Positions 1 to 64,000 of a DNA stretch of 64,000 bases are shown here, in pieces. The stretch spans positions 2,112-66,111 of the forward strand of contig JAXFQS010000084.1 of NCBI GenBank assembly GCA_034178815.1, given 5' to 3'. The stretch is from Kiritimatiellia bacterium (GTDB taxonomy: Bacteria > Verrucomicrobiota > Kiritimatiellia > RFP12 > DVOR01). The first letter of the stretch is position 1. The number at the start of each line of letters is the position of its first letter. Made by a program: the position numbers and the translations under genes. The notes below the pieces were generated by a model, which did no database searches, was not told the origin of the DNA, and was given only the letters and a program-made list of their open reading frames with translations.

Positions 1-1
1 G

Positions 2-529
2 GTGACTGAGGCGCAGGGACGAATCCACACATCTGCCGCGACTCTCGTAGTTCTGCCGGAAGCCGACGAGGAGGATGATTTGGTCATACCCGAGTCGGAG
101 TTGCGAATCGACATTTTCTGCGCTGGGGGCCATGGCGGTCAGGGGGTCAATACGACCTACTCGGCCATCCGCATTACCCATTTACCGACCGGTCTGGTGG
201 CGCAATGTCAGGACGAGCGTTCACAGCACAAGAACAAGGCGAAGGCAATGAAAGTGCTCCGTTCGCGCATTCTCGACGCGCGCCGCCAAGCCGCCGATGC
301 CGCCGCCGGGGCTACACGCTTGGGGCTGCGGGGGTCGGGCGACCGCTCCCAGCGCATTCGCACCTACAACTTCCCCCAGAACCGTCTGACGGACCATCGG
401 ATCAACTTGACGCTCTACTCGCTCGACCGGGTTATGGAGGGCGAGATGGACGAACTTTTGGATGCGCTTCATGCGCACGATATCGAGCAGCGCCTGCAAG
501 CGCAAGGGCTTGGCAAGAACGCCCAATAG
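2..529 (+). CDS. prfA: peptide chain release factor 1, C-terminal part (5' end outside window)
   Basis: GGQ motif ([24 protein letters not shown]), RF1-type C-terminus ([20 protein letters not shown]); ORF open at window start. Confidence 0.85.
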
Positions 530-927
530 GCTGCTGGAACTACGCCTCCTATGGTCTCCTTGGCGCGGCGGACAAGGTTCACGCGTTTTGCCCGCCCAGC
601 CGTCGCGCTTTGGCATTGTTCGAGGCGGTCGGGGTCTGAGTTTTCCTTAGGAATCAACTTGCTGCGGGACGCACAGGCAGACGAATTTCCAAGGGTATTG
701 AATACACCGATTCGTTGAGCCGGATTGCGATGATTCAACAGGGTGTCCAGATTCTCGTATGGGGGCGTTGACCTCTTTTCAAGGAATTCATTGACAGGTT
801 TTGAGCGCGCTGGTAGGCAGGAATTGGTCAGACAGGTTGATACGAATGGGGCCGTTTGATTGGTAGGAACCGGAGCGAACGGTTCCTGCGATTGAAGGCA
901 TCGGGAAAAGTCAGTCGAGGCAAGCGA

Positions 928-2178
928 ATGATAACTCAAGACACTCGAAAACTCTCGGAAGGGGACATCTATGTGGCGCTCCGGGGGGAACGGTTTGACG
1001 GACACGACTTCGTCTGCTCCGCCTTTGAAAAAGGGGCCTTGGAAGCGTGGGTCTGCGCCGATTGGATGCCACCAGAGGGGTGCTCAGGCAGGCTTCGAAG
1101 ATTCCCCGACACACGCTTGGCTTTGGGCGACGAAGCCCGCCGCTACCGCCAAACCCTTGCCGCCACCGTCATCGGCGTCACGGGTTCCGCCGGCAAAACG
1201 ACCACCAAGGAACTCCTTGCCGCGACATTCTCCCGTGCGCGACGGACGCGCGCCACCGAGGGAAATTACAACAACGATATCGGGCTGCCGCTGACCCTGC
1301 TCAACCTCCCCCGGAATGTCGAAGTCGCTATCGTCGAGGCGGGAACCAACCATCCCGGAGAAATCGCCAACCTAGCCGGAATCTTGCAACCTTCGGCGGC
1401 GGTGATTACCGGGATTGGACCGGCGCATATCGAATACTTCGGCTCGCTCGAAGCCATCGCCCGCGAGAAAGGTGCCCTCCTTGCCGCCCTTCCAAAAGAC
1501 GGACTTGCCGTGCTTCCTATGGAAGATCCGCACTTTGCCCTGCTCGCCGCGATGGCCCCCTGCCGCGTCATTTCGACCTCCGTTCACGACCGCGCCGCCG
1601 ACTACTGCTCGGACGCGCTGGACTTGCCGGGACTGGAACTTTCGGGGGACTACAACCGCTCCAATGTGGTTCTGGCCTATGCTATGGCGCGCGAGCAAGG
1701 GTTGACCAGACAGGAAGCCCTTGACGGCCTCCAGACCTTTCGTCCGCCGGCGATGCGCGGTGCCCTCCAAATCAAAGGCCCCTACCGAATCGTGGATGAC
1801 ACCTACAACGCCAACCCCTTGAGCATGACCTGCGCCGTGCAAGCCTTCGCCCTGCGCCAGGAGGCATCAAAAGTCCTCTGTCTCGGGGATATGCTCGAAC
1901 TCGGGGAGCACGCCCGCGACCTCCATCGGAAGGTCGGATTCGACGCCGCCGGAAGGGGTGACTGGCGCCTGCTGGTGCTCGTCGGGCAGGAGGCCAAAGC
2001 CATTGCGGAAGGGGCCATTGAAGCCGGCTATCCGTCCCTAAAGATACGCACCTTCGCGACCGCGGATGAGGCGGCAAGCCATCTAGGAGAATGGCTCCGG
2101 GAGGGCGATTGCCTGATGCTCAAAGCATCCCGGGGCATCCACTTGGAGCGAATCATCGAAGCGCTCCCAATAAAATAG
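928..2178 (+). CDS. murF: UDP-N-acetylmuramoyl-tripeptide--D-alanyl-D-alanine ligase (MurF), standalone (not in dcw cluster)
   Basis: Mur ligase motifs: GVTGSAGKTTTKE P-loop, DTYNANP, N-terminal DTRKLSEGDIYVALRGERFDGH; start taken at internal Met 928. Confidence 0.8.
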   Translation: MITQDTRKLSEGDIYVALRGERFDGHDFVCSAFEKGALEAWVCADWMPPEGCSGRLRRFPDTRLALGDEARRYRQTLAATVIGVTGSAGKTTTKELLAATFSRARRTRATEGNYNNDIGLPLTLLNLPRNVEVAIVEAGTNHPGEIANLAGILQPSAAVITGIGPAHIEYFGSLEAIAREKGALLAALPKDGLAVLPMEDPHFALLAAMAPCRVISTSVHDRAADYCSDALDLPGLELSGDYNRSNVVLAYAMAREQGLTRQEALDGLQTFRPPAMRGALQIKGPYRIVDDTYNANPLSMTCAVQAFALRQEASKVLCLGDMLELGEHARDLHRKVGFDAAGRGDWRLLVLVGQEAKAIAEGAIEAGYPSLKIRTFATADEAASHLGEWLREGDCLMLKASRGIHLERIIEALPIK

Positions 2179-2215
2179 CCGCCGGTTGCGTTAGGAAATT
2201 GAAGGAGTGTACCTT

Positions 2216-2740
2216 ATGAGAGCATTCGTTAGCATCATCGCCACCCTTTGCTTGCTATCTGCCGCCCACGCGCAAACCAACCAACCGAGGCCAGAGGTGC
2301 GTACCCGCAGCGCCCAGAGAACCCCGTCCTCCGGGCCGAACCAACGCCTCGTGCAATACCTCTGCCGCCCATCCGTCGCCCGCAAAGTCGGCGTTTCCCC
2401 AGAGACCGTCGCGCGCATCAAACAGCAACTCGAAGCAATAGCCGTCCAAGAACGCCCAATCCGCGAAGAACTCGACAAGAAGTTCCGCGCCAATGTCCGA
2501 CTCGCCAAGAAAATCCTCTCCTCCCGCGACGAAAAACCGGAGGCTTTGATAGCCGCCACCGAGGCCATCAGCGCCCTGCACGCCAAACTCGCCCTCTTGG
2601 ACATCCAGAAACTGCTGGTACTGCGTGACAACCTCACCCCTGAGCAGAGCGAGTGCCTCCTCAAATGCATCCGCGAAGAGCGGCGGATGCCTACCAAACG
2701 CCCCGCCAAAGGGATACCGCCCACCCATGACACCAAGTGA
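2216..2740 (+). CDS. secreted/periplasmic helical protein with LTPEQ motif (Spy/CpxP-like, tentative)
   Basis: N-terminal signal peptide (MRAFVSIIATLCLLSAAHA), LTxxQ-like motif, helical charged repeats; function inferred weakly. Confidence 0.4.
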   Translation: MRAFVSIIATLCLLSAAHAQTNQPRPEVRTRSAQRTPSSGPNQRLVQYLCRPSVARKVGVSPETVARIKQQLEAIAVQERPIREELDKKFRANVRLAKKILSSRDEKPEALIAATEAISALHAKLALLDIQKLLVLRDNLTPEQSECLLKCIREERRMPTKRPAKGIPPTHDTK

Positions 2741-3368
2741 CATTCCCGCCGTCCATCGGCTACTGCTCGCCCGCTTCAAAGTCACCCCATCGCCCATTAT
2801 CGAACTCATCGCGGCGCAAACTCAAGACCCATTCAAAGTCCTGATTGGCACCATCCTGTCGGCCCGGACGAAGGATGCCTGCACCGCCGGTGCTTGCCGC
2901 CGGCTGTTGCCGCTCATACACGAACCCGAAGATCTGGCTCGGCTACCAATCGAGGAGTTGGAGCGGTTGATTTTCCCCGTCGGGTTCTACCGTGCCAAGG
3001 CGCGGCATCTGCACGACCTGCCCGCTGTGCTCGGCGAGAAGTTCGGCGGGGTCTTGCCGCAGACGGTCGAAGAACTTTGCGAACTGCCGGGGGTGGGAAG
3101 GAAAACGGCGAACCTCGTGGTGGCGGTTGGATTTGACAAGCCTGCCGTCTGCGTCGATGTTCATGTGCATCGCATCAGCAACCGTCTCGGCCTGGTGCAC
3201 ACGAAGTCGCCTTTCGAGACCGAAATGGCTCTGCGGAAGGTCTTGCCGAAGCGCTATTGGAAGACTTGGAACTCCATCATCGTCTCCTTCGGGCAGACGC
3301 TCTGCGCGCCCCGCAATCCCCGCTGTTGCGACTGCCCCATTCGCCGCTATTGCCCCAGCGCAACCTAA
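2727..3368 (+). CDS. nth: endonuclease III (HhH-GPD DNA glycosylase with 4Fe-4S cluster loop)
   Basis: HhH motif LPGVGRKTANLV, catalytic region VDVHVHRI, C-terminal Cys cluster CAPRNPRCCDCPIRRYC; start at internal Met (14-nt overlap with upstream gene). Confidence 0.8.
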   Translation: MTPSDIPAVHRLLLARFKVTPSPIIELIAAQTQDPFKVLIGTILSARTKDACTAGACRRLLPLIHEPEDLARLPIEELERLIFPVGFYRAKARHLHDLPAVLGEKFGGVLPQTVEELCELPGVGRKTANLVVAVGFDKPAVCVDVHVHRISNRLGLVHTKSPFETEMALRKVLPKRYWKTWNSIIVSFGQTLCAPRNPRCCDCPIRRYCPSAT

Positions 3369-3635
3369 TCAGCGGCTGATTGTCCAAGCCCCCGTCCTGC
3401 GCCGCCGCCCGAACCGATTCCGTCAACGGTACGCGCCGCCTGAAGCCTTTTGCCTGCCCGCACGAGGGGATTGCCGCACGCTTGGAGCCCATGCGCCGAC
3501 GCTCGCAAGAGGTACCAACCTAGCGAACCGATTTCTAGTCGACAATGGCGTCCGGGTGTGGTAAACTTTGGGTCGTTTAGGTTGGCACCTTTCGCCACCT
3601 TTCCTACGCACCTTTTTGCCCGAGGATTTTCCGCC

Positions 3636-4730
3636 ATGCTGATACTCGACAACGCCTTTGTCTCCGACTTTCTGGCCGACTTCGCCGAGCAGTCCGGTCG
3701 CCCCGTGCTCGACACGCCCAGCACCCGCTCGCGCCTGTCAGGGCGCCGCATCAACTGGGCCTCCAAAGCCGATTCCGGCCCGCACTACTCCACCTCTGAG
3801 AACGCCATTCCCCTAGTTGCGCAGGGCTTTTTCGGCGAAGAAATCAAGCGTATGGTCGGCTTGATGAAGGACAAAGCCCGCTTCCGTGAAGCCATCGCCG
3901 GCTGCTACCCCACCTTCCGCTGCGTGCGCGTCCCACTCGACGCCTTGAACGCCTGGACGCCAGACTTCTATCCCTTCGTCCTCAAGCCCGCCGTCGGCTT
4001 CCTGAGCGAAGGCGTCTACAATGTCCGAACCCCCGAGGAACTCGCCCGCGTCAAACGCGACATCTTGGATAACGCCCAGCGCAGCGCATTCTCCAAGGCC
4101 GTTGTCGACAAAACACTCTTCATCGCCGAAACCTTCCTCGACGGCCCCGAACTCGCAGCAGACGCCTTCTATCTCGACAACGGAACGCCCGTCATCACCA
4201 ACATCTACCTCCATCCCTTCAACGGCGCAGACGATGTCAGCGACCGTTGCTACATCACCTCGCGCTCCCTCCTCGATCGCTACCTCGAACCCATCCGCCA
4301 GGCCTATGCCACCATTGGCAAAACCCTCGGACTCAGCCGCATTCCCGTCCATGCCGAGTTCCGCGACACCGCCAGCGGAATCGTTCCAATCGAGTTCAAC
4401 CCTTTGCGCTTCGCCGGCTGGTGCACGACCGACTTGACCTGGTTTGCCTACCATATCAACCAGTACCAGCACTACTTCGACCAGCGCCAGCCCCAATTCC
4501 CCGAAGACGACGGGTGCCTTCACTATTTCATGCTCGCCGAAAGGCCCGCAGGCGTCGAGGGGAAACAATGCGACTACGCCGCTCTGCGCCAAGCCGTCCC
4601 CGGACTCGTTGAAATGCGTCCCATCGATTACAACCACAATCCCCTCGCCGCCATCAACTTCGGATCGGTTCCGGGGATGGCGGAAATCGACACCATTCTC
4701 AAGCTCGACATGGCCCAATTCTTCCACTGA
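3636..4730 (+). CDS. ATP-grasp domain protein (putative carboxylate-amine/peptide ligase), first gene of envelope operon
   Basis: ATP-grasp signatures: KDKARFREAI, FVLKPAVG (ATP-binding Lys), ETFLDGPELAADAF, HAEF; start at Met 3636, upstream ORF extension is low-complexity. Confidence 0.6.
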   Translation: MLILDNAFVSDFLADFAEQSGRPVLDTPSTRSRLSGRRINWASKADSGPHYSTSENAIPLVAQGFFGEEIKRMVGLMKDKARFREAIAGCYPTFRCVRVPLDALNAWTPDFYPFVLKPAVGFLSEGVYNVRTPEELARVKRDILDNAQRSAFSKAVVDKTLFIAETFLDGPELAADAFYLDNGTPVITNIYLHPFNGADDVSDRCYITSRSLLDRYLEPIRQAYATIGKTLGLSRIPVHAEFRDTASGIVPIEFNPLRFAGWCTTDLTWFAYHINQYQHYFDQRQPQFPEDDGCLHYFMLAERPAGVEGKQCDYAALRQAVPGLVEMRPIDYNHNPLAAINFGSVPGMAEIDTILKLDMAQFFH

Positions 4731-4741
4731 AGAACCGCCCG

Positions 4742-5851
4742 GTGATTCGAATCCGACACATCCGGTCTTACCTTGCGCTCCTGCTCCTCGGCGGTTGCGG
4801 TCAGCCCGTTCCCAAGGCAGAATCCAGACCTCAGGAAACGCCGCCGCCAGAGCCGCCCCCGCTCATCGTCGAGGTTGTTCCCCCCGAACCCGAGCCCTTC
4901 CGTCTCTACGCCCCGACCAGGCAGCACTGCCTCGACGGCAGCCGCGTGACCAACATCTTTATGCACGCTGGGAATGGCAACCCGGAGAGCGGGCTTTTTG
5001 GTTTCCAGCGTGCGGCGGCGGACGGCAGACCCAGGCTCCACGAGGGCATCGACATTGCACCGTTGGCGCGTGACAAACGCCGCCGACCGCTCGATGAAGT
5101 CACCGCCGCCGCAACGGGGACTGTCGCCTATGTCAACCGCCGCGCCGGGGATTCGTCCTACGGCATCTACATCGTCATTCTCCACCAAGCCCCTCATCTC
5201 GGACCTGTCTATACCCTCTATGCACACCTTGCTAGCATTGCCCCCGACATCAAGCCAGGAAAAACTGTCGTTGCTGGCAACCTTTTGGGGCGAATCGGCA
5301 ACACCCCCGGGTTTCCGCTCTCCCGCGCGCACCTCCACTTCGAATGCGGGCTAATCAACAACAACCGCTTTGCCCGCTGGTACCACGACCGCTACCTCAA
5401 GCGCCATCCCCCGAAAAAGAACCGCCCCCGACCTGCCGACCACGGTATCTTCCACGGCTCCAACCTCACGGGACTCAACCCGAACGACCTCTTCCGCATC
5501 CGTGCCGAAGACGCCAGCGTCCCCTTGCTTCCCTACCTCCGAGAGTTGCCCATCGCATTCACACTCCTCTGCAAAACCAATCGCATCCCCGACTACTTCC
5601 GCCGCTACCCCGCCCTCTGGAGCGGGGAGCCCTTCCGCCCGGGAACCATCCGACTAAGCGTCTCGCAGGAAGGGATTGTCCTGCGCGGCACGAACGAACC
5701 CGAATCGAACGAAGCAACAGCCCTCCCCAAAATCCTCGCCGTCAACACCACCCTGCCTGGACTTCTCGGTCGCCGCTATGTACGCCCCGACGGCGCGCGG
5801 TGGAAACTCACACCCTCGGGAGAAGAGTGGCTCGACGCCTTCCTCTACTGA
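4742..5851 (+). CDS. M23 family metallopeptidase lipoprotein (LytM/lysostaphin-like)
   Basis: lipobox LLLGGC, Pro-rich linker, HEGIDIAP (HxxxD) and HLHFE (HxH) M23 motifs; 12-nt gap from ATP-grasp gene. Confidence 0.7.
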   Translation: MIRIRHIRSYLALLLLGGCGQPVPKAESRPQETPPPEPPPLIVEVVPPEPEPFRLYAPTRQHCLDGSRVTNIFMHAGNGNPESGLFGFQRAAADGRPRLHEGIDIAPLARDKRRRPLDEVTAAATGTVAYVNRRAGDSSYGIYIVILHQAPHLGPVYTLYAHLASIAPDIKPGKTVVAGNLLGRIGNTPGFPLSRAHLHFECGLINNNRFARWYHDRYLKRHPPKKNRPRPADHGIFHGSNLTGLNPNDLFRIRAEDASVPLLPYLRELPIAFTLLCKTNRIPDYFRRYPALWSGEPFRPGTIRLSVSQEGIVLRGTNEPESNEATALPKILAVNTTLPGLLGRRYVRPDGARWKLTPSGEEWLDAFLY

Positions 5852-5857
5852 CACAGC

Positions 5858-6865
5858 ATGGCCGGAATCCGCATCGAAAACCTCACCAAGACCTACCCCG
5901 GCGGCTCGAAAGCCGTCGACAAAATCTCCCTCTCCATTGCTGACGGCGAGTTCATCGTACTCGTTGGCCCCTCCGGCTGCGGCAAGTCGACAACCCTCCG
6001 CATGGTGGCCGGGCTCGAAACCATCACCTCCGGCACAATCCACATCGGAGAACGCCTAGTCAACGACCTCCCCCCAAAAGCGCGCGACATCGCGATGGTC
6101 TTCCAAAACTACGCGCTCTATCCCCACATGAGCGTGGAAGAAAACATGGCATTCGGACTCAAACTCCGCAAAGTCCCGAAAGAAGAGATTCGCCGCCGCG
6201 TCGCCGAAACCGCCGCAGCCCTCGGTCTAGAACCCTACCTCAAACGCCGCCCATCCCAACTCTCCGGCGGCCAGCGCCAACGCGTGGCAGTCGGCCGCGC
6301 CATCGTCCGCCAACCAGCCGCATTCCTCTTCGACGAACCCCTCTCGAATCTCGATGCCAAAATGCGCGTAGAAATGCGCGAAGAGATTCACCGCCTACAC
6401 CGCCGCCTGGGCGCAACCATGCTCTATGTCACCCATGACCAAACCGAGGCAATGACCCTGGCCGACCGCGTCGTCGTGATGAACTCAGGCGTCATTCTCC
6501 AGACCGGAGCACCGTTGGAAGTCTACAACCGACCGGCCAATCTCTTCACCGCAGCCTTCATTGGAACGCCCCCGATGAATCTCGTCCCCGAGGGCGACCG
6601 CATCCTTGGGTTCCGTCCCGAAGATGCCCTTTTGACCGCCGAAACAGGCTCATTCGCGCTCCCCGAGGGTGTCGTGGAACTGCTTGAACCAGTGGGCGCG
6701 GAAACCATCGCCCATGTGAACCTTCCAGGGTGTTCGAGCCGCATCCAAGTCCGCCTTTCTCCCGATGCACCCATCCGCGAAGGTCAGCACCTGTCGCTCC
6801 ACATCAAAGCCGGGCGCCGCCACCTGTTCGACGCAGCCACGGGACAAAGAGTTGCCGACCGCTAA
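5858..6865 (+). CDS. ABC transporter ATP-binding protein, MalK/UgpC/MsiK type with C-terminal TOBE-like domain (no permease adjacent)
   Basis: Walker [10 protein letters not shown], signature LSGGQRQR, Walker [13 protein letters not shown]-loop YVTHDQ. Confidence 0.85.
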
Positions 6866-6871
6866 CCACCC

Positions 6872-8464
6872 TTGAAGGCCACCATTATGCAGCTCCGCTT
6901 CCCGACCGACACGCGCTGGCGTCTACTCCCGCTGGCCCTGATCGTTATCGCCTATGCCTTCTGGCCGGCAATTTCTTTCACACTGTGGGTTTTCGGAGAT
7001 ACTTCCGAGGACATGGCCTACGGCTGGGTGATTCCCTTGATTGTCGGGGCCATCGTCTGGAAGCGCCGAGATGCGCTCCGTTGTGCGGCGGAGAGCCCCA
7101 GCCTAGTGGGTACGCTTTCGTGGCTGATTGGGCTTCTGTTCTTCTGGATTGGCAGCCGCGGGAACCAGCAACGCTTTCTGCAGTTGGCACTGGTGTGGAT
7201 GGTTTGGGCGATACCGTATGCTTTCTGGGGATGGAGGGTGGCGAAGCTGATGATTTACCCGGCGTGCTACTCGCTTTTGATTATTCCTCTAAGTTTTCTG
7301 GACGCCATCACCTTTCCGCTCCGTCTGGCGTCTTCTTGGGTATCCGTGGCTCTGCTCAATGGTTTCGGCATCGAGGCGAGACGGATAGGAACGGCGCTGA
7401 TTGGAGCGAACTTCCAACTGGATGTGGCGGATCCTTGTAGCGGGATTCGTTCGCTTGTCGTGCTGTTGGCATTGACTGCTGGCTATGCGGGGATTCACCG
7501 CCACTTCCGGTGGTGGACGAAAGCTCTGCTGGTGGCATCTGCATTGCCGCTGGCCTTTCTGGGAAATATCATCCGGTTGACGACGACGGCAGTGGCGTGT
7601 GCCTGTTTCGGGCAAGAAATCGGGATGTACTATCACGACCAGGCGGGGTATCTGACCTTCCCGTTGGTGATGCTGATTGTCCTTGTGTTGGTCGACTACT
7701 TCTCGAATCGGCAGCCGGCTCCGCCGCTTCAACGGGAGACTCCGATTCCTTCCGCGGGGTGGATTTCGCTACTGCCAATCGGCGCCATGATGGGCATCTT
7801 CGTGACTGGCTCCTGGCTTATCCAAAGGCAGCCGCCGCCCGACTATGAGCCCGATTCCTACATTGCCCAGGCGCTTCCGGATGTGCCTGGTTTCACCTCC
7901 TCGTTCGACTTGCATTGCCAGAATCCGGACTGTCTCTTGTCGACCTCCAGCGACAAGAAAGCGTGCCCTCTCTGCGGCGGGAAACTGGAGCGTGTGCCGC
8001 TTGCCGAACTGACGATTCTGCCGTCGGACACGCGTTTCCTGAAGCGCAACTACACGGGGGCGGACGGGGTTCCTCTTCGGGTCAGCGTTTTAGTCTCCGG
8101 GCGCTCGCGGATGAGCATCCACCGTCCGGAGATGTGCCTTCCCGGGCAGGGCTACACGATTTCGGACAGCTATGTGGTGGAGATACCTCTGGCCGACGGT
8201 TCAACGGTCAAGGCCAACTGTGTCACGGCCGCGAGGCTGGGCGAACCTCCGGTTGGACTGCTCTATTGGTTTGAGAATCCGCACGGTAGCGCCTACTCGC
8301 ACTATGAGCGAATTTTCTCGGATATTTGGGCGCGGACGGTGCACAACCGGATGATTCGATGGAGCGCGATTCTGATTATGCGCGAACGCCCCTACGATGA
8401 GGCGGCGCTGGAGCAGACGGCGCAGTTTCTGAGCCTGTGGCGGCCTCGGGTGGTGCGCCGCTGA
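6872..8464 (+). CDS. exosortase (8-TM transpeptidase) fused to C-terminal EpsI-family domain containing a Cys4 zinc-ribbon insert
   Basis: exosortase motif VADPCSGIRSL within polytopic membrane region; C-terminal EpsI signature SIHRPEMCLPGQGYT; insert CQNPDCLLSTSSDKKACPLCGG. Confidence 0.75.
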   Translation: MKATIMQLRFPTDTRWRLLPLALIVIAYAFWPAISFTLWVFGDTSEDMAYGWVIPLIVGAIVWKRRDALRCAAESPSLVGTLSWLIGLLFFWIGSRGNQQRFLQLALVWMVWAIPYAFWGWRVAKLMIYPACYSLLIIPLSFLDAITFPLRLASSWVSVALLNGFGIEARRIGTALIGANFQLDVADPCSGIRSLVVLLALTAGYAGIHRHFRWWTKALLVASALPLAFLGNIIRLTTTAVACACFGQEIGMYYHDQAGYLTFPLVMLIVLVLVDYFSNRQPAPPLQRETPIPSAGWISLLPIGAMMGIFVTGSWLIQRQPPPDYEPDSYIAQALPDVPGFTSSFDLHCQNPDCLLSTSSDKKACPLCGGKLERVPLAELTILPSDTRFLKRNYTGADGVPLRVSVLVSGRSRMSIHRPEMCLPGQGYTISDSYVVEIPLADGSTVKANCVTAARLGEPPVGLLYWFENPHGSAYSHYERIFSDIWARTVHNRMIRWSAILIMRERPYDEAALEQTAQFLSLWRPRVVRR

Positions 8465-9585
8465 TGAACCTTTTCTCGCATCTCTCCGAAGAGGAGGACA
8501 GGGAGTTCCTGTCGCGGCAGATTCTCACCTGCATCGGAAACAAGCGAGCACTTTTGGGGCCGATTGCCGATGCGATAGGGGTTGTGAGGAAGGCGCTCGG
8601 TGGGGGAAAAATGCGTTGCTTCGACCTCTTTTCAGGGAGCGGAATCGTCTCGCGCCTGTTCAAGCAATTCGCCTCGCTCGTGGTCGCCTGCGATCAGGAA
8701 CGCTACGCCTCGGTGGTCTCCAGGTGCTACCTTTCCAACCGCCGTGTACTGGCGGAAAAGGAGTTCGCCAACTGCTTCGAAGAGTGGAAGAACTGGGTCG
8801 AGAAGAACCTCGAACCGGGCTTTCTCACGCGCCTCTATGCGCCCGCGAACGATGCCGACATCCAGCCGGGCGAGCGGGCCTTCTACACCCGGGCGAATGC
8901 CGAAATCCTGGATACCGCCCGCCGCGCACTCGACCGCATCGTTCCCCCGCGCTATGCCGACTTGCTGCTGGGGCCGCTCCTTTCCGAAGCCTCGATCCAC
9001 GCCAACACTTCCGGCGTGTTCAAGGGCTTCTACAAGAATCGCAAAGGCACCGGAGCGTTCGGCGGCGAAGGTCGAAACGCGCTCACGCGCATCTGCGGAA
9101 AGGTCGTTCTGCAACACCCCGTCCTCTCCCGTTTCGACTGCGACAGCCTCGTCCTAGAAGGCGACGCCAACGCACTCGCCGCGACAGCCCCGGAGGTCGA
9201 TCTGGCCTATGTCGACCCGCCCTACAATCAACACCCCTACGGGTCGAACTACTTTATGCTGAACCTGTTGGCTGACTACCGGGAGCCGGATGCCGTCAGC
9301 CCGGTCAGCGGCATTCCGCGCAACTGGAACCGGTCGGTCTACAACAGCCGAAAGGAGGCCGCACCGGCCTTCTTCAGCCTGCTGGAAACCATCCGCGCCA
9401 AGTACCTGCTCGTCTCCTACAACTCCGAAGGATTCATTCCGCACGCCGAACTGGAAGCCTGCCTGGCGCGGCTCGGGCAAGTCACCTCGACCGCCATCTC
9501 CTACAACACCTTCCGGGGAAGCCGAAACCTCCGCGCGCGCGCACCGCGCGTCATCGAGTACCTCTTCCTCGTCAAGCGCGCCTGA
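8464..9585 (+). CDS. Dam-family (D12 class, alpha group) N6-adenine DNA methyltransferase, apparent orphan
   Basis: motif X-like IGNKRALLGPI, motif I DLFSGSG, motif IV DPPY (DLAYVDPPYNQHPYG); start ATG overlaps exosortase stop (TGATG); no restriction endonuclease gene nearby. Confidence 0.7.
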   Translation: MNLFSHLSEEEDREFLSRQILTCIGNKRALLGPIADAIGVVRKALGGGKMRCFDLFSGSGIVSRLFKQFASLVVACDQERYASVVSRCYLSNRRVLAEKEFANCFEEWKNWVEKNLEPGFLTRLYAPANDADIQPGERAFYTRANAEILDTARRALDRIVPPRYADLLLGPLLSEASIHANTSGVFKGFYKNRKGTGAFGGEGRNALTRICGKVVLQHPVLSRFDCDSLVLEGDANALAATAPEVDLAYVDPPYNQHPYGSNYFMLNLLADYREPDAVSPVSGIPRNWNRSVYNSRKEAAPAFFSLLETIRAKYLLVSYNSEGFIPHAELEACLARLGQVTSTAISYNTFRGSRNLRARAPRVIEYLFLVKRA

Positions 9586-9717
9586 CGGCGACTAGGCAGG
9601 AGTCGCCTGCGTTGATACCAACCTTTCGGGCGAAACGATAGCCACCACACATGCCCCAAGGTGCCTATCCGACCGTGTGAAAGGTTCCCACCTATCCCCC
9701 TCCCCTAAAACAGAAAC

Positions 9718-9742
9718 GGGAGGTTGCGATAGGCAACCTCCC
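9718..9742. repeat. hairpin GGGAGGTTGC-gata-GGCAACCTCCC in convergent intergenic region; motif family member / bidirectional terminator candidate
   Basis: 10-bp perfect stem. Confidence 0.5.
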
Positions 9743-9768
9743 TCAGAGGGACACAGCCTGTCGAACGG

Positions 9769-12700
9769 CTAGAAGTGGCGCGGCCCCAGCGCCGGGCCAA
9801 GCGAACGCTCCTGCTGAAGCAGTTTCAACGCCTCGGGGATACGCTGCCTCAGTTGCGACACCTGGCTCAACCGCTTCAGCGCCGTCTCGCCGCCAACCTT
9901 GAGCGCCTGAAGCAACGCCTGGTGCCCATACTGCACCTGCCCTACTTCGTAGTAGAGAATTGCCAAGTTCCCCCACATCATCCAGTCATTCGGACAGAGT
10001 TTCAGATAGCGGGAATAGATGCTCATCACGGGCTTGTACGCCTGCGCCTGAAGCGCCGCTTGGAGCAGCGTCTGCAATTGTTCAGGCGAGAGATTGGGAT
10101 ACTTCAACGCCCGATCGATAGCCGTTGCCGCCGCCTCCAAGCGGCGCATTGTCGCCAGCACACGGGCAATCGTGCAAAGATCGGCAGGCGCCAAATTGGG
10201 AATCTTGAGCAGTTGCTCGTAGGCCTGCCCCGCGTGAAGCCCATCGCCCAAGTCATAATAGGCGGAAGCCAGCGTGGCGAGTTCCTTCGGAGAAATGGTT
10301 CCATTGCCCATTTTCGGCGCCAACGCAGCAACAGTCTGGCGCGCCTTGAGCACCCCTTCGAGGTTCGCGCAAAGACCAAGCGAACGCGTATTCTTCGGAT
10401 CTCTGGCGTTGAACTCGCGCAGCACGCGAAGCGCTTCCTCCAGCCGGTTTTGGGGAATCAGCACCTCTTGAACCAGGCGGAAGTTGGCCTCCGGGCTGAC
10501 CGGGTAGAGCGCACGCCCCTGCTCGAAAGCAATCTCGCTCTCGCGCCTCATGCCGCGATTGGCATAGAGCCCCGCCAACGCGCAACGCAACTTCGAGAAA
10601 GATTTCTGCGCGACCAAATCGCGACGGAATTTGCGGTCACGGGTCAACCGCCGCAGGTACCAGTCCCAGAAATCCAAGTCGGCATTCGCCGTCCTTCTGT
10701 CCAGCGGAGTCTCCTTCGCGTTGATCTTCATAATCAGGCCGTGCGGCGAGAGGTAAGGATACATCCACGGAATGACATAACTCTCTTCGAGATAGAAGTC
10801 GTGGCGAGCGATATTCTTCTCCCACATCATACGGCAAAGGATGCCGTTGATTTCCATGACCCCGAGTGCTCCTGAGACTTGAACGCGGCCGTTTTCCACC
10901 CGCAAATCGGCGTTGGCGGCGCGCTTGCCCTGATTGACCTCTTCGACATAGATTTGGAACGCCTTTGCCGAATCATCCGCCGAAGGGATCCACATCTGAT
11001 TGCCGTAAAGATCGCGTTCGACCGACATATAGGTGCCATCGGCGAGGGCATTCTGCGTGATGAGAAAGACATCCGGCCGCACATTCGCCGCATAGATCAT
11101 ATAGGTCGGCACGAAACGCCCTGGATCGGTTCCGCCGAAGAAGACGGCATTCGTGGTCATTGCCGGAGGATAGAGCGGATTGGGCAGAGGTTCTTCGTCG
11201 GGGGCGAGTTCTTCACGAATCGCGTCCGCCCCGCGCAACTGGTAATTGCCGAACTGCCAACCATAGTCGTGCCCATTCTGCTCGGCGGCACTGGCCTTGA
11301 AAACCAGATGGTCGTTCATAAAGTTCTCCCATACCGGCACGAGCGGCACCATCAGGGCAAGCACCGTAGCCCCAAGGCACGCCGGACGGAAGCAACTCGG
11401 CAGGTACTTGGCGCACACCTCCGCGCCAACGAAGAGCGCCAGAATCAACCCGTAGCCAATCCAGAGGGAATAGAGACCGTGGGAGGAGATGAACTTCACC
11501 TTCTGGATGAAGTAGTCCTGCAAATCGCCCGTGGGGTTGGCCAAAGCGATGAGCATGACCGACATCACCAGAAAGGCCAACATCGTGCCGATGAGCCATT
11601 GGCGGCTAAGCGGCGAAAACTCCTGGTGAAGCACGCAGTCGGCATCCGTCTTGCTGCCAGATGGGAGGAAGTTCCAAGCAAGCAAAAGCGCGCCGAATGT
11701 CAATCCAAATCCGAGGAAGATTGAGACAACACTGATGAGAACGGGCAAATGAGTGTGCCATATTGGAGTGTGCCACATTGTCGGCAGGACAGCCAACAAG
11801 ATACGCGAAACCAACGCCCCGATTCCCAGCACGATTCCGACAATCGCCAAGCCGCGCGTGATACCCTCGGCGGTCATTCTGTCACGCCAGGAATCGCGGG
11901 CTATCGAGACCACTTGCGACAGCCCAATGGTCACGAATCCAACGGCGCTGAGCAACACCATCCCGCCCATCAGATACTTGTCGATACGCCAAAGCGGCTC
12001 GGTCTGGAAGAGTTCTGCTATGAAAACCACCAGGGCGCAGAACAGGAAGAGCACAACGGCGGGCAGCAGCATCCGGATTCGGCGATTGCGCCAGATGAAG
12101 TTCCAGGCGGAGAATGGCAGAATCGCCAACGGCGCGACCAGCAGGGTGAATTGGACGCGCACATCGGTGAAGTAGTCGCCCAGTTGCTGGAGAAAGCGTT
12201 CAGTGAAGATGCTCTGGGCCGAAATCTGCTCGTACTGCCCGCGCGTAATGGCGTGCTTGAAGCCTTCCCAAGTCCGCGGATAGCCCCAGTTCATCGGGGG
12301 ATTGCGCAGGTCGGAGACGATTGGCATGTAGGCGTAGAAACTCACGCCCAATTCGCAGAAGAAGATGGTCGCGGCGACCGTTCTTCCGTTGGGCAGACAA
12401 ATCAAAGCCAGCCCGAGCAGGAGGAAGTTCCACAACACCGGCCACCAGAACCACCAGGTGCTGGGGTGGGACAGTCCTAGGAGCGCACCTTTGCGCAACA
12501 GCAGGTAGACCGTCAACTGCACAAACGCCACCGCCACCGCGAAGAAGGTGGCGCCTCGGGTCAGCGCGGATGTGACCGTCAGATAGACTAGTAGCGCCAC
12601 GACCACAACACCGACCGAGAGCCAATCCTGTATAGGACCGCGGAACCCTGTCGGTATGGATTGGGTAGGGAGCATTCCTATGACCACCAGCAAAACCAAC

Positions 12701-13905
12701 GCAACTACGCCAAGGGCGACAACAATGGGAACCAGGTCGGAGAAGCGTCTGCCCTGGTTGGAGAGCAATCCGCCGATGGCCGACAACCCGATTGCGACCA
12801 GAACGAGGAGTCCAATCCAGCAATAGGTCGCCGGCGCAATCAAAGGTGCCCAGTCGAGATGGGCGTCCACGACCGGAGCCGTGGTCGAGAACCTAGCGGC
12901 AAGGGCGACAAGCACCGCGCCGACGATTAGAGGAGCCGCGAGGAGCAACATCTGCCAGTCAAGCGGCCTCTTGGCAAAAGTATTGAGGCGCGAATCCGGG
13001 CGCGAAACGGCAACCTTGGTCAGAAGCGTCAACGGCACGACAAGGCAGAGGCAGGCAACGCCCGAAACCAGCAGCCCGGCGTGCGGATAGGCGAAACGCG
13101 CCCCTGGTTCAACGAGTGGACGCAGGATGCAAGGGGTCGAACTGGTGGCTCCGGGGAATGCCGTAGGCAGGGCGCCGAGCTGCAACATCCAGGCCGTCAG
13201 AAGGATGGGAATCGCCACCAGAACAAAGTCCCGGAAAAGGCTGGCGTTGCGCATGAAGATGATGAAGGCGAGCGGCACCGCCGCCAGCAGGAGCACCTGG
13301 TAGTTGGTCAGTCCGAGACCAAAAACAAAGGCCAACAGCCAGAGCGTTTTGTCGCGCGGGGCTTTCATCCACTGGTAGGTCAAGAGAAACACCCACATCA
13401 GGAAAAGCGCACCAAGAGAGTAGACCTCGACAATCGTCGACTGAGACCACATCACCGGAGAGAAGGCAAAGGCCAGTGCGCCGCCAACTCCGCCGGCCCA
13501 ACTGAACAGCGTGTCAAAAGCGGAAGACTTCTCCTCCTCCCGTCCGTTCCCACCGCGCAAATCGCTGAGCATGTCAGAGCCGGATCGCGTGATGAGCATC
13601 GCCGTGATGCCAGCCGCCAAAGCGCCCGCAACCGCCGAAGCCAGCGACACGGCGTAGGCCGGCGTAGGCTGGCCTCGGAAAGTAACCCAGTCGAACAGAC
13701 GGCAGAAACCCCAACAGATCATCGTCCAGATGGGATAGCCGGGCGGATGGGGAACGCCGAGTGCGTTGGCGGCGGTAGCCAACTCGCCCGAATCTTCCAA
13801 CCCGACAGAGGGCCCCAAGGTGAAGAAGTAGACGAGGAACGCCACGAGTGTGCCGGTCCAGAACGAAGCCCAATCGACGCGGCGGAAGAAGGAAGTGTTT
13901 TGCAT
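9769..13905 (-). CDS. giant polytopic membrane protein: N-terminal DUF2723 (GT-C/TMEM260-like glycosyltransferase fold) plus many TM helices and C-terminal TPR repeats
   Basis: N-terminus FFTLGPSVGLEDSGELATAANALGVPHPPGYPIW typical of DUF2723; long hydrophobic core; C-terminal TPR-like helical repeats; 21-nt downstream of topA (same strand). Confidence 0.5.
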   Translation of the reverse strand: MQNTSFFRRVDWASFWTGTLVAFLVYFFTLGPSVGLEDSGELATAANALGVPHPPGYPIWTMICWGFCRLFDWVTFRGQPTPAYAVSLASAVAGALAAGITAMLITRSGSDMLSDLRGGNGREEEKSSAFDTLFSWAGGVGGALAFAFSPVMWSQSTIVEVYSLGALFLMWVFLLTYQWMKAPRDKTLWLLAFVFGLGLTNYQVLLLAAVPLAFIIFMRNASLFRDFVLVAIPILLTAWMLQLGALPTAFPGATSSTPCILRPLVEPGARFAYPHAGLLVSGVACLCLVVPLTLLTKVAVSRPDSRLNTFAKRPLDWQMLLLAAPLIVGAVLVALAARFSTTAPVVDAHLDWAPLIAPATYCWIGLLVLVAIGLSAIGGLLSNQGRRFSDLVPIVVALGVVALVLLVVIGMLPTQSIPTGFRGPIQDWLSVGVVVVALLVYLTVTSALTRGATFFAVAVAFVQLTVYLLLRKGALLGLSHPSTWWFWWPVLWNFLLLGLALICLPNGRTVAATIFFCELGVSFYAYMPIVSDLRNPPMNWGYPRTWEGFKHAITRGQYEQISAQSIFTERFLQQLGDYFTDVRVQFTLLVAPLAILPFSAWNFIWRNRRIRMLLPAVVLFLFCALVVFIAELFQTEPLWRIDKYLMGGMVLLSAVGFVTIGLSQVVSIARDSWRDRMTAEGITRGLAIVGIVLGIGALVSRILLAVLPTMWHTPIWHTHLPVLISVVSIFLGFGLTFGALLLAWNFLPSGSKTDADCVLHQEFSPLSRQWLIGTMLAFLVMSVMLIALANPTGDLQDYFIQKVKFISSHGLYSLWIGYGLILALFVGAEVCAKYLPSCFRPACLGATVLALMVPLVPVWENFMNDHLVFKASAAEQNGHDYGWQFGNYQLRGADAIREELAPDEEPLPNPLYPPAMTTNAVFFGGTDPGRFVPTYMIYAANVRPDVFLITQNALADGTYMSVERDLYGNQMWIPSADDSAKAFQIYVEEVNQGKRAANADLRVENGRVQVSGALGVMEINGILCRMMWEKNIARHDFYLEESYVIPWMYPYLSPHGLIMKINAKETPLDRRTANADLDFWDWYLRRLTRDRKFRRDLVAQKSFSKLRCALAGLYANRGMRRESEIAFEQGRALYPVSPEANFRLVQEVLIPQNRLEEALRVLREFNARDPKNTRSLGLCANLEGVLKARQTVAALAPKMGNGTISPKELATLASAYYDLGDGLHAGQAYEQLLKIPNLAPADLCTIARVLATMRRLEAAATAIDRALKYPNLSPEQLQTLLQAALQAQAYKPVMSIYSRYLKLCPNDWMMWGNLAILYYEVGQVQYGHQALLQALKVGGETALKRLSQVSQLRQRIPEALKLLQQERSLGPALGPRHF

Positions 13906-13926
13906 AACGGTTGCGCCTTGGAAAGG

Positions 13927-16464
13927 TTAGGCTTTAGCAGGCGGAGGATTCAGGCCATATTGGGCGGCCAACTGGTCGAAGTCGGCAATCTGCTCGCGAT
14001 ACTTGACCACCAGACGCTTGAGTACCTGCACCTGCTTAGGCGAGAGGTAGGCCTTCTGCGCGTACTGGCGAGAGAGGCTGGAGAAGAACGACTTGTCGTC
14101 ATAAGTCATACGCCCTCGTTTGAACGGCTCGGCCCACTCTTTGACCGAGTCGAGGGCGCGAATAATATCTTGAAGCCCCGCTTGGGCAGGATCCTCCTTG
14201 GGCGGCTCATCTGGAACATCGAGCCCCAATTCGCGCAACCGGGCCGAACCATTATCCAACTTCCGAACACTACGAAGCAGCATCCGGTCAAGAGCCCGCG
14301 CCTGGGCCGGTGAGAGCGCACGGCCGCCCGCGACCTGAGCCTTGATAGAGTCGACAAAGCGGCGCGTCTCGTCAGGCAACTGGAGTTCGGCCAGCAAAGC
14401 AAAGCGAGCCTCGGCTGCGCTCGTGTCGGGAGCATCGGAAGATTGGGGCTCCTCCGCCTGGTAGCCAAGACCGGCAAGCACGGACTCCGCCGTCGGCAAC
14501 TGCTCCCTGTACCTCTGCGCCAGCCGGATAAGCGACGCAAGTTGACGGTCGCTAATGCGATCAGGTGTCTCAGCGAACTGGCGGGAGATGGATTCGACGA
14601 ACTTGTGGTCGTCCAGCGTGCGGCGACCGTATTTGACCGGCTCGTGCCACTCCTTGACCCCGGAGAGCAGTTCGAGCAACACCTGGACGCGCTTGGGGTC
14701 GGCAGCCGGATCTTGTGTGTGCGCCATCCAGTCGCTGAAGTCGGAATAGAACTTGGCCATCATTTCGGTCCAAGGCACGGTGCCGTGTTCGACATGGTCG
14801 AGTTTGGACTCCATATCGGCGGTGAAGTCGACATTGACGAGGTTGCCGAGTTTGGCGACCAGCAGGTCGTTGACCTGAAACCCGAAGTCTGTCGGGGCGA
14901 TTTGACGCTTGTTCCGGGAGATGTACTTGCGGGCGTCGAGGGTCTCAATGATGGCGGCGTAGGTGGACGGACGACCGACTCCGTTGCTCTCAAGGGCTTT
15001 GATGAGTGAGGCTTCGCTGAAACGCTTCGGGGGCTTGGTCTCTTTCCGGGTTGTGAGCCATTCGAGAGGCTGGAGACGATCGCCCACAACCAGTTCGGGG
15101 AGCGTATCGGGTTCTTCGTCCTCGTCGTCATCGTCCTCGGCAATATCACTCTGGGGCTTGCGGGCCTTCTTGGGATCGGCCTTGAGGACACGCTGGAAGC
15201 CGGGGAAGAGCACCTCGGTGGCGGAAGCGCTGAAGAGGTAGGAATGCGCTTGCTCCGGAGGCGGAGTCGAAAGGATTTCAACGGTATGTTGCCTCAGTTT
15301 CTGGGGGGCCATTTGGCTGGCGACGAAACGCCGCCAAATCAGGTCGTAAAGCTTGAAGGCAGGTGGGTCGAGCAAAGGGCGAACCTTTTCCGGCGTCAGG
15401 TTGACATCGGTGGGACGAATAGCCTCGTGCGCCTCCTGGGCATTGGTTCGGCTGGAGAAGAAGTTGGGCTTGGCCGGATAGTAGTCGGTGCCATAATGCT
15501 CCAAGATGAAGGTCTTAGCCGCCGTGCGCGCCTCCTGGGAGAGGTTGACGGAGTCCGTTCGCATATAGGTAATCAATCCGACCGGCGCTCCGTTGATTTC
15601 GACGCCTTCGTAAAGGTGCTGCGCCAGCGACATCGTGCGCGAGGGGGAAAAGCCGCAGAAGCTCGATGCCGCCTGCTGGAGGGTGGAGGTGATAAAGGGC
15701 GGCACGGCTCGGCGGAGAATGTCCTTGGTCTGCAAATCCTTGACGACCAGTGCGCGGCCTTCCAGTTGCGAAAGATGCGCCTGGGCGGCTGTTTCATCGG
15801 AAATCGTGACCTTGGCCTGTCCATCGATACGGGCCAGTCGCGCGGTGAAACTCTCATTGCCCTTGGCGACCTTCACGCCCATAACCCAGTAGGCTTCAGG
15901 CTTGAACTGGAGGATTTCGCGTTCGCGCTCGCAGACGAGCCTCAGGGCAACGGACTGGACACGGCCGGCGGAGGCTCCCCGGCGCACCTTTCTCCAAAGC
16001 ATAGGGCTGACTTGGTAGCCGACAATGCGGTCTAGCACGCGGCGAGCCTGCTGGGCATTGACGCGGTCGATATCGATTTCGCCAGGATGGGCGAAGGCAT
16101 TGCGGACGGCGTGCTCGGTGATTTCGTTGTATTGAACGCGCTTGAACTCGGCCTTGGGGGCGGCCTTTTGAAGCACTTCGCGCAGATGCCAGGCTATGGC
16201 CTCCCCTTCGCGGTCAGGGTCGGGGGCAAGGTAAATAGTGGGGCATTCCTTGGCGGCCTTGCGCAGTTCCTCAACTAACTTCTTCTTGTTCTTGGCGATG
16301 ACATATTCGGGTTTGAAGCCGTGCTCGATGTCCACGCCCAGCATCCGCTCTGGCAAATCGCGGATGTGCCCGACAGACGATTTGACGAGGTAGTCGGGGC
16401 CGAGAATCTTGCCGATGGTTTTGGCCTTGGCGGGAGATTCGACGATAACAAGTTGCTTAGCCAT
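13927..16464 (-). CDS. topA: DNA topoisomerase I with non-canonical Cys-free tandem C-terminal repeats
   Basis: Toprim N-terminus MAKQLVIVESPAKAKTIGKILG, GHIRDLP, active-site region; C-terminal approx. 240 aa contains two approx. 100-aa repeats (VKEWxEPxKxGRxTxDDxxF..SRQxA...YREQ) instead of Zn ribbons. Confidence 0.85.
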   Translation of the reverse strand: MAKQLVIVESPAKAKTIGKILGPDYLVKSSVGHIRDLPERMLGVDIEHGFKPEYVIAKNKKKLVEELRKAAKECPTIYLAPDPDREGEAIAWHLREVLQKAAPKAEFKRVQYNEITEHAVRNAFAHPGEIDIDRVNAQQARRVLDRIVGYQVSPMLWRKVRRGASAGRVQSVALRLVCEREREILQFKPEAYWVMGVKVAKGNESFTARLARIDGQAKVTISDETAAQAHLSQLEGRALVVKDLQTKDILRRAVPPFITSTLQQAASSFCGFSPSRTMSLAQHLYEGVEINGAPVGLITYMRTDSVNLSQEARTAAKTFILEHYGTDYYPAKPNFFSSRTNAQEAHEAIRPTDVNLTPEKVRPLLDPPAFKLYDLIWRRFVASQMAPQKLRQHTVEILSTPPPEQAHSYLFSASATEVLFPGFQRVLKADPKKARKPQSDIAEDDDDEDEEPDTLPELVVGDRLQPLEWLTTRKETKPPKRFSEASLIKALESNGVGRPSTYAAIIETLDARKYISRNKRQIAPTDFGFQVNDLLVAKLGNLVNVDFTADMESKLDHVEHGTVPWTEMMAKFYSDFSDWMAHTQDPAADPKRVQVLLELLSGVKEWHEPVKYGRRTLDDHKFVESISRQFAETPDRISDRQLASLIRLAQRYREQLPTAESVLAGLGYQAEEPQSSDAPDTSAAEARFALLAELQLPDETRRFVDSIKAQVAGGRALSPAQARALDRMLLRSVRKLDNGSARLRELGLDVPDEPPKEDPAQAGLQDIIRALDSVKEWAEPFKRGRMTYDDKSFFSSLSRQYAQKAYLSPKQVQVLKRLVVKYREQIADFDQLAAQYGLNPPPAKA

Positions 16465-16691
16465 AAGTCGTTCCGTGAGAAAATGGGTTGTCCGACCGGG
16501 AAGGGAGGCATCGCACCGGCTCGGACGGATTACGAGCGGAAGTAATAGCATATTTTCCCGCCGAATGCAAGCCCCATATATAATGTGTCGGGGGCGTGTC
16601 CCCGCTTGGCGGCAGAATGTTTCCTTTTTTGCTTTCTTCGGCAGTTTGGCCCCGACAAAAGCGCGGTACGGACGGTGGGGCGCAAGAAATG

Positions 16692-16720
16692 TTGAACTTG
16701 GCTCTGCGTTGTGTTAGAAT
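16692..16720 (+). promoter_or_regulatory. sigma70-like promoter TTGAAC-17nt-TAGAAT upstream of esterase gene; -10 abuts start codon (possible leaderless mRNA)
   Basis: sequence match only; predicted TSS coincides with ATG at 16727 although a GGAGG lies between. Confidence 0.3.
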
Positions 16721-16726
16721 GGAGGC

Positions 16727-18475
16727 ATGAAACGCGCACTTACCAAACTACACCTTTTCGTTTTTGCCTGCTTCCTCCTGTTGGTGGCACCAGTCGCCAC
16801 GGGGGAGCGGATTCCCCTTTGGCCTGAGGGTAAAATCCCCTTCTTCCAGCCCCATCAAATCGCCGCAATGACGGATGAGGCCGACAAGCCTGGCTTCAAG
16901 CCCGAGGAGCACCGCATGCCCTACTTGGAGTGGATGACACCGCCTGCGCCTGAAAAGAAGACCGATGCGTGCATGGTGCTCATCTCCGGCGGCGGCTATT
17001 TCAACTGCTGCGATGTGGGGCTGGTGGCGGAGTGGAACCGCAGGCTGACGGCCGAGGGGATTCAATGCGTCAACCTCGTCTACCGCACGCCGCGCCCCAA
17101 AGGGTTGCCCGTCTACGCTTCGGCGTGGGCGGATGGTCAGCGGGCGATTCGCCTGGTGCGCCGCGAGGCGGCGAAGCGCGGATTCAATCCGGAGAAGATC
17201 GGCGTCATCTCCATGTCGGCGGGATCTCATCTGGCGACTTTGCTGGCAACCTCTTCCCAAACGCCCGCCTATGAAAAGGTCGACGCGGTGGATGAGACGC
17301 CCTGCCACATCAACTGGGCCTGCCCGTTTGCGATTGGCTATGCGCTGACCGATGGGCAATATTGCCCCAATACGCGCCAAGGCGACGCCGTCGATGTGCG
17401 GCTGGGAAGCGAATTCAAATTCGACGCAAAGACCTGTCCAATGTGGCTATCCCACGGCGGGGTTGACGAGTATTCGCCGTTCGCCTCAACGCGGGTCTAC
17501 CGCAAACTCCGGGAGTTAAAAGTCCCTGCCGAGTTGCATCTCTACCCCAACCGTCCGCACAGTGCCAACGGACTCGACCGGGCGATTGAGTTCATCCATC
17601 AGATGAACTTCACCGGACGACTCGGGCCGCAAGTAAAACTCTACGACCGCTACACGAACGACACGGCACGGGCGGACTATCAGAAGGAGGACATTTGGCC
17701 TGCCGGACGGATGCCGGATGTGCAGACAAACCAGTGCAAACCCTATCTGGAGTGGCACTTTCCGAAGATGCTCAAGACGCGTGCCATCCAAATCATCTAC
17801 TCCGGCGGCGCCTACTGGGGCAACGGCCCGGACAGTTTCGAAGTCACCCCCATCCGCCGCTACCTCAACGAAAAGGGCATGACGGTTGTCACCATCAAAT
17901 ATCGCGTGCCGCGTCCGGGCAAAGGGCTGGCAAAGCACACAACCGCTTGGCAGGATCTCCAGCGCGCCATCCGCATCGTCAAGCAGCGGGCGCCGCAGTA
18001 CAGCCTCGACCCGAACCGCATCGGCATTATGGGCTCATCCGCCGGCGGTCACCTGACGCTGATGGGGGCGACCAGTTCCCGGCGGCGTTCCTACCTGCCG
18101 ATTGACGAGTTGGACCGGATTGCGTGCAATGTGAACTGGGCGATTGCGGTCTATCCCGCCTATGTACTGACCGATGGCGTGGACGGGGGCAACAAGTATC
18201 GCGGCAACCGCGACGAAGATCGGCTGGTTCGGGACTTTTCGTTCGACCTCGACACGCCGCCGATTTTCTTCATTCACGGCGACTCGGATGTCTACTCGTC
18301 GATGGGCTCGGTCAAGTGCTGGGAGCAACTTGCCCGAATGGGCATTCAGGGGGAACTCCATACCCTCGCGCTGAGAGACCACTGCTTCCAGCGGGAGGCC
18401 TCGCCGGGAACGGGCAGCTACAGTTGGATGGAGCAGATTGAGGCGTTCTTGGTCAAGCAAGGCGCATTTAAGTAA
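16727..18475 (+). CDS. secreted tandem-duplicated alpha/beta-hydrolase (two esterase/lipase domains, HGGG/GxSxG type; carbohydrate esterase-like)
   Basis: signal peptide; two repeats each with oxyanion GGGY/GGAY and nucleophile elbow (ISMSAGSHLA; IMGSSAGGHLT) and C-terminal His (HGGVDEYS; HGDSDVYS). Confidence 0.65.
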   Translation: MKRALTKLHLFVFACFLLLVAPVATGERIPLWPEGKIPFFQPHQIAAMTDEADKPGFKPEEHRMPYLEWMTPPAPEKKTDACMVLISGGGYFNCCDVGLVAEWNRRLTAEGIQCVNLVYRTPRPKGLPVYASAWADGQRAIRLVRREAAKRGFNPEKIGVISMSAGSHLATLLATSSQTPAYEKVDAVDETPCHINWACPFAIGYALTDGQYCPNTRQGDAVDVRLGSEFKFDAKTCPMWLSHGGVDEYSPFASTRVYRKLRELKVPAELHLYPNRPHSANGLDRAIEFIHQMNFTGRLGPQVKLYDRYTNDTARADYQKEDIWPAGRMPDVQTNQCKPYLEWHFPKMLKTRAIQIIYSGGAYWGNGPDSFEVTPIRRYLNEKGMTVVTIKYRVPRPGKGLAKHTTAWQDLQRAIRIVKQRAPQYSLDPNRIGIMGSSAGGHLTLMGATSSRRRSYLPIDELDRIACNVNWAIAVYPAYVLTDGVDGGNKYRGNRDEDRLVRDFSFDLDTPPIFFIHGDSDVYSSMGSVKCWEQLARMGIQGELHTLALRDHCFQREASPGTGSYSWMEQIEAFLVKQGAFK

Positions 18476-18503
18476 ACCATACCCCTCCCCTCGATTCAGG
18501 CAG

Positions 18504-18549
18504 CCGCGCCGGACACCGTCGGAAAACGGGTTCGGCGCGCGCTTTTTTC
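18504..18549 (+). terminator. GC-rich hairpin followed by T6; candidate intrinsic terminator of esterase gene
   Basis: gcgccgg...cggcgcgcgcTTTTTT directly downstream of stop at 18475. Confidence 0.35.
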
Positions 18550-18706
18550 TCCGCAGGCGGCGGATAGGCAGGGATGGGGGGCAAAGGTGCCTACCCGAAG
18601 CGTGCGAAGGTTGCTCTCATCCGAGGCCAAAGGTTGATACCCGCCGCGCCCCGAGGGAGCCACCAGACGATGGCTGCGGAAAGTTGCCCCAAGAGGCAAC
18701 CGCGGC

Positions 18707-18735
18707 TTGCGCATCTGGGTCAAAGATGGTAGAGT
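18707..18735 (+). promoter_or_regulatory. candidate promoter TTGCGC-17nt-TAGAGT for topoisomerase B-subunit gene
   Basis: sequence match; lies about 22 nt upstream of GGGAG RBS and ATG 18758. Confidence 0.3.
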
Positions 18736-18757
18736 ATCGCACGCAATCCGGGAGTCC

Positions 18758-20626
18758 CCCATGGCGAAAAAGACCAATTACGACGAAGACAAAATAAAAA
18801 CCCTCACTTCATTCGAGCACATACGCCTGCGCGCAGGAATGTACATCGGCCGCAAGAGCGATGGCTCGCAATACGAAGACGGCATCTACATTCTGCTTAA
18901 AGAGGTCATCGACAACGCCATCGACGAGCATATCATGGGTGCCGGGAACAAGGTCGATGTCACCGTCAACTACGACAGCGGCGAAGTCGCCGTGCGCGAC
19001 TACGGGCGAGGAATCCCCTTGGGCAAAGTCGTCGAGTGCGTCTCTCAGATCAACACCGGAGGAAAGTACAACACCGACGCCTTCCAATTCTCCACCGGCC
19101 TCAACGGCGTCGGAACAAAGGCCGTCAACGCCCTCTCCAAAGCCTTCCTCGTCCGCTCCGTCCGCGAAGGCGAATATGTCGAAGCATCCTTCTCCAAAGG
19201 CGAACTGCTCAAAAAAAGTTCCGGCAAAGTCCGCGAGCCGAACGGGACCTTCGTCCAATTCACCCCAGACGAAGAGATGTTCCCCAAATACCGCTTCCTC
19301 GAAGAGCATGTCATCCGCCGCATGCGCATGTATGCCTACTTGAACGCCGGGCTCACCATCCGGCTCAACGGCAAAGAGATTCTCAGCCGCAACGGTCTGG
19401 TCGACCTCATCAACGACGAATCCCAGCACGACCAACTCTACGCCCCCATCCGCTTCCGAAGCAAGACCCTCGAACTCGCCTTCACCCACACCAACCGCTA
19501 CAGCGAAAACTACTACTCCTTCGTCAACGGACAGTACACCAACGACGGCGGCACCCACCTCTCCGCATTCAAGGAAGGCATCCTCAAAGCCGTCAACGAA
19601 TTCAGCAAAAACAAGAAATATGACGGCGACGATGTTCGCGAAGGAATCGTCGGCGCCATCGCCATCCGCCTGAAAGATCCCGTATTCGAGTCCCAGACCA
19701 AAAACAAACTCGGCAACACCGAAATCCGTGCCGACCTCGTCGCCGAAGTCAAGAAAGTCGTCGAGGCCGAATTGCACCGTGACGCCGCCACCGCCGAAAA
19801 GCTTGTCGAGAAGATCGAGGCGACAGCCCGTCTCCGCAAAGAAATCAGCAGCGTAAAGAAGACCGCGCGCGAGCGCGCCAGGGCCAGTTCCGTAAACATT
19901 GACGGGCTTGCCGACTGCAAGTACCACCGGAACGCGCGCAAGGCCAGCGATGCCAAGAAGGGCGAAGAGTCCTCCATTTTCATCACCGAAGGGCTCTCGG
20001 CGTCGGGCACGATCTCGAAGGCGAGGAACGCAGATGTGCAGGCGGTTTTCTCGCTTCGGGGCAAGCCGTTGAATGTCTGGAACCTGGAGCGGCCGTGCCT
20101 AGTGGAGAACAAGGAGTTCTTCAACCTGCTCAAGGCGCTCGGGCTAGTCGACGCAAACGGAATTCCCTTACCGACGATTGACGATCTGCGCTATCAAAAG
20201 GTGATTCTCGCGACGGATGCGGATGTGGACGGTTTGCACATCCGGAACCTGATGATTACCTTCTTCATCCGCTTTTTCGACAAAGTGGTCAAGGACGGTC
20301 ATCTCTTTGTGCTGGAGACGCCCCTATTCCGCGTCCGGAACAAGAAGAACGAGAGCGAGAACTACTTCTGCTACTCCGAACAGGAGCGAGAGAAGGCACT
20401 CGCCAAGTGCGGCAAGAACGCGGAAATCACCCGATTCAAAGGGCTTGGGGAGATTTCGTCGGAGGAGTTCAAGGGCTTCATTGGGAAGAACATTCGTCTG
20501 CGCCCCGTGGATATGATGTCGGACACGAATATCTACGACACCATCCGTTTCTATATGGGCAACAACACCGCCGACCGCTACAATTATATTATGGACAATT
20601 TGATTGTAGACGCCTCGGAGGTCTAA
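18758..20626 (+). CDS. parE: type IIA topoisomerase ATPase subunit B (ParE/GyrB family; standalone, likely topo IV ParE)
   Basis: GHKL ATPase N-terminus (GMYIG, EVIDNAIDE, DYGRGIP), Toprim (ITEGLSASG, ILATDADVDGLHI), C-terminal tail; approx. 622 aa; no gyrA/dnaA context. Confidence 0.75.
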   Translation, partial: PMAKKTNYDEDKIKTLTSFEHIRLRAGMYIGRKSDGSQYEDGIYILLKEVIDNAIDEHIMGAGNKVDVTVNYDSGEVAVRDYGRGIPLGKVVECVSQINTGGKYNTDAFQFSTGLNGVGTKAVNALSKAFLVRSVREGEYVEASFSKGELLKKSSGKVREPNGTFVQFTPDEEMFPKYRFLEEHVIRRMRMYAYLNAGLTIRLNGKEILSRNGLVDLINDESQHDQLYAPIRFRSKTLELAFTHTNRYSENYYSFVNGQYTNDGGTHLSAFKEGILKAVNEFSKNKKYDGDDVREGIVGAIAIRLKDPVFESQTKNKLGNTEIRADLVAEVKKVVEAELHRDAATAEKLVEKIEATARLRKEISSVKKTARERARASSVNIDGLADCKYHRNARKASDAKKGEESSIFITEGLSASGTISKARNADVQAVFSLRGKPLNVWNLERPCLVENKEFFNLLKALGLVDANGIPLPTIDDLRYQKVILATDADVDGLHIRNLMITFFIRFFDKVVKDGHLFVLETPLFRVRNKKNESENYFCYSEQEREKALAKCGKNAEITRFKGLGEISSEEFKGFIGKNIRLRPVDMMSDTNIYDTIRFYMGNNTADRYNYIMDNLIVDASEV

Positions 20627-20633
20627 ACTCCGT

Positions 20634-21257
20634 TCACCCGCCGAAAGCCTGCTCCAGCGCGGCAAGCGTCAAACCGCCGGCGTTCTTTCCTAGCAACCTC
20701 TCGACATACTTCCCGAGTATGTCCGACTCCAGGTTCAACCTATCTCCGGCCCCCAAAGATGCCAATGTCGTGGCGCGCAAGGTTTCCGGGATCAGGTTCA
20801 CCTCGAACCAGTCGTCGCCCAACCCGCTGACCGTCAAACTCACCCCGTCCAACGCCGCCGATCCCTTCAAGACCGTCCGCCTTGCAAACGCCCGGCTGCA
20901 ACCAATCCGCAACACGCGGTCGCACCCGCGCGGCGTGACGGCGAGCACCGTTCCGATCTCGTCAATGTGTCCGGTCACCAAGTGCCCACCCAGCCGTTCC
21001 CCAAAAGCAAGCGCCCTTTCAAGGTTGACCGGGCCAACCGCGAGAGCCGTTTTCGAGAGGGTTTCCTCCAAGACATCGGCAGCAAACCAGTCGTTTCCGT
21101 GGCTCGTCACGGTCAGGCAGGTGCCCATCACCGCGACGCTTTCCCCATCGGCCAGCGGATCCGGCCAAGGCTTGAATCCAATCGTCAGGCGCCTACCCGT
21201 GCCCCTCGGGGCAAGCGTCCGGATAACGCCGATTTGCTGAACCAATCCGGTGAACAT
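20634..21257 (-). CDS. ribE: riboflavin synthase alpha subunit
   Basis: MFTGLVQQIG N-terminus, duplicated lumazine-binding half-domains (GTCLTV / GVSLTV). Confidence 0.85.
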   Translation of the reverse strand: MFTGLVQQIGVIRTLAPRGTGRRLTIGFKPWPDPLADGESVAVMGTCLTVTSHGNDWFAADVLEETLSKTALAVGPVNLERALAFGERLGGHLVTGHIDEIGTVLAVTPRGCDRVLRIGCSRAFARRTVLKGSAALDGVSLTVSGLGDDWFEVNLIPETLRATTLASLGAGDRLNLESDILGKYVERLLGKNAGGLTLAALEQAFGG

Positions 21258-21260
21258 AGG

Positions 21261-23195
21261 TTACAGTCCTTGTTTCAAACGCTGCTTGATTTTGACCCCT
21301 TCGACGGCTTGCCCGCAGAGGATGCAAATGTCGGCATAAACCCGCGAGAGTTCGTCAGACTTCCACCCGTTCCTGTCACAGACCCCGCGGGCGAGGCGGA
21401 TGGCTTCCTGGGGCATTCGCCCCTCCCAGTCGGCCGCCAAGATACGCGCCTGGGCCAGTTCGGATTGGTCGCGGAGTCCCTCGACGGAGGGGAATCTTTC
21501 AGGCAGTTTCCGCCACAGGTCGAGGGCTAGTCGATAGGCCTGGGCATCCTCGGCGGCATAGGCGGCGGCGAGGTGGTATTCAAGGCAGGAAGGGGCTTTC
21601 GAGGCGGCCGTGCGGAAGTGTTCGAGGGCGGCAGGGAAGTCGGTCTTTGCTCGCAAGGAGAAGGCGTAGTTGAAGTGGGCGGCGGCGGTGTCGTGCCCCA
21701 TATCGAGAATCGCGGCGCGGGCCTTGGCAGCGCCGGGAATGTCGCCCAGTTTCTGCCGTCGCTGAGCCTCCAGTTCGAGGCGGTCGACGAGTTCGAGAAT
21801 GAGCGGATCCTGGGGATTTGCCTGTCTGGGGAAGGTTTTGCCGTCGCCCAGACGGGTGGCGATGGCGAGTTGGCGTCCTTTGCCAGATGCGGCGAGGGCA
21901 CGCGTCAGGAGGGAGTTGTAGACCTGCTCGTTCAGTCCCGCGCCGGGTTGGAGCCAGTCGAGGCGATTGGTGGCAATCTCCGGGAGAGATTGGAGGATAC
22001 GGGCGCCCTGCTCTCGTGCGAACAAGAGGCGTATGGTGCTGGCAACCTTTTGGTTGCGGTGGTGGGTTACATAGGCATCGAGTCCCGAGGTTCCGGCGAC
22101 ATAGGCGGCGAAGAGGTTGGGCAGGGAGGTCAAGCCGGCCGCGGCAAGGGCTCGCATCAAGGCGGGCTCGGCATAGCGCAGAAGCATATTGCCTAGGGGA
22201 AGGTCGAACGGGGCGTTGGAAAGAAGCAGGAGGTAGTCGTTGATGCTGGTCTGCCAAAGTTGGGCGTGAGCGTAGCGCTTGCGCCAGAAGGCGAGTTCTT
22301 GAGCGAGGGCGGGTGGGTCGAGCGGTCGGACATCGAGTATAATCGCGAGGAGGCCGTCGGGGGCGAGATTTCGTGGCGTTGGATGGCGCGATGTGGGCCA
22401 TTTCCAGGCGGGAGGCTGGCGGTAGAGGATGATATCGTAGCCGTTGGTGCGCGGCTGGGACGCGAGCAGGGAATGGAATAGACTTCGGTGGATTTCTGGA
22501 CAATCGCCCATCACGATTCCACTTTGGGCGCGGGGGCGGACGAGCAGAGGCAGGGCGGTCTGGAGGGTGGTTGCGGCAAGGAATCGTTGTTCCATCGCCA
22601 ACGGGCGGCCATCGGGCGCGAAGCTGATGCGCCCATAGCCTTCAACGGGGCTGGCGGTCGGCTTGGCGGCGTAGCCGGAGTCGCGATTCGCCAGCAACCC
22701 AAATGCGCCAGCCGCGCCGGATAGATCTAGGCTCCGAACGGTGAACAAGGTGGCCAGTCCGGTCAGCAGCAGAAGGGTTGCCCTCCAGAGGCGCCATTGG
22801 CTGATGCCGCGGGCAAGAGCATACCAGACTGCCCCCCACAATCCAATTGTCAGAAAGAAGGTTCGCACCAATGCTTGGGCGTAAAGCAAGGAGGAACGCT
22901 CTGGAGCGACTACGAGTTGAGCCCAGCCGTGCTGTAGCCACTTGAGAAGGAACGGCTGCGCCGCCCAGGCGGCAATCAGACACACCGCCCCCGCCCAACT
23001 GCGGAAAGGTTTGAAACGGGCGATGCCCCACCCCAGAAGCAAGGTTAGCCCCACGCCCAAAAGGACTACGCGCCAACTCCAGAGGGTGCTTCCGCCAAAG
23101 GCAATCAAGGCGGATATTTCCAGCACGGCAAGCAATACGCCTTCAAGGAGAAATAGCGCGGCAAGGAAGGATTGGAGGCGGGGCTTGGGCATCAA
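21261..23195 (-). CDS. polytopic membrane protein with spermidine-synthase-like domain and C-terminal TPR repeats (paralog of 58570..60669)
   Basis: N-terminal multi-TM region; mid-region YDIILYRQP / APDGLLAIIL resembling aminopropyltransferase fold; C-terminal TPR-like helices. Confidence 0.4.
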   Translation of the reverse strand: MMPKPRLQSFLAALFLLEGVLLAVLEISALIAFGGSTLWSWRVVLLGVGLTLLLGWGIARFKPFRSWAGAVCLIAAWAAQPFLLKWLQHGWAQLVVAPERSSLLYAQALVRTFFLTIGLWGAVWYALARGISQWRLWRATLLLLTGLATLFTVRSLDLSGAAGAFGLLANRDSGYAAKPTASPVEGYGRISFAPDGRPLAMEQRFLAATTLQTALPLLVRPRAQSGIVMGDCPEIHRSLFHSLLASQPRTNGYDIILYRQPPAWKWPTSRHPTPRNLAPDGLLAIILDVRPLDPPALAQELAFWRKRYAHAQLWQTSINDYLLLLSNAPFDLPLGNMLLRYAEPALMRALAAAGLTSLPNLFAAYVAGTSGLDAYVTHHRNQKVASTIRLLFAREQGARILQSLPEIATNRLDWLQPGAGLNEQVYNSLLTRALAASGKGRQLAIATRLGDGKTFPRQANPQDPLILELVDRLELEAQRRQKLGDIPGAAKARAAILDMGHDTAAAHFNYAFSLRAKTDFPAALEHFRTAASKAPSCLEYHLAAAYAAEDAQAYRLALDLWRKLPERFPSVEGLRDQSELAQARILAADWEGRMPQEAIRLARGVCDRNGWKSDELSRVYADICILCGQAVEGVKIKQRLKQGL

Positions 23196-23202
23196 TCGGC
23201 TC

Positions 23203-24153
23203 CTAGACGGGGAATCTCAGCAGCGCGTAGGTGTAACCCACATAGACCAGTAGCAGCACACCACCTTCCTTCCGGTTGACCCGACCCTGGCGTCCGCGGA
23301 AACCCGCGCTCATCGCCCAAAGAAAGATAGTCGTCAATGCCATAGTCGGCACATCGCGCCAGAAAATCGCGGGAATCACCCGAATCGGCTTGAGCACGCC
23401 CGCAATGCCAATTACACAGAGCAGATTGAAGAGATTCGACCCCAACACATTCCCCAGAGCAATGTCGTGCTGTCCCTTCCAGGCTGCCGCCACCGAAGAG
23501 GCCAGTTCGGGAAGAGATGTCCCCAAAGCCACAATCGTCAGGCCAATAACCAAGTCGCTCAACCCAAGCGCCTTTGCCAAGGCAATCGCCCCCCAGACCA
23601 GCAGTTTCGAACTCAACACCAACCCGCCCAAACCAGCCACGACATAGACCGAACCACGCACAAGCGAAAGTTCCTTTACCACCGGTTCCTCCGCCCCCCC
23701 CAACGCGTCCCTACGCACTGAAATCCAGATCAGACACCCAAAAGCCGCCAGCATCACTACGGCATTCCACCGCGAAATCCAGCCATTCGCCGCCAGACAT
23801 CCAAACAAAACCATCGTCCCCAGCAAAACCGGAATCTCGTAGGTCACCACACTCCGCTTCGCCAGGATTGGATTGATTAGCGCCGTCACCCCCAGAATCA
23901 AACAGACATTTGTAATGTTCGAGCCAATCGCATTCCCCAGCGCCAACTCTGGGGCGTCGCCCAAAGCCGCCGTCGCCGAGACAATCATCTCAGGAAGCGA
24001 AGTCCCGAATCCCACCACCAACATCCCAATCAGCATCTGCGACATCCCCAAACGCCGCGCAATCGCCGCCGCACCGTCGACAAACCGATCTGCACTCCAC
24101 ACCAGCACCCCCAACCCGACGACAAGCGCCCCCGCAATCCGAAAAACTTCCAT
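23203..24153 (-). CDS. Ca2+/cation antiporter (CaCA family, YrbG-like)
   Basis: two alpha-repeats GNAIGSNITNV and GNVLGSNLFNL, 10-TM pattern. Confidence 0.8.
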   Translation of the reverse strand: MEVFRIAGALVVGLGVLVWSADRFVDGAAAIARRLGMSQMLIGMLVVGFGTSLPEMIVSATAALGDAPELALGNAIGSNITNVCLILGVTALINPILAKRSVVTYEIPVLLGTMVLFGCLAANGWISRWNAVVMLAAFGCLIWISVRRDALGGAEEPVVKELSLVRGSVYVVAGLGGLVLSSKLLVWGAIALAKALGLSDLVIGLTIVALGTSLPELASSVAAAWKGQHDIALGNVLGSNLFNLLCVIGIAGVLKPIRVIPAIFWRDVPTMALTTIFLWAMSAGFRGRQGRVNRKEGGVLLLVYVGYTYALLRFPV

Positions 24154-24165
24154 CGCCCACAGTCC

Positions 24166-24789
24166 TTAAATAGACACCCACTCCGCCGCCGAATCCACGC
24201 AAAGCGTCGGCTGATAGTCCCCCATCCGGCCAAAACCAAAACGGCAGAAACAACTCCTGACGCCCGCAGCCGAAGCCGCCGCCAAATCCGTCCAATTATC
24301 CCCAACGAGCCAATCCTCCGCCGACACCTCAACCCCTAAAGCCCGCGCCGCATAGGCAATCGGAAGGCCACTCGGCTTCAACTCCGGGCAATCCCCGCCC
24401 CCCACCACGACCCCGAAATAGGAACCAATCCCCAGCCCCTCCACAATTGCGCGGCTGAACCGCCCAGGCTTGTTCGTCACCACCCCCAACTTCTCCCCCC
24501 GATTGGCCAATACCCGCAAAGCCTCGGCAACCCCGGAATACAACCTCGTCTGGCAAAGCAAACGCTCCCCATAGTGCCGCTCTTGGATTGCCAGAGCCTC
24601 GTCAATACCCTTTCCCTCAAGTTCTGGAATCGCATCCACCACCAGCCGACGCATCCCATTTCCCACCTTAGCCACAACCGCCTCGCGCGCCACTTCAGGC
24701 AAACCAAGCTCCCGCCGCGTCGCATTCACCGCATCTGCCAAGTCTCCGCGCGAGTCAATCAGCGTACCATCCATATCAAACAAAAACAT
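24166..24789 (-). CDS. HAD-superfamily hydrolase (phosphoglycolate phosphatase-like)
   Basis: motif I FLFDMDGTL, motif II VVTNK, motif III/IV GDNWTDL; start at internal Met (upstream ORF extension Arg-rich junk). Confidence 0.7.
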   Translation of the reverse strand: MFLFDMDGTLIDSRGDLADAVNATRRELGLPEVAREAVVAKVGNGMRRLVVDAIPELEGKGIDEALAIQERHYGERLLCQTRLYSGVAEALRVLANRGEKLGVVTNKPGRFSRAIVEGLGIGSYFGVVVGGGDCPELKPSGLPIAYAARALGVEVSAEDWLVGDNWTDLAAASAAGVRSCFCRFGFGRMGDYQPTLCVDSAAEWVSI

Positions 24790-24886
24790 AGCAAAACCCC
24801 TCCTCGATACGCGTTCCCGGAAAAACAAACGGCATCCGAATCGCCAAGAATCGGACGCCGCAAGAAACAGCCACTCAGGCAATGGC

Positions 24887-25231
24887 CTATTGGGCTGGCA
24901 CCGCAGGCCCCGGAGCCGTCGGCAAAGGCGGAACCTCCTGAGCCGCAGGTACCGGAGCCGCCACATCGCCCGCGACCACCGATGCGTTGGACTTCATGCT
25001 CACAATCGAAAGCACCAGCGTGTTGAGCAGAAACACAATGCCCAACACCACCGTCGCCTTCGTCAGCACATTCCCGACCTGCGCGCCAAAGACGGCCTCG
25101 CCCATGCCGCCGCCCATGGTGATTCCCGCAGCACCACCGTCCTTGCCCTTTTGGAGCATAACCACGATGCCCAGCAGAATCGCCACCAGAACCTCGATCA
25201 CATAGAGGAAAACCGTCAGAATGGAGCCCAT
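24887..25231 (-). CDS. secG: preprotein translocase subunit SecG
   Basis: approx. 115 aa, two TM helices, GGGMGEAVFG glycine-rich loop; directly downstream of EF-G gene. Confidence 0.65.
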   Translation of the reverse strand: MGSILTVFLYVIEVLVAILLGIVVMLQKGKDGGAAGITMGGGMGEAVFGAQVGNVLTKATVVLGIVFLLNTLVLSIVSMKSNASVVAGDVAAPVPAAQEVPPLPTAPGPAVPAQ

Positions 25232-25247
25232 AGGTCGTCCTTTTCTC

Positions 25248-27332
25248 TTAGTGAACCTTGCCTTCAGCCTTGCGCTTCTCGATGATCTTTTCCGACAACT
25301 CGAAGGGAACACCCTCGTAGCGATCGAAGACCATCGTGAACGAACCGCGTCCCTGAGTCAGCGTGCGAATGGCGTTGGAGTAGCCGAACATCTCGCCCAA
25401 CGGTACATGCCCATGGACTAGAAGCGAACCGCCCTTGGAATCCATGCCATCGACGCGGCCGCGACGCTGGCAGAGAGACCCGGATGCCGCGCCCATGTAG
25501 TCTTCGGGGACGGACACTTCAACATTCATTACCGGCTCGAGCAACTGGGGATTGGCCTTAAGGAAGCCCTGCTTGAAGGCCTGGCGGGCGGCTTCAATAA
25601 AGGCGAACTCGCTTGAGTCGACCTCGTGGAAGGAGCCGTCATAGACTGTCACCTTGACATCGACAACTGGATATCCCGCAACGGGGCCGGATGCCAGCGC
25701 GCGAATAATGCCTTTCTCGACGGCGGGAATATACTCGCCCGGGATTGCGCCACCCTTGACCTCGTTGACGAAGGCAAAGCCTTTGCCGGGGTCTTGGGGC
25801 TCGATGCGGATGCAGACATGACCGTACTGACCGCGACCGCCGGACTGTTTGGCGTGCTTGTATTCCGCCTCGACAGAGTGACGAATGGTTTCGCGGTAGG
25901 CGACTTCGGGGCGACCGACCTGGCAGGCGACATTGAACTCGCGGCGGAGGCGGTCGACGATAATCTCAAGGTGCAACTCACCCATACCGGAGATGACGGT
26001 TTCGGAGGTCTCTTGGTCGAAGGCGACGGTGAAGGTCGGGTCTTCCTGAGCCAGGGCATGGAGGGCGTTGCCGAGTTTCTCGTTGTCCTGTCGCGAGTCG
26101 GGCTTGATAGCGACGGAGATAACGGGCGCAGGGAACTCGATGGCTTCGAGAACAATGGGGTTGGCCTTGTCGCAGAGCGTATCGCCGGTGCGGGTCTTGC
26201 CGAGGCCGACAACCGCGACGATATCGCCGGTGTGGGCGTCTTCGAGGGCTTCCTGCCGGTTGGCGTGCATGCGGAAGAGGCGGCCGATGCGGGCAGATGC
26301 GCCGAGAGTGGAGTTGTAGATTTCCTGTCCGACGCTGAGGGTACCGGAGTAGATGCGCACGAAGGTAATCTTGCCCATGTGCTTGTCGGCCATAATCTTG
26401 AAGGCCAGACCGCAGAAGGGGGCATCATCGGCTGGTTCGCGCACGACGGTGGGGTCGTCTTGGGACTTGACGGCGCCGATGTCGAGCGGACTGGGGAGGA
26501 ACATTACGACGGCGTCGAGGAGAAGCTGGACGCCTTTGTTCTTGAATGCGGTGCCGCAATAGGCGGGGACGATTGCGCGGTTGATGCAGCCTTTGCGCAG
26601 GCCTTTGATGATGTCTTCTTTGGAGAGGGTGCCTTCCTCGAAGAACTTGTTCATAAGTTCTTCGTCCTGCTCGGCGGCCTTTTCAATCATCTCCTGACGG
26701 GCGGCCTGACACTCTTCGAGGATGTCGGCGGGGATGTCTTTGATGATTTCGGTGGTGCCTTTGTCCTTCTCGTCGAAGTAGACGGCGTGCCATTCAAGGA
26801 GGTCGACGAGGCCCTGGAAGGTTTCGCCGGCGCCAATCGGCCAGACCATTTTGACGGGGTTGCCTTTAAGGTTGGTCTCGACCTCTTTGACTACGCGATG
26901 GTAGTCGGCGCCAATGCGGTCCATTTTGTTGACGAAGACGAGTTTGGGAACCTCGTATTTCTCGGACTGGCGCCAGACTTGCTCGGACTGGGGCTGAACG
27001 CCGCCGACGGCGCAGAAGAGGGCGACGGCGCCATCGAGCACGCGCAGGGAGCGTTCGACTTCGGCGGTGAAGTCGACATGTCCGGGGGTGTCGATGAGGG
27101 AAATCTGGTAGTCGTGCCACATGACGGCGGTGGCGGCGGAGGTAATGGTGATGCCGCGCTCTTGCTCTTGCACCATCCAGTCCATAGTGGCGGCGCCTTC
27201 GTGGACTTCGCCGATTTTGTGGGTCTTGCCGGAATAGAAGAGGATGCGTTCGCTGGTTGTGGTTTTGCCGGCATCGATATGGGCCATAATGCCGATGTTG
27301 CGAATCTTGTCAAGGGGGATTTTTCTTGCCAT
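25248..27332 (-). CDS. fusA: elongation factor G family GTPase (standalone paralog, outside str operon)
   Basis: G1 [10 protein letters not shown]3 DTPGHVDF, G4 NKMDR, domains II-V colinear, approx. 695 aa. Confidence 0.9.
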
Positions 27333-27416
27333 CAGGGACTCCAGGGTACTGGTAGGGTAAAGTCGAGAGGATAGCAAAAGCGGGCGCCGGACGCAAGGAA
27401 AAAGTGGCGGGGGCGG

Positions 27417-28025
27417 CTAGTTGGGGCGGGATTCGCGGCAAACGGTGATTTTGACGGCGGTAGCGATATCGAGGTTTTGAAGGCCTACGGGGGTAGTGTA
27501 GAGGCGCTCGGCGTCGGTAACGGGGCTGGGATGGTCGAGAGGGACGCCGACGAGGGCGCCGCGATGGAAGCCGTTCTGCTTGAGGCTTTCGCGCAAGGGG
27601 GTGGCGCTGATGCGCACGACGCGTGCGGTCTCACCGGTCTGGAGGCGGTTGAGGGTGGTGAAGTGGATGAAGGCGTTGAGTTTCTCAAAGGCGAGTTCGT
27701 CGAAACTGTGTTCGAGTTTGCAGGCGAGTTCGTCGGCGTGGCGCTCCTCTAATTTAAGGTAATGGCGAAGGAAGTAGCGCAGGGTGTGGTGGCGGGAGAG
27801 AATCTCGTCGGCCAACTGCTGGCCTTTTGGGGTGAGGCGGACTGGCTTGTAACTTTCGTATTCGACGAGCCCTTGATCGGTCAGCACGCGCATTGCCACG
27901 GAAACCGAGGGCATACGCACGCCGAGTTTCGCGGCGACATCGCTGACATGGGCGTGGCCGTGCAGTTCGATGGCCTCGGCAATGGCCTCCAAATAGTCCT
28001 CGTTGCTGGGTGTCATTGGCGCCAT
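27417..28025 (-). CDS. DtxR/MntR-family metal-dependent transcriptional repressor with C-terminal FeoA-like SH3 domain
   Basis: N-terminal wHTH (EDYLEAIAE...), metal-site residues, C-terminal FeoA-like (TGETARVVRISA). Confidence 0.7.
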   Translation of the reverse strand: MAPMTPSNEDYLEAIAEAIELHGHAHVSDVAAKLGVRMPSVSVAMRVLTDQGLVEYESYKPVRLTPKGQQLADEILSRHHTLRYFLRHYLKLEERHADELACKLEHSFDELAFEKLNAFIHFTTLNRLQTGETARVVRISATPLRESLKQNGFHRGALVGVPLDHPSPVTDAERLYTTPVGLQNLDIATAVKITVCRESRPN

Positions 28026-28209
28026 ATTAGCAGAAGCAAACATTCTTCTCAAGCCAAATCGCCCCGCACTCGGGAAAGATTGCAACCATCGCCCCCGACT
28101 CCCACCAAAGACCATCCCCCGAACCTGCCAATCACCTCCCCCATCTCCTGTCTACCGACCGCCCTCAGAGTTTCCTACGAAACAAATGCCCGCGTGCCCC
28201 GCTTTTGGC

Positions 28210-28238
28210 TTGTTTTTCGCCTTGAAAAGTGCTATTAT
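28210..28238 (+). promoter_or_regulatory. candidate promoter TTGTTT-17nt-TATTAT upstream of rpsA with approx. 150-nt structured leader
   Basis: sequence match only. Confidence 0.25.
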
Positions 28239-28396
28239 CTCGATTTTTCCGCATTCGGAGAAAAGACCGTGCGCCCGAGGCGAGTGCCATCGGGACTCTC
28301 GTGCGGCCCCATCCACAACCCACAGGGCAGAACGCGGGAACTCCAGCCATGCCGGCCGGAGCCGTATAGCGCGTTCCGCTCGAAAGCATCCAACTA

Positions 28397-30142
<1,746 letters not shown>

Positions 30143-30165
30143 GGTCAGGTTCTGACCTTGGAACG

Positions 30166-30204
30166 GCAGGGCGCAATGGCTCCATAAGGGGCTTTGCGCC
30201 CTGC
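30166..30204 (+). terminator. 11-bp stem hairpin downstream of rpsA (no strong U-tract)
   Basis: GCAGGGCGCAA...TTGCGCCCTGC. Confidence 0.3.
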
Positions 30205-30209
30205 TTCAC

Positions 30210-31511
30210 TTGAGGAGGATGATGATGACGCTTTTCAAGATGCTTCAGGCGCGGCACTTAGTCGAGGCGCACACCTGTTCTGCCGAAGAGATGGAGCGGT
30301 TGCTGGAGCAGCCGTTGACGGTCTATGCGGGTTTTGATCCGACGGCGGAGTGTCTGCAGGCGGGGAATTTCGTGACGATTATGACGCTGGCGCATTTGCA
30401 GCGTGCGGGGCACAAGGTGATTGCGCTTGTGGGCGGGGCGACGGGGATGATTGGGGATCCGTCGGGGCGTTCTTCGGAGCGGAATATGCTGACGGAGGAG
30501 CAGGTTCACCGCAATTTGGAGGGGATCAAGGAGAACCTGTCGCGGTTTCTGGACTTTGAGGGGAAGTGCGGGAATCCGGCGGTATTGGTGAACAATTACG
30601 ATTGGTACAAGGGGTACGGGCTGATTCCTTTTCTGAGGGAGGTGGGGACGCTGTTCCGGATGCGGCCGATGCTGTCGAAGGATTCGGTTCAAAAGCGTCT
30701 GAATGCGGAGAACAATGGTATGAGTTTCACGGAGTTCTCGTACCAGATTCTCCAAGGGTATGATTTCTACCATTTGCGCAAGGAGTACGGGTGCTCGCTT
30801 GAGGTGGGTGGTTCTGACCAGTGGGGGAACATCACGGCGGGGACGGATTTGATTCATCGTGTGCTGGGGCCGGATGCCGTGGCGAATGGTCTGACATTCC
30901 CGCTGGTGTGCGATGCGAACGGGCAGAAGTTCGGCAAGTCGGCGGGCAACGCAATCTTCTTGAACAAGGAGAAGACGAGTGTCTACGATTTCTACCAGTT
31001 CTTCCTGCGGACGCTCGATGCGGATGTCATTCGGTACTTGAAGATTTTCACCTTCCTCCCGCTGGAACGGATTGCGGAACTGGAGCAGTGTGTCGCGAGG
31101 GAGCCGGAACGGCGCGAGGCGCAGCGTGTCTTGGCCGAGGAGTTGACGCGCACCGTCCACGGGGAGGATGGTTTGCGGGCGGCGCAGCGGGCGGCTTCGG
31201 TGCTGTTCGGGGGAAGTCTGGACGGGTTGTCGGCCGAGGAATTGGAATCAATCTTCAAAGAGGTTCCTTCGGCGGTACTGCCCCGTGAGCAGGTGGTGGG
31301 GCACCCGGTATTCGAGGTGGCCGCCGCGGCGGGCTTTTTCTCAAGCAAGGGCGAAGCGCGCCGGTTGGCCCGGCAGGGAGGGCTGAATCTGAACAATGCC
31401 AAGGCGGGCGAAGGGCGGACGGTTGCCGATGCCGACCTCATCGGCGGGCGCTTGGCGGTTGTGCGGCAGGGTAGGAAGAACTACTTCCTGCTGAAGGTCG
31501 TAGCGCAATAG
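30210..31511 (+). CDS. tyrS: tyrosine--tRNA ligase
   Basis: class I HIGH-like GFDPTAECLQAGN, KMSKS variant KFGKS, C-terminal S4-like domain; exact start among Met 30210-30225 uncertain. Confidence 0.85.
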   Translation: MRRMMMTLFKMLQARHLVEAHTCSAEEMERLLEQPLTVYAGFDPTAECLQAGNFVTIMTLAHLQRAGHKVIALVGGATGMIGDPSGRSSERNMLTEEQVHRNLEGIKENLSRFLDFEGKCGNPAVLVNNYDWYKGYGLIPFLREVGTLFRMRPMLSKDSVQKRLNAENNGMSFTEFSYQILQGYDFYHLRKEYGCSLEVGGSDQWGNITAGTDLIHRVLGPDAVANGLTFPLVCDANGQKFGKSAGNAIFLNKEKTSVYDFYQFFLRTLDADVIRYLKIFTFLPLERIAELEQCVAREPERREAQRVLAEELTRTVHGEDGLRAAQRAASVLFGGSLDGLSAEELESIFKEVPSAVLPREQVVGHPVFEVAAAAGFFSSKGEARRLARQGGLNLNNAKAGEGRTVADADLIGGRLAVVRQGRKNYFLLKVVAQ

Positions 31512-31594
31512 GCGACTGCTCGGGGGAGCGGTTCCTAGCAATCCAACGGAGGCGGAGGTAGACACCTTGCGGGGATAGCGGTGCCTATCCAACG

Positions 31595-31621
31595 CCCCGG
31601 AAGGTTGCAACCTTTCGGGGG
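31595..31621. repeat. 27-bp near-perfect palindrome CCCCGGAAGGTTGCAACCTTTCGGGGG; member of intergenic motif family
   Basis: seen directly; one mismatch between arms. Confidence 0.6.
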
Positions 31622-31654
31622 TGAAGATGGGGATGCACTAAAGGGAGGTCTGAT

Positions 31655-33154
31655 ATGGAAGGAAGCGGAACAGTAAAGCGAATTGTGTTGCTGCTCGCGT
31701 GCGCACAGGCGGCGGTGGCGGCAGAAGTCGGCGGATTTTCGGTCTCGTGGAATGGGCGTCCGCTTAAGGTTCATCCGGCGCGGGTCTCGGCTTACCCGAT
31801 GAACCAGGTTTGGGCGGGATACCAACGCCCAATCGAGCAGACCCGGATGGCATCGTTCATATCTTTCGATATGGATGGCGCGGGCGAACTTGCTGTCGCC
31901 ATTCCCGAGGGCCAAACCAACGCCACGCCCATTTTGCTTCCCCTCTCGCGCAACTGGTCGACACGCACCGAAGGCGGAAAGTTCCGGATTGCCATCGACC
32001 ACCCGCAACAATTCGTGCTCAAGTTCGGCATCGAAGGTGAAGAACTACAGGTCTTTGCCAACCCGAGATTCGCCCGACCGGAAGGGAAGCAAATCACCTA
32101 CTTCGGACCAGGCGAACACCATGTCGGACTCATAGCCCCCGCCAGCGGAGAGACCATCGTCATCGATGAAGGCGCGGTTGTCTACGGGGCCATTCAAATC
32201 TTCCACGCCGAGAATGTCAAAGTAGTCGGGAGAGGTATTCTCGACGCCTCCTTCCTCCAGCGGGCGCAAACGAATTCCGCCGCCTATGCCAACGCCGTGC
32301 GCGCCGGATTCACACCTTCCCAGTACGGTGCCGAGATGGGGGTCACGGCGTTCACATGCGCCTGGGCGACCAATATCCTCGTAGAGGGCATCACCATTCG
32401 CGACCCACCGCGCTGGACGATGATTGTGCGCACGCAGTCCAAAAGGGTCACCATAGACAATGTGAAGATAGTCGGTTGCTGGCGCTACAACGCGGATGGG
32501 ATCAATGTGTGCGCATCCGAAGATGTTGTCATCCGGAACTGCTATCTGCGCACTTTTGATGACTGTATCATTGCACGCGGCTCCTACCTGGACAAGAGTG
32601 GGCCGGTCACCCGCAATCTGCTTGCGGAGAATTGCGTTCTCTGGTGCGACTGGGGGAAATGTCTTGAAGTCTGGGCGGGCGGGAGGCCCTGCACGATAGA
32701 GGAGGTCTCATTCCGCAATATTGCCTGCATCAGTCCCGATGAGATTGTCGCCGATGTCACCACTTGGTACGGCTCCTCCAACACCGTCATCCGCAACATT
32801 TGTTTTGAAAACATTGCTGTGGACTACTGGAGGAAGTACCCTGCCGCGCACTTCCAACGCGCACCGGAGGACACCGTTTTCCATGGGAAGTTGAGGGATT
32901 CTTCCAACCTCATCGTGGTCGATGTGGCCAGTTACGGCCATGATCTTGGCAATCAGAAATACCGTCCTGCCGAAGACCTTTCTCCGTTCAAAGTTCTCTA
33001 CGAAAATCTCACCTTCAAGAACTTCACCGTGCACGGCAATCCCCCTCGCCTGACGGGTCGCATCGATGGCTCGTCCGCGCCACACACCATCCGCGCCGTT
33101 CGTCTGGAAGGTATGCCCGAGGGGCTCGATTTGAAAATGAGCGGGGTTGACTAG
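31655..33154 (+). CDS. secreted right-handed beta-helix glycoside hydrolase, GH28-like (polygalacturonase/rhamnogalacturonase family)
   Basis: signal peptide; GH28-like motifs NADGIN, RTFDDCI, repeated beta-helix rungs. Confidence 0.55.
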   Translation: MEGSGTVKRIVLLLACAQAAVAAEVGGFSVSWNGRPLKVHPARVSAYPMNQVWAGYQRPIEQTRMASFISFDMDGAGELAVAIPEGQTNATPILLPLSRNWSTRTEGGKFRIAIDHPQQFVLKFGIEGEELQVFANPRFARPEGKQITYFGPGEHHVGLIAPASGETIVIDEGAVVYGAIQIFHAENVKVVGRGILDASFLQRAQTNSAAYANAVRAGFTPSQYGAEMGVTAFTCAWATNILVEGITIRDPPRWTMIVRTQSKRVTIDNVKIVGCWRYNADGINVCASEDVVIRNCYLRTFDDCIIARGSYLDKSGPVTRNLLAENCVLWCDWGKCLEVWAGGRPCTIEEVSFRNIACISPDEIVADVTTWYGSSNTVIRNICFENIAVDYWRKYPAAHFQRAPEDTVFHGKLRDSSNLIVVDVASYGHDLGNQKYRPAEDLSPFKVLYENLTFKNFTVHGNPPRLTGRIDGSSAPHTIRAVRLEGMPEGLDLKMSGVD

Positions 33155-33254
33155 CCAACGCGTCGACCTCCGGCACAGGTTCCTACCTGTCGCCCCCTAT
33201 GGTATCAACCTCCGGGAGACAGCCGAAGCAACCTTTGGGGAACTAAGGTGCGTA

Positions 33255-34007
33255 TCAATGTCCGGCAATCAGTTCCAGACAGATGCGGCGGGAGAGCAGC
33301 GGCAATTCCAGTTGCGCGCGCAGGATCATCCCCACCAGGCGCACGATCGGTTGCACGGCGGACGGGCTCTCCGGGAGGTCAGAGGAAAGCCCCGACCAAA
33401 GCCGTCCGGTCAACCGGATGAAGTCCTCGGCTACCTGGCGCGGAAGTCGGACGCTGCCGGGCTCCTCCTGCTCGAGAAAACACCCGTGGAGGTAGGAGAA
33501 GTTCGGCCACGCGGCCCCCTGCAGGACACCGTTTCCGTCCAACTTCGGCAAGAGCCCGAGATCCAACAGCAGATGGAGTTCATAGTCGAGCAGCACGACC
33601 GAAAGAGGGCGGCGCGGGGTGGATTCAAGCGCGTCAAGCGTTGATTCCAGTAGCGCGAAAATGGTTGGATTGGCCTGCTCCGGCTGAAGAACCGTCAGCG
33701 TCAGATCGCACAGATAACTCGCCGCGCAAACCGCCCGCCAGTCCGATCGGAGTCCTTCCCTCAGACGAATCGGCACGCACTCGCGCAGGGGATTCACCTC
33801 CTTCAGCCGATCCTGGTAGACGACAATTTCGCAAGTGTAGAAAAGGTCGTACTGCCCCACAAAACGGCTCTTGCTCCGCAGCGCCCCCTTGACTGAAGTG
33901 GTGACGATTCCCCGCTCCGCCGTGAGCCAGGTCACCATATGGGATGTGCGCGAGAAAGGCGCGATGCGGAGCGGCACCGCGCAATGTTTAGTCAGATTTC
34001 CCGGCAC
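33255..34007 (-). CDS. recO: DNA repair protein RecO
   Basis: N-terminal OB fold pattern (GIVTTSVKGALRSKSR...YDLFY), C-terminal helical domain; length 250 aa. Confidence 0.6.
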   Translation of the reverse strand: MPGNLTKHCAVPLRIAPFSRTSHMVTWLTAERGIVTTSVKGALRSKSRFVGQYDLFYTCEIVVYQDRLKEVNPLRECVPIRLREGLRSDWRAVCAASYLCDLTLTVLQPEQANPTIFALLESTLDALESTPRRPLSVVLLDYELHLLLDLGLLPKLDGNGVLQGAAWPNFSYLHGCFLEQEEPGSVRLPRQVAEDFIRLTGRLWSGLSSDLPESPSAVQPIVRLVGMILRAQLELPLLSRRICLELIAGH

Positions 34008-34011
34008 GGAT

Positions 34012-34935
34012 CTACGCCAGAGCGCACATACGCTTGAGGGCCGAGAGGCGAACCTCCACCTCCCCGAGATTCAAAGCCTCCAGACGATCTAGCCCGAACG
34101 CCTCGACCCCAAAGGAAGAAACCACCGCCCCCGTCAGCAACGCCTCAACCAACTCCCCGAGATTGCTACCATCCGAACCCATTGCCGCCAACCTCCCCAT
34201 AAACGCGCCGGCATACGAATCGCCCGCACCGGTAGGATCCGCGACCGCCTCGACAGGGTAGGCGGGAATGATACGGATATCACCCTCCCGCGAGAAAAGA
34301 AGCGACCCATGCTCCCCCTTCTTGATCGCCACATAGCGCGGCCCCATATCGAGAATCGCCCGTGCACAGTCACGCAACTGCCAGCGACCGGAGAGCATCC
34401 GCGCCTCCTCGTCGTTGACCGAAATCATCGTCACCCGCTCAAGGACTCGCAACAAAGAGGTGCGCGCCGTCTCAATCCAAAGGTTCATCGTATCGAGCGA
34501 GACGAAGCGCAGGGATCGCATCTGCTCAAGCACATGAAGTTGGAGTTCTGGTTGGATATTTCCCAGCAAAAGGTAAGGCGCATCGCGGTAGGATTCGGGC
34601 AAATCGGGCGAAAAGCCTGCCGAGTTCCCAAGTTCCGTGGAGAGCGTACGCCTGTCAATCATATTTGCGCTGTAAACCCCCGACCAGCGGAATGTCTTTC
34701 CCTCCCGAATCTGGATACCTTGCACATCAAGACCATGCACGGAAAGGCGGCGGAGCAACACTTGGGAGAAGTCGGTTCCTGCGATGGCAACGGCTCCGGT
34801 GGAGGCAAAGAGCGAGGCCGCAACGCCGGCATAGGAAACCGAGCCTCCAAGCAAATTCTGCCTCTTGTCGGTGGGCGTGGCGATGTCATCAATACCCAAA
34901 CTTCCGACGATCACAAGTTGGGGCGAAGCCATCAC
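34012..34935 (-). CDS. PfkB-family carbohydrate/nucleoside kinase (ribokinase-like)
   Basis: PfkB signature DPTGAGDSYAGAF, N-terminal GG motif (VGSLGIDD...LGGS). Confidence 0.7.
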   Translation of the reverse strand: MMASPQLVIVGSLGIDDIATPTDKRQNLLGGSVSYAGVAASLFASTGAVAIAGTDFSQVLLRRLSVHGLDVQGIQIREGKTFRWSGVYSANMIDRRTLSTELGNSAGFSPDLPESYRDAPYLLLGNIQPELQLHVLEQMRSLRFVSLDTMNLWIETARTSLLRVLERVTMISVNDEEARMLSGRWQLRDCARAILDMGPRYVAIKKGEHGSLLFSREGDIRIIPAYPVEAVADPTGAGDSYAGAFMGRLAAMGSDGSNLGELVEALLTGAVVSSFGVEAFGLDRLEALNLGEVEVRLSALKRMCALA

Positions 34936-35384
34936 TTTGCCTCCCCTCCGCGGGCGTAGAGGTCGGCCAGAGCCGAGAGGGCGAGGCAGTAGCCGAAGCC
35001 TCCAAATCCAGTCAACTGTCCGATGCAGACGGCGGCGGTATAGGAGGTCTGTCTAAAGTTTTCGCGGCGGTGAATATTGGAGAGATGGACTTCGACGCAA
35101 GGGAGTCCGGCGGCGGCGATGGCGTCTCTCAAGGCGATTGAGGTGTGGGTATAGGCGGCGGGGTTGATGACCAATCCATCGTACTTACCCCTTGACGCGC
35201 CGATGAGTTTGACCAATTCACCTTCGACATCGTGCTGAATCCAGGAGACCTCCAGTCCGATGTTTCTACCGTGGGCGACGGCACGGGCCATAATGTCGGG
35301 CAAAGTTTCGCGCCCGTAGTGTTCGGGCTCGCGCGTGCCGAGAAGGGCGAGGTTGGGGCCGTTGAGGATGAGTACCTTCTTCAT
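34932..35384 (-). CDS. aroQ: 3-dehydroquinate dehydratase, type II
   Basis: MKKVLILNGPNLALLGTREPEHYG, INPAAYTHTSIALRDA, VEVHLSNIHRRE; start at internal Met; 4-nt overlaps with both neighbours. Confidence 0.85.
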   Translation of the reverse strand: MKKVLILNGPNLALLGTREPEHYGRETLPDIMARAVAHGRNIGLEVSWIQHDVEGELVKLIGASRGKYDGLVINPAAYTHTSIALRDAIAAAGLPCVEVHLSNIHRRENFRQTSYTAAVCIGQLTGFGGFGYCLALSALADLYARGGEAK

Positions 35385-36164
35385 CTTGGGTTCTCTCTGG
35401 GGTTGGTTGAAATCTCTTTGGCGGGAACGATTTCGCGGCGGTTGTTCTCGAGTTCGAGGGTGACTCGCGCGGATGGAACATTGCGGGAGATAAGTTTGGC
35501 GCGGGCATCTTTCCACGCGACTGTGGCGCCGTCCGGCGGGAGGCTTTCGCGGGATTGGCGGTAAACTTCCGCCTCGAAGGCATAGCAGCATTTGAATTCG
35601 CCGCAGAGTCCTGCGGCCGCCTCAGGAACGGGGGCGACACCCTGGAGTCGGAGCATGGCAGGGGTCGGCTGAAGGGCGAGTCCGGCGCGGGCGCAGCAAA
35701 TCTCTTGTCCGCAGCAGCCTAGTCCGCCAAGCATCATTGCTTCGCCGCGCGAGCCAATCTGGCGTATGTCGACGCGTAGGCGGTTCTGGCGCGCGAAGAG
35801 TCTCGCTTCGTTCTGCAAATCGACCGTTCCGGAACCGCCGCAGTAGATGCAGAGGCTCCTCTGGTCGAGGGAGATTCGCGCGCCGATGAGTTTGACGCGG
35901 TGCGCGGATTTCCGGAGGATTGTCTGGAAGGCGTCGAAGTATTTCTCGGCCACTTTTCGCCCCGATTCGTAAGCAGCCAAATCCCCGGCCGAGGCCAACC
36001 TCTGGATGGAGAAGGTGGGTTGCTTTCCCTCCGCGAGGCAGCGGCAGAGTCGCCCGACGGTCTCGCCGTATTCGAGGCGCACGACGCAGGCGGCGCCCGG
36101 TGCGAGTTCCAAACCGCCGGGCGCGGCAGCAACCACGCAGGCTCGCCCCTCCGTCTTGACCATC
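35381..36164 (-). CDS. PSP1 C-terminal domain protein (RicT/YaaT-like, Cys-rich)
   Basis: PSP1-like conserved region with Cys cluster GGLGCCGQEICC and ...CGEFKCC; start placed at Met 36164 just after stop of upstream PKS-like gene (upstream part of 508-aa ORF is out-of-frame overlap, rejected). Confidence 0.5.
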
Positions 36165-36171
36165 CACTGGC

Positions 36172-39100
36172 TCAAGGCGTTCCTCCAATCTGCTCGGCCG
36201 GCAAGATGCAGGCGGCGACCGCGTGGTTGGCGTAGGTGCTGACCCGGACGGCAATGCGCTGTCCCTTGAGGCGCGGGAAGGGGTCGAGCCAGCCGCCGAG
36301 CAGTTCCATCTCCACCATACCCTTGACGCAGTCTGCCGAGCGCACCCGGAGGTCGATCGGCGAATAGCGGATGCCTGTTCCGAGCGCCTTCGAGACGGCC
36401 TCCTTCGCGCACCAGAAGCGCAACAACATAGCCGGCGCGTCGCCGCAGGATGCCGCGAGATTCTGCTCCTCCTGCGAGAAGACGCCGCGGGCGAATTCCT
36501 CGCTCAAATCGCGCCCCAGCCGTTCGAGATCGATGCCCAGCCGCGCATTCTCCGCCACAGCCGCCACGACCAGCGACGCCGTGTGCGCGATACTCAGATC
36601 GAGTTGGCCCCCCTGCTCCTGCATCCAGGGCCCGATGGCATGCGGCTTGCCCGAATCGTCCGGCCAGACCGCAATGTCCGCCGCGCCCCAACGCTCCCGG
36701 CGCGTCTCCTGCAAATGGCGCCGGACAGCCTCCTTCGCCGCCACGCGTCCCAGCATCCACTCCAGTCGGCGGGCGACCGAACTTGAGTTGTCGTACCACT
36801 CGTCGCGCTCCTGAGGCGTGAGCACAATCATCGCCAGCGTCTTGAGCCAAAGTTCCTGGTTCCCCGTGAAGAATCGCGGCTCGAAGGACTGCACCACCGC
36901 GCCCCATACCGGCACCGGCGCGGGCGGCATCAACTCGTTCGGCAACGGATCGGTGAAATAGTTCTCCGTGGGGCTCAGCGTAAAGTCATAGAGTTTGCGC
37001 GCCACATGCGTGCTGAGTTCCTCCCAGCCGTGGATTTCGACCAGCAGATTCCCCTGCCCGTCGCTCACCGATATGTCCACCGTTAGCGAACGAGGCGTCA
37101 CCCCCGTCAGCCGCAGATAGGCCTTCAACCGCCCGCCGGGCGGAGGCTCCGGCGCGAAAAAGCAAATCGACCGCGCGCGGAACGGAAACGAAATCGCGCC
37201 CTCAAACTTCTCGTGCGAGCGCCACAGCGGAAAGCCCGAGACCACCCCATCGAAAAGGATTGGCGCCACCGCGAAAGCCGGCAACTCCACCGAGGTGATT
37301 GCCTGCGCCGGAGAAGGCGCCTCCAACTCGAAGTCAATCCCGTTTTCGCTCCACGAATCGACATGGCGGATGGTGCGCAATTGGGGCCCCTGGAAGAGTC
37401 GGCGAGGATAGATGTCTCGCCCCGACCAGTTGACCGCACGCGGATTGACCAGAGGATTTGGACAGGCACGGCGCGTCGGAGGATAGGCCGCCGAAAAAAC
37501 CACCGTAGCCTCAAGAGCCGGCCAGGTGAAACCGGAGTTAGGCTGCTCCTTACGCAGTTGCACCTTCACCGCATACTGCCCGTCAATCCCCCACGACACG
37601 CGCTCCGCCCAGAGCCGCACATCCAGCAAGTCCCGCTCGAATCCCAGCCAGCGTTGCGCCTTCATCCCAAGGATTCGCACCACCCGCAAGCCATCCGGCA
37701 GAAGCCTCTGCGCCGCCTCGCACATCAGTTCGATTCCCGTCGGAACCGACAGCAGCGTCATGCCCCGCAACTGCGTATTGATGCGGGATAGTCGCGAAGA
37801 GCCCAGTGCGTAGTCGCGCAAGAACGGATAGTCCACCAATTTGATGGTTGCGTGCAGTTCCACCGAGATGCCCGGTTCCAGCGAGAGCACCCGAGCCTGC
37901 TGCAGAAGCGGCTGGCGTACGCCACAAGTGCGGTCCCCCTGCTCGGCATGCCCCGGCGCAATCGACGCGGGTGACTCAGCCTCGGGCAAAGCCGTTCGCA
38001 CCGGGTTGAGATTCACCCCCCCTTTGAGCGGATTCAAGAGCACATCGGGATCTACCCTTGGCAGAACAGAGTCCAGACGAATCGGCGGAGAAACCTCGCG
38101 GGGAACCGGCGTGTCGAAATCCAACATAACCGCCCCCGTGAACTCGTCAGCCCCAGAAAGATCCAGCGGCAGCGGCAACGCACCCAACTGCGCGATGGCG
38201 TGGCACAACTGCAAACGGTCCGGCCGATGGAACCGGTTGAGCGAAACACTCAAGTGCGGCCGCTCAGCACCCAATACTGCCGAAACCTGGCGCGCCAAAA
38301 GCCCGCGCACACCGGCATCGACAAAGACTCGGACGCCATCTTCATAGAGCCGTTCAACCGTGCCGGCAAAGTCAACCGGATTGAAGAACTGGTCGGCCAC
38401 CCACGCGGGATTCACCCGCTGACCTGCCTCAATCTTCCGATTCTCCGTGGTCGAGTAGATCGGGATTCTAGGGATATCCCGCAACCACGCGGAGCAGAAC
38501 TGGTTCAAGAGCGGCAAAGCCTTCGCCGCCCAAGGCGTATTGAAAGGAAGCGCCAGGTGACGAGCCGTCACGACTCCCCCCTGCGTCTGCATATCACTGG
38601 AGACCTGCGTAGCAATGTCGGGCGCGACGCAGATAAGGTGATAGTCCGGCGCGATGGCTTGTGAAACCACGCAACGCCCGGGATAGTCCGCGGCAATTTC
38701 TTCGACTTTCTGCCGCGCCAGACGCTCCACTGAAAGAACCGCCACGGAAGGCATGTCCTTGCGCGTAGCCAATCGAGACATCAAGCGGGCGGATTCTCGG
38801 ATAGCCCGGACGCGCTTGATGCGCAACTGCTGGTCGATGGTTGCTCCGGCGACGGCGGCGGCAGAGTAGGCCCCGCACCCAATTCCGGCAACCGCATCCG
38901 GCACAAGCCCCAAACGCGCCATCATATCGGTATAGGCGAGATTAGCGGCGTGGACATCGGCAATAGTCACCGCAGCAGTCAAAGCAGGCGGAGCGTTGTC
39001 AGGAGAGGAGGGGCGGACAGGGTAGAGCAAATCCGTCGCAGTGCCTTCGCCAAAAAGAGCGGAAAGGGCCTCCTCCGCCTCCTCAAGGCGTTGCCGGATA

Positions 39101-39495
39101 ATGGGAGAGCAGAAGGCCGCCTCACGGAGCATTTCGGGGTGCCAGGCGGTTGCTCCGGCATAAAGGAATGCGACCTTCCCTATGGGCGGTTCGCGGAAGT
39201 AATAGGTTCCGGCCTTGTCGCGAATGCGGGCAATGCCCGAGCGGATTTTACGGGCGGCGGTGCGCAGGCGATCGTGCAGAGAGAGCGTATCGCCTGAAGC
39301 GACGACCAGCCCCAATCGATGCGGAGCCTGTTTGGCGGCGAGGGCTGAGGTATAGGCGATATCGCGCAAAGAGACGCCCGGCGCATGCTCAAGGTAGGTG
39401 GCAATCCGGTCGGCCTCCTCGGCGAGTGCGTCGTGGGAGTGCGCCCCAATCAGCAGGACGCTCTGTGAAACGGAGGTGTCGCTGAGGTTGATCAT
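36172..39495 (-). CDS. type I PKS-like multidomain protein: KS-AT linker, AT-like domain (nucleophile Ser replaced by Gly; His replaced), PKS-type DH domain, C-terminal Sfp-type 4'-phosphopantetheinyl transferase domain
   Basis: linker region typical of KS-AT didomain; AT-like FLYAGATAW...GIGCGAYSAA (GHSxG->GIGCG), ...ALPFNTPW (HS->NT); DH motif LHATIKLVDYP; PPTase motifs GIDLERL and FWCAKEAVSKALGTG; ATGA overlap with upstream KS-like gene. Confidence 0.65.
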   Translation of the reverse strand: MINLSDTSVSQSVLLIGAHSHDALAEEADRIATYLEHAPGVSLRDIAYTSALAAKQAPHRLGLVVASGDTLSLHDRLRTAARKIRSGIARIRDKAGTYYFREPPIGKVAFLYAGATAWHPEMLREAAFCSPIIRQRLEEAEEALSALFGEGTATDLLYPVRPSSPDNAPPALTAAVTIADVHAANLAYTDMMARLGLVPDAVAGIGCGAYSAAAVAGATIDQQLRIKRVRAIRESARLMSRLATRKDMPSVAVLSVERLARQKVEEIAADYPGRCVVSQAIAPDYHLICVAPDIATQVSSDMQTQGGVVTARHLALPFNTPWAAKALPLLNQFCSAWLRDIPRIPIYSTTENRKIEAGQRVNPAWVADQFFNPVDFAGTVERLYEDGVRVFVDAGVRGLLARQVSAVLGAERPHLSVSLNRFHRPDRLQLCHAIAQLGALPLPLDLSGADEFTGAVMLDFDTPVPREVSPPIRLDSVLPRVDPDVLLNPLKGGVNLNPVRTALPEAESPASIAPGHAEQGDRTCGVRQPLLQQARVLSLEPGISVELHATIKLVDYPFLRDYALGSSRLSRINTQLRGMTLLSVPTGIELMCEAAQRLLPDGLRVVRILGMKAQRWLGFERDLLDVRLWAERVSWGIDGQYAVKVQLRKEQPNSGFTWPALEATVVFSAAYPPTRRACPNPLVNPRAVNWSGRDIYPRRLFQGPQLRTIRHVDSWSENGIDFELEAPSPAQAITSVELPAFAVAPILFDGVVSGFPLWRSHEKFEGAISFPFRARSICFFAPEPPPGGRLKAYLRLTGVTPRSLTVDISVSDGQGNLLVEIHGWEELSTHVARKLYDFTLSPTENYFTDPLPNELMPPAPVPVWGAVVQSFEPRFFTGNQELWLKTLAMIVLTPQERDEWYDNSSSVARRLEWMLGRVAAKEAVRRHLQETRRERWGAADIAVWPDDSGKPHAIGPWMQEQGGQLDLSIAHTASLVVAAVAENARLGIDLERLGRDLSEEFARGVFSQEEQNLAASCGDAPAMLLRFWCAKEAVSKALGTGIRYSPIDLRVRSADCVKGMVEMELLGGWLDPFPRLKGQRIAVRVSTYANHAVAACILPAEQIGGTP

Positions 39496-40865
39496 GGCTG
39501 ACTGACTGCGGCCGATTCGAGGAGTGCGAAGGCTGTGTTCCCGGTAAAGTCGATGGAGGCAACGGCTGCGCGGCGCGGGCGGGTTCGGGAGCTTACGGCA
39601 ATCCACGGGCGCGGGGCGGCGAGGGTGCAGAGATTGGGGGAGAGTCGTTGAATCTCCTTGTCGTCTGCGCAGGAAGGAGGAATGGCAGCGGCGCGGATGG
39701 AAAGGGCTGCCTTGAGTACGGCGGCGAGGGAGGAAGCGGTCAGTACATGTCCGATGGCGGTCTTGACGGAACCGACAACCATGGGTGCATTGGCTGCGTC
39801 GCGATAGCCGGCGATGGTCTGTAGGAATCGAAGTTCGGCTTGGTCTTGAAGGGGCAAGCCGGAAGCGTTGGCTTCGTAGAGGTCGATGGCGTCCATGTCG
39901 TCGAGCACTTCACGGCAGGCGCGGCGGAGGGATCGGAAGAGGGCATCGGCAAGGGGCGCGACCTGGAGGCTGGAGCAATCGGAGTGGGATTGCCGGGCGA
40001 TGGCTGAGCCAGTCCCGCGCAGGATGGCGTAGATGGATTCAGCCCCCCCCTGGACATCGCGCCTGCGTTTGAGGATGAGGATGGTGCCTCCTTCGGCAAG
40101 GGTGACGCCGTCGCTCTGGTGGTCGAATGCCAACAGGCGGGGGCGGGTGGAGTGGGGAAGAAGGGTGGCGAGGCCTTGGCGCGTGGCGGGTGAAATGGGG
40201 GGCTGAAGGGCGGCGACAATGGCCATATCACAACGCCTGGCGCGGAGTGCGTCGGAGGCCTGTTCCAGTGCGGTGATGCCGGAAGTCCAGCCCGTGTCGC
40301 AGAGGTTTGCTGGGCCGATGATGCCGAGGGTCTGGGCAATGCGCACGGGCAGGACATGGCGCCAGGCTGGTTCGATCGTGCGCTGTCCGAAGGGCGGCAG
40401 GGCTCGTCTCCAGGCATCGCGAAGGCGGTCGAAGTCGGCAGCGGTCAACTGGGGATTGGCGGCGCGGACGAGGCCTATGGTCTGGTCGAGAAGAAGGGTT
40501 TGCTGAAGCCAGTTGACGGAGGCGGGCGTGTGGACGGGGTTGTGGCAGAGGAAGAGGGCGGTGCGGTCTGTCTGGAGGGTGGAGGCGGGGTGGAGTCCGG
40601 CATCGGCGAGGGCTTCTCCAATAAGTTGGAGCAGGAAGCAGGCGGCGTGATCTTCGCCGGGAACCGGGGGCTCTCGCACGAAGGGGGCGTCGGCGGCGCA
40701 GGTATAGAGGGGCCCTAGGGTTTGGGCAGTGTCGGCGGGAATGGTGGCTCCCTGGACAATACGCCTCCAGAAGGTGGCGAGGTCGGGAGTTTCGGCGAAG
40801 CGGCAGGCCGCGCCTACTAGGGCGATGTCGTCTGACGAGAAGGCGCGGCGGGGCGGGTTCATGGG
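39492..40865 (-). CDS. ketosynthase-like protein lacking catalytic Cys/His (KS0 / chain-length-factor-like)
   Basis: KS fold landmarks: IALVGAACRF..FW, DTGWTSG (Cys->Trp), EANASG (His->Asn), AIGHVLTASS (second His retained); start at internal Met 40865, 8 nt after panB stop; Pro/Ser-rich N-terminal ORF extension rejected. Confidence 0.6.
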   Translation of the reverse strand, partial: PMNPPRRAFSSDDIALVGAACRFAETPDLATFWRRIVQGATIPADTAQTLGPLYTCAADAPFVREPPVPGEDHAACFLLQLIGEALADAGLHPASTLQTDRTALFLCHNPVHTPASVNWLQQTLLLDQTIGLVRAANPQLTAADFDRLRDAWRRALPPFGQRTIEPAWRHVLPVRIAQTLGIIGPANLCDTGWTSGITALEQASDALRARRCDMAIVAALQPPISPATRQGLATLLPHSTRPRLLAFDHQSDGVTLAEGGTILILKRRRDVQGGAESIYAILRGTGSAIARQSHSDCSSLQVAPLADALFRSLRRACREVLDDMDAIDLYEANASGLPLQDQAELRFLQTIAGYRDAANAPMVVGSVKTAIGHVLTASSLAAVLKAALSIRAAAIPPSCADDKEIQRLSPNLCTLAAPRPWIAVSSRTRPRRAAVASIDFTGNTAFALLESAAVSQP

Positions 40866-40875
40866 CGGGGGCGGA

Positions 40876-41634
40876 TTAGGCGAGCGTCTGGCGGTAGGCG
40901 GCGAGGGCTTGTCGAATGGTCTCTGCCGCGTTGCCGTAGGAGTTGGCGAAGGAGGGTTTGTGTCCGAGGGTAAGGCCCACGACATCGTTGAAGACGAGTA
41001 TGGTGGCATCGCAACGGTTGCCGGAACCGCAGCCGATGACGGGCACGGGGACGGCTTTGGCGATGGTTTCGGCGGGCTCTTCTGGTACGCATTCGAGGAC
41101 GATGGCGAAGGCTCCGGCGGCGGCGAGAGCTTGGGCATCGCGGGTTAGATTGGCGACGGCTTCGTCGGTTTTTCCTTGGCGGGAGAGGCCGGTGACGAGG
41201 ATGGATTGGGGGGTCAGTCCAATATGTCCGAGCACGGGGATTCCGTTCTGGACGAGGCGGCGAACGAGGGGGGCGCGGATGGCACCGCCTTCGAGTTTGA
41301 CGGCATCGGCGCCGGCTTGCTGGAGGTAGGTTCCGGCGTTGCGGAGGGCCTCGTCGTCGGAGATCTGGTAGGAGAGGAAGGGCATATCGGCGACTACTAG
41401 GGCGTCTTTGACTCCGCGCACGACGGCGGCAGTATGATGGAGCATAATGTTCTGCGTGACGGCGAGGGTGTTGGGATAGCCGAGCACGGTGTTGCCGAGC
41501 GAGTCGCCCACGAGGATGAGTTCGAATCCGGCTTCATCGGCCAACTGGCCGGAGACGGCGTCGTAGGCGGTCACGCAGGTGAATCGGCGAACGCCTTTGA
41601 GGGCGGAAATCTTGGCTGTGGTCCATCTCTTCAT
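40876..41634 (-). CDS. panB: 3-methyl-2-oxobutanoate hydroxymethyltransferase (ketopantoate hydroxymethyltransferase)
   Basis: TAYD, VGDSLGN, ADMPFLSY, VKLEGG, GHIGLTPQS motifs. Confidence 0.9.
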   Translation of the reverse strand: MKRWTTAKISALKGVRRFTCVTAYDAVSGQLADEAGFELILVGDSLGNTVLGYPNTLAVTQNIMLHHTAAVVRGVKDALVVADMPFLSYQISDDEALRNAGTYLQQAGADAVKLEGGAIRAPLVRRLVQNGIPVLGHIGLTPQSILVTGLSRQGKTDEAVANLTRDAQALAAAGAFAIVLECVPEEPAETIAKAVPVPVIGCGSGNRCDATILVFNDVVGLTLGHKPSFANSYGNAAETIRQALAAYRQTLA

Positions 41635-41708
41635 GCCTCACAGTATAGCACACTCTCGGGCGGGTGGGAATAGATTTTGAGCCGCGGGTGGGGGCAATCG
41701 GACGGCTA

Positions 41709-41877
41709 GCGGCGGGGCGACGAGAAGGTTGACAGGAGTTCTGCGAGGTATCCTTCTCTCAGTCCTTGGGAGCAGACCTCCAGTTCGCGGGCCTGGAGGC
41801 GTTTGACCAGGCGCATGAGGATGGACATACCGGGGAGGATGGTGTGGATGCGGTGGGAAACTTGGCTCAGGATGAGG
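41709..41877 (-). pseudogene. ppx: 3'-terminal remnant of exopolyphosphatase (Ppx/GppA) gene, approx. 56 codons
   Basis: translation ...ILPGMSILMRLVKRLQARELEVCSQGLREGYLAELL resembles end of Ppx/GppA actin-like domain II (E. coli PPX ...[35 protein letters not shown]); different frame from ppk fragment. Confidence 0.5.
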
Positions 41878-42729
41878 TCAATCGCGGCGCGGTCGCCCTT
41901 GGCTAGGCTGTTCCACAGTTTCCTCAGCCCGTCGGCGCATGAGGTCGGCCATAAACTCGCGGTAGTCGCGTTCGCCGTCGTATTCGCGGTCGGGGTCGAT
42001 GTCCGCGTTGCGGGCCAATCGGAAGAGGGTTGTCTCGCGCAGGGTGCAGTCCGGGAAGGCGTTGGCGGCGCAGAGGCGGAGGATCTCTTCTGAGAGCGCG
42101 AAGCGGCTTTTCCCGGGCAGGACGAGGAGTCTGGGCACGGCGGGAAGGGCACAGGAGATGAAGCCTAGGCGGGTTTTCGACGCGACATCTCCGCGGCGTC
42201 TGGCGAGCACGGCGAGGTAGGTTTCGCGGTCGCGCAGGAAGGGGGGGGGTCGATGTTTGCCGAGCAAAACGACGGAGAGGGTGTCGGCCATTTGTTCGCG
42301 GAAAATCGTCCGGGCGGCGGCTTTGTCCTGCGCGCTCCATTGGTTCGCGGGGACGATTTCGGTTGCGGCCTCGCGTTGGAGGGTTTCACGGAGATGACCC
42401 CACACCTCGGCGCGAAACGCAGAGAGACGCTGGACTTCCGAGCGGGCGGCGGCAAGTTGCTCGGCGACGGACAGACCCGTTTTTTCATCTGGTTCGCCGC
42501 CCAACTGCAGGCGGTCGACCAAGGCTCCGATGCGGACTTTGAAGAACTCGTCGAGGTTGGTCTGGAAGATAGAGAGGAAGGCGAGCCGTTCGCAGAGCGG
42601 CACATCGTCCCGGGCGGCCTCGCCGAGCACGCGCTCGCTGAACTTGAGCCAACTCAATTCGCGGTTGATGAAGAGGTTCTGCCGCGCCTCGGCGGGGAGG
42701 CTGTCCAAAGAGGGGTTGCGCTGATTCAT
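41878..42729 (-). pseudogene. ppk: polyphosphate kinase 1 truncated after N and head domains (catalytic C1/C2 domains absent)
   Basis: PPK1 N-domain FINRELSWLKFSERVL, LAFLSIFQTNLDEFFKVR, head domain through ...NADIDPDREYD...MADLMRRR; ORF stops after approx. 285 of approx. 700 expected residues and panB begins 243 nt downstream. Confidence 0.65.
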
Positions 42730-42841
42730 CACGCCGACACAATCGCACAATCGTGTTAGGGTTGTGTCAGCATTCTGCAGGCGGCGCGATTGGTGCGCAC
42801 CTCTAGCCCCCAAAGATACCCACCTCGGTTCCCCCTTCCAG

Positions 42842-42866
42842 CCAACCTCCGGGCCCCGAAGGTTGG
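42842..42866. repeat. palindromic element CCAACCTCCGGGCCCCGAAGGTTGG; motif family member
   Basis: seen directly. Confidence 0.55.
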
Positions 42867-42893
42867 CACCCGCCGGACGCGACGGAAGGCGGT

Positions 42894-42930
42894 GAAAAAG
42901 AGGGCCGCCGGCATTGCCGACGGCCCTCGA
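42894..42930 (-). terminator. intrinsic terminator (12-bp stem, U5) downstream of giant secreted protein gene
   Basis: minus-strand RNA GAGGGCCGUCGG-caaug-CCGGCGGCCCUC-UUUUUC. Confidence 0.5.
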
Positions 42931-42945
42931 CTGCCAAGCGGACGC

Positions 42946-45900
42946 CTAATCGCCTAGCAGACGCTTCCAAGCCTTTTCGACCGCGGGCATCGACGACTCC
43001 GGAACGCCCAGCGCCTTGAGCACCTCGCGCGCAATCAGCCGGTGCCCGGCCGCGACCGGATGCACCCCATCGTAAGTGAAATGCCGCTCACCCGTCTTCG
43101 GCAGTTTTGCCAACGCCTCCACCTCCGCCCGCCGACAGTCCGCATAAGGCAACCCCCGGCGCTTCGCCTCGGCGCGGATGAAGTCGGCGAACAAATCGAG
43201 TTGGCGATTCTCGTCATTGTCCGGATTCTCCTGAATGAGCGTCGGCGTCAGCGGCACGACCAGCACCCCCGCACGCGCCGCCTTGTCGTAGATCTCCCGC
43301 ACATTCTGCTCATACGCCTCAAGTTCCACCCCGCGGCCCCAGTCATAGCCCCAAATGTCATTCACCCCGCAAGAGACCGTCAGCACCTTCACCTCGGGAT
43401 TCGAGAGAATTCCGCCTACCCGGCCGAGCATATCCCCCGCATTCTGCCCATCGCATCCCGCACGCACCGCCCGCACATCCTTGACGCCCACCGCATCAAG
43501 CCCCGCCAGCACCAGAGCGATATACCCCCTATCTCCGCCCCCCAGACGCGTAATGGAATCGCCCAAAAACGCAATCGTCTCCCCCGCCTTCACGCGAATG
43601 CCGCGCACTCCGGCCCTTGCTGGCGACGCCACAAACCCGTTCGGGCGCTCGAACCGCTGCCGCTCATAGAGTTCCGGCGGCGGGACGGCAGAACCCAGCG
43701 AGCACATCGTCCGAGTCGAGAACCCATCCGGAGCCGTCCGCCGCACGCAAAACCGACCACCCAAAATTCCAAACTCCTTCAAGAGAACATTCCCCGGCCA
43801 ATCAACTGCCGCCGCCTCGCCCCGACTGCGAAGCGCCCCCATCCACCACCGCCAAGCCGTCCCCGTCACCAGCAGTCCGCCCCCCCCTCGGACAAACTCC
43901 GCCAGTTCCGCCGCTTCCCCATCCTTGAGCGACGAACCATCCACCTTCCGGAATCGCCCATTGACCGAAAGCCACCGCACAATCTGCTCACGAAGCCCCC
44001 TGTTCTCAGGCAGTTCCAGCGACTCCGAATCATCGGCAACATAGACCACGCGCCCCTTCCCCGCCCCCCCTGCTGCAGCCACACACGCCGCCGAACGATC
44101 CCAATTCCTCGCAGCAAAAAGCGGGAACGCCCCCTTCCCCGTGCAATAGACCGAGCCCGCCAAACCATTCACCTTGAAATAACGCGTTCCCGCCGTCAAC
44201 TCCGCCCGTGCCGCGAGTTGCTCAGCAGTCAGCGGCTCCGCCCAAGGCGCAATCTGAGATTGAGGCGCAACACAGTCTGACACGCACACCCGGAACCCCG
44301 TCGCGCCGTGGCCAATCACCGGAGCCGTCTTGCTTCCCAGCCGCCGCCCCCAGGCCGCACAACTCCCTGGATCACCATAGCAAAGCACCGAACCGCCTTT
44401 CATCACACGCCGCCCCTTGTGGCTTCGACTCTCATCGCGAGGCCCCACAGGATCCGTCCCGGAACAGTCCAACAGGCTCTCCGGCGTATTGTGGAAATCA
44501 AGACAGTGCTCAAACAGATTTCCGTGCATATCGTAAAGCCCCCACAGGTTCGGCCGGTACGACCCAACCGCCGCCGGACAAGCCACCCCGCCACAGTTTC
44601 CGCTGTAGCGCCCCAGCGTATCCAAAACGCGATCCCGCTTGACGCTCATAGGCGGCTTGGCATCCTTCACCTTGTAAGGCGCCGCCGCCTCTCCAGTCCC
44701 CCAAGGCCCCTCGCATCCGGCACGACACGCCCACTCCCATTGAGCCTCGGTCGGCAAATCGAAGTCGGCACGAAATCCCGTCAATTCGCGCAGACGACCG
44801 AAAAAGGAGTCGGGCGCGACCTCATATCCCGAGAACGGCCAGCAGATACCGTCGGATGTATGTCCACGCGTATGGCTGTAAGAAATTCCGTTGACAGGAA
44901 GGCTCCCCCGAGCCTCCGAATGCCCGAAGGTGTCCCCGCGCCATGCCCCCATAATGTGGAACCACTGCCTTTGAGTCACCTCGTAAACCCCGATATAATA
45001 GGGGCGGGTCAAAGTCACCCCATGACGCGCATCAGCCCCAGAAGAGAGTTGCGGATTGCCCAAGAAGACCTCGCCGGGCGTAGGTTCGATTCGGCGCAGC
45101 AGCAGCCAATCACCCTTCCACCGCTCGGCCTTCTCTCCTTCTGGCACAGACTCGCGAGTCGGATAGAGTTCAATTTTCCCCTCGTCCGGCCCCGTTAGGC
45201 AGACGCCCATATAAAGTCCCTTTACCGGAGTCGTCGCCAGCGGCTTGTACGGTTCCCGAACCAACCCTCGAACTAGTCCGTCCGGAGCCTTCGCATACTG
45301 GGAACAGTGCCGCGCAGCCGCCTCGGATACCGGCAACGACCACTGACGCATCACAGCCGCAAGATCCTGCTTCACGGCGGCGGAAAACTCCCGGGCGAAG
45401 ACATCCCACTTATCTCCATTCGTACGCGGCACCGCAAAGCCAGGCTTTCGGTAAACGGCGAACACCCGTGCCATCGCGTCCCACCCATAGGTTTCCACCA
45501 GTCTGGCGTAAAACTCAAGCGCGAGGAAGGGATCTTTTTTCCAACTCTCGAAGCGTTTACCCGACGCCACCCACTGCCGCACTTTGGCATCCGCGACGGC
45601 ACGGGCTGTCGCGAAACCGTTCTCCCGGAAACTGCGTCCGGAGACTTTGGATATGCCCAACAGGGTGAAGAGGTTGACGGTGACTTCAGAGGTTCCTTCA
45701 GGCGTCCAGGCGGGATTCTGGTGATTGTGTCCGATCTCGTGGTAGACGCCCCAGGCTTGGGCTCGTTCCAACGCCTGACGGTCGAGGATTACCGCCGAAG
45801 GGTTGCGCCGATTGACTAGAGCCATCATGGGATAGCCGTCGTGAAGGACTCCGATCCCTTGCAATTGGATGTCGCTGCAGAGGCGTTCGGGAGAACGGCG

Positions 45901-47478
45901 AGAAGGCAAACCGGAGAGCCACTGGCAAGCGTCGAGATAGCGATCCCAGTAGGCCGCGACCCACTCGGGATCCTTGCATTGCGCCAGGCCGGTGGTCTCG
46001 AAGGTGATGATGTAGTTGAGGCCTTCAATTTCCCCCTGCGGCGCACCAGTCTGGCGGCACTCTTCGAAGAATCCCTCGGCGGTATCGCGTCCCAGTTTGA
46101 ACCAGGGCGCCATCACGGCTCCGTCAATGCGGACTTTGAAGCGTTTGCCCGCGGCGGGGGGCTGGTCGGGGACGATGATGTAGACGAGTCCGCCGAATGG
46201 GGAGGTCAACTCGACGCGGGATTGTAGCACAGGCGCCTCGGTGGTGACAAGCGGAAAACGCTTCCAGCCCTTGGCCGCGCCGGAGAGGTCATCCTGGGTC
46301 GTGCCGATGCGGATGCGGAGGTTCCAGTCGGCGGCGCCCTCGGGGAAGGTAAAGGTTATCCGGCTACCTGCCGGGGCGAAGAGTCCTGTCGAATGCCAAC
46401 GCGGAACATCAGGTTCGATTTCAATCTCGCGCGAGACGGTCGGGGTTCCGGGCTTGACCAGACCTGGATAAACTTCGGCGGCGGGGTCGGCGGGCCAATG
46501 CCTGAAGCGGTCGGTCTCGTAGGCGGCTTTGCGGGCAAGGATGGCAAGTCTGGCGAAGATGTCTTCGGGTTCCACGGGATGTTCCGGGGAGGGCACTTTG
46601 GCGGCGTCTGGGTGCTTAGCGAAAGCGGCAATCTTCTCCAGCACGCCTTGAGGGAGCGAGGGGGGCAGGACGGCGGCCATTTGGGAGAGGACGACGGCTA
46701 CTTGCCGTTTCTGTTCGCGGCTGGAATAGGTGTTTTTGGCGGCAATCTGGAGTGCGTCGTCGGCGCGGGTACCGTCGGGCACGGTCTGGGGATCGAGCGG
46801 GAAGCCCTGCTTGTCGGGGCGGACGATTCCGATGTCGCCCATCAAGATGCCCATAGGGCCGAAGGTGCGATTGTCTCCGAAGTCGTCGGCGAAGGAGACG
46901 GCCCGGGAGCGGCTGGCGATTTGCTTCCAGCCCCAGCCGAGTCCGGCACCGAGGAGTCCGCCTCCATTGCGGACGAAGTCGAGATAGGCGGGGGCGTTCT
47001 GGACGGTGAAGTCGATGGAGGCGATGAGGTCGTAGCGGGGAAAGTCGGCGGTATCGGCGACGAGGGTGGATTCAATTCCGGCGCGCTTGAGGGCGTTTCG
47101 GATGGAGGGGTTTCGGTAGACGCCGATTTTGGGGGCGGGCTTGTTGCGCGAGAGCCAGCGGACGGCATTGCGGTGGAATGCTAGGGTATCGTCGGAGAGT
47201 TTGCCGTGGGTGAGGAAGGAGGGGTGTCCGAGGTAAATGGCTCGACCTTTGCCGTAGATTGCTCCGGCGGCGGCGAAGGTCGCGGTACCGTCCCAGTTCT
47301 TGGCGCGGGCGATGGGGAAGGCTTCGTCGGAGAGGACGAGCACGGTGCCGGGGAGACCGTCGCAGTTGATGGCACGGACGCCTTCGGCGAGTTCTTTGGG
47401 GAGCGTGGCGGAGGCGGCGTGCAGCACGGGGGCGAGAAGGGCGCCGAGGAGGAGGTTTTGAAGCAGTCTATTCATCAT
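42946..47478 (-). CDS. 1510-aa secreted multidomain protein: ThuA-like domain, M60-like/enhancin zincin peptidase domain (HEIGH), FGE-sulfatase (SUMF1-like) domain, second ThuA-like domain, C-terminal SGNH/GDSL hydrolase
   Basis: signal peptide MMNRLLQNLLLGALLAPVLHA; M60-like YHEIGHNHQ...E; FGE motifs RPYYIGVYEVTQRQW, GSYRPNLWGLYDMHGNLFE, KGGSVL...GFRVCV; SGNH block I IAFLGDSIT and block V DGVHP. Confidence 0.65.
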   Translation of the reverse strand: MMNRLLQNLLLGALLAPVLHAASATLPKELAEGVRAINCDGLPGTVLVLSDEAFPIARAKNWDGTATFAAAGAIYGKGRAIYLGHPSFLTHGKLSDDTLAFHRNAVRWLSRNKPAPKIGVYRNPSIRNALKRAGIESTLVADTADFPRYDLIASIDFTVQNAPAYLDFVRNGGGLLGAGLGWGWKQIASRSRAVSFADDFGDNRTFGPMGILMGDIGIVRPDKQGFPLDPQTVPDGTRADDALQIAAKNTYSSREQKRQVAVVLSQMAAVLPPSLPQGVLEKIAAFAKHPDAAKVPSPEHPVEPEDIFARLAILARKAAYETDRFRHWPADPAAEVYPGLVKPGTPTVSREIEIEPDVPRWHSTGLFAPAGSRITFTFPEGAADWNLRIRIGTTQDDLSGAAKGWKRFPLVTTEAPVLQSRVELTSPFGGLVYIIVPDQPPAAGKRFKVRIDGAVMAPWFKLGRDTAEGFFEECRQTGAPQGEIEGLNYIITFETTGLAQCKDPEWVAAYWDRYLDACQWLSGLPSRRSPERLCSDIQLQGIGVLHDGYPMMALVNRRNPSAVILDRQALERAQAWGVYHEIGHNHQNPAWTPEGTSEVTVNLFTLLGISKVSGRSFRENGFATARAVADAKVRQWVASGKRFESWKKDPFLALEFYARLVETYGWDAMARVFAVYRKPGFAVPRTNGDKWDVFAREFSAAVKQDLAAVMRQWSLPVSEAAARHCSQYAKAPDGLVRGLVREPYKPLATTPVKGLYMGVCLTGPDEGKIELYPTRESVPEGEKAERWKGDWLLLRRIEPTPGEVFLGNPQLSSGADARHGVTLTRPYYIGVYEVTQRQWFHIMGAWRGDTFGHSEARGSLPVNGISYSHTRGHTSDGICWPFSGYEVAPDSFFGRLRELTGFRADFDLPTEAQWEWACRAGCEGPWGTGEAAAPYKVKDAKPPMSVKRDRVLDTLGRYSGNCGGVACPAAVGSYRPNLWGLYDMHGNLFEHCLDFHNTPESLLDCSGTDPVGPRDESRSHKGRRVMKGGSVLCYGDPGSCAAWGRRLGSKTAPVIGHGATGFRVCVSDCVAPQSQIAPWAEPLTAEQLAARAELTAGTRYFKVNGLAGSVYCTGKGAFPLFAARNWDRSAACVAAAGGAGKGRVVYVADDSESLELPENRGLREQIVRWLSVNGRFRKVDGSSLKDGEAAELAEFVRGGGGLLVTGTAWRWWMGALRSRGEAAAVDWPGNVLLKEFGILGGRFCVRRTAPDGFSTRTMCSLGSAVPPPELYERQRFERPNGFVASPARAGVRGIRVKAGETIAFLGDSITRLGGGDRGYIALVLAGLDAVGVKDVRAVRAGCDGQNAGDMLGRVGGILSNPEVKVLTVSCGVNDIWGYDWGRGVELEAYEQNVREIYDKAARAGVLVVPLTPTLIQENPDNDENRQLDLFADFIRAEAKRRGLPYADCRRAEVEALAKLPKTGERHFTYDGVHPVAAGHRLIAREVLKALGVPESSMPAVEKAWKRLLGD

Positions 47479-48428
47479 GGTTTCTCATTGGATGGTTCGA
47501 GAACAAGGCGAAATCCGACGGCCGCATGGCGCGTAGAGGGGTTGCACATATCGCCGAGCCAGCGGGCGTAACTGGTGCAGGCGGAGTTGCTGCCGAAGAG
47601 GTAGTTCCAGTAACTTCCGGAGCGCAGGACGCGGGTCTTGCTCTTGGAACTTGCCGGGCCCTTGGGATTGTCTCCGGCGTAGGCGGGGTGGCCCGCGGGG
47701 GCGAACCAGTCGCGGCAGAATTCGTAGGCGTTGCCGTGCATATCGTAGAGTCCCCAGGCATTGGGGCGGTAGGAGCCGACAGGGGCAGGGCCGTTGGTGC
47801 AGCCTCCGTTGGCGAAGTAGCGGCCGAGGCGGTCGAGGGCGTGGTCAGACCAGTAGGGGATGGGTTTGCCGTCGGGGCTCGGACGGTCGTAGGGTTGAGC
47901 GTCGGAGCCGTCGTTCCAGCAGGTGTCGGTGCCGGCGCGGCAGGCGACCTCCCATTGGGCTTCGGTGGGCAGATCGAAGGGGAGTCCCGTGCGGGCGCGA
48001 AGTCGGCCGAGAATAGAGTTGGTGGCGACGGCGGGGCCGCTCTTGGGCCAGTCGATGCCTTCGCGCAGGGAGCCGCGCAGGTCATTGTAGGAGAGATTCA
48101 AAGCCGGGAGCGGCCCCGTATCCTGCGTACCTCCGAGATGGTTTAATTGGCTCCTTGTGGTCTCGAAGATGGCTATGAAATAGGGGCGGGTGATGCGAAC
48201 CTTACGGGCCTCATCGTTGGCACCTCTGGGGGCGGCGGGATTGCCGAGGCGGATGGGTTCGGGCGTGGGATCGACGCGACGCATCAACACCCATTCATCG
48301 CGCCAGCGGGGGCTCGCTTCGCCGCCGGGAATCGCTTCGCGGGAGGGATAGGTTTCAACCTCCGCAGGGCCACCACCGATACGAACCGCTAGATAGAGCG
48401 CAGAGGAAAGTAGCAAAATGGGATTCAC
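47475..48428 (-). CDS. FGE-sulfatase (formylglycine-generating enzyme/SUMF1-like) domain protein, paralogous to FGE domain of downstream giant protein
   Basis: GTG start with GGAGG 9 nt upstream, overlapping sigma stop (GTGA); motifs RPYFIAIFETTRSQ, DLPTEAQWEVACRAG, GSYRPNAWGLYDMHGNAYEF, RSGSYW...GFRLV. Confidence 0.6.
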   Translation of the reverse strand: MNPILLLSSALYLAVRIGGGPAEVETYPSREAIPGGEASPRWRDEWVLMRRVDPTPEPIRLGNPAAPRGANDEARKVRITRPYFIAIFETTRSQLNHLGGTQDTGPLPALNLSYNDLRGSLREGIDWPKSGPAVATNSILGRLRARTGLPFDLPTEAQWEVACRAGTDTCWNDGSDAQPYDRPSPDGKPIPYWSDHALDRLGRYFANGGCTNGPAPVGSYRPNAWGLYDMHGNAYEFCRDWFAPAGHPAYAGDNPKGPASSKSKTRVLRSGSYWNYLFGSNSACTSYARWLGDMCNPSTRHAAVGFRLVLEPSNEKP

Positions 48429-49462
48429 TTGAGAACTCCTCCCCCGGCCACCGTCGCGAACGACCCGTTCATGCGCCAGGCAGGCGGGTTGGGCGAGCAT
48501 TCGAGATCCAGAAGGCGAACCCCGAAGACCCCCTCCGTGCTGGGTTTCTCCGCCGTCAAAGGCGCGACCGAGGCGTTCAGTCGGGGAGTCGCGACCCGCC
48601 CCCAAATATCCTCCCCGATCTGAACCAACAAGAGATTCGCCGTAAAGGTGCCCGACGGTGTGGATACTTCGCACGGTGCCATCAGAACCGCGCCATCGTT
48701 GACAATCGAGGGGCGGATGCGCTGCTTGCAGAGTCGGTCGGAGCAGAGATAGATGTCTGCCGAAAGCCCTTGAATCGCCCCCAGCCGACGCCCCGGGCAG
48801 ACCAGTTGAAGCCCGTCGCCCAGCCAGATTTCCTGCCGCATCACGCGCCCGGAGGGGCGCATCAGATGGATGCCGAGAAGGAGTCCCGCCGCCGCTAGAA
48901 GCACTAGGCAACTCTTTCCGATCGCGCGCGCTGCCGGAGTTTGGAGCAACCCGCCAAGATAGATGCGTGCATAGTGCAGGCGGGACTTGACGGTGCCTTC
49001 CGGGATAGAGAGGATTTTGGCAATCCGCGCCACCGGGATGTCCATAAAATAGTGCATCAGGATGGCTTCGCGCATCTCTTTCGGAAGCGAGTCGATGCTC
49101 TTGCGCAAGGTTTCCGCGTCCAGGCCTTGGCCCAACCGATTGGTGCTTTCCGTATCGGTCGATTCGGGCGGGGAGTCGGTCACCACCATCCTCTTGAAGG
49201 CCTGCGTGCGCACCATCTGGAGGTGAAAGTTCCGCAGAATAGCCGAGAGCCAGGCGTAGAAGGAGTCGGCAGAGCGGCAGGTATCGATTCGTTCGATTGC
49301 CCGCTCGAAGGTACGGAACACCAAGTCCTCCGCCGTGTGCGCGTCCACCCCGAAAGCGCGGGCTTCGGCCTTGAGACGGGTGCGGTACCGCGCCACCATC
49401 AGACGCGCCCCGCGCTCCGCATCGGTGCGTATCGCCAAGAGTATATCGTCCGTATCTTCCAT
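48425..49462 (-). CDS. ECF (sigma-70 family) sigma factor fused to a C-terminal transmembrane helix and approx. 135-aa extracytoplasmic domain
   Basis: region 2 (FERAIERIDTCRSADSFYAWLSAILRNF) and region 4 (LPKEMREAILMHYFMDIPVARIAKILSIPEGTVKSRLHYAR), then TM SCLVLLAAAGLLLGIHLM, then non-cytoplasmic tail. Confidence 0.6.
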   Translation of the reverse strand: MEDTDDILLAIRTDAERGARLMVARYRTRLKAEARAFGVDAHTAEDLVFRTFERAIERIDTCRSADSFYAWLSAILRNFHLQMVRTQAFKRMVVTDSPPESTDTESTNRLGQGLDAETLRKSIDSLPKEMREAILMHYFMDIPVARIAKILSIPEGTVKSRLHYARIYLGGLLQTPAARAIGKSCLVLLAAAGLLLGIHLMRPSGRVMRQEIWLGDGLQLVCPGRRLGAIQGLSADIYLCSDRLCKQRIRPSIVNDGAVLMAPCEVSTPSGTFTANLLLVQIGEDIWGRVATPRLNASVAPLTAEKPSTEGVFGVRLLDLECSPNPPAWRMNGSFATVAGGGVLK

Positions 49463-49464
49463 AA

Positions 49465-51879
49465 CTAGAGGTTGATTTCGTTGACCCCCGCAGATAGGTT
49501 CCTCACGAGCCCATTCCAACGTAGCACCGCCGGCAGCCCGTCGGGCACCACCACGCGACCGGAAAGTTTAGTCCCCTCGAAATGCAAGTCGCAGACGAGT
49601 TTCCCCTTCGGGTGCGGAAAGGTCGAACGAATCCACTTCAATGGGCCCGGCTGGGGCGCAATCTCGACCGACGAAAAACCGTATTCCGTCGGGCGAATCC
49701 CACACAGCAGCGTCTGGAAATGGAACGCTGGATGCGCCGACCAGGCATGGCAGTCGCTCCGCGTCCCAAGCCAACCTTCCTCCGGCGTCGTCGCGAATCC
49801 GTACGCCACCGCCTCACGCCAGATGCCTAGCCGTTTCAGGAACAAATCGGGACGCCCCACGGCCTTGTAGGCCGAAAACAGATAGTGGGAAAAATAGATG
49901 CCCGTGCGTACCAGCCCACCCCCTTCGCGCGTAGCATTCGCCTCCAGCGCCGACACCACTCGGGGCAACTGGTTCGTATCAAACGCCCCGACGAGAATCC
50001 CCAGAGCCTGCGCATGCTCGGTAAAGACCTGTCCCCCTGGATCATCGGCTATCAACCCCCTTGCTTCGTTCCAAAACCGCCGCATCACGCCTTGCACGCA
50101 ACGCGCAGAATGCTTGCGAAGTCCCGCCGCAAAATCCAGGTTTCCCGCCGCTGCCTCCGCATCCGCCGCCCTCAGTAGCGCCAACGCCCAATGCAAAGTG
50201 ATGGGTGCCGTCAGCCTCGGAGTCTTGCCCTGAATATGCCCCCAATCTAGAAAACACCACCCCGGAAGATACTCGAGAATTCCCTCCGCATTCTCGTACT
50301 GCTCAATCGCAGCAAGCGTATGACGCATCCCCGGAAGCATCTTCCGAAGACCCGGCAAATCGTCACGCCACAGGGCATAATCTCCCACCGCCATCGGTAG
50401 ACAGATAGAATAGGTTCCCGACTCCTGAAGGCGCCTGCTGGGGGTATTCATAGGCAGGAATCCGTCCCGGAAGCGCGAATCGTCGAAGAGCCCGATAGCC
50501 CTTCTCACGAGGCGGGCGTCTGGCGTCATCGCGGCCGAGACAAGCCAATCAACCCGGCTGTCTCCGCCGTACATCTGCTGTTCAATGAAAGGGCAGTCGA
50601 AGAACATCTCGTGGGAACACATCTCCATCGCCCGATTGCAGATTCGGTTGATCTGCGCGAGTTGGGAATCGCTTGCCTCGAAGGCATTCTCCGCATCGGC
50701 AGGGTAGCGCGTCTCCTCTAGGACAAGACGCTTCAAAGTGAGCGGATCATCGGCTGTTTCAACCGTCAGCACGCTCCACCTTCCGCAGCGCCACCAAGGC
50801 GTAGTGAAGGAGGCGTCCTGTCTACCGTCTGGAAGAAAGGTGTCTTGGAAAAGCCCCGGCACAATCTTGCCCTCTCGCTGGTTCCTGCGCCCCTTCTGCC
50901 CCGCCACCTTGTCGCTTTGGCCGTCCGGAATCACGAGCGATTCGGTCCAGCCCCAAGCAATCTTCGCGCCCTTCCCGCCTCCGACATGGAGTTGGGGATA
51001 GAAGCAGAAGTAGTTGCCCAAGTCAATCACGAACTGCCGTTTGGAGTGGGCGGGAACGACCAGCAGAGCATCCTTCGAAAGGAGTTCGTCAAAGCCTTTG
51101 TCTCCCGAGATTCCAACGCGCCGCCGCGCGGCGAGCTGGTCAGGGATATCGGTCGGCCAAAGGCGCAGATCGCGCTCTTTGCGTACGCCGCAAGCGTGCC
51201 GTTTGGGTATTGGAGTTGCAACGATGGAGGGAGTATACAGTTTTTCGGGGAGTGCGTCAAGAAAAGAGGTTCCGGTGATTTGGACTTGGTGTCCGCCGCC
51301 CCAACTGCCGCCGCCGGGACCGCACGCCTCCATGGTGGAAAGGAGTCCGCATTTCCAGGCGCCTCGGCCTGTGGTGAGAAGCGGGTCGTAACTACCGGAT
51401 GCCTTGAGGATGAGGCGGGCGCGGCCGGAACTCAGCTGCGCCAACGGGGCGGCCTCACCCATTTGGGTGACAATAACTTTGAGGTTGTGCCGCCCTGGAT
51501 CGAGGTCGATGCGATAACTCTGGTAGAACCAGCGCGCGGGGGTGCCTCTATGCGGTCCACGGGCGAGGAGTCTGCCGTCGAGGAAGAGCCAAAAGCGCTC
51601 ATCCGCGGAGATGTCGATTTCCAGCGGTTCGTCGCCTTGTCGGTCGAAATCGCAGGTATAGTATTCGACATTGACCTTGCGGTGGCGCGGGGCGGGGCCA
51701 TTGGCGGCAATCCACCTTGCCTGGTCGATGGGGGTCATCGCGACGAGGTTGACATTGCCGGGAATGGGCGGCGGATCGCGGAAGATCTGTTCGACTTTAT
51801 TGGCAAAGCCCCCCGTCGCGAGGATGGCGAAAAGGGTAGCGGGGAGCAGGCGGTCAAAGCGGGGGAGTCCGGGTTGCAT
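49465..51879 (-). CDS. secreted alpha-L-rhamnosidase-like glycoside hydrolase (GH78 family, six-hairpin catalytic domain)
   Basis: signal peptide MQPGLPRFDRLLPATLFAILATGGFA; N-terminal beta-sandwich domains; C-terminal (alpha/alpha)6 region (DCPFIEQQMYGGD, WALALL, EEGW); start at internal Met. Confidence 0.55.
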   Translation of the reverse strand: MQPGLPRFDRLLPATLFAILATGGFANKVEQIFRDPPPIPGNVNLVAMTPIDQARWIAANGPAPRHRKVNVEYYTCDFDRQGDEPLEIDISADERFWLFLDGRLLARGPHRGTPARWFYQSYRIDLDPGRHNLKVIVTQMGEAAPLAQLSSGRARLILKASGSYDPLLTTGRGAWKCGLLSTMEACGPGGGSWGGGHQVQITGTSFLDALPEKLYTPSIVATPIPKRHACGVRKERDLRLWPTDIPDQLAARRRVGISGDKGFDELLSKDALLVVPAHSKRQFVIDLGNYFCFYPQLHVGGGKGAKIAWGWTESLVIPDGQSDKVAGQKGRRNQREGKIVPGLFQDTFLPDGRQDASFTTPWWRCGRWSVLTVETADDPLTLKRLVLEETRYPADAENAFEASDSQLAQINRICNRAMEMCSHEMFFDCPFIEQQMYGGDSRVDWLVSAAMTPDARLVRRAIGLFDDSRFRDGFLPMNTPSRRLQESGTYSICLPMAVGDYALWRDDLPGLRKMLPGMRHTLAAIEQYENAEGILEYLPGWCFLDWGHIQGKTPRLTAPITLHWALALLRAADAEAAAGNLDFAAGLRKHSARCVQGVMRRFWNEARGLIADDPGGQVFTEHAQALGILVGAFDTNQLPRVVSALEANATREGGGLVRTGIYFSHYLFSAYKAVGRPDLFLKRLGIWREAVAYGFATTPEEGWLGTRSDCHAWSAHPAFHFQTLLCGIRPTEYGFSSVEIAPQPGPLKWIRSTFPHPKGKLVCDLHFEGTKLSGRVVVPDGLPAVLRWNGLVRNLSAGVNEINL

Positions 51880-51925
51880 ACACTCTATTAGATGCGCCGG
51901 GACGCCTTTGGGTTCACCGCCCAAT

Positions 51926-53842
51926 CTAGTAAATGAGGATTCCGGAGGGGAGTCGGCAGTCTCTTCCGAGCACTTCGATTTCGCTGAAGGTCGAGCAGGT
52001 GGAGTCGAGCACGCCGAAGGCAATCCGGATGGCTGTCGCGCGGGTGAACATAAAGTCGCCGCCGGGGGCGCTGATTTCTGCCTTGAGGGCCCCCGAACTC
52101 GTCGCATCGTCGACGCCTACGGTGTAGGCCTGAACCGTATCGACGCGTCTAAAGAAGTCCTCTCCTTCGTAGCGGACATAGAGGGTGTCGATTGCGATGC
52201 CATCTCGTAAAGCGTTGTAGAAGTAGGTCCAAAAGCGCAATCCGCTGATGTCTTTCGGGGATGCGAAGGTGCATTCGGCGACTGCGTAGCTGCCAATCGG
52301 GTAGATGGCACCGACAAGGTTTTTATCGCCTTTGACGATTCCGTTGGTCAACACGCTCACATCGTTTGTGCAGCCGTAGAGGGAGTTGTGAACCTCATTG
52401 GTGATGAAGGTGAAGGTACTCTCCTTGTGGCGCAGGAGATTACCGGCGGCGGGCAGGAGGATTTCCGAGGAGGAATCCCAATCGGTCGCGCGCCAGTCGT
52501 ACTTCGGCGCGAGGAATCGGGTGGCGCGAACTTCCATCAGTCCGGCGCCGGAGTTGTCGGCTCTGCCGAAGGCGACGCAGAAGGCTTTGGCCATTGGCGC
52601 GAGCGGAGCGGTGGGATCCGGGCAGTAGGCGCGAAGGAGATAACACTTGTCGGAAGCGTTGTTGTCCAACCCAACCGAGACTGGGTCTAGGGCGATGGTG
52701 TGCCAGGCGTCGTCGGCCGTCTGGTAGGAGAGCGAAACGATTTCGACGCCGTCTCTTCCGCCGTCGCTCCAGCGGGTGTACAATTCGAACGAGCCGATGT
52801 CCTGCGGGTAGGGTAGCGTGAAGGTCAAGGAGCCGTTGTCGCCCATTCCGTAGAAGGCGGCGGTGTTATTGTTTGCGCAGACATTGTCGACCAGCGCGGC
52901 CAGATCGCTATGGGTCGCCACGGCATCCGCGACCGTGCCTTGTTCGCCGGAGACGGTGGCGCCCTCTTGCGCGAAGAGGTTCAACTCCTTCAGTTTCGGC
53001 TTGACGGCCGACTCGGTCCAAACGCTGGTCTCCCAGTAGGGGGTGCCTTTGGGGACATAGACGGGCTTGACGATGGTGTCGCCAATGATGGTGGTCAGAT
53101 CGGTATCCCACTTGAGAAAAACCTGACCGTCGACCGCCGGAGGTTCCGGCGCCAAGGTGGTGACATCGCTGCCGGATTCGACTTCGTCCAAGGTCTTGAT
53201 GGTCTGACCGTCCTGGTCGAGGAAGGTGACGGTATAGGTGGAGGCAACGCTCACCGAGCCGATGACCTCAACTTCGACCAGCGTAGTGCCATTGTTGTGC
53301 ATCGTGCCGAAGGTCACCACCAGCCGCTCGGCATCCGTTGCAAAGTTCGAACCATCGGTATTGGCTAGATTGTACCAGTACCCATTCTTGCCCGACGGCT
53401 TGTTCTCGTAGGGAGCGCTCAAAATTGGCTTGGAATTCCCACTCGAGACGGCTTCAATCGAGTTGACCTGAATGCCGACGCGCCCCTTAGAGCCGTAAAT
53501 CCAAAAACGCAAGCGGGAGAGATTCGCCTTGCCCGGAAAAATAATCGTCATCACCGCATTGTCGCCGACCGAATAGGCTAGCCCCGCTGCAGCACCTTTG
53601 GGAATCACCCCATTGTTCAAGACCGAAGCATCACCCAGCGTAGCCGCCGCCCAGGCCCCCTCATTGCCCGAAAAAGAGAGTACCGTTCCTGCCGCGAGCA
53701 TCAAATTGCCCTCCTCCGCGCTCGTCGCCGTCGTGGCGGAAGTGAATGTGCCGTCTGTCCAGACAGGATCAGCAAAAACCGGCAACGCGAAAAACAGGCA
53801 GACCATCAGTCGCAATCGTTTCATAATGAACCTCCGTGTCAA
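51926..53842 (-). CDS. secreted protein with three tandem approx. 180-aa beta-sandwich repeats (carbohydrate-binding-module-like, discoidin/F5-8 type C-like)
   Basis: signal peptide MKRLRLMVCLFFALPVFA; repeated pattern SRLRFWIYG...EVEVIG / GSFELYTRW...MEVRA / SGLRFWTYF...EIEVLG. Confidence 0.4.
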   Translation of the reverse strand: MTRRFIMKRLRLMVCLFFALPVFADPVWTDGTFTSATTATSAEEGNLMLAAGTVLSFSGNEGAWAAATLGDASVLNNGVIPKGAAAGLAYSVGDNAVMTIIFPGKANLSRLRFWIYGSKGRVGIQVNSIEAVSSGNSKPILSAPYENKPSGKNGYWYNLANTDGSNFATDAERLVVTFGTMHNNGTTLVEVEVIGSVSVASTYTVTFLDQDGQTIKTLDEVESGSDVTTLAPEPPAVDGQVFLKWDTDLTTIIGDTIVKPVYVPKGTPYWETSVWTESAVKPKLKELNLFAQEGATVSGEQGTVADAVATHSDLAALVDNVCANNNTAAFYGMGDNGSLTFTLPYPQDIGSFELYTRWSDGGRDGVEIVSLSYQTADDAWHTIALDPVSVGLDNNASDKCYLLRAYCPDPTAPLAPMAKAFCVAFGRADNSGAGLMEVRATRFLAPKYDWRATDWDSSSEILLPAAGNLLRHKESTFTFITNEVHNSLYGCTNDVSVLTNGIVKGDKNLVGAIYPIGSYAVAECTFASPKDISGLRFWTYFYNALRDGIAIDTLYVRYEGEDFFRRVDTVQAYTVGVDDATSSGALKAEISAPGGDFMFTRATAIRIAFGVLDSTCSTFSEIEVLGRDCRLPSGILIY

Positions 53843-54120
53843 AACTTAAGCCTCTAAGATTTAAAGATGCGCCCAATCAAAACCTAGTTCAAACAAAATT
53901 CACAAAATCAGCCACAACTGCTCCATCCCGCCCTCCAATGGCGCAAAAGATTCCTACCCCCGCCCCCAAAAGGAATCTATCACCGCAAACCTTTTCCAAA
54001 TACCCCTTACCCCCGTAGGTGTCAACCAACGCCAGCCACTCAAAAATACCATCTCAAAAGAGGCGGAAAACGCCAATCGCCACGCCCTTCCTGCTCAACA
54101 TCCGCCCCGCCAAACACCAG

Positions 54121-54158
54121 AACAAAAAAAAGGCGCGACCAAAAATGGCCGCGCCTCA
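54121..54158 (-). terminator. rho-independent terminator of proB operon (10-bp stem, U8)
   Basis: minus-strand RNA AGGCGCGGCC-auuuuu-GGUCGCGCCU-UUUUUUUU immediately downstream of proB stop. Confidence 0.7.
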
Positions 54159-54184
54159 AACACCTTTCGATATGGCAGATAGGC

Positions 54185-55003
54185 TCAGAACGGAGCCGAG
54201 AGAATCAAAGTACCCTCATCCTCCCCCGCCACGATTCGCGTCAGCACATTACGATTCCGCCCCCCCGCGATAACCACGCTTGAGCCTGCCTTGACGGCAA
54301 TCCCAGCCGACTTGAGTTTAGAATCCATTCCCCCCTTCGAAAGCGCATTCTTGATCGGACAGACCAGTTTGAACGCACTGCTGTCCAACTTCTCAATCAA
54401 GGGAATTCGCATCGGCGATTTCGCACTCATATCGAGCAGACCGTCGACCGTGCTGAGAATGCACAACAGGTCGGCCCGCGTTAGTTTCGTCACCAAAGCA
54501 GCCAAATAATCATTGTCGCCGAAAGACATCCCCGCCTTCAACTCCTCGTCGGCAACCACATCATTCTCGTTCACGATTGGCACCACTCCCGCCCGAAGCA
54601 AATGGTCGAAAGTGCGCCGCGCATTGGCCAAACGCAAACGATTCTGGAAGTCCGCGTGCGTCAACAAAACCTGCCCAATGTTGACCTTCCGGGCGAGAAA
54701 CAACTGCTCGTACTGCGCAATCAGCCGTGCCTGCCCCACGGCCGCGCACATTTGCTGATCCGAGAGCAGCGTCGGCCGCTCTTTGATCCCCAACGCTTCC
54801 ATTCCCGCGGCCACCGCGCCGGAAGAGACAAGAATCACATCATAGCCCTTCTCCCGCAACTTCGCTACCTGGTCCGCAAGGCTGGTCAAATACTTCAGTT
54901 CCGGGCACCCGCTCTTCGAGACGATCACCCGAGAACCAACCTTGACGACAATACGACGGGACTCTGAAAGAATCTCCCGATAACGCTTTTCTGATAGATC
55001 CAT
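54185..55003 (-). CDS. proB: glutamate 5-kinase (short form without PUA domain)
   Basis: RIVVKVGS, amino-acid kinase fold motifs (VILVSSGAVAAG, GDNDYLAALV), approx. 272 aa. Confidence 0.85.
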   Translation of the reverse strand: MDLSEKRYREILSESRRIVVKVGSRVIVSKSGCPELKYLTSLADQVAKLREKGYDVILVSSGAVAAGMEALGIKERPTLLSDQQMCAAVGQARLIAQYEQLFLARKVNIGQVLLTHADFQNRLRLANARRTFDHLLRAGVVPIVNENDVVADEELKAGMSFGDNDYLAALVTKLTRADLLCILSTVDGLLDMSAKSPMRIPLIEKLDSSAFKLVCPIKNALSKGGMDSKLKSAGIAVKAGSSVVIAGGRNRNVLTRIVAGEDEGTLILSAPF

Positions 55004-55010
55004 AGTTTGA

Positions 55011-56486
55011 TTAGGCACTGTAAGTGGTGGAGGTCGTGCTCCCGCCCGTAGCCGTCCAAATGTGGTGGAAAAACTCGCCCCTAGGAGCATCCGTGCGCTC
55101 GAAAGTGTGCGCTCCGAAGTAATCCCGCTGGGCCTGAAGCAGATTTGCCGGCAGGCGCGCGCTGCGGTAGGAATCATAGTAGTTCAACGCAGTCGACATC
55201 GCCGGCACGGGAATCCCCCACTCCACCGCGCACTTGACCACATTCCGCCAAGCAGCCTGCCCCTGCGAGAGAATCCTGCTGAAATAGCCGTCCAAAAGAA
55301 GGTTCGGCAGAGCCGGATCCTTCTCGAACGCCGCCTTGATTTCACCTAGAAAACGCGCCCGGATGATACACCCTGCACGCCACACCAGTGCGATTTCCCC
55401 GTAGTTCAACTCCCACTTGTACTCCTCCGCCGCCGCGCGTAGCAGTTGGAACCCTTGCGCGTAAGAGCAGATTTTGGATGCGTAGACAGCTTTCTCCAAA
55501 TCCCTTACAAACTCCGAGACCCCAACCTTAGCAGCAACGCGTCTCGGTCCTGCCAACCGTTTGGACGCCTCCACTCGTTCCTCTTTGATTGCGGAAAGGC
55601 ACCGGGCGAAGACCGCCGCGGCAATCTGCGGAATCCCGACGCCCAAATCAAGTCCCGCCTGACTCGTCCACTTCCCCGTTCCCTTCTGCCCGGCCGTGTC
55701 CAGAATGACATCCACCATCGGCTTGCCGGTCTGCGCATCCTTTTGCTTGAGGATTTCCTGGGTAATGTCAATCAGATAACTGTCGAGTTTGCCCCTGTTC
55801 CAGCGCGCAAAGACCTTCTGCATGGCCTTGACATCCAGCCCGAGCCCCCTCGCCATCAGGTCGTACGCCTCGCAAACCAACTGCATGTCGCCGTACTCAA
55901 TGCCATTGTGGACCATCTTGACAAAATGTCCCGCGCCATCGGCGCCCATCCACGCGCAACAAGGCGAGCCGTCGGGCGCTTTGGCGGCAATGGACTGGAA
56001 GATTCGGCGGATGGACGGCCACGCTTTCTTGTCGCCCCCCGGCATGATTGCAGGCCCCAGCAAAGCCCCTTCCTCGCCGCCAGAGACCCCCGAACCGACA
56101 AACCGGATGCCCTTCTCGGCAAGCGCCTTCGCCCGACGAATCGTGTCGGGATAGTGGGTGTTTCCGCCGTCGATCAGAATGTCGCCCTTCTCCAACTCCG
56201 GGAGCAACGACTCGATGGTCGCGTCCACCGCCGCGCCAGCCTTCACCATCATCATAATGCGCCGAGGCTTGGCGAGGGAAGCAACGAATTCCTTGACAGA
56301 GTGGCAAGGAATGACCCTCTTTCCTTTGCCCCTTCCCTGGACAAAGGTGTCCACCTTCGAGACCGTTCGGTTGAAAACCGCGACCGTGAAACCATGGCGC
56401 TCCATGTTCAAGACAAGGTTTTCCCCCATGACCGCGAGGCCTATCAAACCGATGTCGGCAAGGGATTTCTTTGCAGGCTTTTTCAT
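55011..56486 (-). CDS. gnd: 6-phosphogluconate dehydrogenase, decarboxylating
   Basis: Rossmann N-terminus IGLIGLAVMGENLVLN, GSGVSGGEEGA, conserved C-terminal dimerisation domain. Confidence 0.9.
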   Translation of the reverse strand: MKKPAKKSLADIGLIGLAVMGENLVLNMERHGFTVAVFNRTVSKVDTFVQGRGKGKRVIPCHSVKEFVASLAKPRRIMMMVKAGAAVDATIESLLPELEKGDILIDGGNTHYPDTIRRAKALAEKGIRFVGSGVSGGEEGALLGPAIMPGGDKKAWPSIRRIFQSIAAKAPDGSPCCAWMGADGAGHFVKMVHNGIEYGDMQLVCEAYDLMARGLGLDVKAMQKVFARWNRGKLDSYLIDITQEILKQKDAQTGKPMVDVILDTAGQKGTGKWTSQAGLDLGVGIPQIAAAVFARCLSAIKEERVEASKRLAGPRRVAAKVGVSEFVRDLEKAVYASKICSYAQGFQLLRAAAEEYKWELNYGEIALVWRAGCIIRARFLGEIKAAFEKDPALPNLLLDGYFSRILSQGQAAWRNVVKCAVEWGIPVPAMSTALNYYDSYRSARLPANLLQAQRDYFGAHTFERTDAPRGEFFHHIWTATGGSTTSTTYSA

Positions 56487-56521
56487 CCTTGGATACTCCT
56501 TCTGCGGAAGTCAATCAAATG

Positions 56522-57376
56522 TCAGACTCCTGAATAGGCAGCAAATCCGCCATCAATCGGAATGACCGTGCCGGTCACGAACCCGGCGGCCTCATTGGAA
56601 ACCAGCCAAAGGAGCGCCCCCAGCAAATCCTGCGGCTCGCCGAACTTGCCCATAGGAGTGTGCGCGATGATTTTGTCCGCCCTCGGAGTGAGCGAACCGT
56701 CAGGGTTGGTGAGCAAGGCGCGATTCTGGTCAGTGAGGAAAAACCCCGGGGCAATGGCGTTGACACGAATGCCAACCTTTGAAAAGTGGACGGCGAGCCA
56801 TTGGGTGAAATTGCTGACGGCCGCCTTGGCGCCGGAATAGGCCGGAATCTTGGTCAGCGGACGGAACGCATTCATCGAAGAAATGTTGACAATGCAGCCT
56901 TTGCCCCGCGTGGCCATCTGCCGCGTAAAGACCTGCGTGGGCAAGAGCGTTCCGAGAAAATTGAGGTTAAAGGTGAACTCGATTCCCTTGGGGTCAAGTT
57001 CGTAAAAAGAAACGGTCTCCCGGGGAACACCGGAAAGATCCGCCGGCTCCAGATACTCCTTTGCCGTGGTGCCATTAGGATGATTCCCGCCGGCGCCGTT
57101 GAGCAGAAGCGTGACAGGTCCGAGTTCGGCTTCAATGCGGGCATTTGCCTCTTCGAGACTCCCCCGGTCGAGCACATTGCACGCAACGGCGAGAGCCTTC
57201 CCACCTGCCTGGCGGATTGCTTCAACAGTCTTCTCCGCTGCCTCTGGCTTGAGGTCTGCGACAGCAACCGCCGCGCCACATTCGGCCAAAGCCTTGGCCA
57301 TTGCACGGCACAAGACACCACCGCCGCCGGTGACTACGGCGACCTCTCTTGAAAGGTCAACTTTGAAGGGAACCAT
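56522..57376 (-). CDS. SDR-family NAD(P)-dependent oxidoreductase (sugar-acid/polyol dehydrogenase-like)
   Basis: TGGGGVLC (TGxxxGxG), NGAG, catalytic S...YSGAKAA (YxxxK). Confidence 0.8.
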   Translation of the reverse strand: MVPFKVDLSREVAVVTGGGGVLCRAMAKALAECGAAVAVADLKPEAAEKTVEAIRQAGGKALAVACNVLDRGSLEEANARIEAELGPVTLLLNGAGGNHPNGTTAKEYLEPADLSGVPRETVSFYELDPKGIEFTFNLNFLGTLLPTQVFTRQMATRGKGCIVNISSMNAFRPLTKIPAYSGAKAAVSNFTQWLAVHFSKVGIRVNAIAPGFFLTDQNRALLTNPDGSLTPRADKIIAHTPMGKFGEPQDLLGALLWLVSNEAAGFVTGTVIPIDGGFAAYSGV

Positions 57377-57380
57377 TTGC

Positions 57381-57887
57381 CTACTCCTCATTTTGGGGAA
57401 TGCCACGCACGGCAACCAGCCGCACCTCGGAATCCTCCAAACGATTCAAATCCCGCTCTAGGCGAATGTCTATCGTCCCGGGCGGAAAGACATCCCCAGC
57501 CCGCTCTGGCCACTCGACGGCAATGATTGCACGGCGTTCGAGCAAATCGTCGAACCCGATATCCTCCAGCAGCGTCCCTTCGGCCATTCGATAGAGGTCG
57601 AGATGCGCGAAGACGCCCCCATCGGGGAGCGGATACTCCTGCACCAGCGCGAAGGTTGGACTGGTCACGGGGCGTGTCACCCCCAACGCCCGTGCGAGAG
57701 CCTGAACGAAGGTGGTTTTCCCCGCACCAAGGTTGCCGTGGAGACGCATGACGCTCCCCGCCGCCAAGGCTGGAGCCAAGCGCGCGGCCAAGCGCGCGGT
57801 CTCGGCGGGCGAAGCGCAGATCTCAGTCCACTCGTTCAACAATGATTTCCGGGTCGACGGTCTGGCGCAGGTGGGCCTGGACGCCAT
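57381..57887 (-). CDS. tsaE: tRNA threonylcarbamoyladenosine biosynthesis protein TsaE (P-loop ATPase)
   Basis: Walker A GNLGAGKTTF, SPTFALVQEY, HLDLYR; true start probably downstream of 57887 because ORF 5' end overlaps nfu. Confidence 0.7.
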   Translation of the reverse strand: MASRPTCARPSTRKSLLNEWTEICASPAETARLAARLAPALAAGSVMRLHGNLGAGKTTFVQALARALGVTRPVTSPTFALVQEYPLPDGGVFAHLDLYRMAEGTLLEDIGFDDLLERRAIIAVEWPERAGDVFPPGTIDIRLERDLNRLEDSEVRLVAVRGIPQNEE

Positions 57888-58053
57888 CGCGCAGGGTCAT
57901 GGCGGCGTGGGGACAGCACCCGCAGGCACCGCGCAGGCGCACCAGCACATTCTTTCCTTCGATGGAGACCAGTTCCAGATCGCCGCCGTCGTTCTGAAGC
58001 ATCTGGCGGACATTGTCGAGTTCGGCGCGGAGCGCCTGTTCATCAAGAGGCAT
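57823..58053 (-). CDS. NifU-like (Nfu) Fe-S cluster scaffold domain protein
   Basis: approx. 77 aa, CxxC motif GACGCCPHAAMTL. Confidence 0.7.
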   Translation of the reverse strand: MPLDEQALRAELDNVRQMLQNDGGDLELVSIEGKNVLVRLRGACGCCPHAAMTLRDGVQAHLRQTVDPEIIVERVD

Positions 58054-58157
58054 AACACAATCCTTCCGTTTTCGGCACGGGTCAACGGCGCTCATTATAC
58101 TCTAAACTGTCCCCCGACTCAAGCCTTTATCGGCGCGCGCGCCGAGAGGGTGTCTGG

Positions 58158-58197
58158 ATAAAAAAATGAGCGGTTCTGGGGGGGCAGAACCGCTCAA
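58158..58197 (-). terminator. strong hairpin (11-bp stem, G7 loop) followed by U7 on minus strand, upstream of nfu; candidate attenuator/riboswitch expression platform or sRNA terminator
   Basis: minus-strand RNA GAGCGGUUCUG-ccccccc-CAGAACCGCUC-AUUUUUUU. Confidence 0.45.
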
Positions 58198-58569
58198 CCG
58201 GCCAAGGCAGGAATATTCTCACCTTGACCGGGGTGGACGCTGGGGGGCAGCGTCCGTGACAGGGCGTGTTGGGAACCCTGTCGGGGTGGGTGTGAAGAGA
58301 CGATACCAAAATGCCGCACCCCGATGCAAGAGAATTCGTCCGCTGTCCCAAAAAATCTTTCGATGCCACCCCCGAAACGATTCCCTAGCACCTTCGGGAG
58401 TCATCGATGCGCACGACCGGAACGCCAAGTTGAGCACCTTTCGCCTCCATAAATACCCACCCGCTGCCGGCTGAGATTGCAACCTTTCCCGCTACGGCGC
58501 GGGTATGAGATTGATTTTTCCCGCCATTTATCCTACACTCTCCCTAAACTCACCCTCAGGACACCCCCA

Positions 58570-60669
58570 ATGACCCGTCACGGCGCACTGCCGACCCTAT
58601 TCCTCGGTTCCTTCCTGCTTTTCGGACTCCAACCGCTGACCGGCAAAACCCTATTGCCCGTACTGGGCGGCTCGGCCGGTGTCTGGCTCATCTGCCTCGG
58701 ACTCTTCCAGACCCTCCTGCTCGCTGGCTACCTCTACGCCCACCTCTACACCACCCGCAATCCCCTCTCCCAGCCGAAAATCCTCTGCCACGCCGGGCTG
58801 GTGCATGCGGCCGGACTGGCGACCTTTTTCCTGATTGCGCCCAACTACGCCCACTGGCTCGGGGAACTGCCGAAAAACCCACTAGGCATCGCCCTGGCCG
58901 TGCTCCTTCTAGCGGGCTCAAGTTACATCCTTCTCTCGGCGAACAGCTCCCTCGTCCAAACCTGGGTCTCCCACACCTCCCAACGCCGCGATGTCTACTG
59001 GCTCTACGGCCTCTCCAACGCCGGAAGTCTCCTCGCCCTAGTCCTCTATCCGCTGGCAATCGAACCCTATATTCCCCTGCAATGGCAGTGGAGAGCGTTT
59101 GGTCTCCTCCTCACGATCTACGGTGCCAGCCTCCTCCAATTCATCAACGCCCGGCCCGGCTTCAACCCGCCAAAAGCCCCCGAACCAGGCACGCAAAAGG
59201 GCGGAATCCTGCTTTGGATAGCCCTCCCAGCGCTCTCAACCCTGCTGCTCAACGCCACCACCTTGCACCTGATGAGCGATGCATCCCCGATGCCGCTTCT
59301 CTGGACACTGACCCTCGCGGCCTTTCTCGCCTCCTGGATGGTTGGATTCACGCCAATCGCCGAGAAAGCAATCCACCTTTTGGCCCTGTTGGCGCTTATC
59401 GCGGCGGGTTATGCGGGCTATTGCAGCACCCGGCCAGGCGAACAAGGATTTCTCCTCAACCTACTCGCCGCCGGCGCCCTTTTGTTGCCGGGATGCGCCT
59501 TTCTCCACGCTTGGCTCTATGCCTCAAGACCGAAAGCCGAGCGCCTGACGCTCTTCTACCTCTGCTTGGCGGCGGGCGGCGCGATCGGGGGCGCATTCGC
59601 CTCATTCCTAGCCCCGCTTCTCTTCAACTCCATAGCCGAATATCCGCTCGCCCTCGGGGGGCTTTCCTTGGCGGCGGCGAGCCTGCTTCATAGCCGTTCC
59701 AAATGGGTTTGGGCGGGTTGCGCGGCGGCGCTTTTCCTTGCGGCAAGACCCTTTTGGCAACCCGACTCGCTCGACTTTTTCTACGCGCGCCGCAACGCAT
59801 ACGGTGTGAGCCGGGTGGCGAATCACCTGCTCTCCTATGGTTCGCAAGGCACCTTCAAGACGCACCTTTTCCTGCACGGCTCGACCTGGCACGGAATGCA
59901 GATTTGGGACAATGATTTCTACCATCTCGATCCTACGCTCTACCACACCTCCAACGCCGTCGGCAAGGCGGTTTCGACCCTTCCGGCATTCACCAACGGG
60001 GCTCCTCTGCGCGTAGCCATCCTCGGCATGGGGGCGGGGGTCTGCACCGTCTACGGGCGAACCAACGACCTCTACCGTTGCTACGAAATCAACCCCCAAG
60101 TCGTTGAGCTGGCGACCAATTCCACCTGTTTCACCTTTGTGCGCGACGCCCAGGCAACGGTTGAAATCGCCGTTCAGGACGCCCGCCAAGGGTTGGCTCG
60201 CGAAGCCCGCGAGCGCCAGCCACGCTACGATCTCATCATCCTCGATGTCTATTCCGGCGACTCGATACCGCTGCACCTTGCCACAAGGGAGGCCTTCGAC
60301 CTCTTCCTATCCCGCCTCAAGCCCGGCGGAACTATTGCCCTGCACCTGACGAACTGGCATCTCGATTTGCTACGCCTCTGCCGCGCCGTCCGCGACGAAC
60401 TCCACCTCCAAGTCCGGGCCGAGCAAATCACCGGCGATCGGTTCGGCTCTCCCTGCGTCTGGTGCTACCTCAACCGCGGCGATGCCCCCTTGCCCTCGGG
60501 CGGGCGCGAAATCGACCTCGACCGCGTCAAGAAAGTGCCCCTGATGACCGATGAACGGTGCAGTCTCCTGCCCTTCATCTCCTTCAGCGCCCAGCAACTT
60601 CCATTCCGCGAGAATGCCGCCTTCTGGGACAACCTCTTCGCCCCGAAAGATTACAACCTCATCCACTGA
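58570..60669 (+). CDS. membrane-fused spermidine/spermine synthase-like protein (N-terminal polytopic domain + aminopropyltransferase-like fold)
   Basis: approx. 12 predicted TM helices then VAILGMGAGVCTV, YEINPQVVELA, DLIILDVYSGD, LKPGGTIALH. Confidence 0.55.
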   Translation: MTRHGALPTLFLGSFLLFGLQPLTGKTLLPVLGGSAGVWLICLGLFQTLLLAGYLYAHLYTTRNPLSQPKILCHAGLVHAAGLATFFLIAPNYAHWLGELPKNPLGIALAVLLLAGSSYILLSANSSLVQTWVSHTSQRRDVYWLYGLSNAGSLLALVLYPLAIEPYIPLQWQWRAFGLLLTIYGASLLQFINARPGFNPPKAPEPGTQKGGILLWIALPALSTLLLNATTLHLMSDASPMPLLWTLTLAAFLASWMVGFTPIAEKAIHLLALLALIAAGYAGYCSTRPGEQGFLLNLLAAGALLLPGCAFLHAWLYASRPKAERLTLFYLCLAAGGAIGGAFASFLAPLLFNSIAEYPLALGGLSLAAASLLHSRSKWVWAGCAAALFLAARPFWQPDSLDFFYARRNAYGVSRVANHLLSYGSQGTFKTHLFLHGSTWHGMQIWDNDFYHLDPTLYHTSNAVGKAVSTLPAFTNGAPLRVAILGMGAGVCTVYGRTNDLYRCYEINPQVVELATNSTCFTFVRDAQATVEIAVQDARQGLAREARERQPRYDLIILDVYSGDSIPLHLATREAFDLFLSRLKPGGTIALHLTNWHLDLLRLCRAVRDELHLQVRAEQITGDRFGSPCVWCYLNRGDAPLPSGGREIDLDRVKKVPLMTDERCSLLPFISFSAQQLPFRENAAFWDNLFAPKDYNLIH

Positions 60670-60746
60670 TTCCTACACGCCAGCCGCCCCCGACCCTGCC
60701 AACCTCCGGGGGCGGCTGATGCCAACCTTTTTCCCCATTCGAAACG

Positions 60747-61712
60747 ATGCACCTGCTCCGCGACCTGCCTGCCAAACTCTCCCGCCACACCGCCCTCGTG
60801 GTTACCCTCGCCGCCCTCCTCGGAACCATCCGGCCGGCCACCTTCGGCTGGGTTCAGGGCGAAAGCCAAGTCGCCCTGCTCGGACTGATTATGCTCGCCA
60901 TGGGGGTCACCCTCGCCCCGAACGATGTCCGCGAACTCGCCCGACGCCCGTGGATTGTCGCCGCCGGCACCCTCGCCCAATTCACCGTCATGCCCTGCGC
61001 CGCCTGGGCGATTGCCAAAGCCCTCGGGCTCCCGCCGGCCTTGACCGCCGGCCTCCTGCTGGTCGGCACCTGCCCGGGCGGAGTCTCCTCGAACCTTATG
61101 TCTTGGCTCTGCAAGGGCGATGTCGCCTACTCCGTTGGAATGACCACCCTCTCCACCCTCCTGGCTCCCCTCGCCACGCCCCTGCTGACCCTCCTTCTCG
61201 CGGGGGTCACCGTCCAAGTCGATCCCTGGCCCATGTTCCGCTCCATCCTAACCGTCACCCTCGCCCCCGTGCTACTGGGATTCCTCCTCAACACCTTCCT
61301 CGGAACCACCGCCTTCTGCCGCCACCTCTGCGCCGCAATGCCCGCCGTCGCCGTGCTCGCCCTTGGCTGCATCGTCGGCGGAGTCGCCTCCCAGCAGAGC
61401 GGTGCAATCCTCGCCAGCGGCCCACTCATATTCGCCGCCGTTCTCCTCCACAACGCCTCCGGCTACCTCCTTGGCTACGCCTCCGCCACAGCCCTCCGGC
61501 TTACCCCGCCCCAACGCCGTACCCTATCCATTGAAGTCGGAATGCAGAACGCCGGACTCGCCACCGTGCTCGCCACCCGACACTTCCCGCAGATGCCCGA
61601 AGCCGCCATGCTGTGCGCCATGGCCTGCATTTGGCACTCCGTCTCCGGCGCCGTCCTCGCCAACCTCTTTCTCTCCCTCCAACGCGCCCCCAAGCCCGAT
61701 TCCACCCCTTGA
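60747..61712 (+). CDS. bile acid:sodium symporter (BASS/SBF) family transporter
   Basis: approx. 10 TM, conserved GLLLVGTCPGGVSSN and GMQNAGLA segments. Confidence 0.7.
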   Translation: MHLLRDLPAKLSRHTALVVTLAALLGTIRPATFGWVQGESQVALLGLIMLAMGVTLAPNDVRELARRPWIVAAGTLAQFTVMPCAAWAIAKALGLPPALTAGLLLVGTCPGGVSSNLMSWLCKGDVAYSVGMTTLSTLLAPLATPLLTLLLAGVTVQVDPWPMFRSILTVTLAPVLLGFLLNTFLGTTAFCRHLCAAMPAVAVLALGCIVGGVASQQSGAILASGPLIFAAVLLHNASGYLLGYASATALRLTPPQRRTLSIEVGMQNAGLATVLATRHFPQMPEAAMLCAMACIWHSVSGAVLANLFLSLQRAPKPDSTP

Positions 61713-61861
61713 TTCGTCCCCATTCCGGCGTACCAATCCCCCCACGAAGCGGCACGCCCCTTCCCTCACGGCTCCCCGACTTCGCCCCCATCCCGAATCC
61801 ATCCGCCCAACCGCCGGCAAGGCAACAAAAAGAGGGAGGCCGCCGTTACCGGCAACCTCCC

Positions 61862-62208
61862 CCAATTCCACCGCACTGTAAGCCAGATTCTGTCCCGCCG
61901 AAGCGGTGCGAGTCATTTGTCTAAGCGGCCAACCCGGAACTTGTCCGCCGAAGCGGTGCGGTACGGACAGCACCTCCGTTCCCTATTTGGCCTTGCTCCG
62001 GAAAGGGCTTGCCGCGCGGCGGAGGCTCACACCTCCGCCCGGTGGTCTCTTACACCACCTTTTCACCCTTGCCCGTTGGGGCGGTCTGCTTTCTGTTGCG
62101 CTTTCCGTCGACGCTTTATAGAGGCGTCGCTCCCGGGTTTCCCTCGGGATTTCCCGTCCTGTGGAGTCTGGACTTTCCTCTCTCCGAAGAGAGCGACCCG
62201 CCGTGCGG
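61862..62208 (-). ncRNA. rnpB: RNase P RNA, bacterial type A
   Basis: reverse strand contains GGAAAGUCCAGACUCCACAGG (P4 5'), AGGGUGAAAAGGUGGUGUAAGAGACCACC (P10-12), CCGGAGCAAGGCCAAAUAGGGAA (P15 region), GACAGAAUCUGGCUUACAG (P4 3'); P1 closes UCCACCGCAC/GUGCGGUGGA. Confidence 0.85.
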
Positions 62209-62226
62209 TGGAAAAGGAAATCGGCC

Positions 62227-62928
62227 CTACGCCTTGTAGAGGATGCGCCCGCAACTCTCGCAAACCACCAGCTCGCGCCCGCGCAAAACGGACTGGCGCG
62301 TTGCCGGCGTCTGGATGAGGTTGCACCCGCTGCAAACCCCCGCCTGCACATTCATCCGCACCACAATGGGCCAGCGCGAAGTCTTCAGGCGTTCGTAGTA
62401 GGCCAGATAGGTCGGATCGACCGTCTTGACCGCCTCGTCCCGCTCCGCCTGGGAGCGTGCCAACTCTTCGCGGACGCGATCGAGGCGCTCGGCCATCTCG
62501 CGCTCATGGTCGCCCGCAATGGCCTCGGCCTCCTTGAGCGCCTCGTTCGCCTGCGCCAAGTCCGTCTGAAGCGGAATGAGATCATCGTTGGCAACCGTCA
62601 GACGCGCCTGAACCTGGGAAATCTGCTCGTGAATACGGTCGATATCCTCGTTGAGTGCCTGGAATTCGCGGTTCGTCACCAGATCGTTCTGAGCCTCCTT
62701 GCGGCGGCGAATCGTCTCCTCGTGCTCGACAATCTCGGCTTCGAGGGAGGCCACGCGCGTCCGCGCAGCCAAGAGGGCCCGCTCAACGGCTTGAACATTT
62801 TGACGGGCTTCCGCCAGGCGGCGGAGTTCGGTTCCAGTGTTGGAGGAGGCGTGGTCGATTTCCCGCTGGAGGTCGCGGATGCGGCTATCCACCTCTTGCA
62901 GCGCAAGCAGGCTCTCAATCGTGCTCAT
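62227..62928 (-). CDS. zinc-ribbon domain coiled-coil protein (COG1579-like)
   Basis: long coiled coil followed by CSGCNLIQ...CESCGRILY C4 ribbon. Confidence 0.6.
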   Translation of the reverse strand: MSTIESLLALQEVDSRIRDLQREIDHASSNTGTELRRLAEARQNVQAVERALLAARTRVASLEAEIVEHEETIRRRKEAQNDLVTNREFQALNEDIDRIHEQISQVQARLTVANDDLIPLQTDLAQANEALKEAEAIAGDHEREMAERLDRVREELARSQAERDEAVKTVDPTYLAYYERLKTSRWPIVVRMNVQAGVCSGCNLIQTPATRQSVLRGRELVVCESCGRILYKA

Positions 62929-63250
62929 TTCGATCCTTGTGTAAGTAGAACTGACGGTCAAGTCTACCTTTTTGGAGAACTGATGTCAAGGAAAGTGTTG
63001 GAGACCGCCCCGAGAACCCCAGCGGAATCGGGTTGCCGCCTCCGAGAAGGACGCATTCCACCCCAAAAAAGGCCCCGGTTCACCCCGCTTCGTCCCCGAG
63101 AGATTCCGCCGTATTTCTCTTGAAAGCCGATGGACCTTGCGCTACACTATGGGAAGAGGCTGTTGCCGGTCTGCACCGCGCCGACGCAAAAAAAGTCGCT
63201 CAACCATCAAAAAGTCCGCACGGTTTTGCCGCCGGACTGTTTACAGGAGT

Positions 63251-63796
63251 ATGCAAAAGGGAATCTCGTTGCCCGGAGAGATGGTTCTCCAGCTCACCCA
63301 GCTGCAGGACGACCTCTATCGCCACATCTGCGTCCTATGCGCCGATGTCGAACGGGCCAAAGACATTCTCCAAGAGACCAACCTCGAAATCTGCGCGAAG
63401 TCCCCGACCTTCGACGAGACCAAGGGTACCTTCAAGGCTTGGTGCAAGACCCTCGCCACCTACCAGGTGCGAAAGGCCCTGCTCTACGCCAAACGCGACG
63501 CTAGACGCCTGGTCTTCGACGAAGATGTCTTCAACCTGCTGGTCGACACGCTCGCCCAAGAGCCAGATGCCGACCTTGGACGACGCGTTTCCTGCTTGCA
63601 ATGGTGTATCGGGCGGCTCGACCAAGCTAAACTTCGGCTGATTCGCCTGAGATACTGGCAACGCAGCGGCGTGAGCGAAATCGCGCGACTCTGCAGTTTG
63701 ACGGAATCGGCCATGGCCTCCCGTCTCGTGCGGATCCGTTCCGAACTCGCCGACTGCGTCATACGACAGGAATGTCGTCTGGAAAGGCAACCTTGA
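63251..63796 (+). CDS. ECF-type RNA polymerase sigma factor
   Basis: sigma70 region 2-like (FKAWCKTLATYQVRKAL) and region 4 HTH (LRYWQRSGVSEIARLCSLTESAMASRLVRIRSEL); start at Met 63251. Confidence 0.5.
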   Translation: MQKGISLPGEMVLQLTQLQDDLYRHICVLCADVERAKDILQETNLEICAKSPTFDETKGTFKAWCKTLATYQVRKALLYAKRDARRLVFDEDVFNLLVDTLAQEPDADLGRRVSCLQWCIGRLDQAKLRLIRLRYWQRSGVSEIARLCSLTESAMASRLVRIRSELADCVIRQECRLERQP

Positions 63797-63808
63797 AGAG
63801 CATGCCTG

Positions 63809-64000
63809 AGTTTCACCTGCTCCTCGAACGCCTGTTCGACGGCGGCCTGCGCGGCGACGAGCGCGAACGGTTCAATGCCATTCTACGCCCAAACCGCCAG
63901 GCGCGGCACGAATGGGTTGAGCAGATTGAGATTCATGCCCGACTGTCCAGGTTCCCCGACCTGCTGAAAGATTCCGGTCGCCGGGTGCAGATGAAGCAAG
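63809..64000 (+). CDS. putative anti-sigma factor (partial, 3' end outside window)
   Basis: immediately follows ECF sigma gene (12-nt gap); N-terminal helical segment; assignment by position only. Confidence 0.25.

Follow-up and report, generated by a model that had tools for sequence, protein, structure and literature searches.

What short intergenic repeats such as REP/BIME and the cyanobacterial heptamer repeats STRR do is, decades after their discovery, still a matter of debate. BIMEs are DNA sites bound by gyrase and IHF, and short sites in a fixed register are also familiar from plasmid iterons (at 22-23-bp spacing), omega repressor heptad arrays and MetJ boxes. REPs are 20-40-bp stem-loops, paired over about 6-9 bp and biased to regions between convergent or same-direction genes; GTAG/CGTC-tagged REPs have been described, the GTAG type being abundant in Opitutus terrae, a PVC bacterium (PMC3733652), and so have REPINs (PMC3116915). 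For the TAACTGA repeats of Beggiatoaceae, Cyanobacteria and Bacteroidetes a translational role has been proposed (PMC4679880).

The GC-rich motifs scattered over the window (the whole stretch of 64,000 nucleotides analysed here, from a Kiritimatiellia bacterium) are one short intergenic DNA family. An earlier note on this DNA had described a motif family recurring between genes, and every site that it listed does bear the motif. The three separate cores named there are all parts of a single unit of ~18 nt, with the consensus GGTA-s-C-m-ACCTTT-s-GG and the core dyad GGT-N4-ACC, in which two conserved 3-bp arms flank a 4-bp spacer. The left part of the unit is GGATAGGCACCTT, the reverse complement of AAGGTGCCTATCC, and the right arm is CAACCTTTCGGG or CAACCTCCGGG. 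In the ideal unit the arms lengthen to CCGAAAGGT..ACCTTTCGG on both sides; most units have a single good arm only. The copies, taken in that note as scattered, in fact form eight arrays of 2 to 6 units (~30 units in all) with a centre-to-centre period of exactly 23 bp (Table 1). Its count of at least 10 intergenic regions comes down to eight with clear arrays and two or three others with just single weak units, and the weak copy that it placed between genes at 28078-28094 is a unit, though it stands alone and falls within the 5' end annotated for a DtxR-family gene.

Table 1. Arrays, isolated units, promoters and terminators in the window.
Feature	Position	Strand	Context and details
Array 1	3506..3622	+	Ahead of ATP-grasp gene (Pfam; ATG 3636); matrix 16.6, 11.6, 11.1, 11.0 bits
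Array 1 palindromic unit	3506-3525	+	GGTACC core; upstream of -35
Sigma-70-like promoter at Array 1	3539-3567		TCGACA-17-TAAACT
Array 1 units	3574-3596, 3597-3619	+	Just 3' of -10
Array 2	9608..9745	+	Six 23-nt rows; between convergent genes for D12 methyltransferase (ends 9585) and TMEM260-like/TPR protein (stop 9769)
Array 2 reversed unit	9654-9676		
Array 3	18556..18647	-	Four units, better arm on minus strand; between esterase-gene intrinsic terminator (18517-18550) and gyrB/parE-like gene; matrix 16.4, 10.3, 14.5 bits, starts 23 nt apart
Array 4	31551..31620	+	Three units, middle reversed; between tyrS (stop 31511) and GH28/beta-helix gene (ATG 31655)
Array 5	33149..33263	+	Five units, last reversed; between convergent GH28 gene (ends 33154) and recO (stop 33255)
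Array 6	42786..42877	+	Four units; between M60-peptidase terminator (42928-42893, minus, 13 pairs) and polyphosphate kinase start (minus)
Array 7	58354..58491	+	Six units filling the gap between two divergent promoters
Array 7 left promoter	-35 at 58329-58324	-	Drives conserved small RNA; read by eye
Array 7 right promoter	58511-58539		TTGATT-17-TACACT; read by eye; gene fused MFS/spermidine-synthase-like (ATG 58570)
Array 8	60666..60757	+	Four units, last overlaps start codon; between spermidine-synthase-like gene (stop 60669) and SBF-family transporter gene (ATG 60747)
Isolated unit CGTATCAACCTGTCT	830..844	-	Just 5' of Mur-ligase gene; 11.2 bits
Lone unit	28078-28094		Within annotated 5' end of DtxR-family gene
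Weak lone-unit region	41644-41736		
Weak isolated units	53944-53958, 54013-54027, 54161-54169	not assigned	Pattern and matrix
Clear terminators apart from units	18517-18550, 42928-42893, 54157-54124, 58196-58160, 61863-61826		T tracts

Enrichment over both background and coding DNA is pronounced. Against dinucleotide shuffles of the window, CAACCTYYSGG was observed 8 times (0.41 +/- 0.64 expected) and GGTNNNNACCTYY 19 times (1.68 +/- 1.23). With an intergenic set that was curated by hand and makes up 6.4% of the 64-kb window, all eight CAACCTYYSGG matches are intergenic (P about 3e-10), as are 14 of the 31 matches to [AC]ACCT[TC][TC][CG]G; the intergenic and coding counts are 5 and 1 for ACCTTTCG, 17 and 51 for CAACCT, and 13 and 19 for perfect GGTNNNNACC, whose density is 10-fold higher between genes. 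With a threshold of >=12 bits, a position weight matrix finds 4.1 matches per kb of intergenic and 0.25 per kb of coding DNA, a count that is partly circular because the matrix was trained on intergenic units, whereas the regular-expression counts are free of this circularity. The family is high-copy and mainly extragenic, with a density 10-16 fold higher in intergenic than in coding DNA; the arrays fill ~21% of the window's intergenic DNA. They follow a terminator and precede the next promoter or start codon, or else lie between convergent genes, and several are closer to the downstream start than to the upstream stop. Whatever is said of the whole genome is extrapolated from the 64-kb window and from ~33 kb of sequence of close relatives.

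The phasing is exact and follows the dyad centre. At distances of +/-23, +/-46 and +/-69 from a dyad centre the probability of finding a unit is 0.50, 0.40 and 0.19, and no unit is found at +/-22 or +/-24. All five distances of <=140 bp between perfect intergenic cores are multiples of the period (23, 46, 46, 69 and 69), as are, without deviation, 19 of the 33 between cores matching at >=5/6 positions, and, with patterns fixed before the period was noticed, 6 of 7 adjacent same-strand distances. Reversed units stay in phase through their dyad centres, so that the phasing holds in either orientation. Recent duplication has left no trace, linkers being 0.32 identical within arrays and 0.33 between them (permutation p = 0.67), and Tandem Repeats Finder picks up none of these arrays. 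A register kept while the linkers diverged to saturation suggests selection on spacing; that it has outlasted linker similarity is poorly explained by drift alone, and its exactness suggests protein binding.

Beyond the window, the family is present only in a 91.5%-identical MAG (loci L001 and L081) and in one relative whose TyrRS is 87% identical; 46 other Kiritimatiellia loci lack it. The loci L083 and L084 (53-55% GC, TyrRS 87% identical) have the identical core at a 23/24-bp period, in intergenic regions that can no longer be aligned to the window; the L083 intergenic ortholog (312-535) of the weak units at 53944..54169 is a clear array. In L001 the linkers of Array 5 are changed and its cores kept. 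Unit positions 7, 8 and 13-17, which were picked post hoc, are 94% identical (103/110), as against 83% for third codon positions and other intergenic DNA, and the pre-specified core (positions 9, 10 and 13-17) is 86.5% against 83%, a difference that is not significant; T9 and A10 are the core positions least conserved between species. Position-specific conservation of the units is, from this weak test, suggestive.

We tentatively hypothesize that the units are phased double-stranded DNA sites for a putative dimeric, cooperatively binding protein, forming an analog of REP/BIME clusters. Each dyad core would be the site of one dimer, and adjacent dimers would cooperate, such that core and 23-bp register would be held by selection and the linkers left to drift; in non-coding DNA the arrays would then serve as protein-DNA blocks with an architectural or insulating role, comparable to the enterobacterial BIME clusters that bind gyrase or IHF. 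The putative binder would be abundant, and architectural or cooperative in its action rather than a classical regulon regulator, because the neighbouring genes have no functional theme in common and convergent genes flank two of the arrays; of the global-regulator site proposed earlier we thus keep the putative binding site and give up the regulon. Units or junctions with both arms intact may additionally fold as hairpins, one of which, at 9718-9742, appears to have been co-opted as an intrinsic terminator. Several observations, among them the young arrays of relatives described below, run against the binding model: the two convergent arrays offer no obvious job for a transcriptional regulator, one-armed units are unusual for a symmetric dimer site, and a ~3.3-fold over-representation of the motif in coding DNA (30 against 9.0 +/- 2.9 expected from synonymous-codon shuffles) is not predicted. 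For other Kiritimatiellia the identical coding test gives ratios of 0.98 and 0.85. The coding copies have neither strand bias nor frame bias.

A bolder version, which we consider unlikely, would make the arrays the DNA half of a so far unrecognised chromatin-like system in a PVC lineage, with a putative abundant, lineage-specific dimer polymerising in 23-bp steps on intergenic DNA. If true, sites would be made and held in register by selected point substitution and not by duplication; the excess sites and the occasional phased pairs in weakly constrained coding segments would be accounted for; and the 7-bp and 22/23-bp families of other Kiritimatiellia would be co-evolving counterparts.

The units may instead be an interspersed repeat of selfish or neutral character, REP/REPIN/MITE-like or made by replication slippage, which would spread or expand in dispensable DNA and do nothing for the cell, and whose core would reflect the copying mechanism rather than host selection; we regard this as rather unlikely. 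Its attraction lies in the REP-like, extragenic spread of the arrays, which occupy both convergent regions of the window, 5 of 9 tandem and 1 of 3 divergent ones (small numbers), and in the relatives. The class Kiritimatiellia is rich in lineage-specific intergenic tandem arrays: the other loci have their own, with periods of 7, 14, 21 or 22/23 bp (among 59 such arrays, 17 have period 7, eight 14 and four 21), many of them young, with unit identities of 85-100%. One of these, (GTCAACA)n, is the STRR3 word CAACAGT in another register; the literature that we searched contains no description of such arrays in Kiritimatiellia. The relatives' arrays lie in 28 tandem, 14 convergent and 6 divergent regions, a bias shared by REPs, and GTAG REPs abound in another PVC bacterium, Opitutus terrae (PMC3733652). 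Arrays so varied and young point to a class-wide mutational tendency to form such repeats, for which function would be dispensable as an explanation. Against a selfish repeat, however, 415 bp of arrays compared between genomes at 8.5% divergence have neither gained nor lost a unit and contain no indels; units of the same array are no more alike than those of different arrays, yet their register is exact; they have neither a 6-9-bp stem nor a GTAG/CGTC tag; no transposase domain, RAYT included, was found in ~40 ORFs of the window; and the phased pairs within a conserved L084 gene arose by substitution and not insertion, because that gene aligns without gaps to its window ortholog.

We think it quite improbable that the units act as RNA, either by masking or mimicking ribosome-binding sites in untranslated regions or as hairpins that terminate transcription or protect the transcript; RNA-level structure, also raised in the earlier note, finds no support as a general explanation. 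The core CACCUUUC / CAACCUCC does resemble the 3' end of 16S rRNA (anti-Shine-Dalgarno), its complement being Shine-Dalgarno-like; Arrays 1 and 8 reach the start codon in sense orientation, six of the eight arrays are sense to a neighbour, and the heptamer arrays found directly 5' of start codons without Shine-Dalgarno in L002, L022 and L037 parallel the TAACTGA repeats (PMC4679880). But two of the eight are antisense to both neighbours, most units of the orthologous L083 array are flipped relative to the window, Arrays 3 and 7 lie upstream of promoters read by eye, and phasing tracks the dyad centre rather than any strand-specific feature. Structure is likewise sparse: stems of >=10 bp occur in just 3 of ~30 units or junctions, and 10 of 13 folds are no stabler than shuffles, the other three having z <= -2.2. 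Array 7 is without structure (z = +0.34 and -0.59), and the 'hairpin' at 42842-42866 is the junction of two adjacent units of Array 6, whose folds have z = -1.5 and -0.03. Array 8 has a 12-bp stem around one unit (z = -3.98) that is not conserved in L081. The perfect hairpins reported at 31595-31621 and 9718-9742 both exist. The first lies in Array 4, which contains the perfect 22-bp palindrome CCGAAAGGTTGCAACCTTTCGG; in L001 (91.6% identical) GGTAGCAACCTTTTGGGGG is kept and the left arm lost; the unit consensus is conserved there and the hairpin is not, nor is that at 60678-60718 in the ~91%-identical relative. The second consists of the last Array 2 unit and its mirror (z = -3.07) and is, on the minus strand, the best terminator-like site of the region, with 10 pairs followed by GTTTCTGTTT. 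Intrinsic terminators were rejected as the identity of the family: this site alone combines a GC-rich hairpin with a T tract, and the window's clear terminators, which have T tracts, stand apart from the arrays. Of the Rfam 15 families, RNase P RNA alone reaches its gathering score in the window (61863-62212).

It is very improbable that the unit is a genome-wide signature word kept by biased DNA uptake or recombination (like the DUS/USS of Neisseria and Haemophilus, or like Chi) and accumulating where tolerated, hence mostly between genes: a density of ~0.86 per kb at >=11 bits (DUS/USS-like), the coding excess, which has no strand or frame preference and is missing from the other Kiritimatiellia of the test above, the service of some inverted pairs as terminator and the lineage-specific 'dialects' of the word would fit, but uptake sequences are not known to be phased at exactly 23 bp, the 10-16 fold intergenic bias is far above that of DUS/USS, and simple sub-words in genes are enriched just 1.1-1.6 times.

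Whether or not the putative dimeric binder is the right reading, the family offers an unusually clean signature for the question of repeat function, being exactly 23 bp in period, centred on the dyad and outlasting its linkers. The units also mark gene boundaries (several called starts overlap arrays and are probably too far upstream), provide a lineage marker for metagenomic binning and are a likely source of contig breaks in these MAGs.

Among known systems, the REP elements and BIME-2-type clusters of enterobacteria and pseudomonads bear out the earlier note's REP-like reading in a broad sense: both they and the window family are short, partly palindromic, high-copy and extragenic, occur as regular arrays in both orientations, include some terminator-like hairpins and form species- or genus-specific families; the small counts in the window would also fit the REP placement between convergent and same-direction genes. 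The parallel fails on the stem, the conserved arms of the window dyad being 3 bp long around a 4-bp spacer and REP stems 6-9 bp; on the tiling of units at 23 bp without separate linker motifs; and on the lack of a RAYT in the window and of presence/absence turnover at 8.5% divergence. Membership of the GTAG/CGTC REP family was likewise rejected: most units have no 6-9-bp stem and none an unpaired terminal tag, GTAG being found in a minority of units (GGTAGGCACC) inside the dyad rather than at an end. A CRISPR array, with its repeats of 23-50 bp, unique spacers of similar length and usual cas genes, was rejected too, the whole period being 23 bp, with 2-6 units at eight loci and no cas domains in the window. 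STRR and TAACTGA repeats are similar as lineage-specific, intergenic short tandem repeats that often abut start codons, and heptamer arrays of their type are carried by Kiritimatiellia relatives; the window family differs in its 23-bp period, dyad core and degenerate linkers, and a heptamer tandem repeat was rejected for it, Tandem Repeats Finder finding no heptamer arrays in the window's intergenic DNA. Iteron and operator arrays also consist of short direct or inverted sites in a fixed register, bound by cooperative dimers there as is proposed here, but they are restricted to a single locus or a handful of loci, next to a regulon or to a gene for replication or partition, whereas the window arrays are in most of the larger intergenic regions, beside unrelated genes. 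DUS/USS words resemble the family in lying at ~1/kb on both strands, being over-represented in genes without strand preference (here 55 matches in 64 kb at >=11 bits, and 30 against 9.0 in genes), forming terminators from inverted pairs and having lineage-specific dialects, and differ in not being known to form phased arrays and in being far less confined to intergenic DNA. The 23-bp-phased family is new and belongs to one narrow, uncultured Kiritimatiellia lineage; its kind is familiar from the intergenic repeats of other bacteria.

The intergenic motif described in the earlier note is real and is present at every site listed there: the pattern CAACCTYYSGG occurs 8 times in the window vs 0.41 +/- 0.64 times in shuffles, all eight matches being intergenic (P about 3e-10), and GGTNNNNACCTYY occurs 19 times (1.68 +/- 1.23 expected). 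In an unbiased k-mer comparison, the words most enriched in intergenic DNA were CAACCT, ACCTTT and AACCTT, and GTTGATAC and GATAGGCA also emerged as enriched (4 vs 0). A position weight matrix trained on intergenic units gives, at 11 bits or more, 6.1 matches per kb in intergenic and 0.48 per kb in coding DNA of the window. When the note's own refutation test was run, on the window only, the motif proved enriched and the observation was not refuted. The intergenic set comprises 4.1 kb (6.4% of the window), taken from a hand-curated gene map; in all, the analysis drew on 64 kb of the source genome plus some 33 kb of close relatives, whose loci were reached via homologs of window proteins.

The source DNA is ordinary chromosome (60% G+C) of an uncultured member of the Kiritimatiellia, in the PVC group. 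Its TyrRS shares 97% identity with the one encoded by the MAG 'Kiritimatiellia bacterium PUUB40_bin.015'; in the species-representative genome set, no further relative exceeds 72%. The genes of the window are of the housekeeping kind (Mur ligase, endonuclease III, topoisomerases, EF-G, ribosomal protein S1, TyrRS, RecO, PKS-like fatty-acid genes, 6PGD, TsaE, glycosidases, and ECF sigma factors); no transposase was found among them. Directly 3' of the RNase P RNA gene lies a strong intrinsic terminator of 14 pairs followed by TTTTTGTT.

Thirty units can be aligned as ..G7 G8 T9 A10 s C m A14 C15 C16 T17 T T s G21.., and the informative positions form the dyad GGT-N4-ACC. What had been taken for a separate third core (AAGGTGCCTATCC) is the same repeat unit on the opposite strand. 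The perfect palindrome at 31595-31621 holds up as a single unit with both arms intact, and the site at 42842-42866 does carry the motif, but its supposed hairpin is the junction of two adjoining units. Rfam at the gathering threshold and a tRNA scan gave no match at the motif sites, and literature searches on the sequence string and on Kiritimatiellia repeats gave nothing relevant. A metagenome scan with CAACCTYYSGG-N12-CAACCTYY (a 33-bit pattern, for which hundreds of chance matches are expected in so large a collection) returned at least 120 single-match loci; among the matches listed, the matrix scan found no family member, and unrelated repeats of other organisms account for the few dense loci. 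An unrelated metagenomic contig (L156, OBMK010063025.1) carries long tandem arrays of 10-12-nt units at 1-720, e.g. GGCAACCTTTC and GGCATCCCATTT, the former being similar to the window's core, probably by coincidence.

The units are tiled at 23 bp, a period found by writing each intergenic region in rows of 23 nt, which brings the motif into one column. Perfect GGTNNNNACC cores are 10x denser in intergenic than in coding DNA, and all five pair distances of 140 bp or less between the intergenic ones are 23, 46, 46, 69, and 69; if one mismatch is allowed, exact multiples of 23 make up 19 of the 33 distances. For a pattern fixed before any period had been seen, adjacent same-strand distances are multiples of 23 in 6 of 7 cases. 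When dyad centres are compared regardless of orientation, another unit is found at exactly +/-23 bp for half of the strong units, at +/-46 for 40%, and at +/-69 for 19%, but for none at +/-22 or +/-24 bp. Tandem Repeats Finder, run on the window, detected none of the eight arrays, because the units are too divergent outside the core. Linker identity is 0.32 within arrays vs 0.33 between them, and a recent origin by local tandem duplication is rejected on this absence of excess within-array similarity. The register has thus been kept while linker similarity was lost, which suggests selection on the 23-bp spacing. A comparison of indels in arrays and in other intergenic DNA yielded only three in total.

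Repeat arrays and associated features (coordinates in the window unless a relative's locus is named)
Feature	Position	Strand
Array 1	3506-3622	
Array 2	9608-9745	
Array 3	18556-18647	
Array 4	31551-31620	
Array 5	33149-33263	
Array 6	42786-42877	
Array 7	58354-58491	
Array 8	60666-60757	
rpsA 5' leader	28230-28396	
rpsA (ribosomal protein S1)	28397-30142	
Probable small RNA, ~135 nt	58160-58295	minus
Terminator 3' of RNase P RNA gene	61826-61863	minus
RNase P RNA	61863-62212	minus
Example array of a relative, L002	9968-9998	
Example array of a relative, L022	2263-2300	
Example array of a relative, L037	9969-9992	
Example array of a relative, L026	3376-3423	
Example array of a relative, L045	10-70	

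Together the eight arrays make up about 21% of the window's intergenic DNA, in varied settings: two are placed between convergent genes, three separate an intrinsic terminator or stop codon from the gene that follows, one is arranged around a sigma-70-like promoter (3539-3567), one fills the gap of two divergent promoters read by eye, and one runs into a start codon (promoters throughout are consensus matches or by-eye readings). The better arm is on the plus strand, the C-rich strand by GC skew, in 7 of 8 arrays (p = 0.07, from one window). For three genes, the spermidine-synthase-like, polyphosphate kinase, and gyrB/parE-like ones, the first-start ORF calls (58477, 42813, and 18707) place the start codon within arrays or promoters or upstream of them, and the true starts probably lie downstream, e.g. 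at ATG 58570; in L081, a locus of the close relative, the call for the SBF transporter gene has 21 additional codons and so reaches into array 8.

A terminator role for all copies is rejected: the window's real terminators have the classical form, a hairpin with a T tract, and are distinct from the units, and for 10 of 13 array folds the stability does not exceed that of shuffled sequence. Only at 9718-9742 does a unit serve as part of a terminator-like site, pairing with its mirror image in a 10-bp stem after which GTTTCTGTTT follows on the minus strand (z = -3.07). The two other strong stems are not kept in a 91%-identical relative, in which the unit consensus is kept.

Among the loci scanned, matrix enrichment is confined to the window and two relatives: one species-level relative with 91.5% nucleotide identity (L001, L081, and L082) and one more distant organism from run ERR12318434 (L083 and L084; TyrRS 87% identical, 53-55% G+C), in which units at L084 1366/1389/1435 and 10006/10029/10052/10098 are again 23 or 46 bp apart. 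The 44 loci of other Kiritimatiellia have 0.12 matrix matches per kb of intergenic DNA, and relatives with 77% and 75% TyrRS identity have none. From this restricted presence, the family marks a clade of roughly genus depth. Against the 91.5% relative, where third codon positions are 83.1% and other intergenic DNA 82.5% identical, the pre-specified core (positions 9, 10, and 13-17) shows no significant excess, at 86.5% identity; a set picked after viewing the data (positions 7, 8, and 13-17) is 94% identical (103/110; P about 0.001, uncorrected), and linkers 73.7%. No unit has been gained or lost, and substitutions often exchange consensus variants (for example, TGCC to TATC before AACCT). In orthologous intergenic regions of L083, arrays are still present with different unit numbers and mostly flipped orientation.

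In other Kiritimatiellia, about 600 kb of sequence contains 59 tandem arrays between genes, with a unit of its own in each lineage and periods of 7, 14 or 21 in 29 of the 59 and of 22, 23, 44 or 46 in 12; unrelated control loci show AT-rich oddities only. Several heptamer arrays, (CCTGAAC)n and (AACCGTC)n, abut the upstream side of the tyrS start codon without a Shine-Dalgarno sequence, and such arrays resemble the cyanobacterial STRR and TAACTGA repeats. Downstream of the tyrS operon, one orthologous intergenic region (L021 11690-11850 and L017 2980-3132) has a centre of about 85 bp between a heptamer array and its reverse complement (GTCGACA in L021, AGCCGAC in L017). This centre is inverted between the two species relative to the common flanking genes, either because the inverted arrays may have recombined or because the region may be a dedicated invertible switch. 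For the window's family, one rival explanation that remains is a repeat of selfish or slippage-born origin, in keeping with the REP-like distribution of its arrays and with how young and varied the arrays of relatives are.

An RNA-level role also remains, since the core is similar to the anti-Shine-Dalgarno end of 16S rRNA and two arrays abut start codons. The window holds a probable small RNA that has a promoter (TTGCAT-18-TATCGT, 58329-58300) and an intrinsic terminator (58196-58160) to itself; it shares 98.6% identity with the 91.5% relative, vs 82% for flanking intergenic DNA, shows compensatory changes in three stems (L083), and matches no Rfam family (only mmgR and Rhizobiales-2, sub-threshold). 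Its C-rich unpaired stretches and loops (CCCACCC, CCCCCC, and CCCCCCC) recall small RNAs that pair with ribosome-binding sites; a link between these loops and the units' G-runs was considered and found no support. The rpsA leader, downstream of TTGAAA-17-TATTAT, is 90.4% identical to L001 (other intergenic DNA, 82.5%), may be autoregulatory, and has no Rfam match at the gathering score.

The third remaining rival, a signature word of the uptake or recombination type, draws on the motif's excess in coding DNA: 30 coding matches of at least 11 bits vs 9.0 +/- 2.9 in shuffles that preserve each protein and codon usage, or about 3.3x over-representation. Applied to other Kiritimatiellia, the same test gave ratios of 0.98 and 0.85, and for unrelated controls it gave 1.38, so that the null is adequate and the excess specific to the window's lineage; simple sub-words are enriched only 1.1-1.6x in genes. 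Coding copies are mostly single, with no preference of strand or reading frame, and a few are 23 or 46 bp apart (L084 6189-6226 and 4149-4232; window 48192-48229). One L084 pair 23 bp apart lies inside a PKS-like gene that aligns gap-free with its window ortholog, and hence arose by substitution rather than insertion.

Two further candidates fall away: CRISPR is rejected on array geometry, and so is the operator of one specific regulon, since the arrays adjoin housekeeping genes that have no relation to one another. Over the rivals we favour, as the best fit to the sequence evidence, units that are putative double-stranded DNA sites for a cooperatively binding dimer, because the spacer of the dyad core is fixed, the phasing tracks the dyad centre, and the arrays are indifferent to transcription direction and stable between species, their register having outlasted linker divergence. 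Tested on REP criteria, stem length and the GTAG/CGTC tag (PMC3733652), the family differs from REPs in both, and it is not of the STRR or TAACTGA heptamer kind (PMC4679880). Its likeness, which implies no class membership, is to BIME clusters and to iteron or operator arrays in the proposed mode of working.

Follow-up and report, generated by a model that had tools for sequence, protein, structure and literature searches.

Five closely packed plus-strand genes encode an ATP-grasp ligase, an M23 lipoprotein peptidase, an ABC ATPase, an exosortase::EpsI fusion and a DNA methyltransferase in the window (the whole 64,000-nt stretch that was analysed, DNA of an uncultured Kiritimatiellia bacterium). 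Do genes that are so tightly joined serve one function, or did they merely come to lie together? We think it likely that the cluster is a lineage-specific string of functionally independent genes, compact and probably co-transcribed, that was built by accretion. The evidence lies in the identity of the gene products, in the fate of the gene order in relatives and in the ancestry of the last gene.

Layout of the cluster and its probable transcript

The features of the locus are collected in Table 1. The original prediction of five plus-strand genes stands, and the TGATG overlap of the last junction was re-read exactly as claimed, with the exosortase stop (TGA, 8462-8464) and the methylase start (ATG, 8464-8466) sharing one nucleotide; the gaps, given as 12, 7, 7 and -1 nt, were re-read as 11, 6, 6 (or 21) and -1 nt. 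The ATP-grasp stop codon (4728-4730) is followed after 11 nt by GTG 4742, that of the M23 gene (5849-5851) after 6 nt by ATG 5858, and that of the ABC gene (6863-6865) after 6 nt by TTG 6872 or after 21 nt by ATG 6887. Of the two possible exosortase starts, ATG 6887 appears the more likely, because the N-termini of the homologues P0001 and P0002 agree with it.

Table 1. Features of the five-gene cluster and its flanks, in window positions
Feature	Position	Strand	Product	Profile match or remark
ATP-grasp gene	3636-4730	+	364 aa	PF13535
M23 peptidase gene	4742-5851	+	369 aa	PF01551
ABC ATPase gene	5858-6865	+		PF00005 and PF08402 (TOBE_2), NF008653
Exosortase::EpsI gene	6887-8464 (alternative TTG start 6872)	+		PF09721 and PF11984
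DNA methyltransferase gene	8464-9585	+	373 aa	PF02086
Sigma-70-like promoter candidate	3539-3567	+		TCGACA-17-TAAACT with TG; consensus match only
7-bp hairpin GGCGACT-AGGCAGG-AGTCGCC	9587-9607	+		Read from the sequence, directly 3' of the methylase stop
Intrinsic-terminator-like hairpin, 10 pairs	9718-9742	-		Belongs to the convergent TMEM260-like/TPR gene (9769-13905)

The single transcript proposed earlier is probable on these grounds: the genes share one strand and no gap between them exceeds 21 nt, a promoter-like site precedes the first of them by 69 nt within the 267-nt gap after nth, and no internal plus-strand terminator separates them, a scan of positions 2000-10500 having found no intrinsic terminator on that strand. 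The hairpin behind the methylase gene has no T-tract and was not called by the terminator scan; it is possibly a weak transcript end. The minus-strand hairpin of the convergent gene marks where the cluster ends on its downstream side. A search for Rfam elements gave none, and the leader of the first gene folded no better than its shuffles.

In the window, unrelated genes commonly lie this close together, and such spacing is not exceptional for this genome. A RibE-like gene, a gene of unknown function, a Na-Ca exchanger gene and a HAD gene (20634-24966) are separated by 3, 7 and 12 nt, and the RecO, PfkB and dehydroquinase genes (33255-35591) by 4 and -4 nt. Because compact genomes like this one can have unrelated genes only a few nucleotides apart, tight spacing alone is not evidence of a functional module. 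As a separate observation on the composition of the window, ACGT occurs once in 64 kb against about 134 occurrences expected.

The five gene products

All five family identifications were borne out, each product passing its profile threshold. The first matches PF13535 in a Pfam profile search (158 bits, 1.6e-46), and its nucleotide- and Mg-binding set (K117, E165, E241, E253 and N255) is invariant in 33 sequences. Its sole clear sequence match in the PDB is 3VOT (1.8e-8), and its AF2 model (pLDDT 91.5) resembles most closely the folds of RizA (4WD3), BL00235 (3VOT) and BacD/YwfE (3VMM), with TM 0.65-0.70 and E 1e-17 to 1e-15. The model thus points to a putative L-amino-acid-ligase-like carboxylate-amine ligase rather than to the RimK, cyanophycin or MurD-like subfamily suggested before; assignment to MurD, Ddl, RimK or cyanophycin synthetase found no NCBIfam or Pfam match and no place among the top 50 folds. 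Homologues range over Planctomycetes, Bacteroidia, Bacillaceae and one methanogen. The ligase would act in the cytoplasm because it has no signal peptide, joining a carboxylate to an amine, probably those of amino acids.

The second product is a predicted LytM-type zinc metallopeptidase lipoprotein. It matches PF01551 (52.3 bits against a cut-off of 28.7, 6.8e-14), and its claimed lipoprotein nature is upheld by a lipobox in MIRIRHIRSYLALLLLGGC; the zinc ligands of HxxxD and HxH and the catalytic His (H100/D104, H162 and H197/H199) are invariant in 31 homologues. Foldseek matches DipM, Csd3 and ShyA to the AF2 model (pLDDT 88.5) over the LytM domain only (E about 1e-7), and the C-terminal domain of about 130 aa is conserved, family-specific and without a fold match in the PDB. 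The full-length family comprises 110 clusters at E<=1e-30, whose members are named M23 metallopeptidase or MepM-NlpD. The enzyme would cleave peptidoglycan cross-links in growth or division.

The third product reaches 478 bits against the cut-off of 432 of NF008653 (UgpC), in addition to its Pfam matches, and its translation contains Walker A, LSGGQ and Walker B, with FLFDEP visible. Its profiles and motifs mark it as an importer ATPase of the UgpC/MalK/MsiK type that carries a TOBE_2 regulatory domain at its C-terminus. Its orphan status was confirmed in that no permease or binding-protein gene for it was found within the 64-kb window, which fits a shared ATPase of the MsiK kind; such an enzyme would power sugar ABC importers with permease genes at other loci.

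The fourth product has an exosortase core of the 8-TM EpsH type (PF09721, 148.9 bits against 25.7, 2.3e-43, profile positions 2-251 of 254), in which, across 16 sequences, C189 (DPCSG) and R235 (GNxxR) do not vary and H255 is conserved to at least 90%. The only exosortase model of NCBIfam that it passed is the generic TIGR02602 (115 against a cut-off of 105.55); none of the named subtypes XrtA-XrtZ in NCBIfam was passed, the scores being 129.5 against 400 for XrtD, 125.1 against 208 for XrtA and 102.5 against 425 for XrtW. The EpsI domain matches PF11984 (45.1 against 26.1, 1.2e-11) and scores 19 against the cut-off of 42.8 of TIGR02914. It carries an invariant HRPEMCLPGQG motif and, at its start, a zinc-ribbon insert with four invariant cysteines (C349, C354, C365 and C368). 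Such fusions form a large clade of Kiritimatiellota and Lentisphaerota outside all named Xrt subtypes, which could merit a model of its own. Neither a PEP-CTERM tail nor a paralogue is encoded in the 64-kb window, as predicted for the substrate; PEP-CTERM tails were found near homologues at four loci (L058, L059, L061 and L062), with canonical ones at the Kiritimatiellota loci L058 and L059. The fusion would cut and sort PEP-CTERM proteins whose genes lie outside the window. An exopolysaccharide-gene neighbourhood is the typical context of exosortases, not a strict requirement. Glycan-biosynthesis markers lie beside the exosortase gene at 39 of the 87 homologue loci; none was found beside it in the window, in L001 or in L005-L009.

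Gene order in relatives and the ancestry of the methylase

The five-gene order is complete only within the genus and is lost step by step in more distant relatives, so the conservation that had been proposed as a check largely fails. All five genes are collinear only in the sister genome L008 (89% nucleotide identity over 15 kb). In L001, the nearest non-congeneric relative (exosortase 73% identical at the amino acid level), the M23, ABC and exosortase genes are kept and followed by a methylase pseudogene with at least 8 stops, one frameshift and DPPY changed to EPAY, 3' of which synteny breaks into PTS genes; the L001 sequence is cut off on its upstream side, where an ATP-grasp gene may lie. 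Two independent contigs with an exosortase 46% identical (L006 and L007) keep the ABC-exosortase pair alone, with junctions of 4 and 9 nt, and two others at 50% (L005 and L009) have the order DUF493-exosortase-Dtd. At the remaining 80 of the 87 loci none of the four partners was found near the exosortase gene in up to 8-10 kb on each side, except for a few generic ABC matches of 25-46% identity several kb off. All five genes are under purifying selection (dN/dS 0.07-0.17), with values of 0.07 for exosortase::EpsI, 0.085 for the ABC ATPase, 0.10 for the ATP-grasp gene against L008 and 0.17 for the methylase.

The last gene descends from a restriction-modification (R-M) system. Its product matches PF02086 (51 bits against 22), and motif I (DxFxGxG, D54-G60, with D54, F56, G58 and G60) and motif IV (DPPY, 251-254) are invariant in 18 sequences, which places it among the alpha-class (D12) N6-adenine DNA methyltransferases. 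The earlier label of a Dam-family enzyme holds in the broad D12-class sense but not as Dam (GATC) orthology, since it matched no NCBIfam family and, at E<=1, no PDB sequence, a solved Dam structure included. A family search returned at least 8000 candidates, the best 120 of which are 52-63% identical to it, several of them named Kiritimatiellae. Immediately downstream of methylase relatives in L093-97 lies a gene for an EcoRI-fold nuclease (PF02963) that matches R.EcoRI at 1e-12; in L093 the pair sits within an ABC importer operon. The same adjacency occurs in 11 of the 54 metagenome loci whose sequence extends far enough downstream (absent from 43), and the pair is also present on the 6-kb Paracoccus plasmid pCP157_17. 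Among the downstream neighbours of the family this nuclease is the sole large cluster (12 of 64), the next largest having three members and most being singletons. We regard the present methylase as solitary, not as part of a complete R-M system, because no EcoRI-like nuclease or remnant of one was found anywhere in the 64-kb window while relatives have theirs 0-20 nt 3' of the methylase gene. This comparison marks it as what is left of a type II R-M cassette of the mobile kind.

How do these data bear on a shared function? The original prediction saw one envelope-remodelling module, in which peptide ligation, peptidoglycan cleavage, ATP-driven export and PEP-CTERM sorting would be co-regulated with an epigenetic methylase, and the tight packing, the translationally coupled last junction, the three of five products that act on or in the envelope and the order kept in L008 and in part in L001 all speak for it. 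The synteny survey largely refutes it, however, and we now hold it to be highly improbable: the 80 more distant exosortase loci have no partner gene nearby, ATP-grasp homologues stand alone, the ABC ATPase, with its TOBE_2 domain, has an NBD of the importer and not of the exporter type, the methylase is an R-M remnant dispensable in L001, and other parts of the window have unrelated genes spaced just as closely. A narrower pairing is also quite improbable, in which the ligase would make or repair a peptide, such as part of a peptidoglycan stem or bridge, that the M23 enzyme cuts, the other three genes being unrelated. In its favour, a gap of 11 nt separates the two neighbours both in the window and in L008, the fold of the ligase is that of L-amino-acid ligases, peptide cross-links are what M23 enzymes cleave, and MurF is encoded just upstream. 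Yet the ligase is predicted to be cytoplasmic and the M23 enzyme a periplasmic lipoprotein, the ligase family includes a methanogen, an organism without murein, and among 178 loci examined M23 homologues were found only in L001 and L008; three more distant ATP-grasp homologues lack an M23 neighbour, and homologues of 35-48% identity stand alone, next to GH3, GH20/GNAT or other genes but never M23.

Could the solitary methylase instead have been domesticated into an epigenetic regulator, with methylation level tied to envelope gene expression through translational coupling to the exosortase gene? Purifying selection on it after loss of the nuclease, the TGATG overlap with the exosortase stop, the 43 metagenome loci of the family without a nuclease and another solitary copy in L091, 5 kb from an exosortase gene, are in favour of this reading. 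We nevertheless judge it unlikely, given that the gene is a pseudogene in L001 while the genes upstream are intact, that the neighbours of the family are essentially random except for the nuclease, and that purifying selection alone does not imply regulation. We likewise give little credence to the broader alternative that either the methylase is a regulator whose dosage tracks envelope expression or the ABC-exosortase adjacency couples an importer ATPase to protein sorting.

Accretion of independent genes remains the likely explanation, and co-expression of the five would then probably not reflect a shared function. Two observations sit less easily with it: the ABC-exosortase adjacency persists at 46% identity in two contigs, further than one might expect if compaction were purely random, and MurF lies 1.5 kb upstream, which can be read as a peptidoglycan theme. 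In the proposed history, a mobile type II cassette would have brought the N6-adenine methylase, its M half, to the 3' end of the operon together with an EcoRI-fold nuclease, which would then have been lost, the methylase persisting alone. The locus is a clean case of an R-M cassette that was inserted at an operon end and then decayed, with the stages represented by intact cassettes in some relatives, by the lone methylase of the window and by the pseudogene of a third lineage.

Comparison with known systems

The ATP-grasp protein has its best fold matches in RizA, BL00235 and BacD/YwfE, but its identity to them is only 13-16%, it is shorter than L-amino-acid ligases (390-470 aa), and it belongs to a separate widespread family without a characterised member or biosynthetic-cluster context. 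The M23 enzyme shares with Csd3, ShyA and DipM the LytM fold and the complete set of zinc-binding and catalytic residues, and differs from them in its lipoprotein anchor and its C-terminal domain, to which no PDB fold corresponds.

ATPases of the UgpC/MalK type are often encoded apart from their permeases. MsiK of Streptomyces (PMC4890002) and MsmK of Anaerocellum bescii (PMC12096829) are shared 'multitask' ATPases of sugar importers. The ATPase described here resembles both: its NBD is of the UgpC/MalK type, a regulatory domain follows at the C-terminus, and its gene lies away from any permease gene. The transporters that it would serve, perhaps several, are putative.

The PEP-CTERM/exosortase (EpsH) system with a fused EpsI was described in 2006 (Haft et al., PMC1569441). 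The present fusion shares with it the 8-TM core, the invariant Cys and Arg, the near-invariant His and the C-terminal position of EpsI, but it falls outside the subtypes named in NCBIfam, has the conserved four-cysteine ribbon and, in the present lineage, lies among housekeeping genes and not EPS genes.

The methylase is 45% identical to the enzyme of the type II R-M pair on the Paracoccus marcusii plasmid (NZ_CP065909.1) and 55-60% identical to Kiritimatiellia copies with a downstream nuclease. In contrast to these pairs of a D12 methylase and an EcoRI-family nuclease, it has neither a nuclease gene nor a remnant beside it and is instead translationally coupled to an exosortase gene.

Layout and transcription of the gene string

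The five plus-strand genes form a real, probably co-transcribed string, built by lineage-specific accretion from genes of independent function and an R-M remnant. Re-reading of the junctions gave gaps of 11, 6 and 6 nt and, at the last junction, a 1-nt TGATG overlap; the tight spacing and the overlap in the original prediction thus stand, while its first three values (12, 7 and 7 nt) do not. The exosortase start ATG 6887 agrees with the N-termini of homologues, and with this start the third gap becomes 21 nt. Given the short gaps, the sigma-70-like site and the lack of any plus-strand intrinsic terminator in a scan of 2000-10500, a single transcript for all five genes is plausible. For the convergent gene downstream, a separate terminator was located at 9742-9718. 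A riboswitch or leader RNA 5' of the first gene was rejected, as the leader gave no Rfam match and folded no more stably than shuffled sequences (z +1.1). The dN/dS values of 0.07-0.17 across all five genes indicate purifying selection.

Spacing in this window is not informative on shared function, since two other blocks join unrelated genes equally tightly. In one, gaps of 3, 7 and 12 nt separate riboflavin synthase, an unknown membrane protein, a Na/Ca exchanger and a HAD hydrolase; in the other, RecO, a PfkB kinase and a type II dehydroquinase are spaced by 4 and -4 nt.

Features of the gene string and of other loci in the window
Feature	Position	Strand	Description
sigma-70-like site	3539-3567	+	within 267-nt gap after nth
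ATP-grasp	3636-4730	+	ORF
M23 protein	4742-5851	+	ORF
ABC ATPase	5858-6865	+	ORF
exosortase::EpsI	6872/6887-8464	+	ORF, two possible starts
methylase	8464-9585	+	ORF
1378-aa membrane protein	9769-13905	-	N-terminal TMEM260-like (DUF2723) protein O-mannosyltransferase domain and C-terminal TPR repeats
large overlapping ORFs	36172-41138	-	ketosynthase, acyltransferase, PS-DH dehydratase and 4'-phosphopantetheinyl transferase domains
1510-aa secreted protein	42946-47478	-	M60-like (enhancin/mucinase) peptidase, FGE-sulfatase-like and GDSL lipase/esterase domains
RNase P class A RNA, bacterial	61863-62212	-	211.8 bits, full-length model
320-aa ORF	62161-63123	+	overlaps RNase P RNA end; no Pfam match

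Elsewhere in the window, the TMEM260-like/TPR gene is convergent with the string and is followed by topA. The large overlapping ORFs look like a PUFA- or polyketide-synthase-like locus, and the neighbours of the 1510-aa protein, a second FGE-like protein and a rhamnosidase, suggest a glycoprotein-degradation locus. The 320-aa ORF may be spurious.

Identity of the encoded proteins

All five family assignments in the original prediction passed their profile thresholds. The ATP-grasp protein scored 158 bits against PF13535, and its sole clear PDB sequence match was the L-amino-acid ligase BL00235. Its AF2 model is confident (pLDDT 91.5), with RizA, BL00235 and BacD/YwfE as the best folds and PurK, PurD and biotin carboxylases ranking lower. 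The subfamily had been queried as RimK-, cyanophycin- or MurD-like; these identities, and a Ddl-like one, are ruled out, as those families gave no NCBIfam or Pfam match and were absent from the top 50 fold matches.

The M23 protein, predicted to be a lipoprotein peptidase, carries a lipobox and a complete set of zinc and catalytic residues, and fold matches of its AF2 model in the PDB identified the LytM fold. These matches were restricted to the LytM domain, with none to the C-terminal domain, which is conserved across the full-length family (110 clusters at E<=1e-30; in Kiritimatiellae and Verrucomicrobia its members bear the name M23 metallopeptidase).

In the exosortase, the catalytic Cys and Arg are invariant, the His is nearly invariant and the EpsI domain is fused as predicted, an architecture already described (Haft et al. 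2006; PMC1569441) and found here in well over 100 proteins carrying both domains (584 matches at E<=1e-10). None of the named Xrt subtypes among the NCBIfam profiles was matched. The EpsI domain begins with a four-Cys zinc-ribbon-like insert (CQNxxC...CPxCG; 7916-7978; residues 349-369 numbered from TTG 6872), which falls outside the Pfam EpsI match and does not vary among 16 homologues from Kiritimatiellia and Lentisphaerae; the protein belongs to an unnamed clade with this conserved insert. Strict and relaxed C-terminal motif scans for PEP-CTERM substrates in the window returned one spurious ORF only, in line with the original prediction. Tandem pairs of exosortase::EpsI fusions, 33-35% and 43-44% identical to the query, were seen in three homologue loci (L002 6316-9734, L003 and L013), within a locus for polysaccharide biosynthesis; the gene that comes next encodes a conserved ~500-514 aa protein without a Pfam domain.

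Gene order in relatives and origin of the methylase

Gene order is conserved only very locally. All five genes are present in the sister genome L008 (contig JBJFGP010000024), where a 15-kb stretch aligns collinearly with the window at 89% nucleotide identity. In L001, the nearest relative outside the genus (exosortase 73% identical), M23 (at the contig end), ABC and exosortase are kept, and synteny stops at a methylase pseudogene that has eight or more in-frame stops, one frameshift and DPPY changed to EPAY; the methylase was dispensable in this lineage. At 46% exosortase identity (L006 and L007) the ABC-exosortase pair alone is retained, and at 50% (L005 and L009) DUF493 and Dtd adjoin the exosortase. 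In the remaining 80 of 87 exosortase loci, none of the four partners occurs within up to 8-10 kb to either side, save for generic ABC matches of low identity, several kb off, in a few of them; polysaccharide-biosynthesis markers, the classical context, occur instead in 39 of the 87. Three more distant ATP-grasp homologues (35-48%) stand alone, beside glycoside hydrolases or other genes, without M23.

The methylase belongs to the alpha-class D12 enzymes, and its DxFxGxG and DPPY motifs are invariant, consistent with the predicted DNA m6A methyltransferase; it matched no NCBIfam profile and no PDB sequence. Its family is very large; the best 120 of at least 8000 candidates are 52-63% identical, several being named Kiritimatiellae. 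In several relatives an EcoRI-fold endonuclease (PF02963) lies 0-20 nt 3' of the methylase, namely in two of the three contexts first examined and in 11 of 54 metagenome loci whose downstream DNA was long enough. Plasmid pCP157_17 of Paracoccus marcusii (6 kb) has such a pair too: a methylase 45% identical to that of the window, with a neighbour that carries the annotation 'EcoRI family type II restriction endonuclease'. Over its catalytic region, the nuclease gives a 1e-12 match to R.EcoRI. When all upstream and downstream neighbours were clustered, it formed the sole large cluster, with 12 of the 64 neighbours on the downstream side; the remaining clusters had three members at most and were mostly singletons. 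A tblastn search (E<=10) of the whole window, including the DNA 3' of the methylase, for the nuclease or a remnant returned noise only. Because the nuclease follows the methylase in relatives and none is found in the window, the window methylase is a solitary enzyme that remains from a type II R-M cassette. Its sequence stays under constraint (dN/dS against L008, 0.17).

In L093 5898-11493, a methylase-homologue locus on a human-gut metagenome contig, and likewise in L094 and L095, the methylase-nuclease pair sits between the ATPase and two permease genes of an ABC importer operon; in L093 the operon is downstream of rpoBC and the junctions overlap by 4 nt. L093 is a clear example of an R-M cassette inserted inside an operon, as expected of a mobile cassette. 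Its ATPase, 5' of the methylase, is only 48% identical to that of the window over the NBD and is part of its own permease operon, and orthology or a conserved ABC-methylase link was rejected.

Palindromic tetranucleotides are avoided to an extreme degree in the window and in L008. ACGT has a single occurrence in the 64,000 bases (at 49519) against ~134 expected under a maximal-order Markov model (ACG 953, CGT 926), and the seven most depleted of the 256 tetranucleotides are all palindromes (O/E: ACGT 0.007, AGCT 0.21, GATC 0.39, AATT 0.50, CATG 0.50, CTAG 0.56, GGCC 0.57); CTCGAG was observed five times against 28 expected. L008 shares the pattern (ACGT, 4 against 35 expected), which is absent from L001 and from most of ~100 other tabulated loci of at least 8 kb, a few having single-site depletions (L089, ACGT 0 against 10.5; L134, AGCT 1 against 22). 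This depletion implies an unusually strong, lineage-specific restriction pressure. As to the methylase target, intact methylase-nuclease loci had no consistent depletion of AATT, the site with O/E 0.50 in the window.

Reading of the gene string

The original prediction took the string for an envelope-remodelling module under common control with an epigenetic methylase. This reading is not supported: the order is kept only locally, the methylase is R-M derived, and equally tight gaps join unrelated genes. An ATP-grasp/M23 pairing is a weak possibility, and so is ABC-exosortase coupling, given that the adjacency persists to 46% identity.

The five genes are new members of known families. The ABC protein, at 478 bits, clears the UgpC subfamily threshold of 432 bits and includes a TOBE_2 domain; as predicted, it has no permease partner encoded within the 64-kb window, which is the pattern of the shared MsiK/MsmK-type sugar-importer ATPases (PMC4890002, PMC12096829).

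Follow-up and report, generated by a model that had tools for sequence, protein, structure and literature searches.

An open reading frame in the 64-kb window (the whole stretch of DNA analysed here) appeared to encode an exosortase and an EpsI domain in a single polypeptide, with four closely spaced cysteines between the two. The question raised by this locus is whether the protein belongs to one of the named exosortase (Xrt) subfamilies, and what the four-cysteine (Cys4) cassette is. The reading that we favour, with a probability of about 0.72, is an exosortase of an unnamed clade with a periplasmic, ribbon-bearing EpsI domain, in which Cys4 is most likely a structural zinc site; metal binding, enzymatic activity, location and a link to glycan synthesis are what we infer from the observations described below.

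Domain layout of the fusion protein

The features of the gene are listed below, with residues numbered throughout from the TTG codon at 6872.

6872..8464, + strand: coding sequence of the exosortase-EpsI fusion, from the open reading frame list; 530 aa counted from TTG 6872
6941..7693, + strand: exosortase (EpsH) 8-TM catalytic domain, residues 24-274 (PF09721, TIGR02602, AF2 helices, hydropathy)
7427..7453, + strand: ADPCSGIRS, catalytic-cysteine motif (C189, R193), residues 186-194 (118-sequence alignment; common to XrtD)
7562..7579, + strand: GNIIRL in TM7, with N232 and R235 (both invariant in the 118-sequence alignment and in XrtD)
7634..7636, + strand: H255, a conserved histidine in the outer loop that links TM7 to TM8
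7763..7825, + strand: ninth TM helix, residues 298-318 (hydropathy peak, flanking charges, AF2 helix H298-318)
7916..7981, + strand: Cys4 ribbon cassette CQNPDC-x10-CPLCGG (CQNPDCLLSTSSDKKACPLCGG), residues 349-370, with C349, C354, C365 and C368 (alignments, AF2)
7994..8053, + strand: post-ribbon segment VPLAELTILPSDTRFLKRNY, with E379, L383, P384, T387 and Y394 invariant (two family alignments)
8030..8446, + strand: EpsI (DUF3485) core of Mog1/PsbP-like fold, residues 387-525
8114..8155, + strand: EpsI hallmark SIHRPEMCLPGQGY, residues 415-428, with H417, R418, C422, L423, P424 and G427 (domain alignments)

The ATG codon at 6887 is a more likely start than TTG 6872: it is preceded at 8 nt by a GAAGG element, and the 525-aa product that it would give is close in length to the two nearest homologues (526 and 525 aa). 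At the other end of the gene, the TGA stop (8462-8464) overlaps the ATG of the next gene at 8464. Its neighbours in the window are housekeeping genes, and it is not part of a polysaccharide locus.

The sequence-only reading had identified an exosortase by its ADPCSGIRS motif, and this was borne out by the position of the motif and by the family profiles. Pfam Exosortase_EpsH (PF09721) scored 148.9 bits on residues 24-274 (gathering score 25.7), the generic NCBIfam exosortase model TIGR02602 (8TM_EpsH) scored 115 bits (cut-off 105.55), and the TIGR04178 signature scored 67.9 bits against a cut-off of 23. Hydropathy peaks and AF2 helices over residues 14-280 describe a polytopic domain of about eight TM helices, modelled with pLDDT values of ~90-97. 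In the 118-sequence family alignment C189, S190 and G191 are invariant, while R193 and H255 are conserved in at least 90% of the sequences; H255 is invariant in the alignment with XrtD. The catalytic triad proposed for exosortases is Cys/Arg/His (Haft preprint 10.1101/2023.06.07.544157), and a putative triad of this kind is present as C189, R235 and H255, all three common to XrtD. The other two motifs quoted earlier, CQNPDCLLSTSSDKKACPLCGG and SIHRPEMCLPGQGY, were likewise found at their expected positions.

The earlier description of an 8-TM region held for the exosortase itself but omitted the ninth TM helix (residues 298-318) that comes after it. In free-standing homologues of the C-terminal domain, an N-terminal signal anchor lies at the place equivalent to TM9. 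Additional topology cues are a basic N-terminus, alternating loop charges and an acidic stretch after TM9, and by topology rules the C-terminal domain and its Cys4 ribbon are predicted to lie, via TM9, outside the cytoplasm in the periplasm. A cytoplasmic ribbon was considered and rejected, since both the distribution of charges and the signal anchors of the free-standing homologues speak against it.

The presence of a fused EpsI domain was confirmed by a PF11984 (DUF3485/EpsI) score of 45.1 bits on residues 387-525 (gathering score 26.1) and by the hallmark at residues 415-428. The NCBIfam EpsI model TIGR02914 scored 19.0 bits, under its cut-off of 42.8, and the named EpsI types V and B scored 31 and 25 bits, with cut-offs of ~220-228. 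Within the hallmark pattern H-x-P-x-x-C-L-P-x-x-G, H417 and C422 are invariant in all 313 domains compared, XrtD EpsI domains included, and R418 is also invariant. The core has a Mog1/PsbP-like fold, other examples of which are the Eag chaperones SciW (6xrb) and PA0094 (1tu1), DcrB (6e8a), LpqN (6e5d), PsbP (2xb3) and Mog1 (5yfg). This fold suggests that the core may bind lipid or a hydrophobic helix. To our knowledge, there is no solved structure of any exosortase or EpsI.

Comparison with named Xrt subfamilies and distribution of relatives

The fusion of the two domains is real but is not new. EpsH proteins with a C-terminal EpsI-homologous region were described by Haft et al. in 2006 (PMC1569441), and the name of TIGR02914 is itself "exosortase C-terminal domain/associated protein EpsI". 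A different matter is whether the protein is a member of a named subfamily, such as XrtD, XrtA or XrtW, in which the Cys4 cassette is standard. The best NCBIfam matches are indeed to these subfamilies, and XrtD is an exosortase-EpsI fusion of similar length. All of the named models, however, stay far under their cut-offs: XrtD (TIGR04152), the best-scoring one, reached 129.5 bits against an exception-level cut-off of 400; XrtA (TIGR03109), with a cut-off of 208, reached 125.1 bits on the whole sequence and 127.5 bits when just the TM domain was scored; XrtW 102.5 bits against 425; and XrtV 94 bits against 313. The models of fused families (XrtW, XrtJ, XrtO, XrtT, XrtZ and XrtN) gave 20-103 bits against cut-offs of 200-475, their matches were limited to the TM domain or to the EpsI core after the ribbon, and the names that NCBI/PGAP gives to members are generic.

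The comparison with XrtD is the most direct. XrtD, like the fusion, is a single chain of ~530 aa in which a linker TM helix connects an 8-TM exosortase to an EpsI domain at the C-terminus, and the two have in common C189, R193, N232, R235, H255 and the EpsI motif H-x-P-E-x-C-L-P-x-x-G. The three annotated XrtD proteins are, however, only 19-21% identical to the fusion, and they are without both the Cys4 cassette and the E..LP.DT..K..Y segment that follows it. XrtD is alphaproteobacterial (plasmids of Rhodobacterales) and specific to VPLPA-CTERM proteins, as in WP_088215538.1 (Haematobacter massiliensis) and WP_011655502.1 (Roseobacter denitrificans), whereas the fusion clade is found in Kiritimatiellota and Lentisphaerota; the window holds no VPLPA-CTERM substrate. 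The other relevant comparison is with XrtA and its separate EpsI, the PEP-CTERM system of Methylobacillus epsH/epsI (PMC1569441), since the TM domain scored alone is closest to XrtA. Three split relatives (L089, L094 and L095) share with this classical system an xrt-then-epsI order inside EPS loci. Against it stand a score below the 208-bit cut-off, a partner EpsI that has the Cys4 cassette and misses the generic TIGR02914 cut-off, and the failure to find PEP-CTERM substrates nearby. Membership in a named subfamily is thus highly improbable and already largely refuted, with XrtW, XrtJ, XrtO, XrtT, XrtZ and XrtN judged by profile scores and match extents, and no described subfamily with a standard Cys4 was found.

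The relatives of the ribbon-bearing EpsI domain occur in fused and in separate forms. The genes of approximately 150 free-standing ribbon-EpsI proteins of ~250 aa lie shortly downstream of a gene for a separate exosortase; in the split loci L089, L094 and L095 an exosortase of 292-321 aa lies directly upstream of the ribbon-EpsI gene and overlaps it. The possibility that the ~250-aa matches are gene fragments was rejected on their own basic N-terminus and signal anchor, their consistent lengths and the complete exosortase gene upstream. An hhalign comparison of the fused and free-standing families gave a probability of 100% (E 1.3e-65) with the ribbon columns included, and in a rough neighbour-joining tree, built from distances and with no support values, the fused forms group as a single large sub-clade within the ribbon-type EpsI proteins.

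All named members come from Kiritimatiellia or Lentisphaerota metagenome-assembled genomes (MAGs), many of them from gut, rumen and sediment samples, and Kiritimatiellota and Lentisphaerota include glycan degraders. The alignment check on lineage specificity found the CCCC pattern in 304 of 310 related EpsI domains. On these alignments, Cys4 marks an EpsI subtype across the phylum (Kiritimatiellota/Lentisphaerota) and is neither a one-off nor confined to fused enzymes. The suggestion that the protein may define a distinct Xrt subfamily therefore stands insofar as no named subfamily was reached, but the part that made Cys4 its defining character does not, as the cassette is also found in free-standing EpsI proteins. 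The ribbon-type EpsI proteins together with the fused Xrt clade are a large, unnamed group specific to Kiritimatiellota and Lentisphaerota.

The Cys4 cassette and its likely metal

The four cysteines are invariant in all 118 aligned sequences, at a mean column identity of 38%, and Cys4 is carried by 120 of 120 homologues among the matches listed. The pattern is not due to chance. It consists of two knuckles, C-x4-C and then C-x2-C, the second of which reads C-P-x-C-G in most members, separated by a loop of 10 to 51 residues that is highly variable in length and sequence, for a cassette size of ~25-75 residues. The AlphaFold model that the sequence-only reading had proposed as a check is a confident one: pLDDT was 92.3 for the fusion and 93-97 in the ribbon region, with 93.5 for the free-standing form. 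DSSP assignments on the AF2 model place the knuckles on two short beta-hairpins (strands 342-344/347-349 and 357-358/364), with an additional strand at 371-373.

The view of Cys4 as an insertion relative to described EpsI proteins also held up, as the cassette is absent from the three PGAP-annotated XrtD fusions and every Pfam and NCBIfam EpsI profile match starts after it. Natural ribbon-less variants (L077, P0241 and P0255) keep the flanking strands, and two of these, L077 and P0241, are full-length fused proteins that retain the catalytic motif; because such full-length variants exist, Cys4 is a discrete cassette. The post-ribbon segment VPLAELTILPSDTRFLKRNY is kept in the ribbon-less variants, XrtD has no counterpart to that region, and the segment, as judged from the alignments, is specific to the ribbon-bearing EpsI subtype. 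No relevant paper came from literature searches that paired exosortases with a zinc ribbon or PEP-CTERM with Kiritimatiell* taxa, or from those on DUF3485.

Cys4 is most likely a structural metal site, a Zn(Cys)4 ribbon that would stiffen or extend the periplasmic domain, and on sequence and model it is a candidate for which the label "zinc ribbon" is plausible. Classical zinc ribbons (Zn_ribbon_8, the DNA_ligase_ZBD C4 finger) likewise have four cysteines, two knuckles and two hairpins, and the cassette resembles them further in its C-P-x-C-G second knuckle, its predicted third strand and its recurrent weak profile matches. It differs from them in the first knuckle (C-x4-C, not CxxC) and in reaching no family threshold. 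Isolated cassette segments matched Cys4 zinc modules only, all of them sub-threshold, with no zinc-ribbon family of Pfam reaching its gathering score; DNA_ligase_ZBD (gathering score 25.8) was matched in 9 of 10 segments, its best score being 24.0 bits. Searched by sequence profile, the PDB gave spurious C2H2 zinc-finger matches alone (E >0.1). The predicted compartment also differs, periplasmic for the cassette and cytoplasmic for the known classical examples, which are nucleic-acid or protein-binding modules.

Zn(Cys)4 sites are uncommon in the periplasm, where disulfides are the default expectation. The four cysteines might accordingly form two structural disulfides in an oxidising periplasm, with no metal, as a disulfide-stapled pair of hairpins. 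The predicted extracytoplasmic position of the domain is in keeping with this, as cysteine pairs in the periplasm are mostly oxidised, and so are the C-x4-C spacing in place of CxxC and the failure of the Pfam zinc-ribbon models to pass threshold. What makes disulfides the less likely reading are three independent variants with an in-register Cys-to-His swap: P0198 reads C-x4-H..C-x4-C, and P0172 and L072 read C-x4-C..C-x4-H. A histidine at a ligand position would leave an unpaired cysteine under the disulfide model. These swaps, the classical zinc-knuckle signature C-P-x-C-G of the second knuckle in most members, the two-hairpin AF2 model and the sub-threshold matches to Cys4 zinc modules favour a metal site over two disulfides. 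Additionally, the MAGs of many members stem from gut, rumen or anoxic sediment, and periplasmic oxidation may be weak there.

If a metal is bound, the site could also be a rubredoxin-like Fe/redox centre, or could control the exosortase by sensing metal or redox state, in place of holding a purely structural zinc. Cys4 knuckle pairs can bind iron, the compartment of the cassette is one in which metal and redox conditions vary, and single segments weakly match the rubredoxin-like RUBY_RBDX, the HiPIP and the NF033497 rubrerythrin-like profiles. These matches are all sub-threshold and no commoner than those to structural zinc fingers, however, and the neighbourhoods of relatives hold no conserved redox partner, which makes a redox role improbable. 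An equally poor candidate is a lineage-specific insertion without function of its own, a tolerated decoration. Such an insertion would fit the highly variable inter-knuckle loop and the ribbon-less full-length natural variants, which retain all catalytic and EpsI hallmark residues. Against it, all four ligand positions are conserved in fused and free-standing forms at only 30-40% overall identity, as are P346, Q350, N351, P366 and G369 beside them, and this conservation points to purifying selection on the knuckles. A structural zinc ribbon thus remains our preferred reading of the cassette.

Gene neighbourhoods, proposed function and meaning

In contrast to the gene in the window, most of the relatives are encoded inside a cluster for diNAcBac-type sugars and glycosyltransferases. 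Glycos_transf_4 is found at position +1 in 31 loci and Polysacc_synt_2 at -1 in 22 loci, and DegT, PglD, Bac_transf and TMEM260-like proteins recur among the other neighbours. These neighbourhoods suggest that sorting is coupled to glycan synthesis.

A six-frame scan found no substrate with a tripartite C-terminal sorting signal in the 64-kb window. Within 10 kb of the gene in ~85-87 related loci (~1.3 Mb of flanks), a six-frame scan for tails found no convincing substrate, so it is homology that suggests a sorting activity. One clear C-terminal tail was observed, on the VIT-VWA protein of locus L095, beside a rhomboid-like gene; it probably belongs to another system and was not taken as a convincing exosortase substrate.

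The protein is a polytopic inner-membrane member of the exosortase family, predicted to act as a cysteine endopeptidase/transpeptidase, and its eight TM helices would put C189, R235 and H255 on the outer side of the membrane. TM9 joins the exosortase to an EpsI domain of Mog1/PsbP-like fold, predicted to be periplasmic, near the start of which the cassette has its C-x4-C and C-P-x-C-G knuckles on two modelled beta-hairpins. In this clade the ribbon-bearing EpsI is found both as part of the exosortase polypeptide, the arrangement seen here, and as the product of a gene of its own immediately downstream. By analogy with other exosortases, the enzyme should cut a tripartite sorting signal off the C-terminus of secreted proteins.

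A bolder and rather unlikely proposal is that ribbon-EpsI is the docking or regulatory module of an unrecognised sorting and glycosylation system of Kiritimatiellota. In it, a metal- or redox-dependent Cys4 would position the Mog1/PsbP-like domain, binding hydrophobic helices or lipids, over the active site and would couple signal cleavage to transfer to a glycan or lipid built on diNAcBac. That acceptor would be made by the adjacent PglF/DegT/PglD/PglC-like, WecA-like and TMEM260-like GT-C enzymes. EpsI was described in 2006 without a known function (PMC1569441), and the proposal, if true, would give a concrete role to a protein that has been without one since.

Altogether, the locus encodes an undescribed variant of the known exosortase-EpsI system. 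Current understanding of that system is not overturned, but new family models are justified for the "ribbon-type EpsI" and for its fused Xrt clade. The cassette is outside the coverage of the present NCBIfam and Pfam models. Sorting by exosortases is widespread, with a poorly characterised mechanism and poorly characterised substrates, and here the EpsI subtype of a whole phylum has a periplasmic cassette that is conserved and probably binds metal, together with a recurrent genomic tie to a diNAcBac-type sugar pathway and TMEM260-like GT-C enzymes. The fused, split and ribbon-less natural forms provide a ready comparative set for experiments on this family.

The exosortase-EpsI fusion and its subfamily placement

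The three motifs quoted in the sequence-only reading were all found in one open reading frame, at the positions listed here (residues counted from 6872).

6872..8464, + strand: exosortase-EpsI fusion coding sequence, 530 aa counted from TTG
residues 186-194, + strand: exosortase motif ADPCSGIRS
residues 349-370, + strand: Cys4 ribbon, CQNPDC-x10-CPLCGG
residues 415-428, + strand: EpsI hallmark SIHRPEMCLPGQGY
residues 417 and 422 (nt 8120-8137), + strand: His and Cys of the EpsI hallmark

Because a GAAGG element lies 8 nt 5' of the ATG at 6887, and the nearest two homologues are 526 and 525 aa long, this ATG is a more likely start than TTG 6872. In Pfam, Exosortase_EpsH matched residues 24-274 (148.9 bits) and DUF3485/EpsI matched residues 387-525 (45.1 bits), each exceeding its gathering score, and the generic NCBIfam exosortase model TIGR02602 passed its cut-off (115 vs 105.55), bearing out the proposal of an exosortase with a fused EpsI domain. 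The window protein belongs to the exosortase superfamily, would work like other exosortases and carries a bona fide EpsI domain.

NCBIfam scores of the window protein (model, score, cut-off)
XrtD, 129.5, 400
XrtA, 125, 208
XrtW, 102.5, 425
XrtV, 94, 313
XrtB, 85, 275
TIGR02914 (EpsI), 19, 42.8

All named Xrt models scored far under their cut-offs, and scoring the transmembrane (TM) domain by itself gave the same outcome (XrtA, 127.5). Together with the generic matches, these scores place the fusion outside XrtD, XrtA and all other named subfamilies. The fusion as such is not new: EpsH proteins whose C-terminal region is homologous to EpsI were already known (Haft et al. 2006, PMC1569441), and XrtD and several other named NCBIfam models are fusion-length profiles of 450-520 residues.

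Genomic setting and cognate signals

Scanning a single genome per species recovered 552 loci that encode a relative. All of the best 80 are full-length, and nearly all bear the label Kiritimatiellia, Kiritimatiellaeota, Lentisphaeraceae, Lentisphaerales or Candidatus Spyradenecus, a few being labelled Verrucomicrobia or Akkermansia instead; the nearest relative, from Kiritimatiellia MAG PUUB40_bin.015, is 96% identical and syntenic with the window. Among these 80 loci, a Glycos_transf_4 + CoA_binding_3 protein of about 640 aa lies directly 3' of the exosortase in 31 and a Polysacc_synt_2 dehydratase directly 5' in 22, with a DegT aminotransferase, a PglD-like acetyltransferase and Bac_transf farther 5' and one to three TMEM260-like GT-C membrane proteins in typical loci. 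The conserved order (loci L005-L084) runs Bac_transf, PglD-like, TMEM260-like, DegT, Polysacc_synt_2, Xrt/EpsI, Glycos_transf_4 + CoA_binding_3, as exemplified by L022 (about 3000-13600) and L003 (1-13628), and in 11 loci the gene at -1 to the fused exosortase encodes a 508-aa membrane protein that has no annotation. By its gene content, this typical neighbourhood resembles a diNAcBac-type sugar pathway combined with protein-glycosyltransferase-like enzymes.

In the window, the exosortase does not belong to a polysaccharide locus. Its companions in a same-strand run encode an M23 peptidase, an ABC-transporter ATPase and a D12-class adenine methylase, and genes for Mur ligase, Nth, ATP-grasp and topoisomerase proteins surround it. 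One typical element is kept, the second protein listed here.

8464-9585, + strand: D12-class N6-adenine DNA methyltransferase (PF02086, DPPY motif), ATG overlapping the exosortase stop
9769-13905, - strand: TMEM260-like (DUF2723) + TPR membrane protein, 1378 aa, two genes downstream of the exosortase
36172-39606, - strand: PKS-type acyltransferase, PS-DH dehydratase and KS-AT linker with C-terminal 4'-phosphopantetheinyl transferase (PPTase), 1144 aa
42946-47478, - strand: secreted M60-like (enhancin-type) peptidase + FGE-sulfatase (SUMF1-like) + GDSL lipase/esterase, 1510 aa

The TGA stop of the exosortase shares bases with the methyltransferase start (TGATG), an overlap pointing to translational coupling between genes of unrelated function; a cognate restriction enzyme was not seen beside the methyltransferase. 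The 1378-aa protein combines an N-terminal TMEM260-like (protein O-mannosyltransferase-like GT-C) domain with C-terminal TPR repeats, and in many other genomes (L008, L010, L022, L031, L035) smaller TMEM260-like proteins adjoin the ribbon-type exosortase. Elsewhere in the window, the 1144-aa protein has the appearance of a fragmentary PKS or PUFA-synthase-like protein with its own PPTase fused, and the 1510-aa protein, whose domain mix is unusual, might have mucins or other glycoproteins as substrates. Three long ORFs with coding-like GC3 bias, 21261-23195 (-), 51926-53842 (-) and 58477-60669 (+) (644, 638 and 730 aa), had no Pfam match at E <=1e-4.

All frames of the window, and sequence up to 10 kb from the gene in about 87 related loci (1.33 Mb), showed no ORF combining a motif, a hydrophobic helix and a basic-cluster tail; the predicted sorting function rests on homology. 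In one related locus (L095), a 692-aa VIT + VWA protein (12199-14277 (-)) ends in ...GLGGTGPVGPLFALWALWMRRRAKQQRG, a tripartite tail like a GlyGly-CTERM-type signal. Its gene is next to a split exosortase/ribbon-EpsI pair and two genes away from a rhomboid-like one (10945-11613 (-)), and probably belongs to a separate rhombosortase-type system.

The Cys4 ribbon and its likely chemistry

A homology search with the window protein gave 610 proteins at E <=1e-5; each of the best 120 is a full-length fusion (518-607 aa), and every one carries C-x4-C ... C-x2-C at the same position. In an alignment of 118 fused sequences (38% mean column identity), C349, C354, C365 and C368 are invariant, as are exosortase residues C189, S190, G191, N232 and R235 and EpsI residues H417, R418, C422, L423, P424 and G427. 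The inter-knuckle loop spans 10 to 21 residues in this set and extends to 51 in P0157, the window protein being of the shortest class; a G follows the second knuckle in nearly all members, and C-P-x-C-G occurs in most. Across 310 related domains the Cys4 is complete in 304, absent with its cassette in 4 and C-H-C-C in 2.

The Cys4 segment had been proposed to be foreign to described EpsI proteins, and this was upheld. In an alignment of three PGAP-annotated XrtD proteins (plasmid genes found by tblastn) with four proteins of this family, the window protein among them, catalytic residues and the EpsI H-x-P-E-x-C-L-P-x-x-G motif are common to all, but the XrtD sequences have a gap over the ribbon and the adjacent E..LP.DT..K..Y segment. 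All Pfam/NCBIfam EpsI matches start past the ribbon, in fused and free-standing members alike, and matches to the XrtW, XrtJ, XrtO, XrtT, XrtZ and XrtN profiles are confined to the TM domain or the post-ribbon core. The Cys4 is thus an insertion relative to described EpsI, as judged for these six subfamilies indirectly, from profile match extents. Two full-length fusions with intact DPCSG (L077, P0241) do not have the segment between the 'G.W.G' and 'E..LP.DT' strands, and P0255 is likewise without it, so that the ribbon is a discrete, dispensable cassette.

AlphaFold2 modelled the fusion with confidence (pLDDT 92.3, pTM 0.88; ribbon region, pLDDT 93-97), as it did the free-standing protein P0259 (pLDDT 93.5, pTM 0.88). 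In the fusion model, strands 342-344/347-349 run into the first knuckle and 357-358/364 into the second, with an extra strand at 371-373, a predicted layout matching the two hairpins of a zinc ribbon. Hydropathy and charge place the N-terminus on the cytoplasmic side, followed by the eight TM helices already noted from the sequence, a ninth besides (298-318) and an acidic stretch, with C189, R235 and H255 at the outer face. Given this topology and the signal-anchored free-standing forms, the entire EpsI domain and ribbon are predicted to be periplasmic.

The invariant Cys4 in a modelled two-hairpin layout agrees with the suggestion of a metal-binding ribbon; for metal itself, we favour a putative structural Zn(Cys)4 site, with a probability of about 0.6. 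Ribbon segments of ten diverse members had no Pfam match above threshold, and their sub-threshold matches were almost all Cys4 zinc modules: DNA_ligase_ZBD in 9 of 10 (best 24.0 bits vs a gathering score of 25.8), Zn_ribbon_8, Rad50 zinc hook, Zn_ribbon_Top1 and rubredoxin-like domains. The main rival, in which the four cysteines form two disulfides, is held less likely in view of three independent natural variants in which His takes a ligand's place in register: P0198 (C-x4-H ... C-x4-C), P0172 and L072 (C-x4-C ... C-x4-H-x3-H). A Cys-to-His swap is conservative at a metal site, yet would leave an unpaired Cys under two disulfides, which argues for Zn(Cys)4. Taken with L077 and P0241, which have no ribbon, these variants (L072 at 9986-11635 (+)) amount to a natural mutant series.

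Free-standing ribbon-EpsI proteins and the wider subtype

An exhaustive phmmer search of 1.84 billion representatives with residues 319-530 alone matched 765 proteins at E <=1e-3 and 360 at E <=1e-10. Short proteins of about 240-265 aa made up 111 of the 145 new top representatives, 104 of them with the Cys4 beside a SIHRP(E/Q)xCLP core; a short, basic N-terminus precedes a single hydrophobic helix. They are genuine free-standing proteins, with the same taxon labels as the fused forms, and fall below every NCBIfam cut-off, that of the generic EpsI model too. Comparison of the fused and free-standing family profiles gave a probability of 100% (E 1.3e-65, 223 columns, ribbon included). In three loci (L089, L094, L095), the ribbon-EpsI gene lies directly 3' of, and overlaps, a separate exosortase gene (292-321 aa) within polysaccharide loci; XrtA is closest to these split exosortases (168.7 vs a cut-off of 208). 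L094 holds two exosortase genes less than 4 kb apart (9126-10765 (+) and 13270-14169 (-)), one alone paired with ribbon-EpsI, and Kiritimatiellia genomes may thus carry several exosortase systems each.

When 313 C-terminal domains were placed on a rough distance tree, the clade of the window protein (about 150 leaves) was about 90% fused and its sister (about 141 leaves) mostly free-standing, so that the fused ribbon enzymes are largely a single lineage of a wider clade with ribbon-EpsI. Both the His and the Cys in the hallmark H-x-P-x-x-C are invariant in 313/313 domains, distant XrtD EpsI included, and could form a second catalytic or ligand site.

The proposed distinct Xrt subfamily thus holds in that no named Xrt cut-off was reached, but the Cys4 also occurs in free-standing EpsI and does not mark the fusions alone. 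The cassette and the adjacent E..LP.DT..K..Y segment instead define an EpsI subtype widespread in Kiritimatiellota and Lentisphaerota. This subtype carries generic database names only and has no covering model in Pfam or NCBIfam, and no mention of it was found in the searchable literature. It is not a first-order surprise, but is of use in annotation and offers a way into what EpsI does.

Follow-up and report, generated by a model that had tools for sequence, protein, structure and literature searches.

A predicted solitary N6-adenine DNA methyltransferase of the M.CjeNI family, probably directed at RAATTY, next to an exosortase gene in a Kiritimatiellia bacterium

In a 64-kb stretch of DNA from a Kiritimatiellia bacterium, the whole of which is referred to here as the window, a gene for an adenine DNA methyltransferase starts within the stop codon of an exosortase gene. 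The original prediction was an orphan Dam-family enzyme with an unexpected coupling to a cell-envelope operon, and the locus thus raises the question of which type of methyltransferase is encoded, which DNA site it would modify and whether its position behind an exosortase gene is of functional relevance.

As read from the sequence and the translated open reading frame, the gene extends from an ATG at 8464 to a TGA at 9583-9585, whereby the A at 8464 is common to the exosortase stop codon (TGA, 8462-8464) and the methyltransferase start codon (TGATG), an overlap that had been correctly predicted. The three motifs on which the alpha-class assignment had been based are all located at the expected amino acid positions (Table 1), and their order, motif X and motif I followed by a conserved insert of approximately 130 aa and motif IV, is that of the alpha group. 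In an alignment of 34 family members, G25, K27, R28, L30 and L31 of the motif X region are invariant, and the window protein possesses all invariant residues of this alignment. The best-conserved part of the inserted target-recognition region, to which a putative role in site recognition can be assigned, is 67-83% identical to the corresponding loop of Campylobacter, Akkermansia, Treponema and endonuclease-linked members, as compared with 45-60% for the whole protein.

Table 1. Features of the methyltransferase locus, in window coordinates
Feature	Position (nt)	Strand	Product length or position	Basis
ATP-grasp gene	3450-4730	+		Pfam
M23 peptidase gene	4742-5851	+		Pfam
ABC ATPase gene with TOBE_2	5858-6865	+		Pfam
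Exosortase/EpsI fusion gene, upstream; TGA overlaps the methyltransferase ATG by 1 base	6872..8464	+		
Predicted adenine DNA methyltransferase gene, intact, solitary, D12 alpha class, M.CjeNI/RAATTY family	8464..9585	+	373 aa	
Motif X region, GNKRALLGPI	8536..8565	+	aa 25-34	Sequence reading
Motif I, FSGSG, AdoMet-binding FxGxG	8629..8643	+	aa 56-60	Sequence and family alignment
Best-conserved part of the inserted target-recognition region, PLLSEASIHANTSGVFKGFYKNRKGTGAFGGEGRNALTRICG	8974..9099	+	aa 171-212	
Motif IV, DPPY, catalytic	9214..9225	+	aa 251-254	Sequence and family alignment
Convergent intergenic region, 183 bp, three hairpins	9586..9768	.		Terminator scan
TMEM260-like glycosyltransferase gene with TPR repeats	9769..13905	-	1378 aa	Pfam TMEM260-like (5e-33) and TPR

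Pfam, PADLOC and the predicted fold agree on a D12 N6-adenine DNA methyltransferase, as had been proposed. The window protein matches PF02086 with 51 bits (cutoff 22), a domain present in 120/120 of the homologues listed, and over its full length the PADLOC Type II methyltransferase model PDLC03257 (4e-102), so profile searches uphold rather than deny a DNA methyltransferase; a match to PF01555 (N6_N4_Mtase) was not obtained with Pfam and the beta-class motif order is absent. The AlphaFold2 model (pLDDT 85.6, pTM 0.87), in which aa 180-187 form a flexible loop of low confidence, retrieved DpnM (2dpm) and E. coli Dam as the top matches in a Foldseek search of the PDB, with a probability of 1.00 and target-normalised TM-scores of 0.49-0.55; the matches to 2dpm and 4rtj have E-values of 3e-6 to 1e-5 and 13-15% identity in the structural alignment. 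This comparison of predicted folds is the sole link to solved structures, as phmmer and the 34-sequence family profile found no methyltransferase match among all PDB chains at E <= 1. The label 'Dam-family' therefore holds in the broad Pfam sense, but not as orthology: sequence-level matches to Dam, DpnM or T4 Dam were not found, an NCBIfam scan returned no family at E <= 0.01 and no Dam model, and the low identity of the folds also rules out a Dam orthologue.

A 91%-identical methyltransferase is encoded on a separate 16-kb contig (L009), with the same ATG, an ATGA overlap with the exosortase gene and the same upstream gene order. The dN/dS ratio between the two genes is 0.17, similar to that of adjacent genes, and the methyltransferase is under purifying selection. 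The locus of a sister lineage (L091) provides the counterpart: the ABC ATPase (77% identity) and the exosortase (73% identity) are intact and in the same order, whereas the methyltransferase gene in the equivalent place has acquired at least eight stop codons and a frameshift, with FSGSG altered to FAGRG and DPPY to EPAY. That the gene product is not a DNA methyltransferase but one acting on RNA or protein, or else a dead relic, is suggested by a weak secondary Pfam match to the RsmD-like Cons_hypoth95 family (E 0.008, under its cutoff) and by the lack of a solved structure matched at the sequence level, but is extremely improbable given the full-length match to Type II DNA methyltransferase models, the pairing of relatives with a restriction endonuclease gene and the marked difference from the truly decayed L091 copy. 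With its catalytic and family-invariant residues intact and its low dN/dS ratio, the gene is not a relic; it is a real and intact gene, the predicted function of which is that of an adenine DNA methyltransferase.

Which site would such an enzyme methylate? The Campylobacter jejuni homologue P0175, which aligns with 361 of the 373 aa of the window protein at 45% identity (E 3e-119), is encoded downstream of OPT, bacA, thrS and infC, a gene order which we take to be cj0204-cj0207, such that P0175 presumably represents the cj0208 locus. Cj0208 is M.CjeNI, which according to published methylomes methylates RAATTY with the product RA(m6A)ATTY (PMC3526280; PMC4889913). A conserved solitary RAATTY methyltransferase has been described for 6/6 of the Spirochaetaceae sampled (PMC4752239) and, in a further methylome study, for 112/112 Akkermansia muciniphila genomes (bioRxiv 10.1101/2022.11.07.515285). 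These spirochaete enzymes and A. muciniphila AmuORF1905P are presumed to belong with the window protein to one family, and the genome matches of this family are dominated by Treponema, other spirochaetes, Akkermansia and Campylobacter; literature searches on Amuc_1905, as a possible bridge between the Akkermansia RAATTY enzyme and the family, and on RAATTY in Verrucomicrobia found no papers. The most conserved peptides of the M.CjeNI/RAATTY family are NT[SA]GVFKGF and DPPYNQHP. In a neighbour-joining tree calculated without support values, the window protein is placed beside a Kiritimatiellae clade in which endonuclease-linked and solitary members are mixed.

By sequence homology the window methyltransferase is thus a member of the M.CjeNI (Cj0208) family, and this membership together with the EcoRI-like cognate enzyme of the family makes RAATTY, not GATC, the most likely target. 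GATC is very unlikely because the cognate endonucleases are EcoRI-like rather than DpnII/MboI-like and the M.CjeNI homologue methylates RAATTY, while at 45-60% identity, the level from which specificity is deduced, GAATTC, AATT or another NAATTN site are possible alternatives. Using AdoMet, to judge from FSGSG and DPPY, the enzyme would modify both strands of a palindrome with an AATT core at their central adenines, with 5'-RA(m6A)ATTY-3' as the most likely product in view of the M.CjeNI homology and the partner endonuclease.

This partner is well defined where it is present. The family endonuclease can be aligned with EcoRI (1e-12) and retains the PD...E.K and GNAIER motifs; in C. jejuni it is encoded directly upstream of the methyltransferase, in Kiritimatiellae relatives with approximately 60% identical methyltransferases 5-22 bp downstream, and the two genes are likewise paired on a 6-kb plasmid of Paracoccus. 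PF02963 neighbours occur at L004-L008, L010, L011, L027, L030, L033, L047, L066, L072, L087, L089/L090 and on plasmid L094. Among the 68 genome loci of the family with adequate flanks, the methyltransferase is nevertheless solitary in 59/68 and paired in 9/68, in the latter with an adjacent EcoRI-family endonuclease that keeps GNAIER. As the family usually occurs alone, the finding of a solitary gene is ordinary. Within the 64 kb of the window, a tblastn search with the cognate endonuclease of the family identified neither a homologue nor a remnant (best E 0.25), and PADLOC, run on the 41 window proteins, reported no endonuclease, merely a HhH-GPD glycosylase, which corroborates the initial impression that a cognate restriction enzyme is not within reach. 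The methyltransferase would descend from an EcoRI/ApoI-like restriction-modification module in which the endonuclease was lost.

The gene could alternatively be one half of a working restriction-modification system with an EcoRI-family endonuclease encoded elsewhere on the chromosome. A precedent exists in one Type II system with R and M genes more than 36 kb apart (PMC4752239), and AATT is approximately half as frequent as expected in the window (80 versus 160) and also depleted in L009 (13 versus 38), a depletion that is milder in three Kiritimatiellae loci with a linked endonuclease (L004, L010 and L011) and absent in a fourth such locus (L008) and in four solitary Kiritimatiellae loci (L002, L013, L014, L050). 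However, low AATT is unspecific, as nearly all 4-bp palindromes are depleted (ACGT 0.01, AGCT 0.20, GATC 0.39), and the 25 RAATTY sites of the window versus 27 expected indicate no depletion beyond the low AATT count. The family endonuclease is, moreover, immediately adjacent in every locus where it was found, and it is present neither in the 64-kb window nor on the L009 contig, so we regard a distant partner as unlikely. Avoidance of restriction sites proved uninformative with respect to the target, since RAATTY, GAATTC and AATT are without clear depletion even in endonuclease-linked loci (over 163 kb, 175 RAATTY sites versus 184 expected, 30 GAATTC versus 40, and an observed/expected ratio of 0.98 for AATT).

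Base composition does not set the gene apart as foreign. A slightly lower GC content than that of the flanks had been estimated, a hint of foreign origin which turned out to be wrong: the gene has a GC content of 0.619 (GC3 0.80), above the exosortase gene (0.591) and the downstream gene (0.592), with 0.607 for the window. As a separate observation, ACGT occurs once in the 64 kb versus approximately 134 expected, and the same depletion is seen on the L009 contig. The replacement is synonymous: the threonine codon ACG precedes T in 0/152 cases, with ACC used instead, and the codon pair NAC-GTN is found in 0/108. The methyltransferase gene obeys this ACGT ban of its host. The strictly synonymous nature of the replacements, together with the occurrence on L009, a separate metagenome-assembled contig with a SPAdes NODE-style name, led us to reject an error of basecalling or assembly at a methylated motif.

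Concerning the neighbourhood, the product of the upstream gene combines Exosortase_EpsH (Pfam, 2e-43) with DUF3485/EpsI and matches the NCBIfam exosortase subfamily TIGR02602 (115 bits, cutoff 105.55), while none of the specific Xrt types in NCBIfam is above cutoff. The genes further upstream, from the ATP-grasp to the ABC ATPase gene, are tightly packed with gaps of 6-11 bp, and a promoter-like site was not found between the exosortase and methyltransferase genes. On the basis of gene spacing, the methyltransferase would be the last gene of a probably co-transcribed five-gene operon, consisting of ATP-grasp, M23 peptidase, ABC ATPase, exosortase and methyltransferase genes, with translation probably coupled through the stop/start overlap. 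Downstream, the intergenic region, which is too short for an endonuclease gene, has a terminator-like stem at 9718-9742 and a fold z-score of -4.06; at both hairpin positions, sequence similar by eye, without alignment, is present in L009, and Rfam gave nothing credible for this region. The next gene is convergent, as had been noted, and its glycosyltransferase product, without a PADLOC match, is not an endonuclease.

Does the adjacency to the exosortase gene have a meaning? Synteny was assessed from homologous proteins and the contigs that encode them; when metagenome contigs were scanned for the exosortase protein, 24 patterns matched, 0 of which were confirmed. A functional tie of the methyltransferase to the exosortase/envelope operon, where it might, for instance, control envelope or exopolysaccharide genes as an epigenetic switch, could be read from the stop/start overlap being preserved in L009, from an exosortase gene that precedes a 60%-identical Kiritimatiellae methyltransferase gene (L002/L012) by 5 kb in the same orientation and from the long retention under purifying selection, which suggests some benefit for the host. 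Such a tie is nonetheless very improbable. In L091 the exosortase and ABC ATPase genes have been kept while the methyltransferase decayed, the genes behind the exosortase orthologues of three further loci (L092, L093 and the P0252 locus) are unrelated, with no methyltransferase gene among them, and at over 70 further loci the family methyltransferases adjoin housekeeping genes that are likewise unrelated, recA and eno in Campylobacter being examples. A precedent is E. coli dam, which shares a mixed operon with aroK, aroB, damX, rpe, gph and trpS although no functional link exists. The ABC ATPase gene beside the methyltransferase in L004 and L010, the product of which is 48% identical to that of the window, is unproven as ancestral synteny, since this level of identity is usual for paralogous ABC ATPases. 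A specific methyltransferase-exosortase link is consequently not supported; the coupling that had appeared unexpected is confined to the lineage of the window and L009, and the adjacency is incidental, a chance arrangement of neighbouring genes in one narrow lineage.

Taken together, the gene probably specifies a functional and solitary N6-adenine DNA methyltransferase of Type II, derived from an EcoRI/ApoI-like module, at the probable end of an operon and with RAATTY as the likely target. In the cell, it might confer immunity to re-invading cognate endonucleases or serve epigenetic marking. The retention of the gene, as opposed to its decay in the sister lineage, and its dN/dS ratio would also permit recruitment as an epigenetic regulator in this lineage, whereby RAATTY methylation, kept after endonuclease loss, controls host genes and the coupling to the exosortase operon ties the methylation level to envelope biogenesis; we consider this improbable. 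Regulatory orphan methyltransferases are marked by target sites in promoters that escape methylation (PMC4752239). A solitary adenine methyltransferase of Type II is a common finding, and conserved orphans of this family are already known from Campylobacter, Spirochaetaceae and Akkermansia. The relevance of a solitary enzyme of the M.CjeNI family in this bacterium lies rather in the corrected annotation, M.CjeNI/RAATTY type and not Dam, which predicts protection against ApoI or XapI, and in a compact natural case of the fate of a methyltransferase after endonuclease loss, maintained by purifying selection in one lineage and decayed in the same place on the chromosome of a sister lineage. If RAATTY methylation holds true, mEnrich-seq with XapI, as applied to Akkermansia, could enrich uncultured Kiritimatiellia.

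Among known systems, M.CjeNI shares with the window protein homology over the full length, the same domain order and the highly conserved central loop HxNTSGVFKGFYK...FGGE..NAL. Most members of its family are, like the window enzyme, without an endonuclease partner and located among housekeeping genes, whereas the window gene differs in its host, a member of the Kiritimatiellia, and in its neighbours at the end of the presumed exosortase operon; the Campylobacter, Akkermansia and Treponema members are 45-57% identical to the window protein. The EcoRI-family restriction-modification modules of plasmid pCP157_17 (Paracoccus marcusii) and of L004, L008, L010 and L011 in Kiritimatiellae, for which ApoI/XapI-type specificity is presumed, contain a homologous D12 methyltransferase with 45-62% identity, but the window is without an endonuclease or its remnant and the 183-bp space downstream holds hairpins only. 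The GATC methyltransferases Dam, DpnM and T4 Dam share PF02086 and the order of motif X, motif I, inserted recognition domain and motif IV, and among solved structures come closest to the predicted fold, with E. coli Dam likewise a solitary enzyme in a mixed operon; they differ in the absence of a sequence-level match, at 13-15% identity, and the recognition domain of the window protein is approximately 100 aa larger. CcrM (GANTC) belongs to the beta class, with motif IV preceding motif I and the Pfam domain N6_N4_Mtase, and any essential role of the window enzyme is argued against by the pseudogene in the sister lineage L091; in common with the window enzyme, CcrM is a solitary m6A methyltransferase that is conserved within its lineage.

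The methyltransferase gene runs from an ATG at 8464 to a TGA at 9583-9585 and encodes 373 amino acids. As the original prediction had noted, its start overlaps the stop codon of the upstream exosortase gene (TGA 8462-8464), the two sharing a single base (TGATG). The closest relative found, the Kiritimatiellia MAG contig L009, encodes a 91% identical methyltransferase with the same ATG, which there overlaps the exosortase stop as ATGA, so that 8464 is fixed as the start and the alternative GTG at 8437 was rejected. Upstream, genes for an ATP-grasp protein, an M23 peptidase, an ABC ATPase with a TOBE_2 domain and an exosortase/EpsI fusion follow each other with gaps of only 6-11 bp. Because these four genes are tightly packed and no promoter-like site was found in front of the methyltransferase gene, we infer a five-gene operon in which it comes last. 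The ABC ATPase is of the PotA/MalK type and lacks a neighbouring permease gene, and its location between the peptidase and exosortase genes is common to the window, L009 and the more distant relative L091.

The gene is followed, as also predicted, by a convergent gene (Table), from which it is separated by a 183 bp spacer that contains hairpins only. Three hairpins are predicted (fold -69 kcal/mol, z-score -4.06) and no Rfam family matches the spacer; comparison by eye, without alignment, indicates similar sequence in L009 at the middle nested hairpin (approximately 9620-9686) and at a terminator-like stem (9718-9742). The GC content of the methyltransferase gene, estimated originally as slightly below that of its flanks, is in fact higher (0.619, GC3 0.80, versus 0.591 and 0.592 for the flanking genes; window 0.607).

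Table. Coordinates of features in the window
Feature	Position	Strand	Remark
HhH-GPD base-excision glycosylase	2625-3368	plus	
ABC ATPase (TOBE_2)	5858-6865	plus	
Exosortase	6872-8464	plus	
Methyltransferase	8464-9585	plus	gene under study
Convergent spacer	9586-9768		
TMEM260-like glycosyltransferase	9769-13905	minus	1378 aa, TPR repeats
Polyketide/PUFA-synthase-like genes	36172-41138	minus	
M60-like peptidase/FGE-sulfatase/GDSL lipase fusion, second FGE-sulfatase-domain protein, ECF-type sigma factor	42946-48911	minus	adjoining genes; fusion of 1510 aa
Bacterial RNase P RNA class A	61863-62212	minus	Rfam RF00010, 212 bits

The gene product is a DNA methyltransferase. The motifs by which a D12 class N6-adenine enzyme had been recognized are all found (GNKRALLGPI at residues 25-34, FSGSG at 56-60 and DPPY at 251-254), and this classification is borne out by Pfam PF02086 (51 bits, cutoff 22), by the PADLOC Type II methyltransferase model PDLC03257 (residues 11-372, 4e-102) and by the conservation of every invariant residue of a 34-member family alignment. 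The AlphaFold model built from this alignment is confident (pLDDT 85.6, pTM 0.87), and its best matches among solved structures are DpnM and E. coli Dam. It is most improbable that the protein acts on another substrate than DNA or is inactive. On the other hand, the label 'Dam-family' holds for the D12 class and the fold but not for orthology: a search of NCBIfam returned nothing, sequence and profile searches of all PDB chains gave no methyltransferase among the matches, and the fold alignments with Dam and DpnM show just 13-15% identity. An orthologue of Dam was thus rejected.

The family is revealed mainly by genomic context. In relatives of approximately 60% identity, of which several are annotated as MAGs of Kiritimatiellae or Verrucomicrobia, a gene for a 234-242 aa protein of the EcoRI family (PF02963) lies 5-22 bp after the methyltransferase gene. 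In the EcoRI-DNA complex, the inner AATT is read by the GNAIER segment. The partner endonuclease aligns with EcoRI structures at 1e-12 and retains this segment and the catalytic PD...E.K region. The same pair, annotated as 'DNA adenine methylase' and 'EcoRI family type II restriction endonuclease', is present on a 6-kb plasmid of Paracoccus marcusii. A second homology search with a Campylobacter member as query found the family across this genus including C. jejuni, where the gene follows OPT, bacA, thrS and infC genes, a gene order matching cj0204-cj0207, and the locus is therefore regarded here as cj0208. Its product and the window protein share 45% identity across 361 residues (E 3e-119). 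Cj0208 is M.CjeNI, whose product RA(m6A)ATTY has been demonstrated by SMRT sequencing (PMC3526280, PMC4889913). In a methylome survey, RAATTY was the target of the most frequently represented new family of orphan methyltransferases; its methylation was reported for each of the six Spirochaetaceae examined and attributed to the same methyltransferase as in C. jejuni (PMC4752239). In A. muciniphila, RA6mATTY is produced by AmuORF1905P, an enzyme conserved in 112 of 112 genomes (bioRxiv 10.1101/2022.11.07.515285). Treponema and other spirochaetes, Akkermansia and Campylobacter make up the majority of the 80 best genome matches to the family. Conservation across phyla is highest in the central insert of the protein, chiefly at residues 171-212 (…HANTSGVFKGFYK…FGGEGRNAL…), with 67-83% identity as compared to 45-60% for the whole protein. 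Based on the endonuclease partner, the C. jejuni homology, the published methylomes and the conserved insert, we assign the window protein to the M.CjeNI/RAATTY family, to which the published spirochaete and Akkermansia enzymes presumably also belong; its predicted target is RAATTY.

Within the 64 kb, the methyltransferase is solitary. In agreement with the original prediction that a cognate endonuclease is not within reach, tblastn of the entire window with two cognate endonucleases gave a best match of E 0.25 only, and PADLOC analysis of 41 window proteins produced solely spurious or housekeeping matches; the DpdF match is topoisomerase I. The match to the 'Type II nicking endonuclease' model (3e-17) is the HhH-GPD glycosylase, which could be an ordinary repair enzyme of the endonuclease III/MutY type or a Mig-like T:G mismatch glycosylase, the latter a type associated with m5C methylation. 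The remaining genes are housekeeping (Mur ligase, topA, gyrB/parE-like, EF-G, ribosomal protein S1, tyrS, recO and RNase P RNA, among others). That a cognate endonuclease is encoded unlinked, elsewhere in the genome, is unlikely. The solitary state is the norm for the family: of the 68 loci from species-representative genomes that have flanks of 900 bp or more on either side, an endonuclease is present at 9 and absent at 59. The solitary gene of Akkermansia and Campylobacter resides in conserved housekeeping synteny, in Campylobacter ahead of recA and eno. In C. jejuni GCA_039618805.1 (L089/L090, 4261-4989), an intact gene for a 242-aa EcoRI-family endonuclease separates infC from the methyltransferase gene of the cj0208 type; although the literature describes M.CjeNI as an orphan, some strains at least thus possess its cognate endonuclease.

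A neighbour-joining tree without support values groups the window protein with L009, as sister to a Kiritimatiellae clade in which endonuclease-linked (L008, L011, L010/L004) and solitary loci (L050, L012, L014, L013) are mixed. L009 shows the complete gene order from the ATP-grasp gene through M23, ABC, exosortase and methyltransferase to the convergent TMEM260-like gene and topA. With a dN/dS of 0.17 between the two (neighbour genes 0.07-0.17), the methyltransferase is under purifying selection. L091 has the same order (exosortase 73%, ABC ATPase 77% identical), and the 1.3 kb without called gene after its exosortase contain a decayed methyltransferase copy (2941-4019) of 42-50% identity to the window protein, with at least eight in-frame stops, a frameshift and the motifs FSGSG and DPPY altered to FAGRG and EPAY. 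As this copy follows the exosortase, the methyltransferase already held this position before the two lineages split; it is intact in one and lost in the other, and a remnant of an endonuclease was found at the locus in neither. Other exosortase orthologues (42-50% identity) are followed by unrelated genes. The coupling to a cell-envelope operon, originally considered unexpected, is thus a feature of this lineage, and the exosortase can do without the methyltransferase. A true functional tie between the two, to which the overlapping genes might point, is therefore very unlikely, and we read the adjacency as an accident of the landing site of a restriction-modification module.

The window is virtually devoid of ACGT, with one site (49519) versus approximately 134 expected (O/E 0.01), uniformly along its length. 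Asp, Asn, His and Tyr codons preceding Val end in T in 108 cases and never in C, despite an overall preference for C, and Thr ACG does not occur before a T-starting codon (0/152); the ban acts at synonymous sites. Also depleted are AGCT (O/E 0.20), GATC (0.39), CATG, AATT, CTAG and GGCC (0.50-0.57) and CTCGAG (5 sites versus 28 expected). The ACGT pattern recurs in L009 (3 versus 31 expected) but not in the other Kiritimatiellae loci. L091, at a GC content of 0.495 compared to 0.61 for the window, has no palindrome avoidance (ACGT 29 versus 31 expected), which confines GC shift and ACGT purge to the window/L009 side of the comparison. The pattern as a whole suggests a very strong, lineage-specific selection of the restriction type. 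An ACGT-specific system is not visible within the 64 kb. The methyltransferase gene itself contains no ACGT, and the purge is unrelated to this enzyme.

Among the other genes, one polyketide/PUFA-synthase-like product (1144 aa) combines acyltransferase, PS-DH dehydratase and C-terminal 4'-phosphopantetheinyl transferase domains, and its gene is overlapped by approximately 115 nt by the next ORF, encoding a ketosynthase. The segment with the M60-like peptidase fusion resembles a module for the degradation of glycans or mucin. The RNase P RNA and a mechanically listed ORF (62161-63123) have approximately 50 nt in common, at the 5' end of the latter.

The methyltransferase would be expressed together with the exosortase operon, probably with translational coupling, and would methylate the N6 position of the central adenine in both strands of RAATTY, 25 sites of which, 17 of them GAATTC, occur in the window. 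Roles established for solitary methyltransferases are to protect against cognate endonucleases that re-invade and to set epigenetic marks. As the L091 gene is a pseudogene, at least one relative can do without the function, which speaks against an essential role of the CcrM kind. With CcrM, the window protein has in common solely the solitary state and with Dam solely class and fold, while its sequence places it with the M.CjeNI/RAATTY enzymes, which it would resemble also in the mode of action. The gene adds a member from an under-studied class to an already known methyltransferase family.
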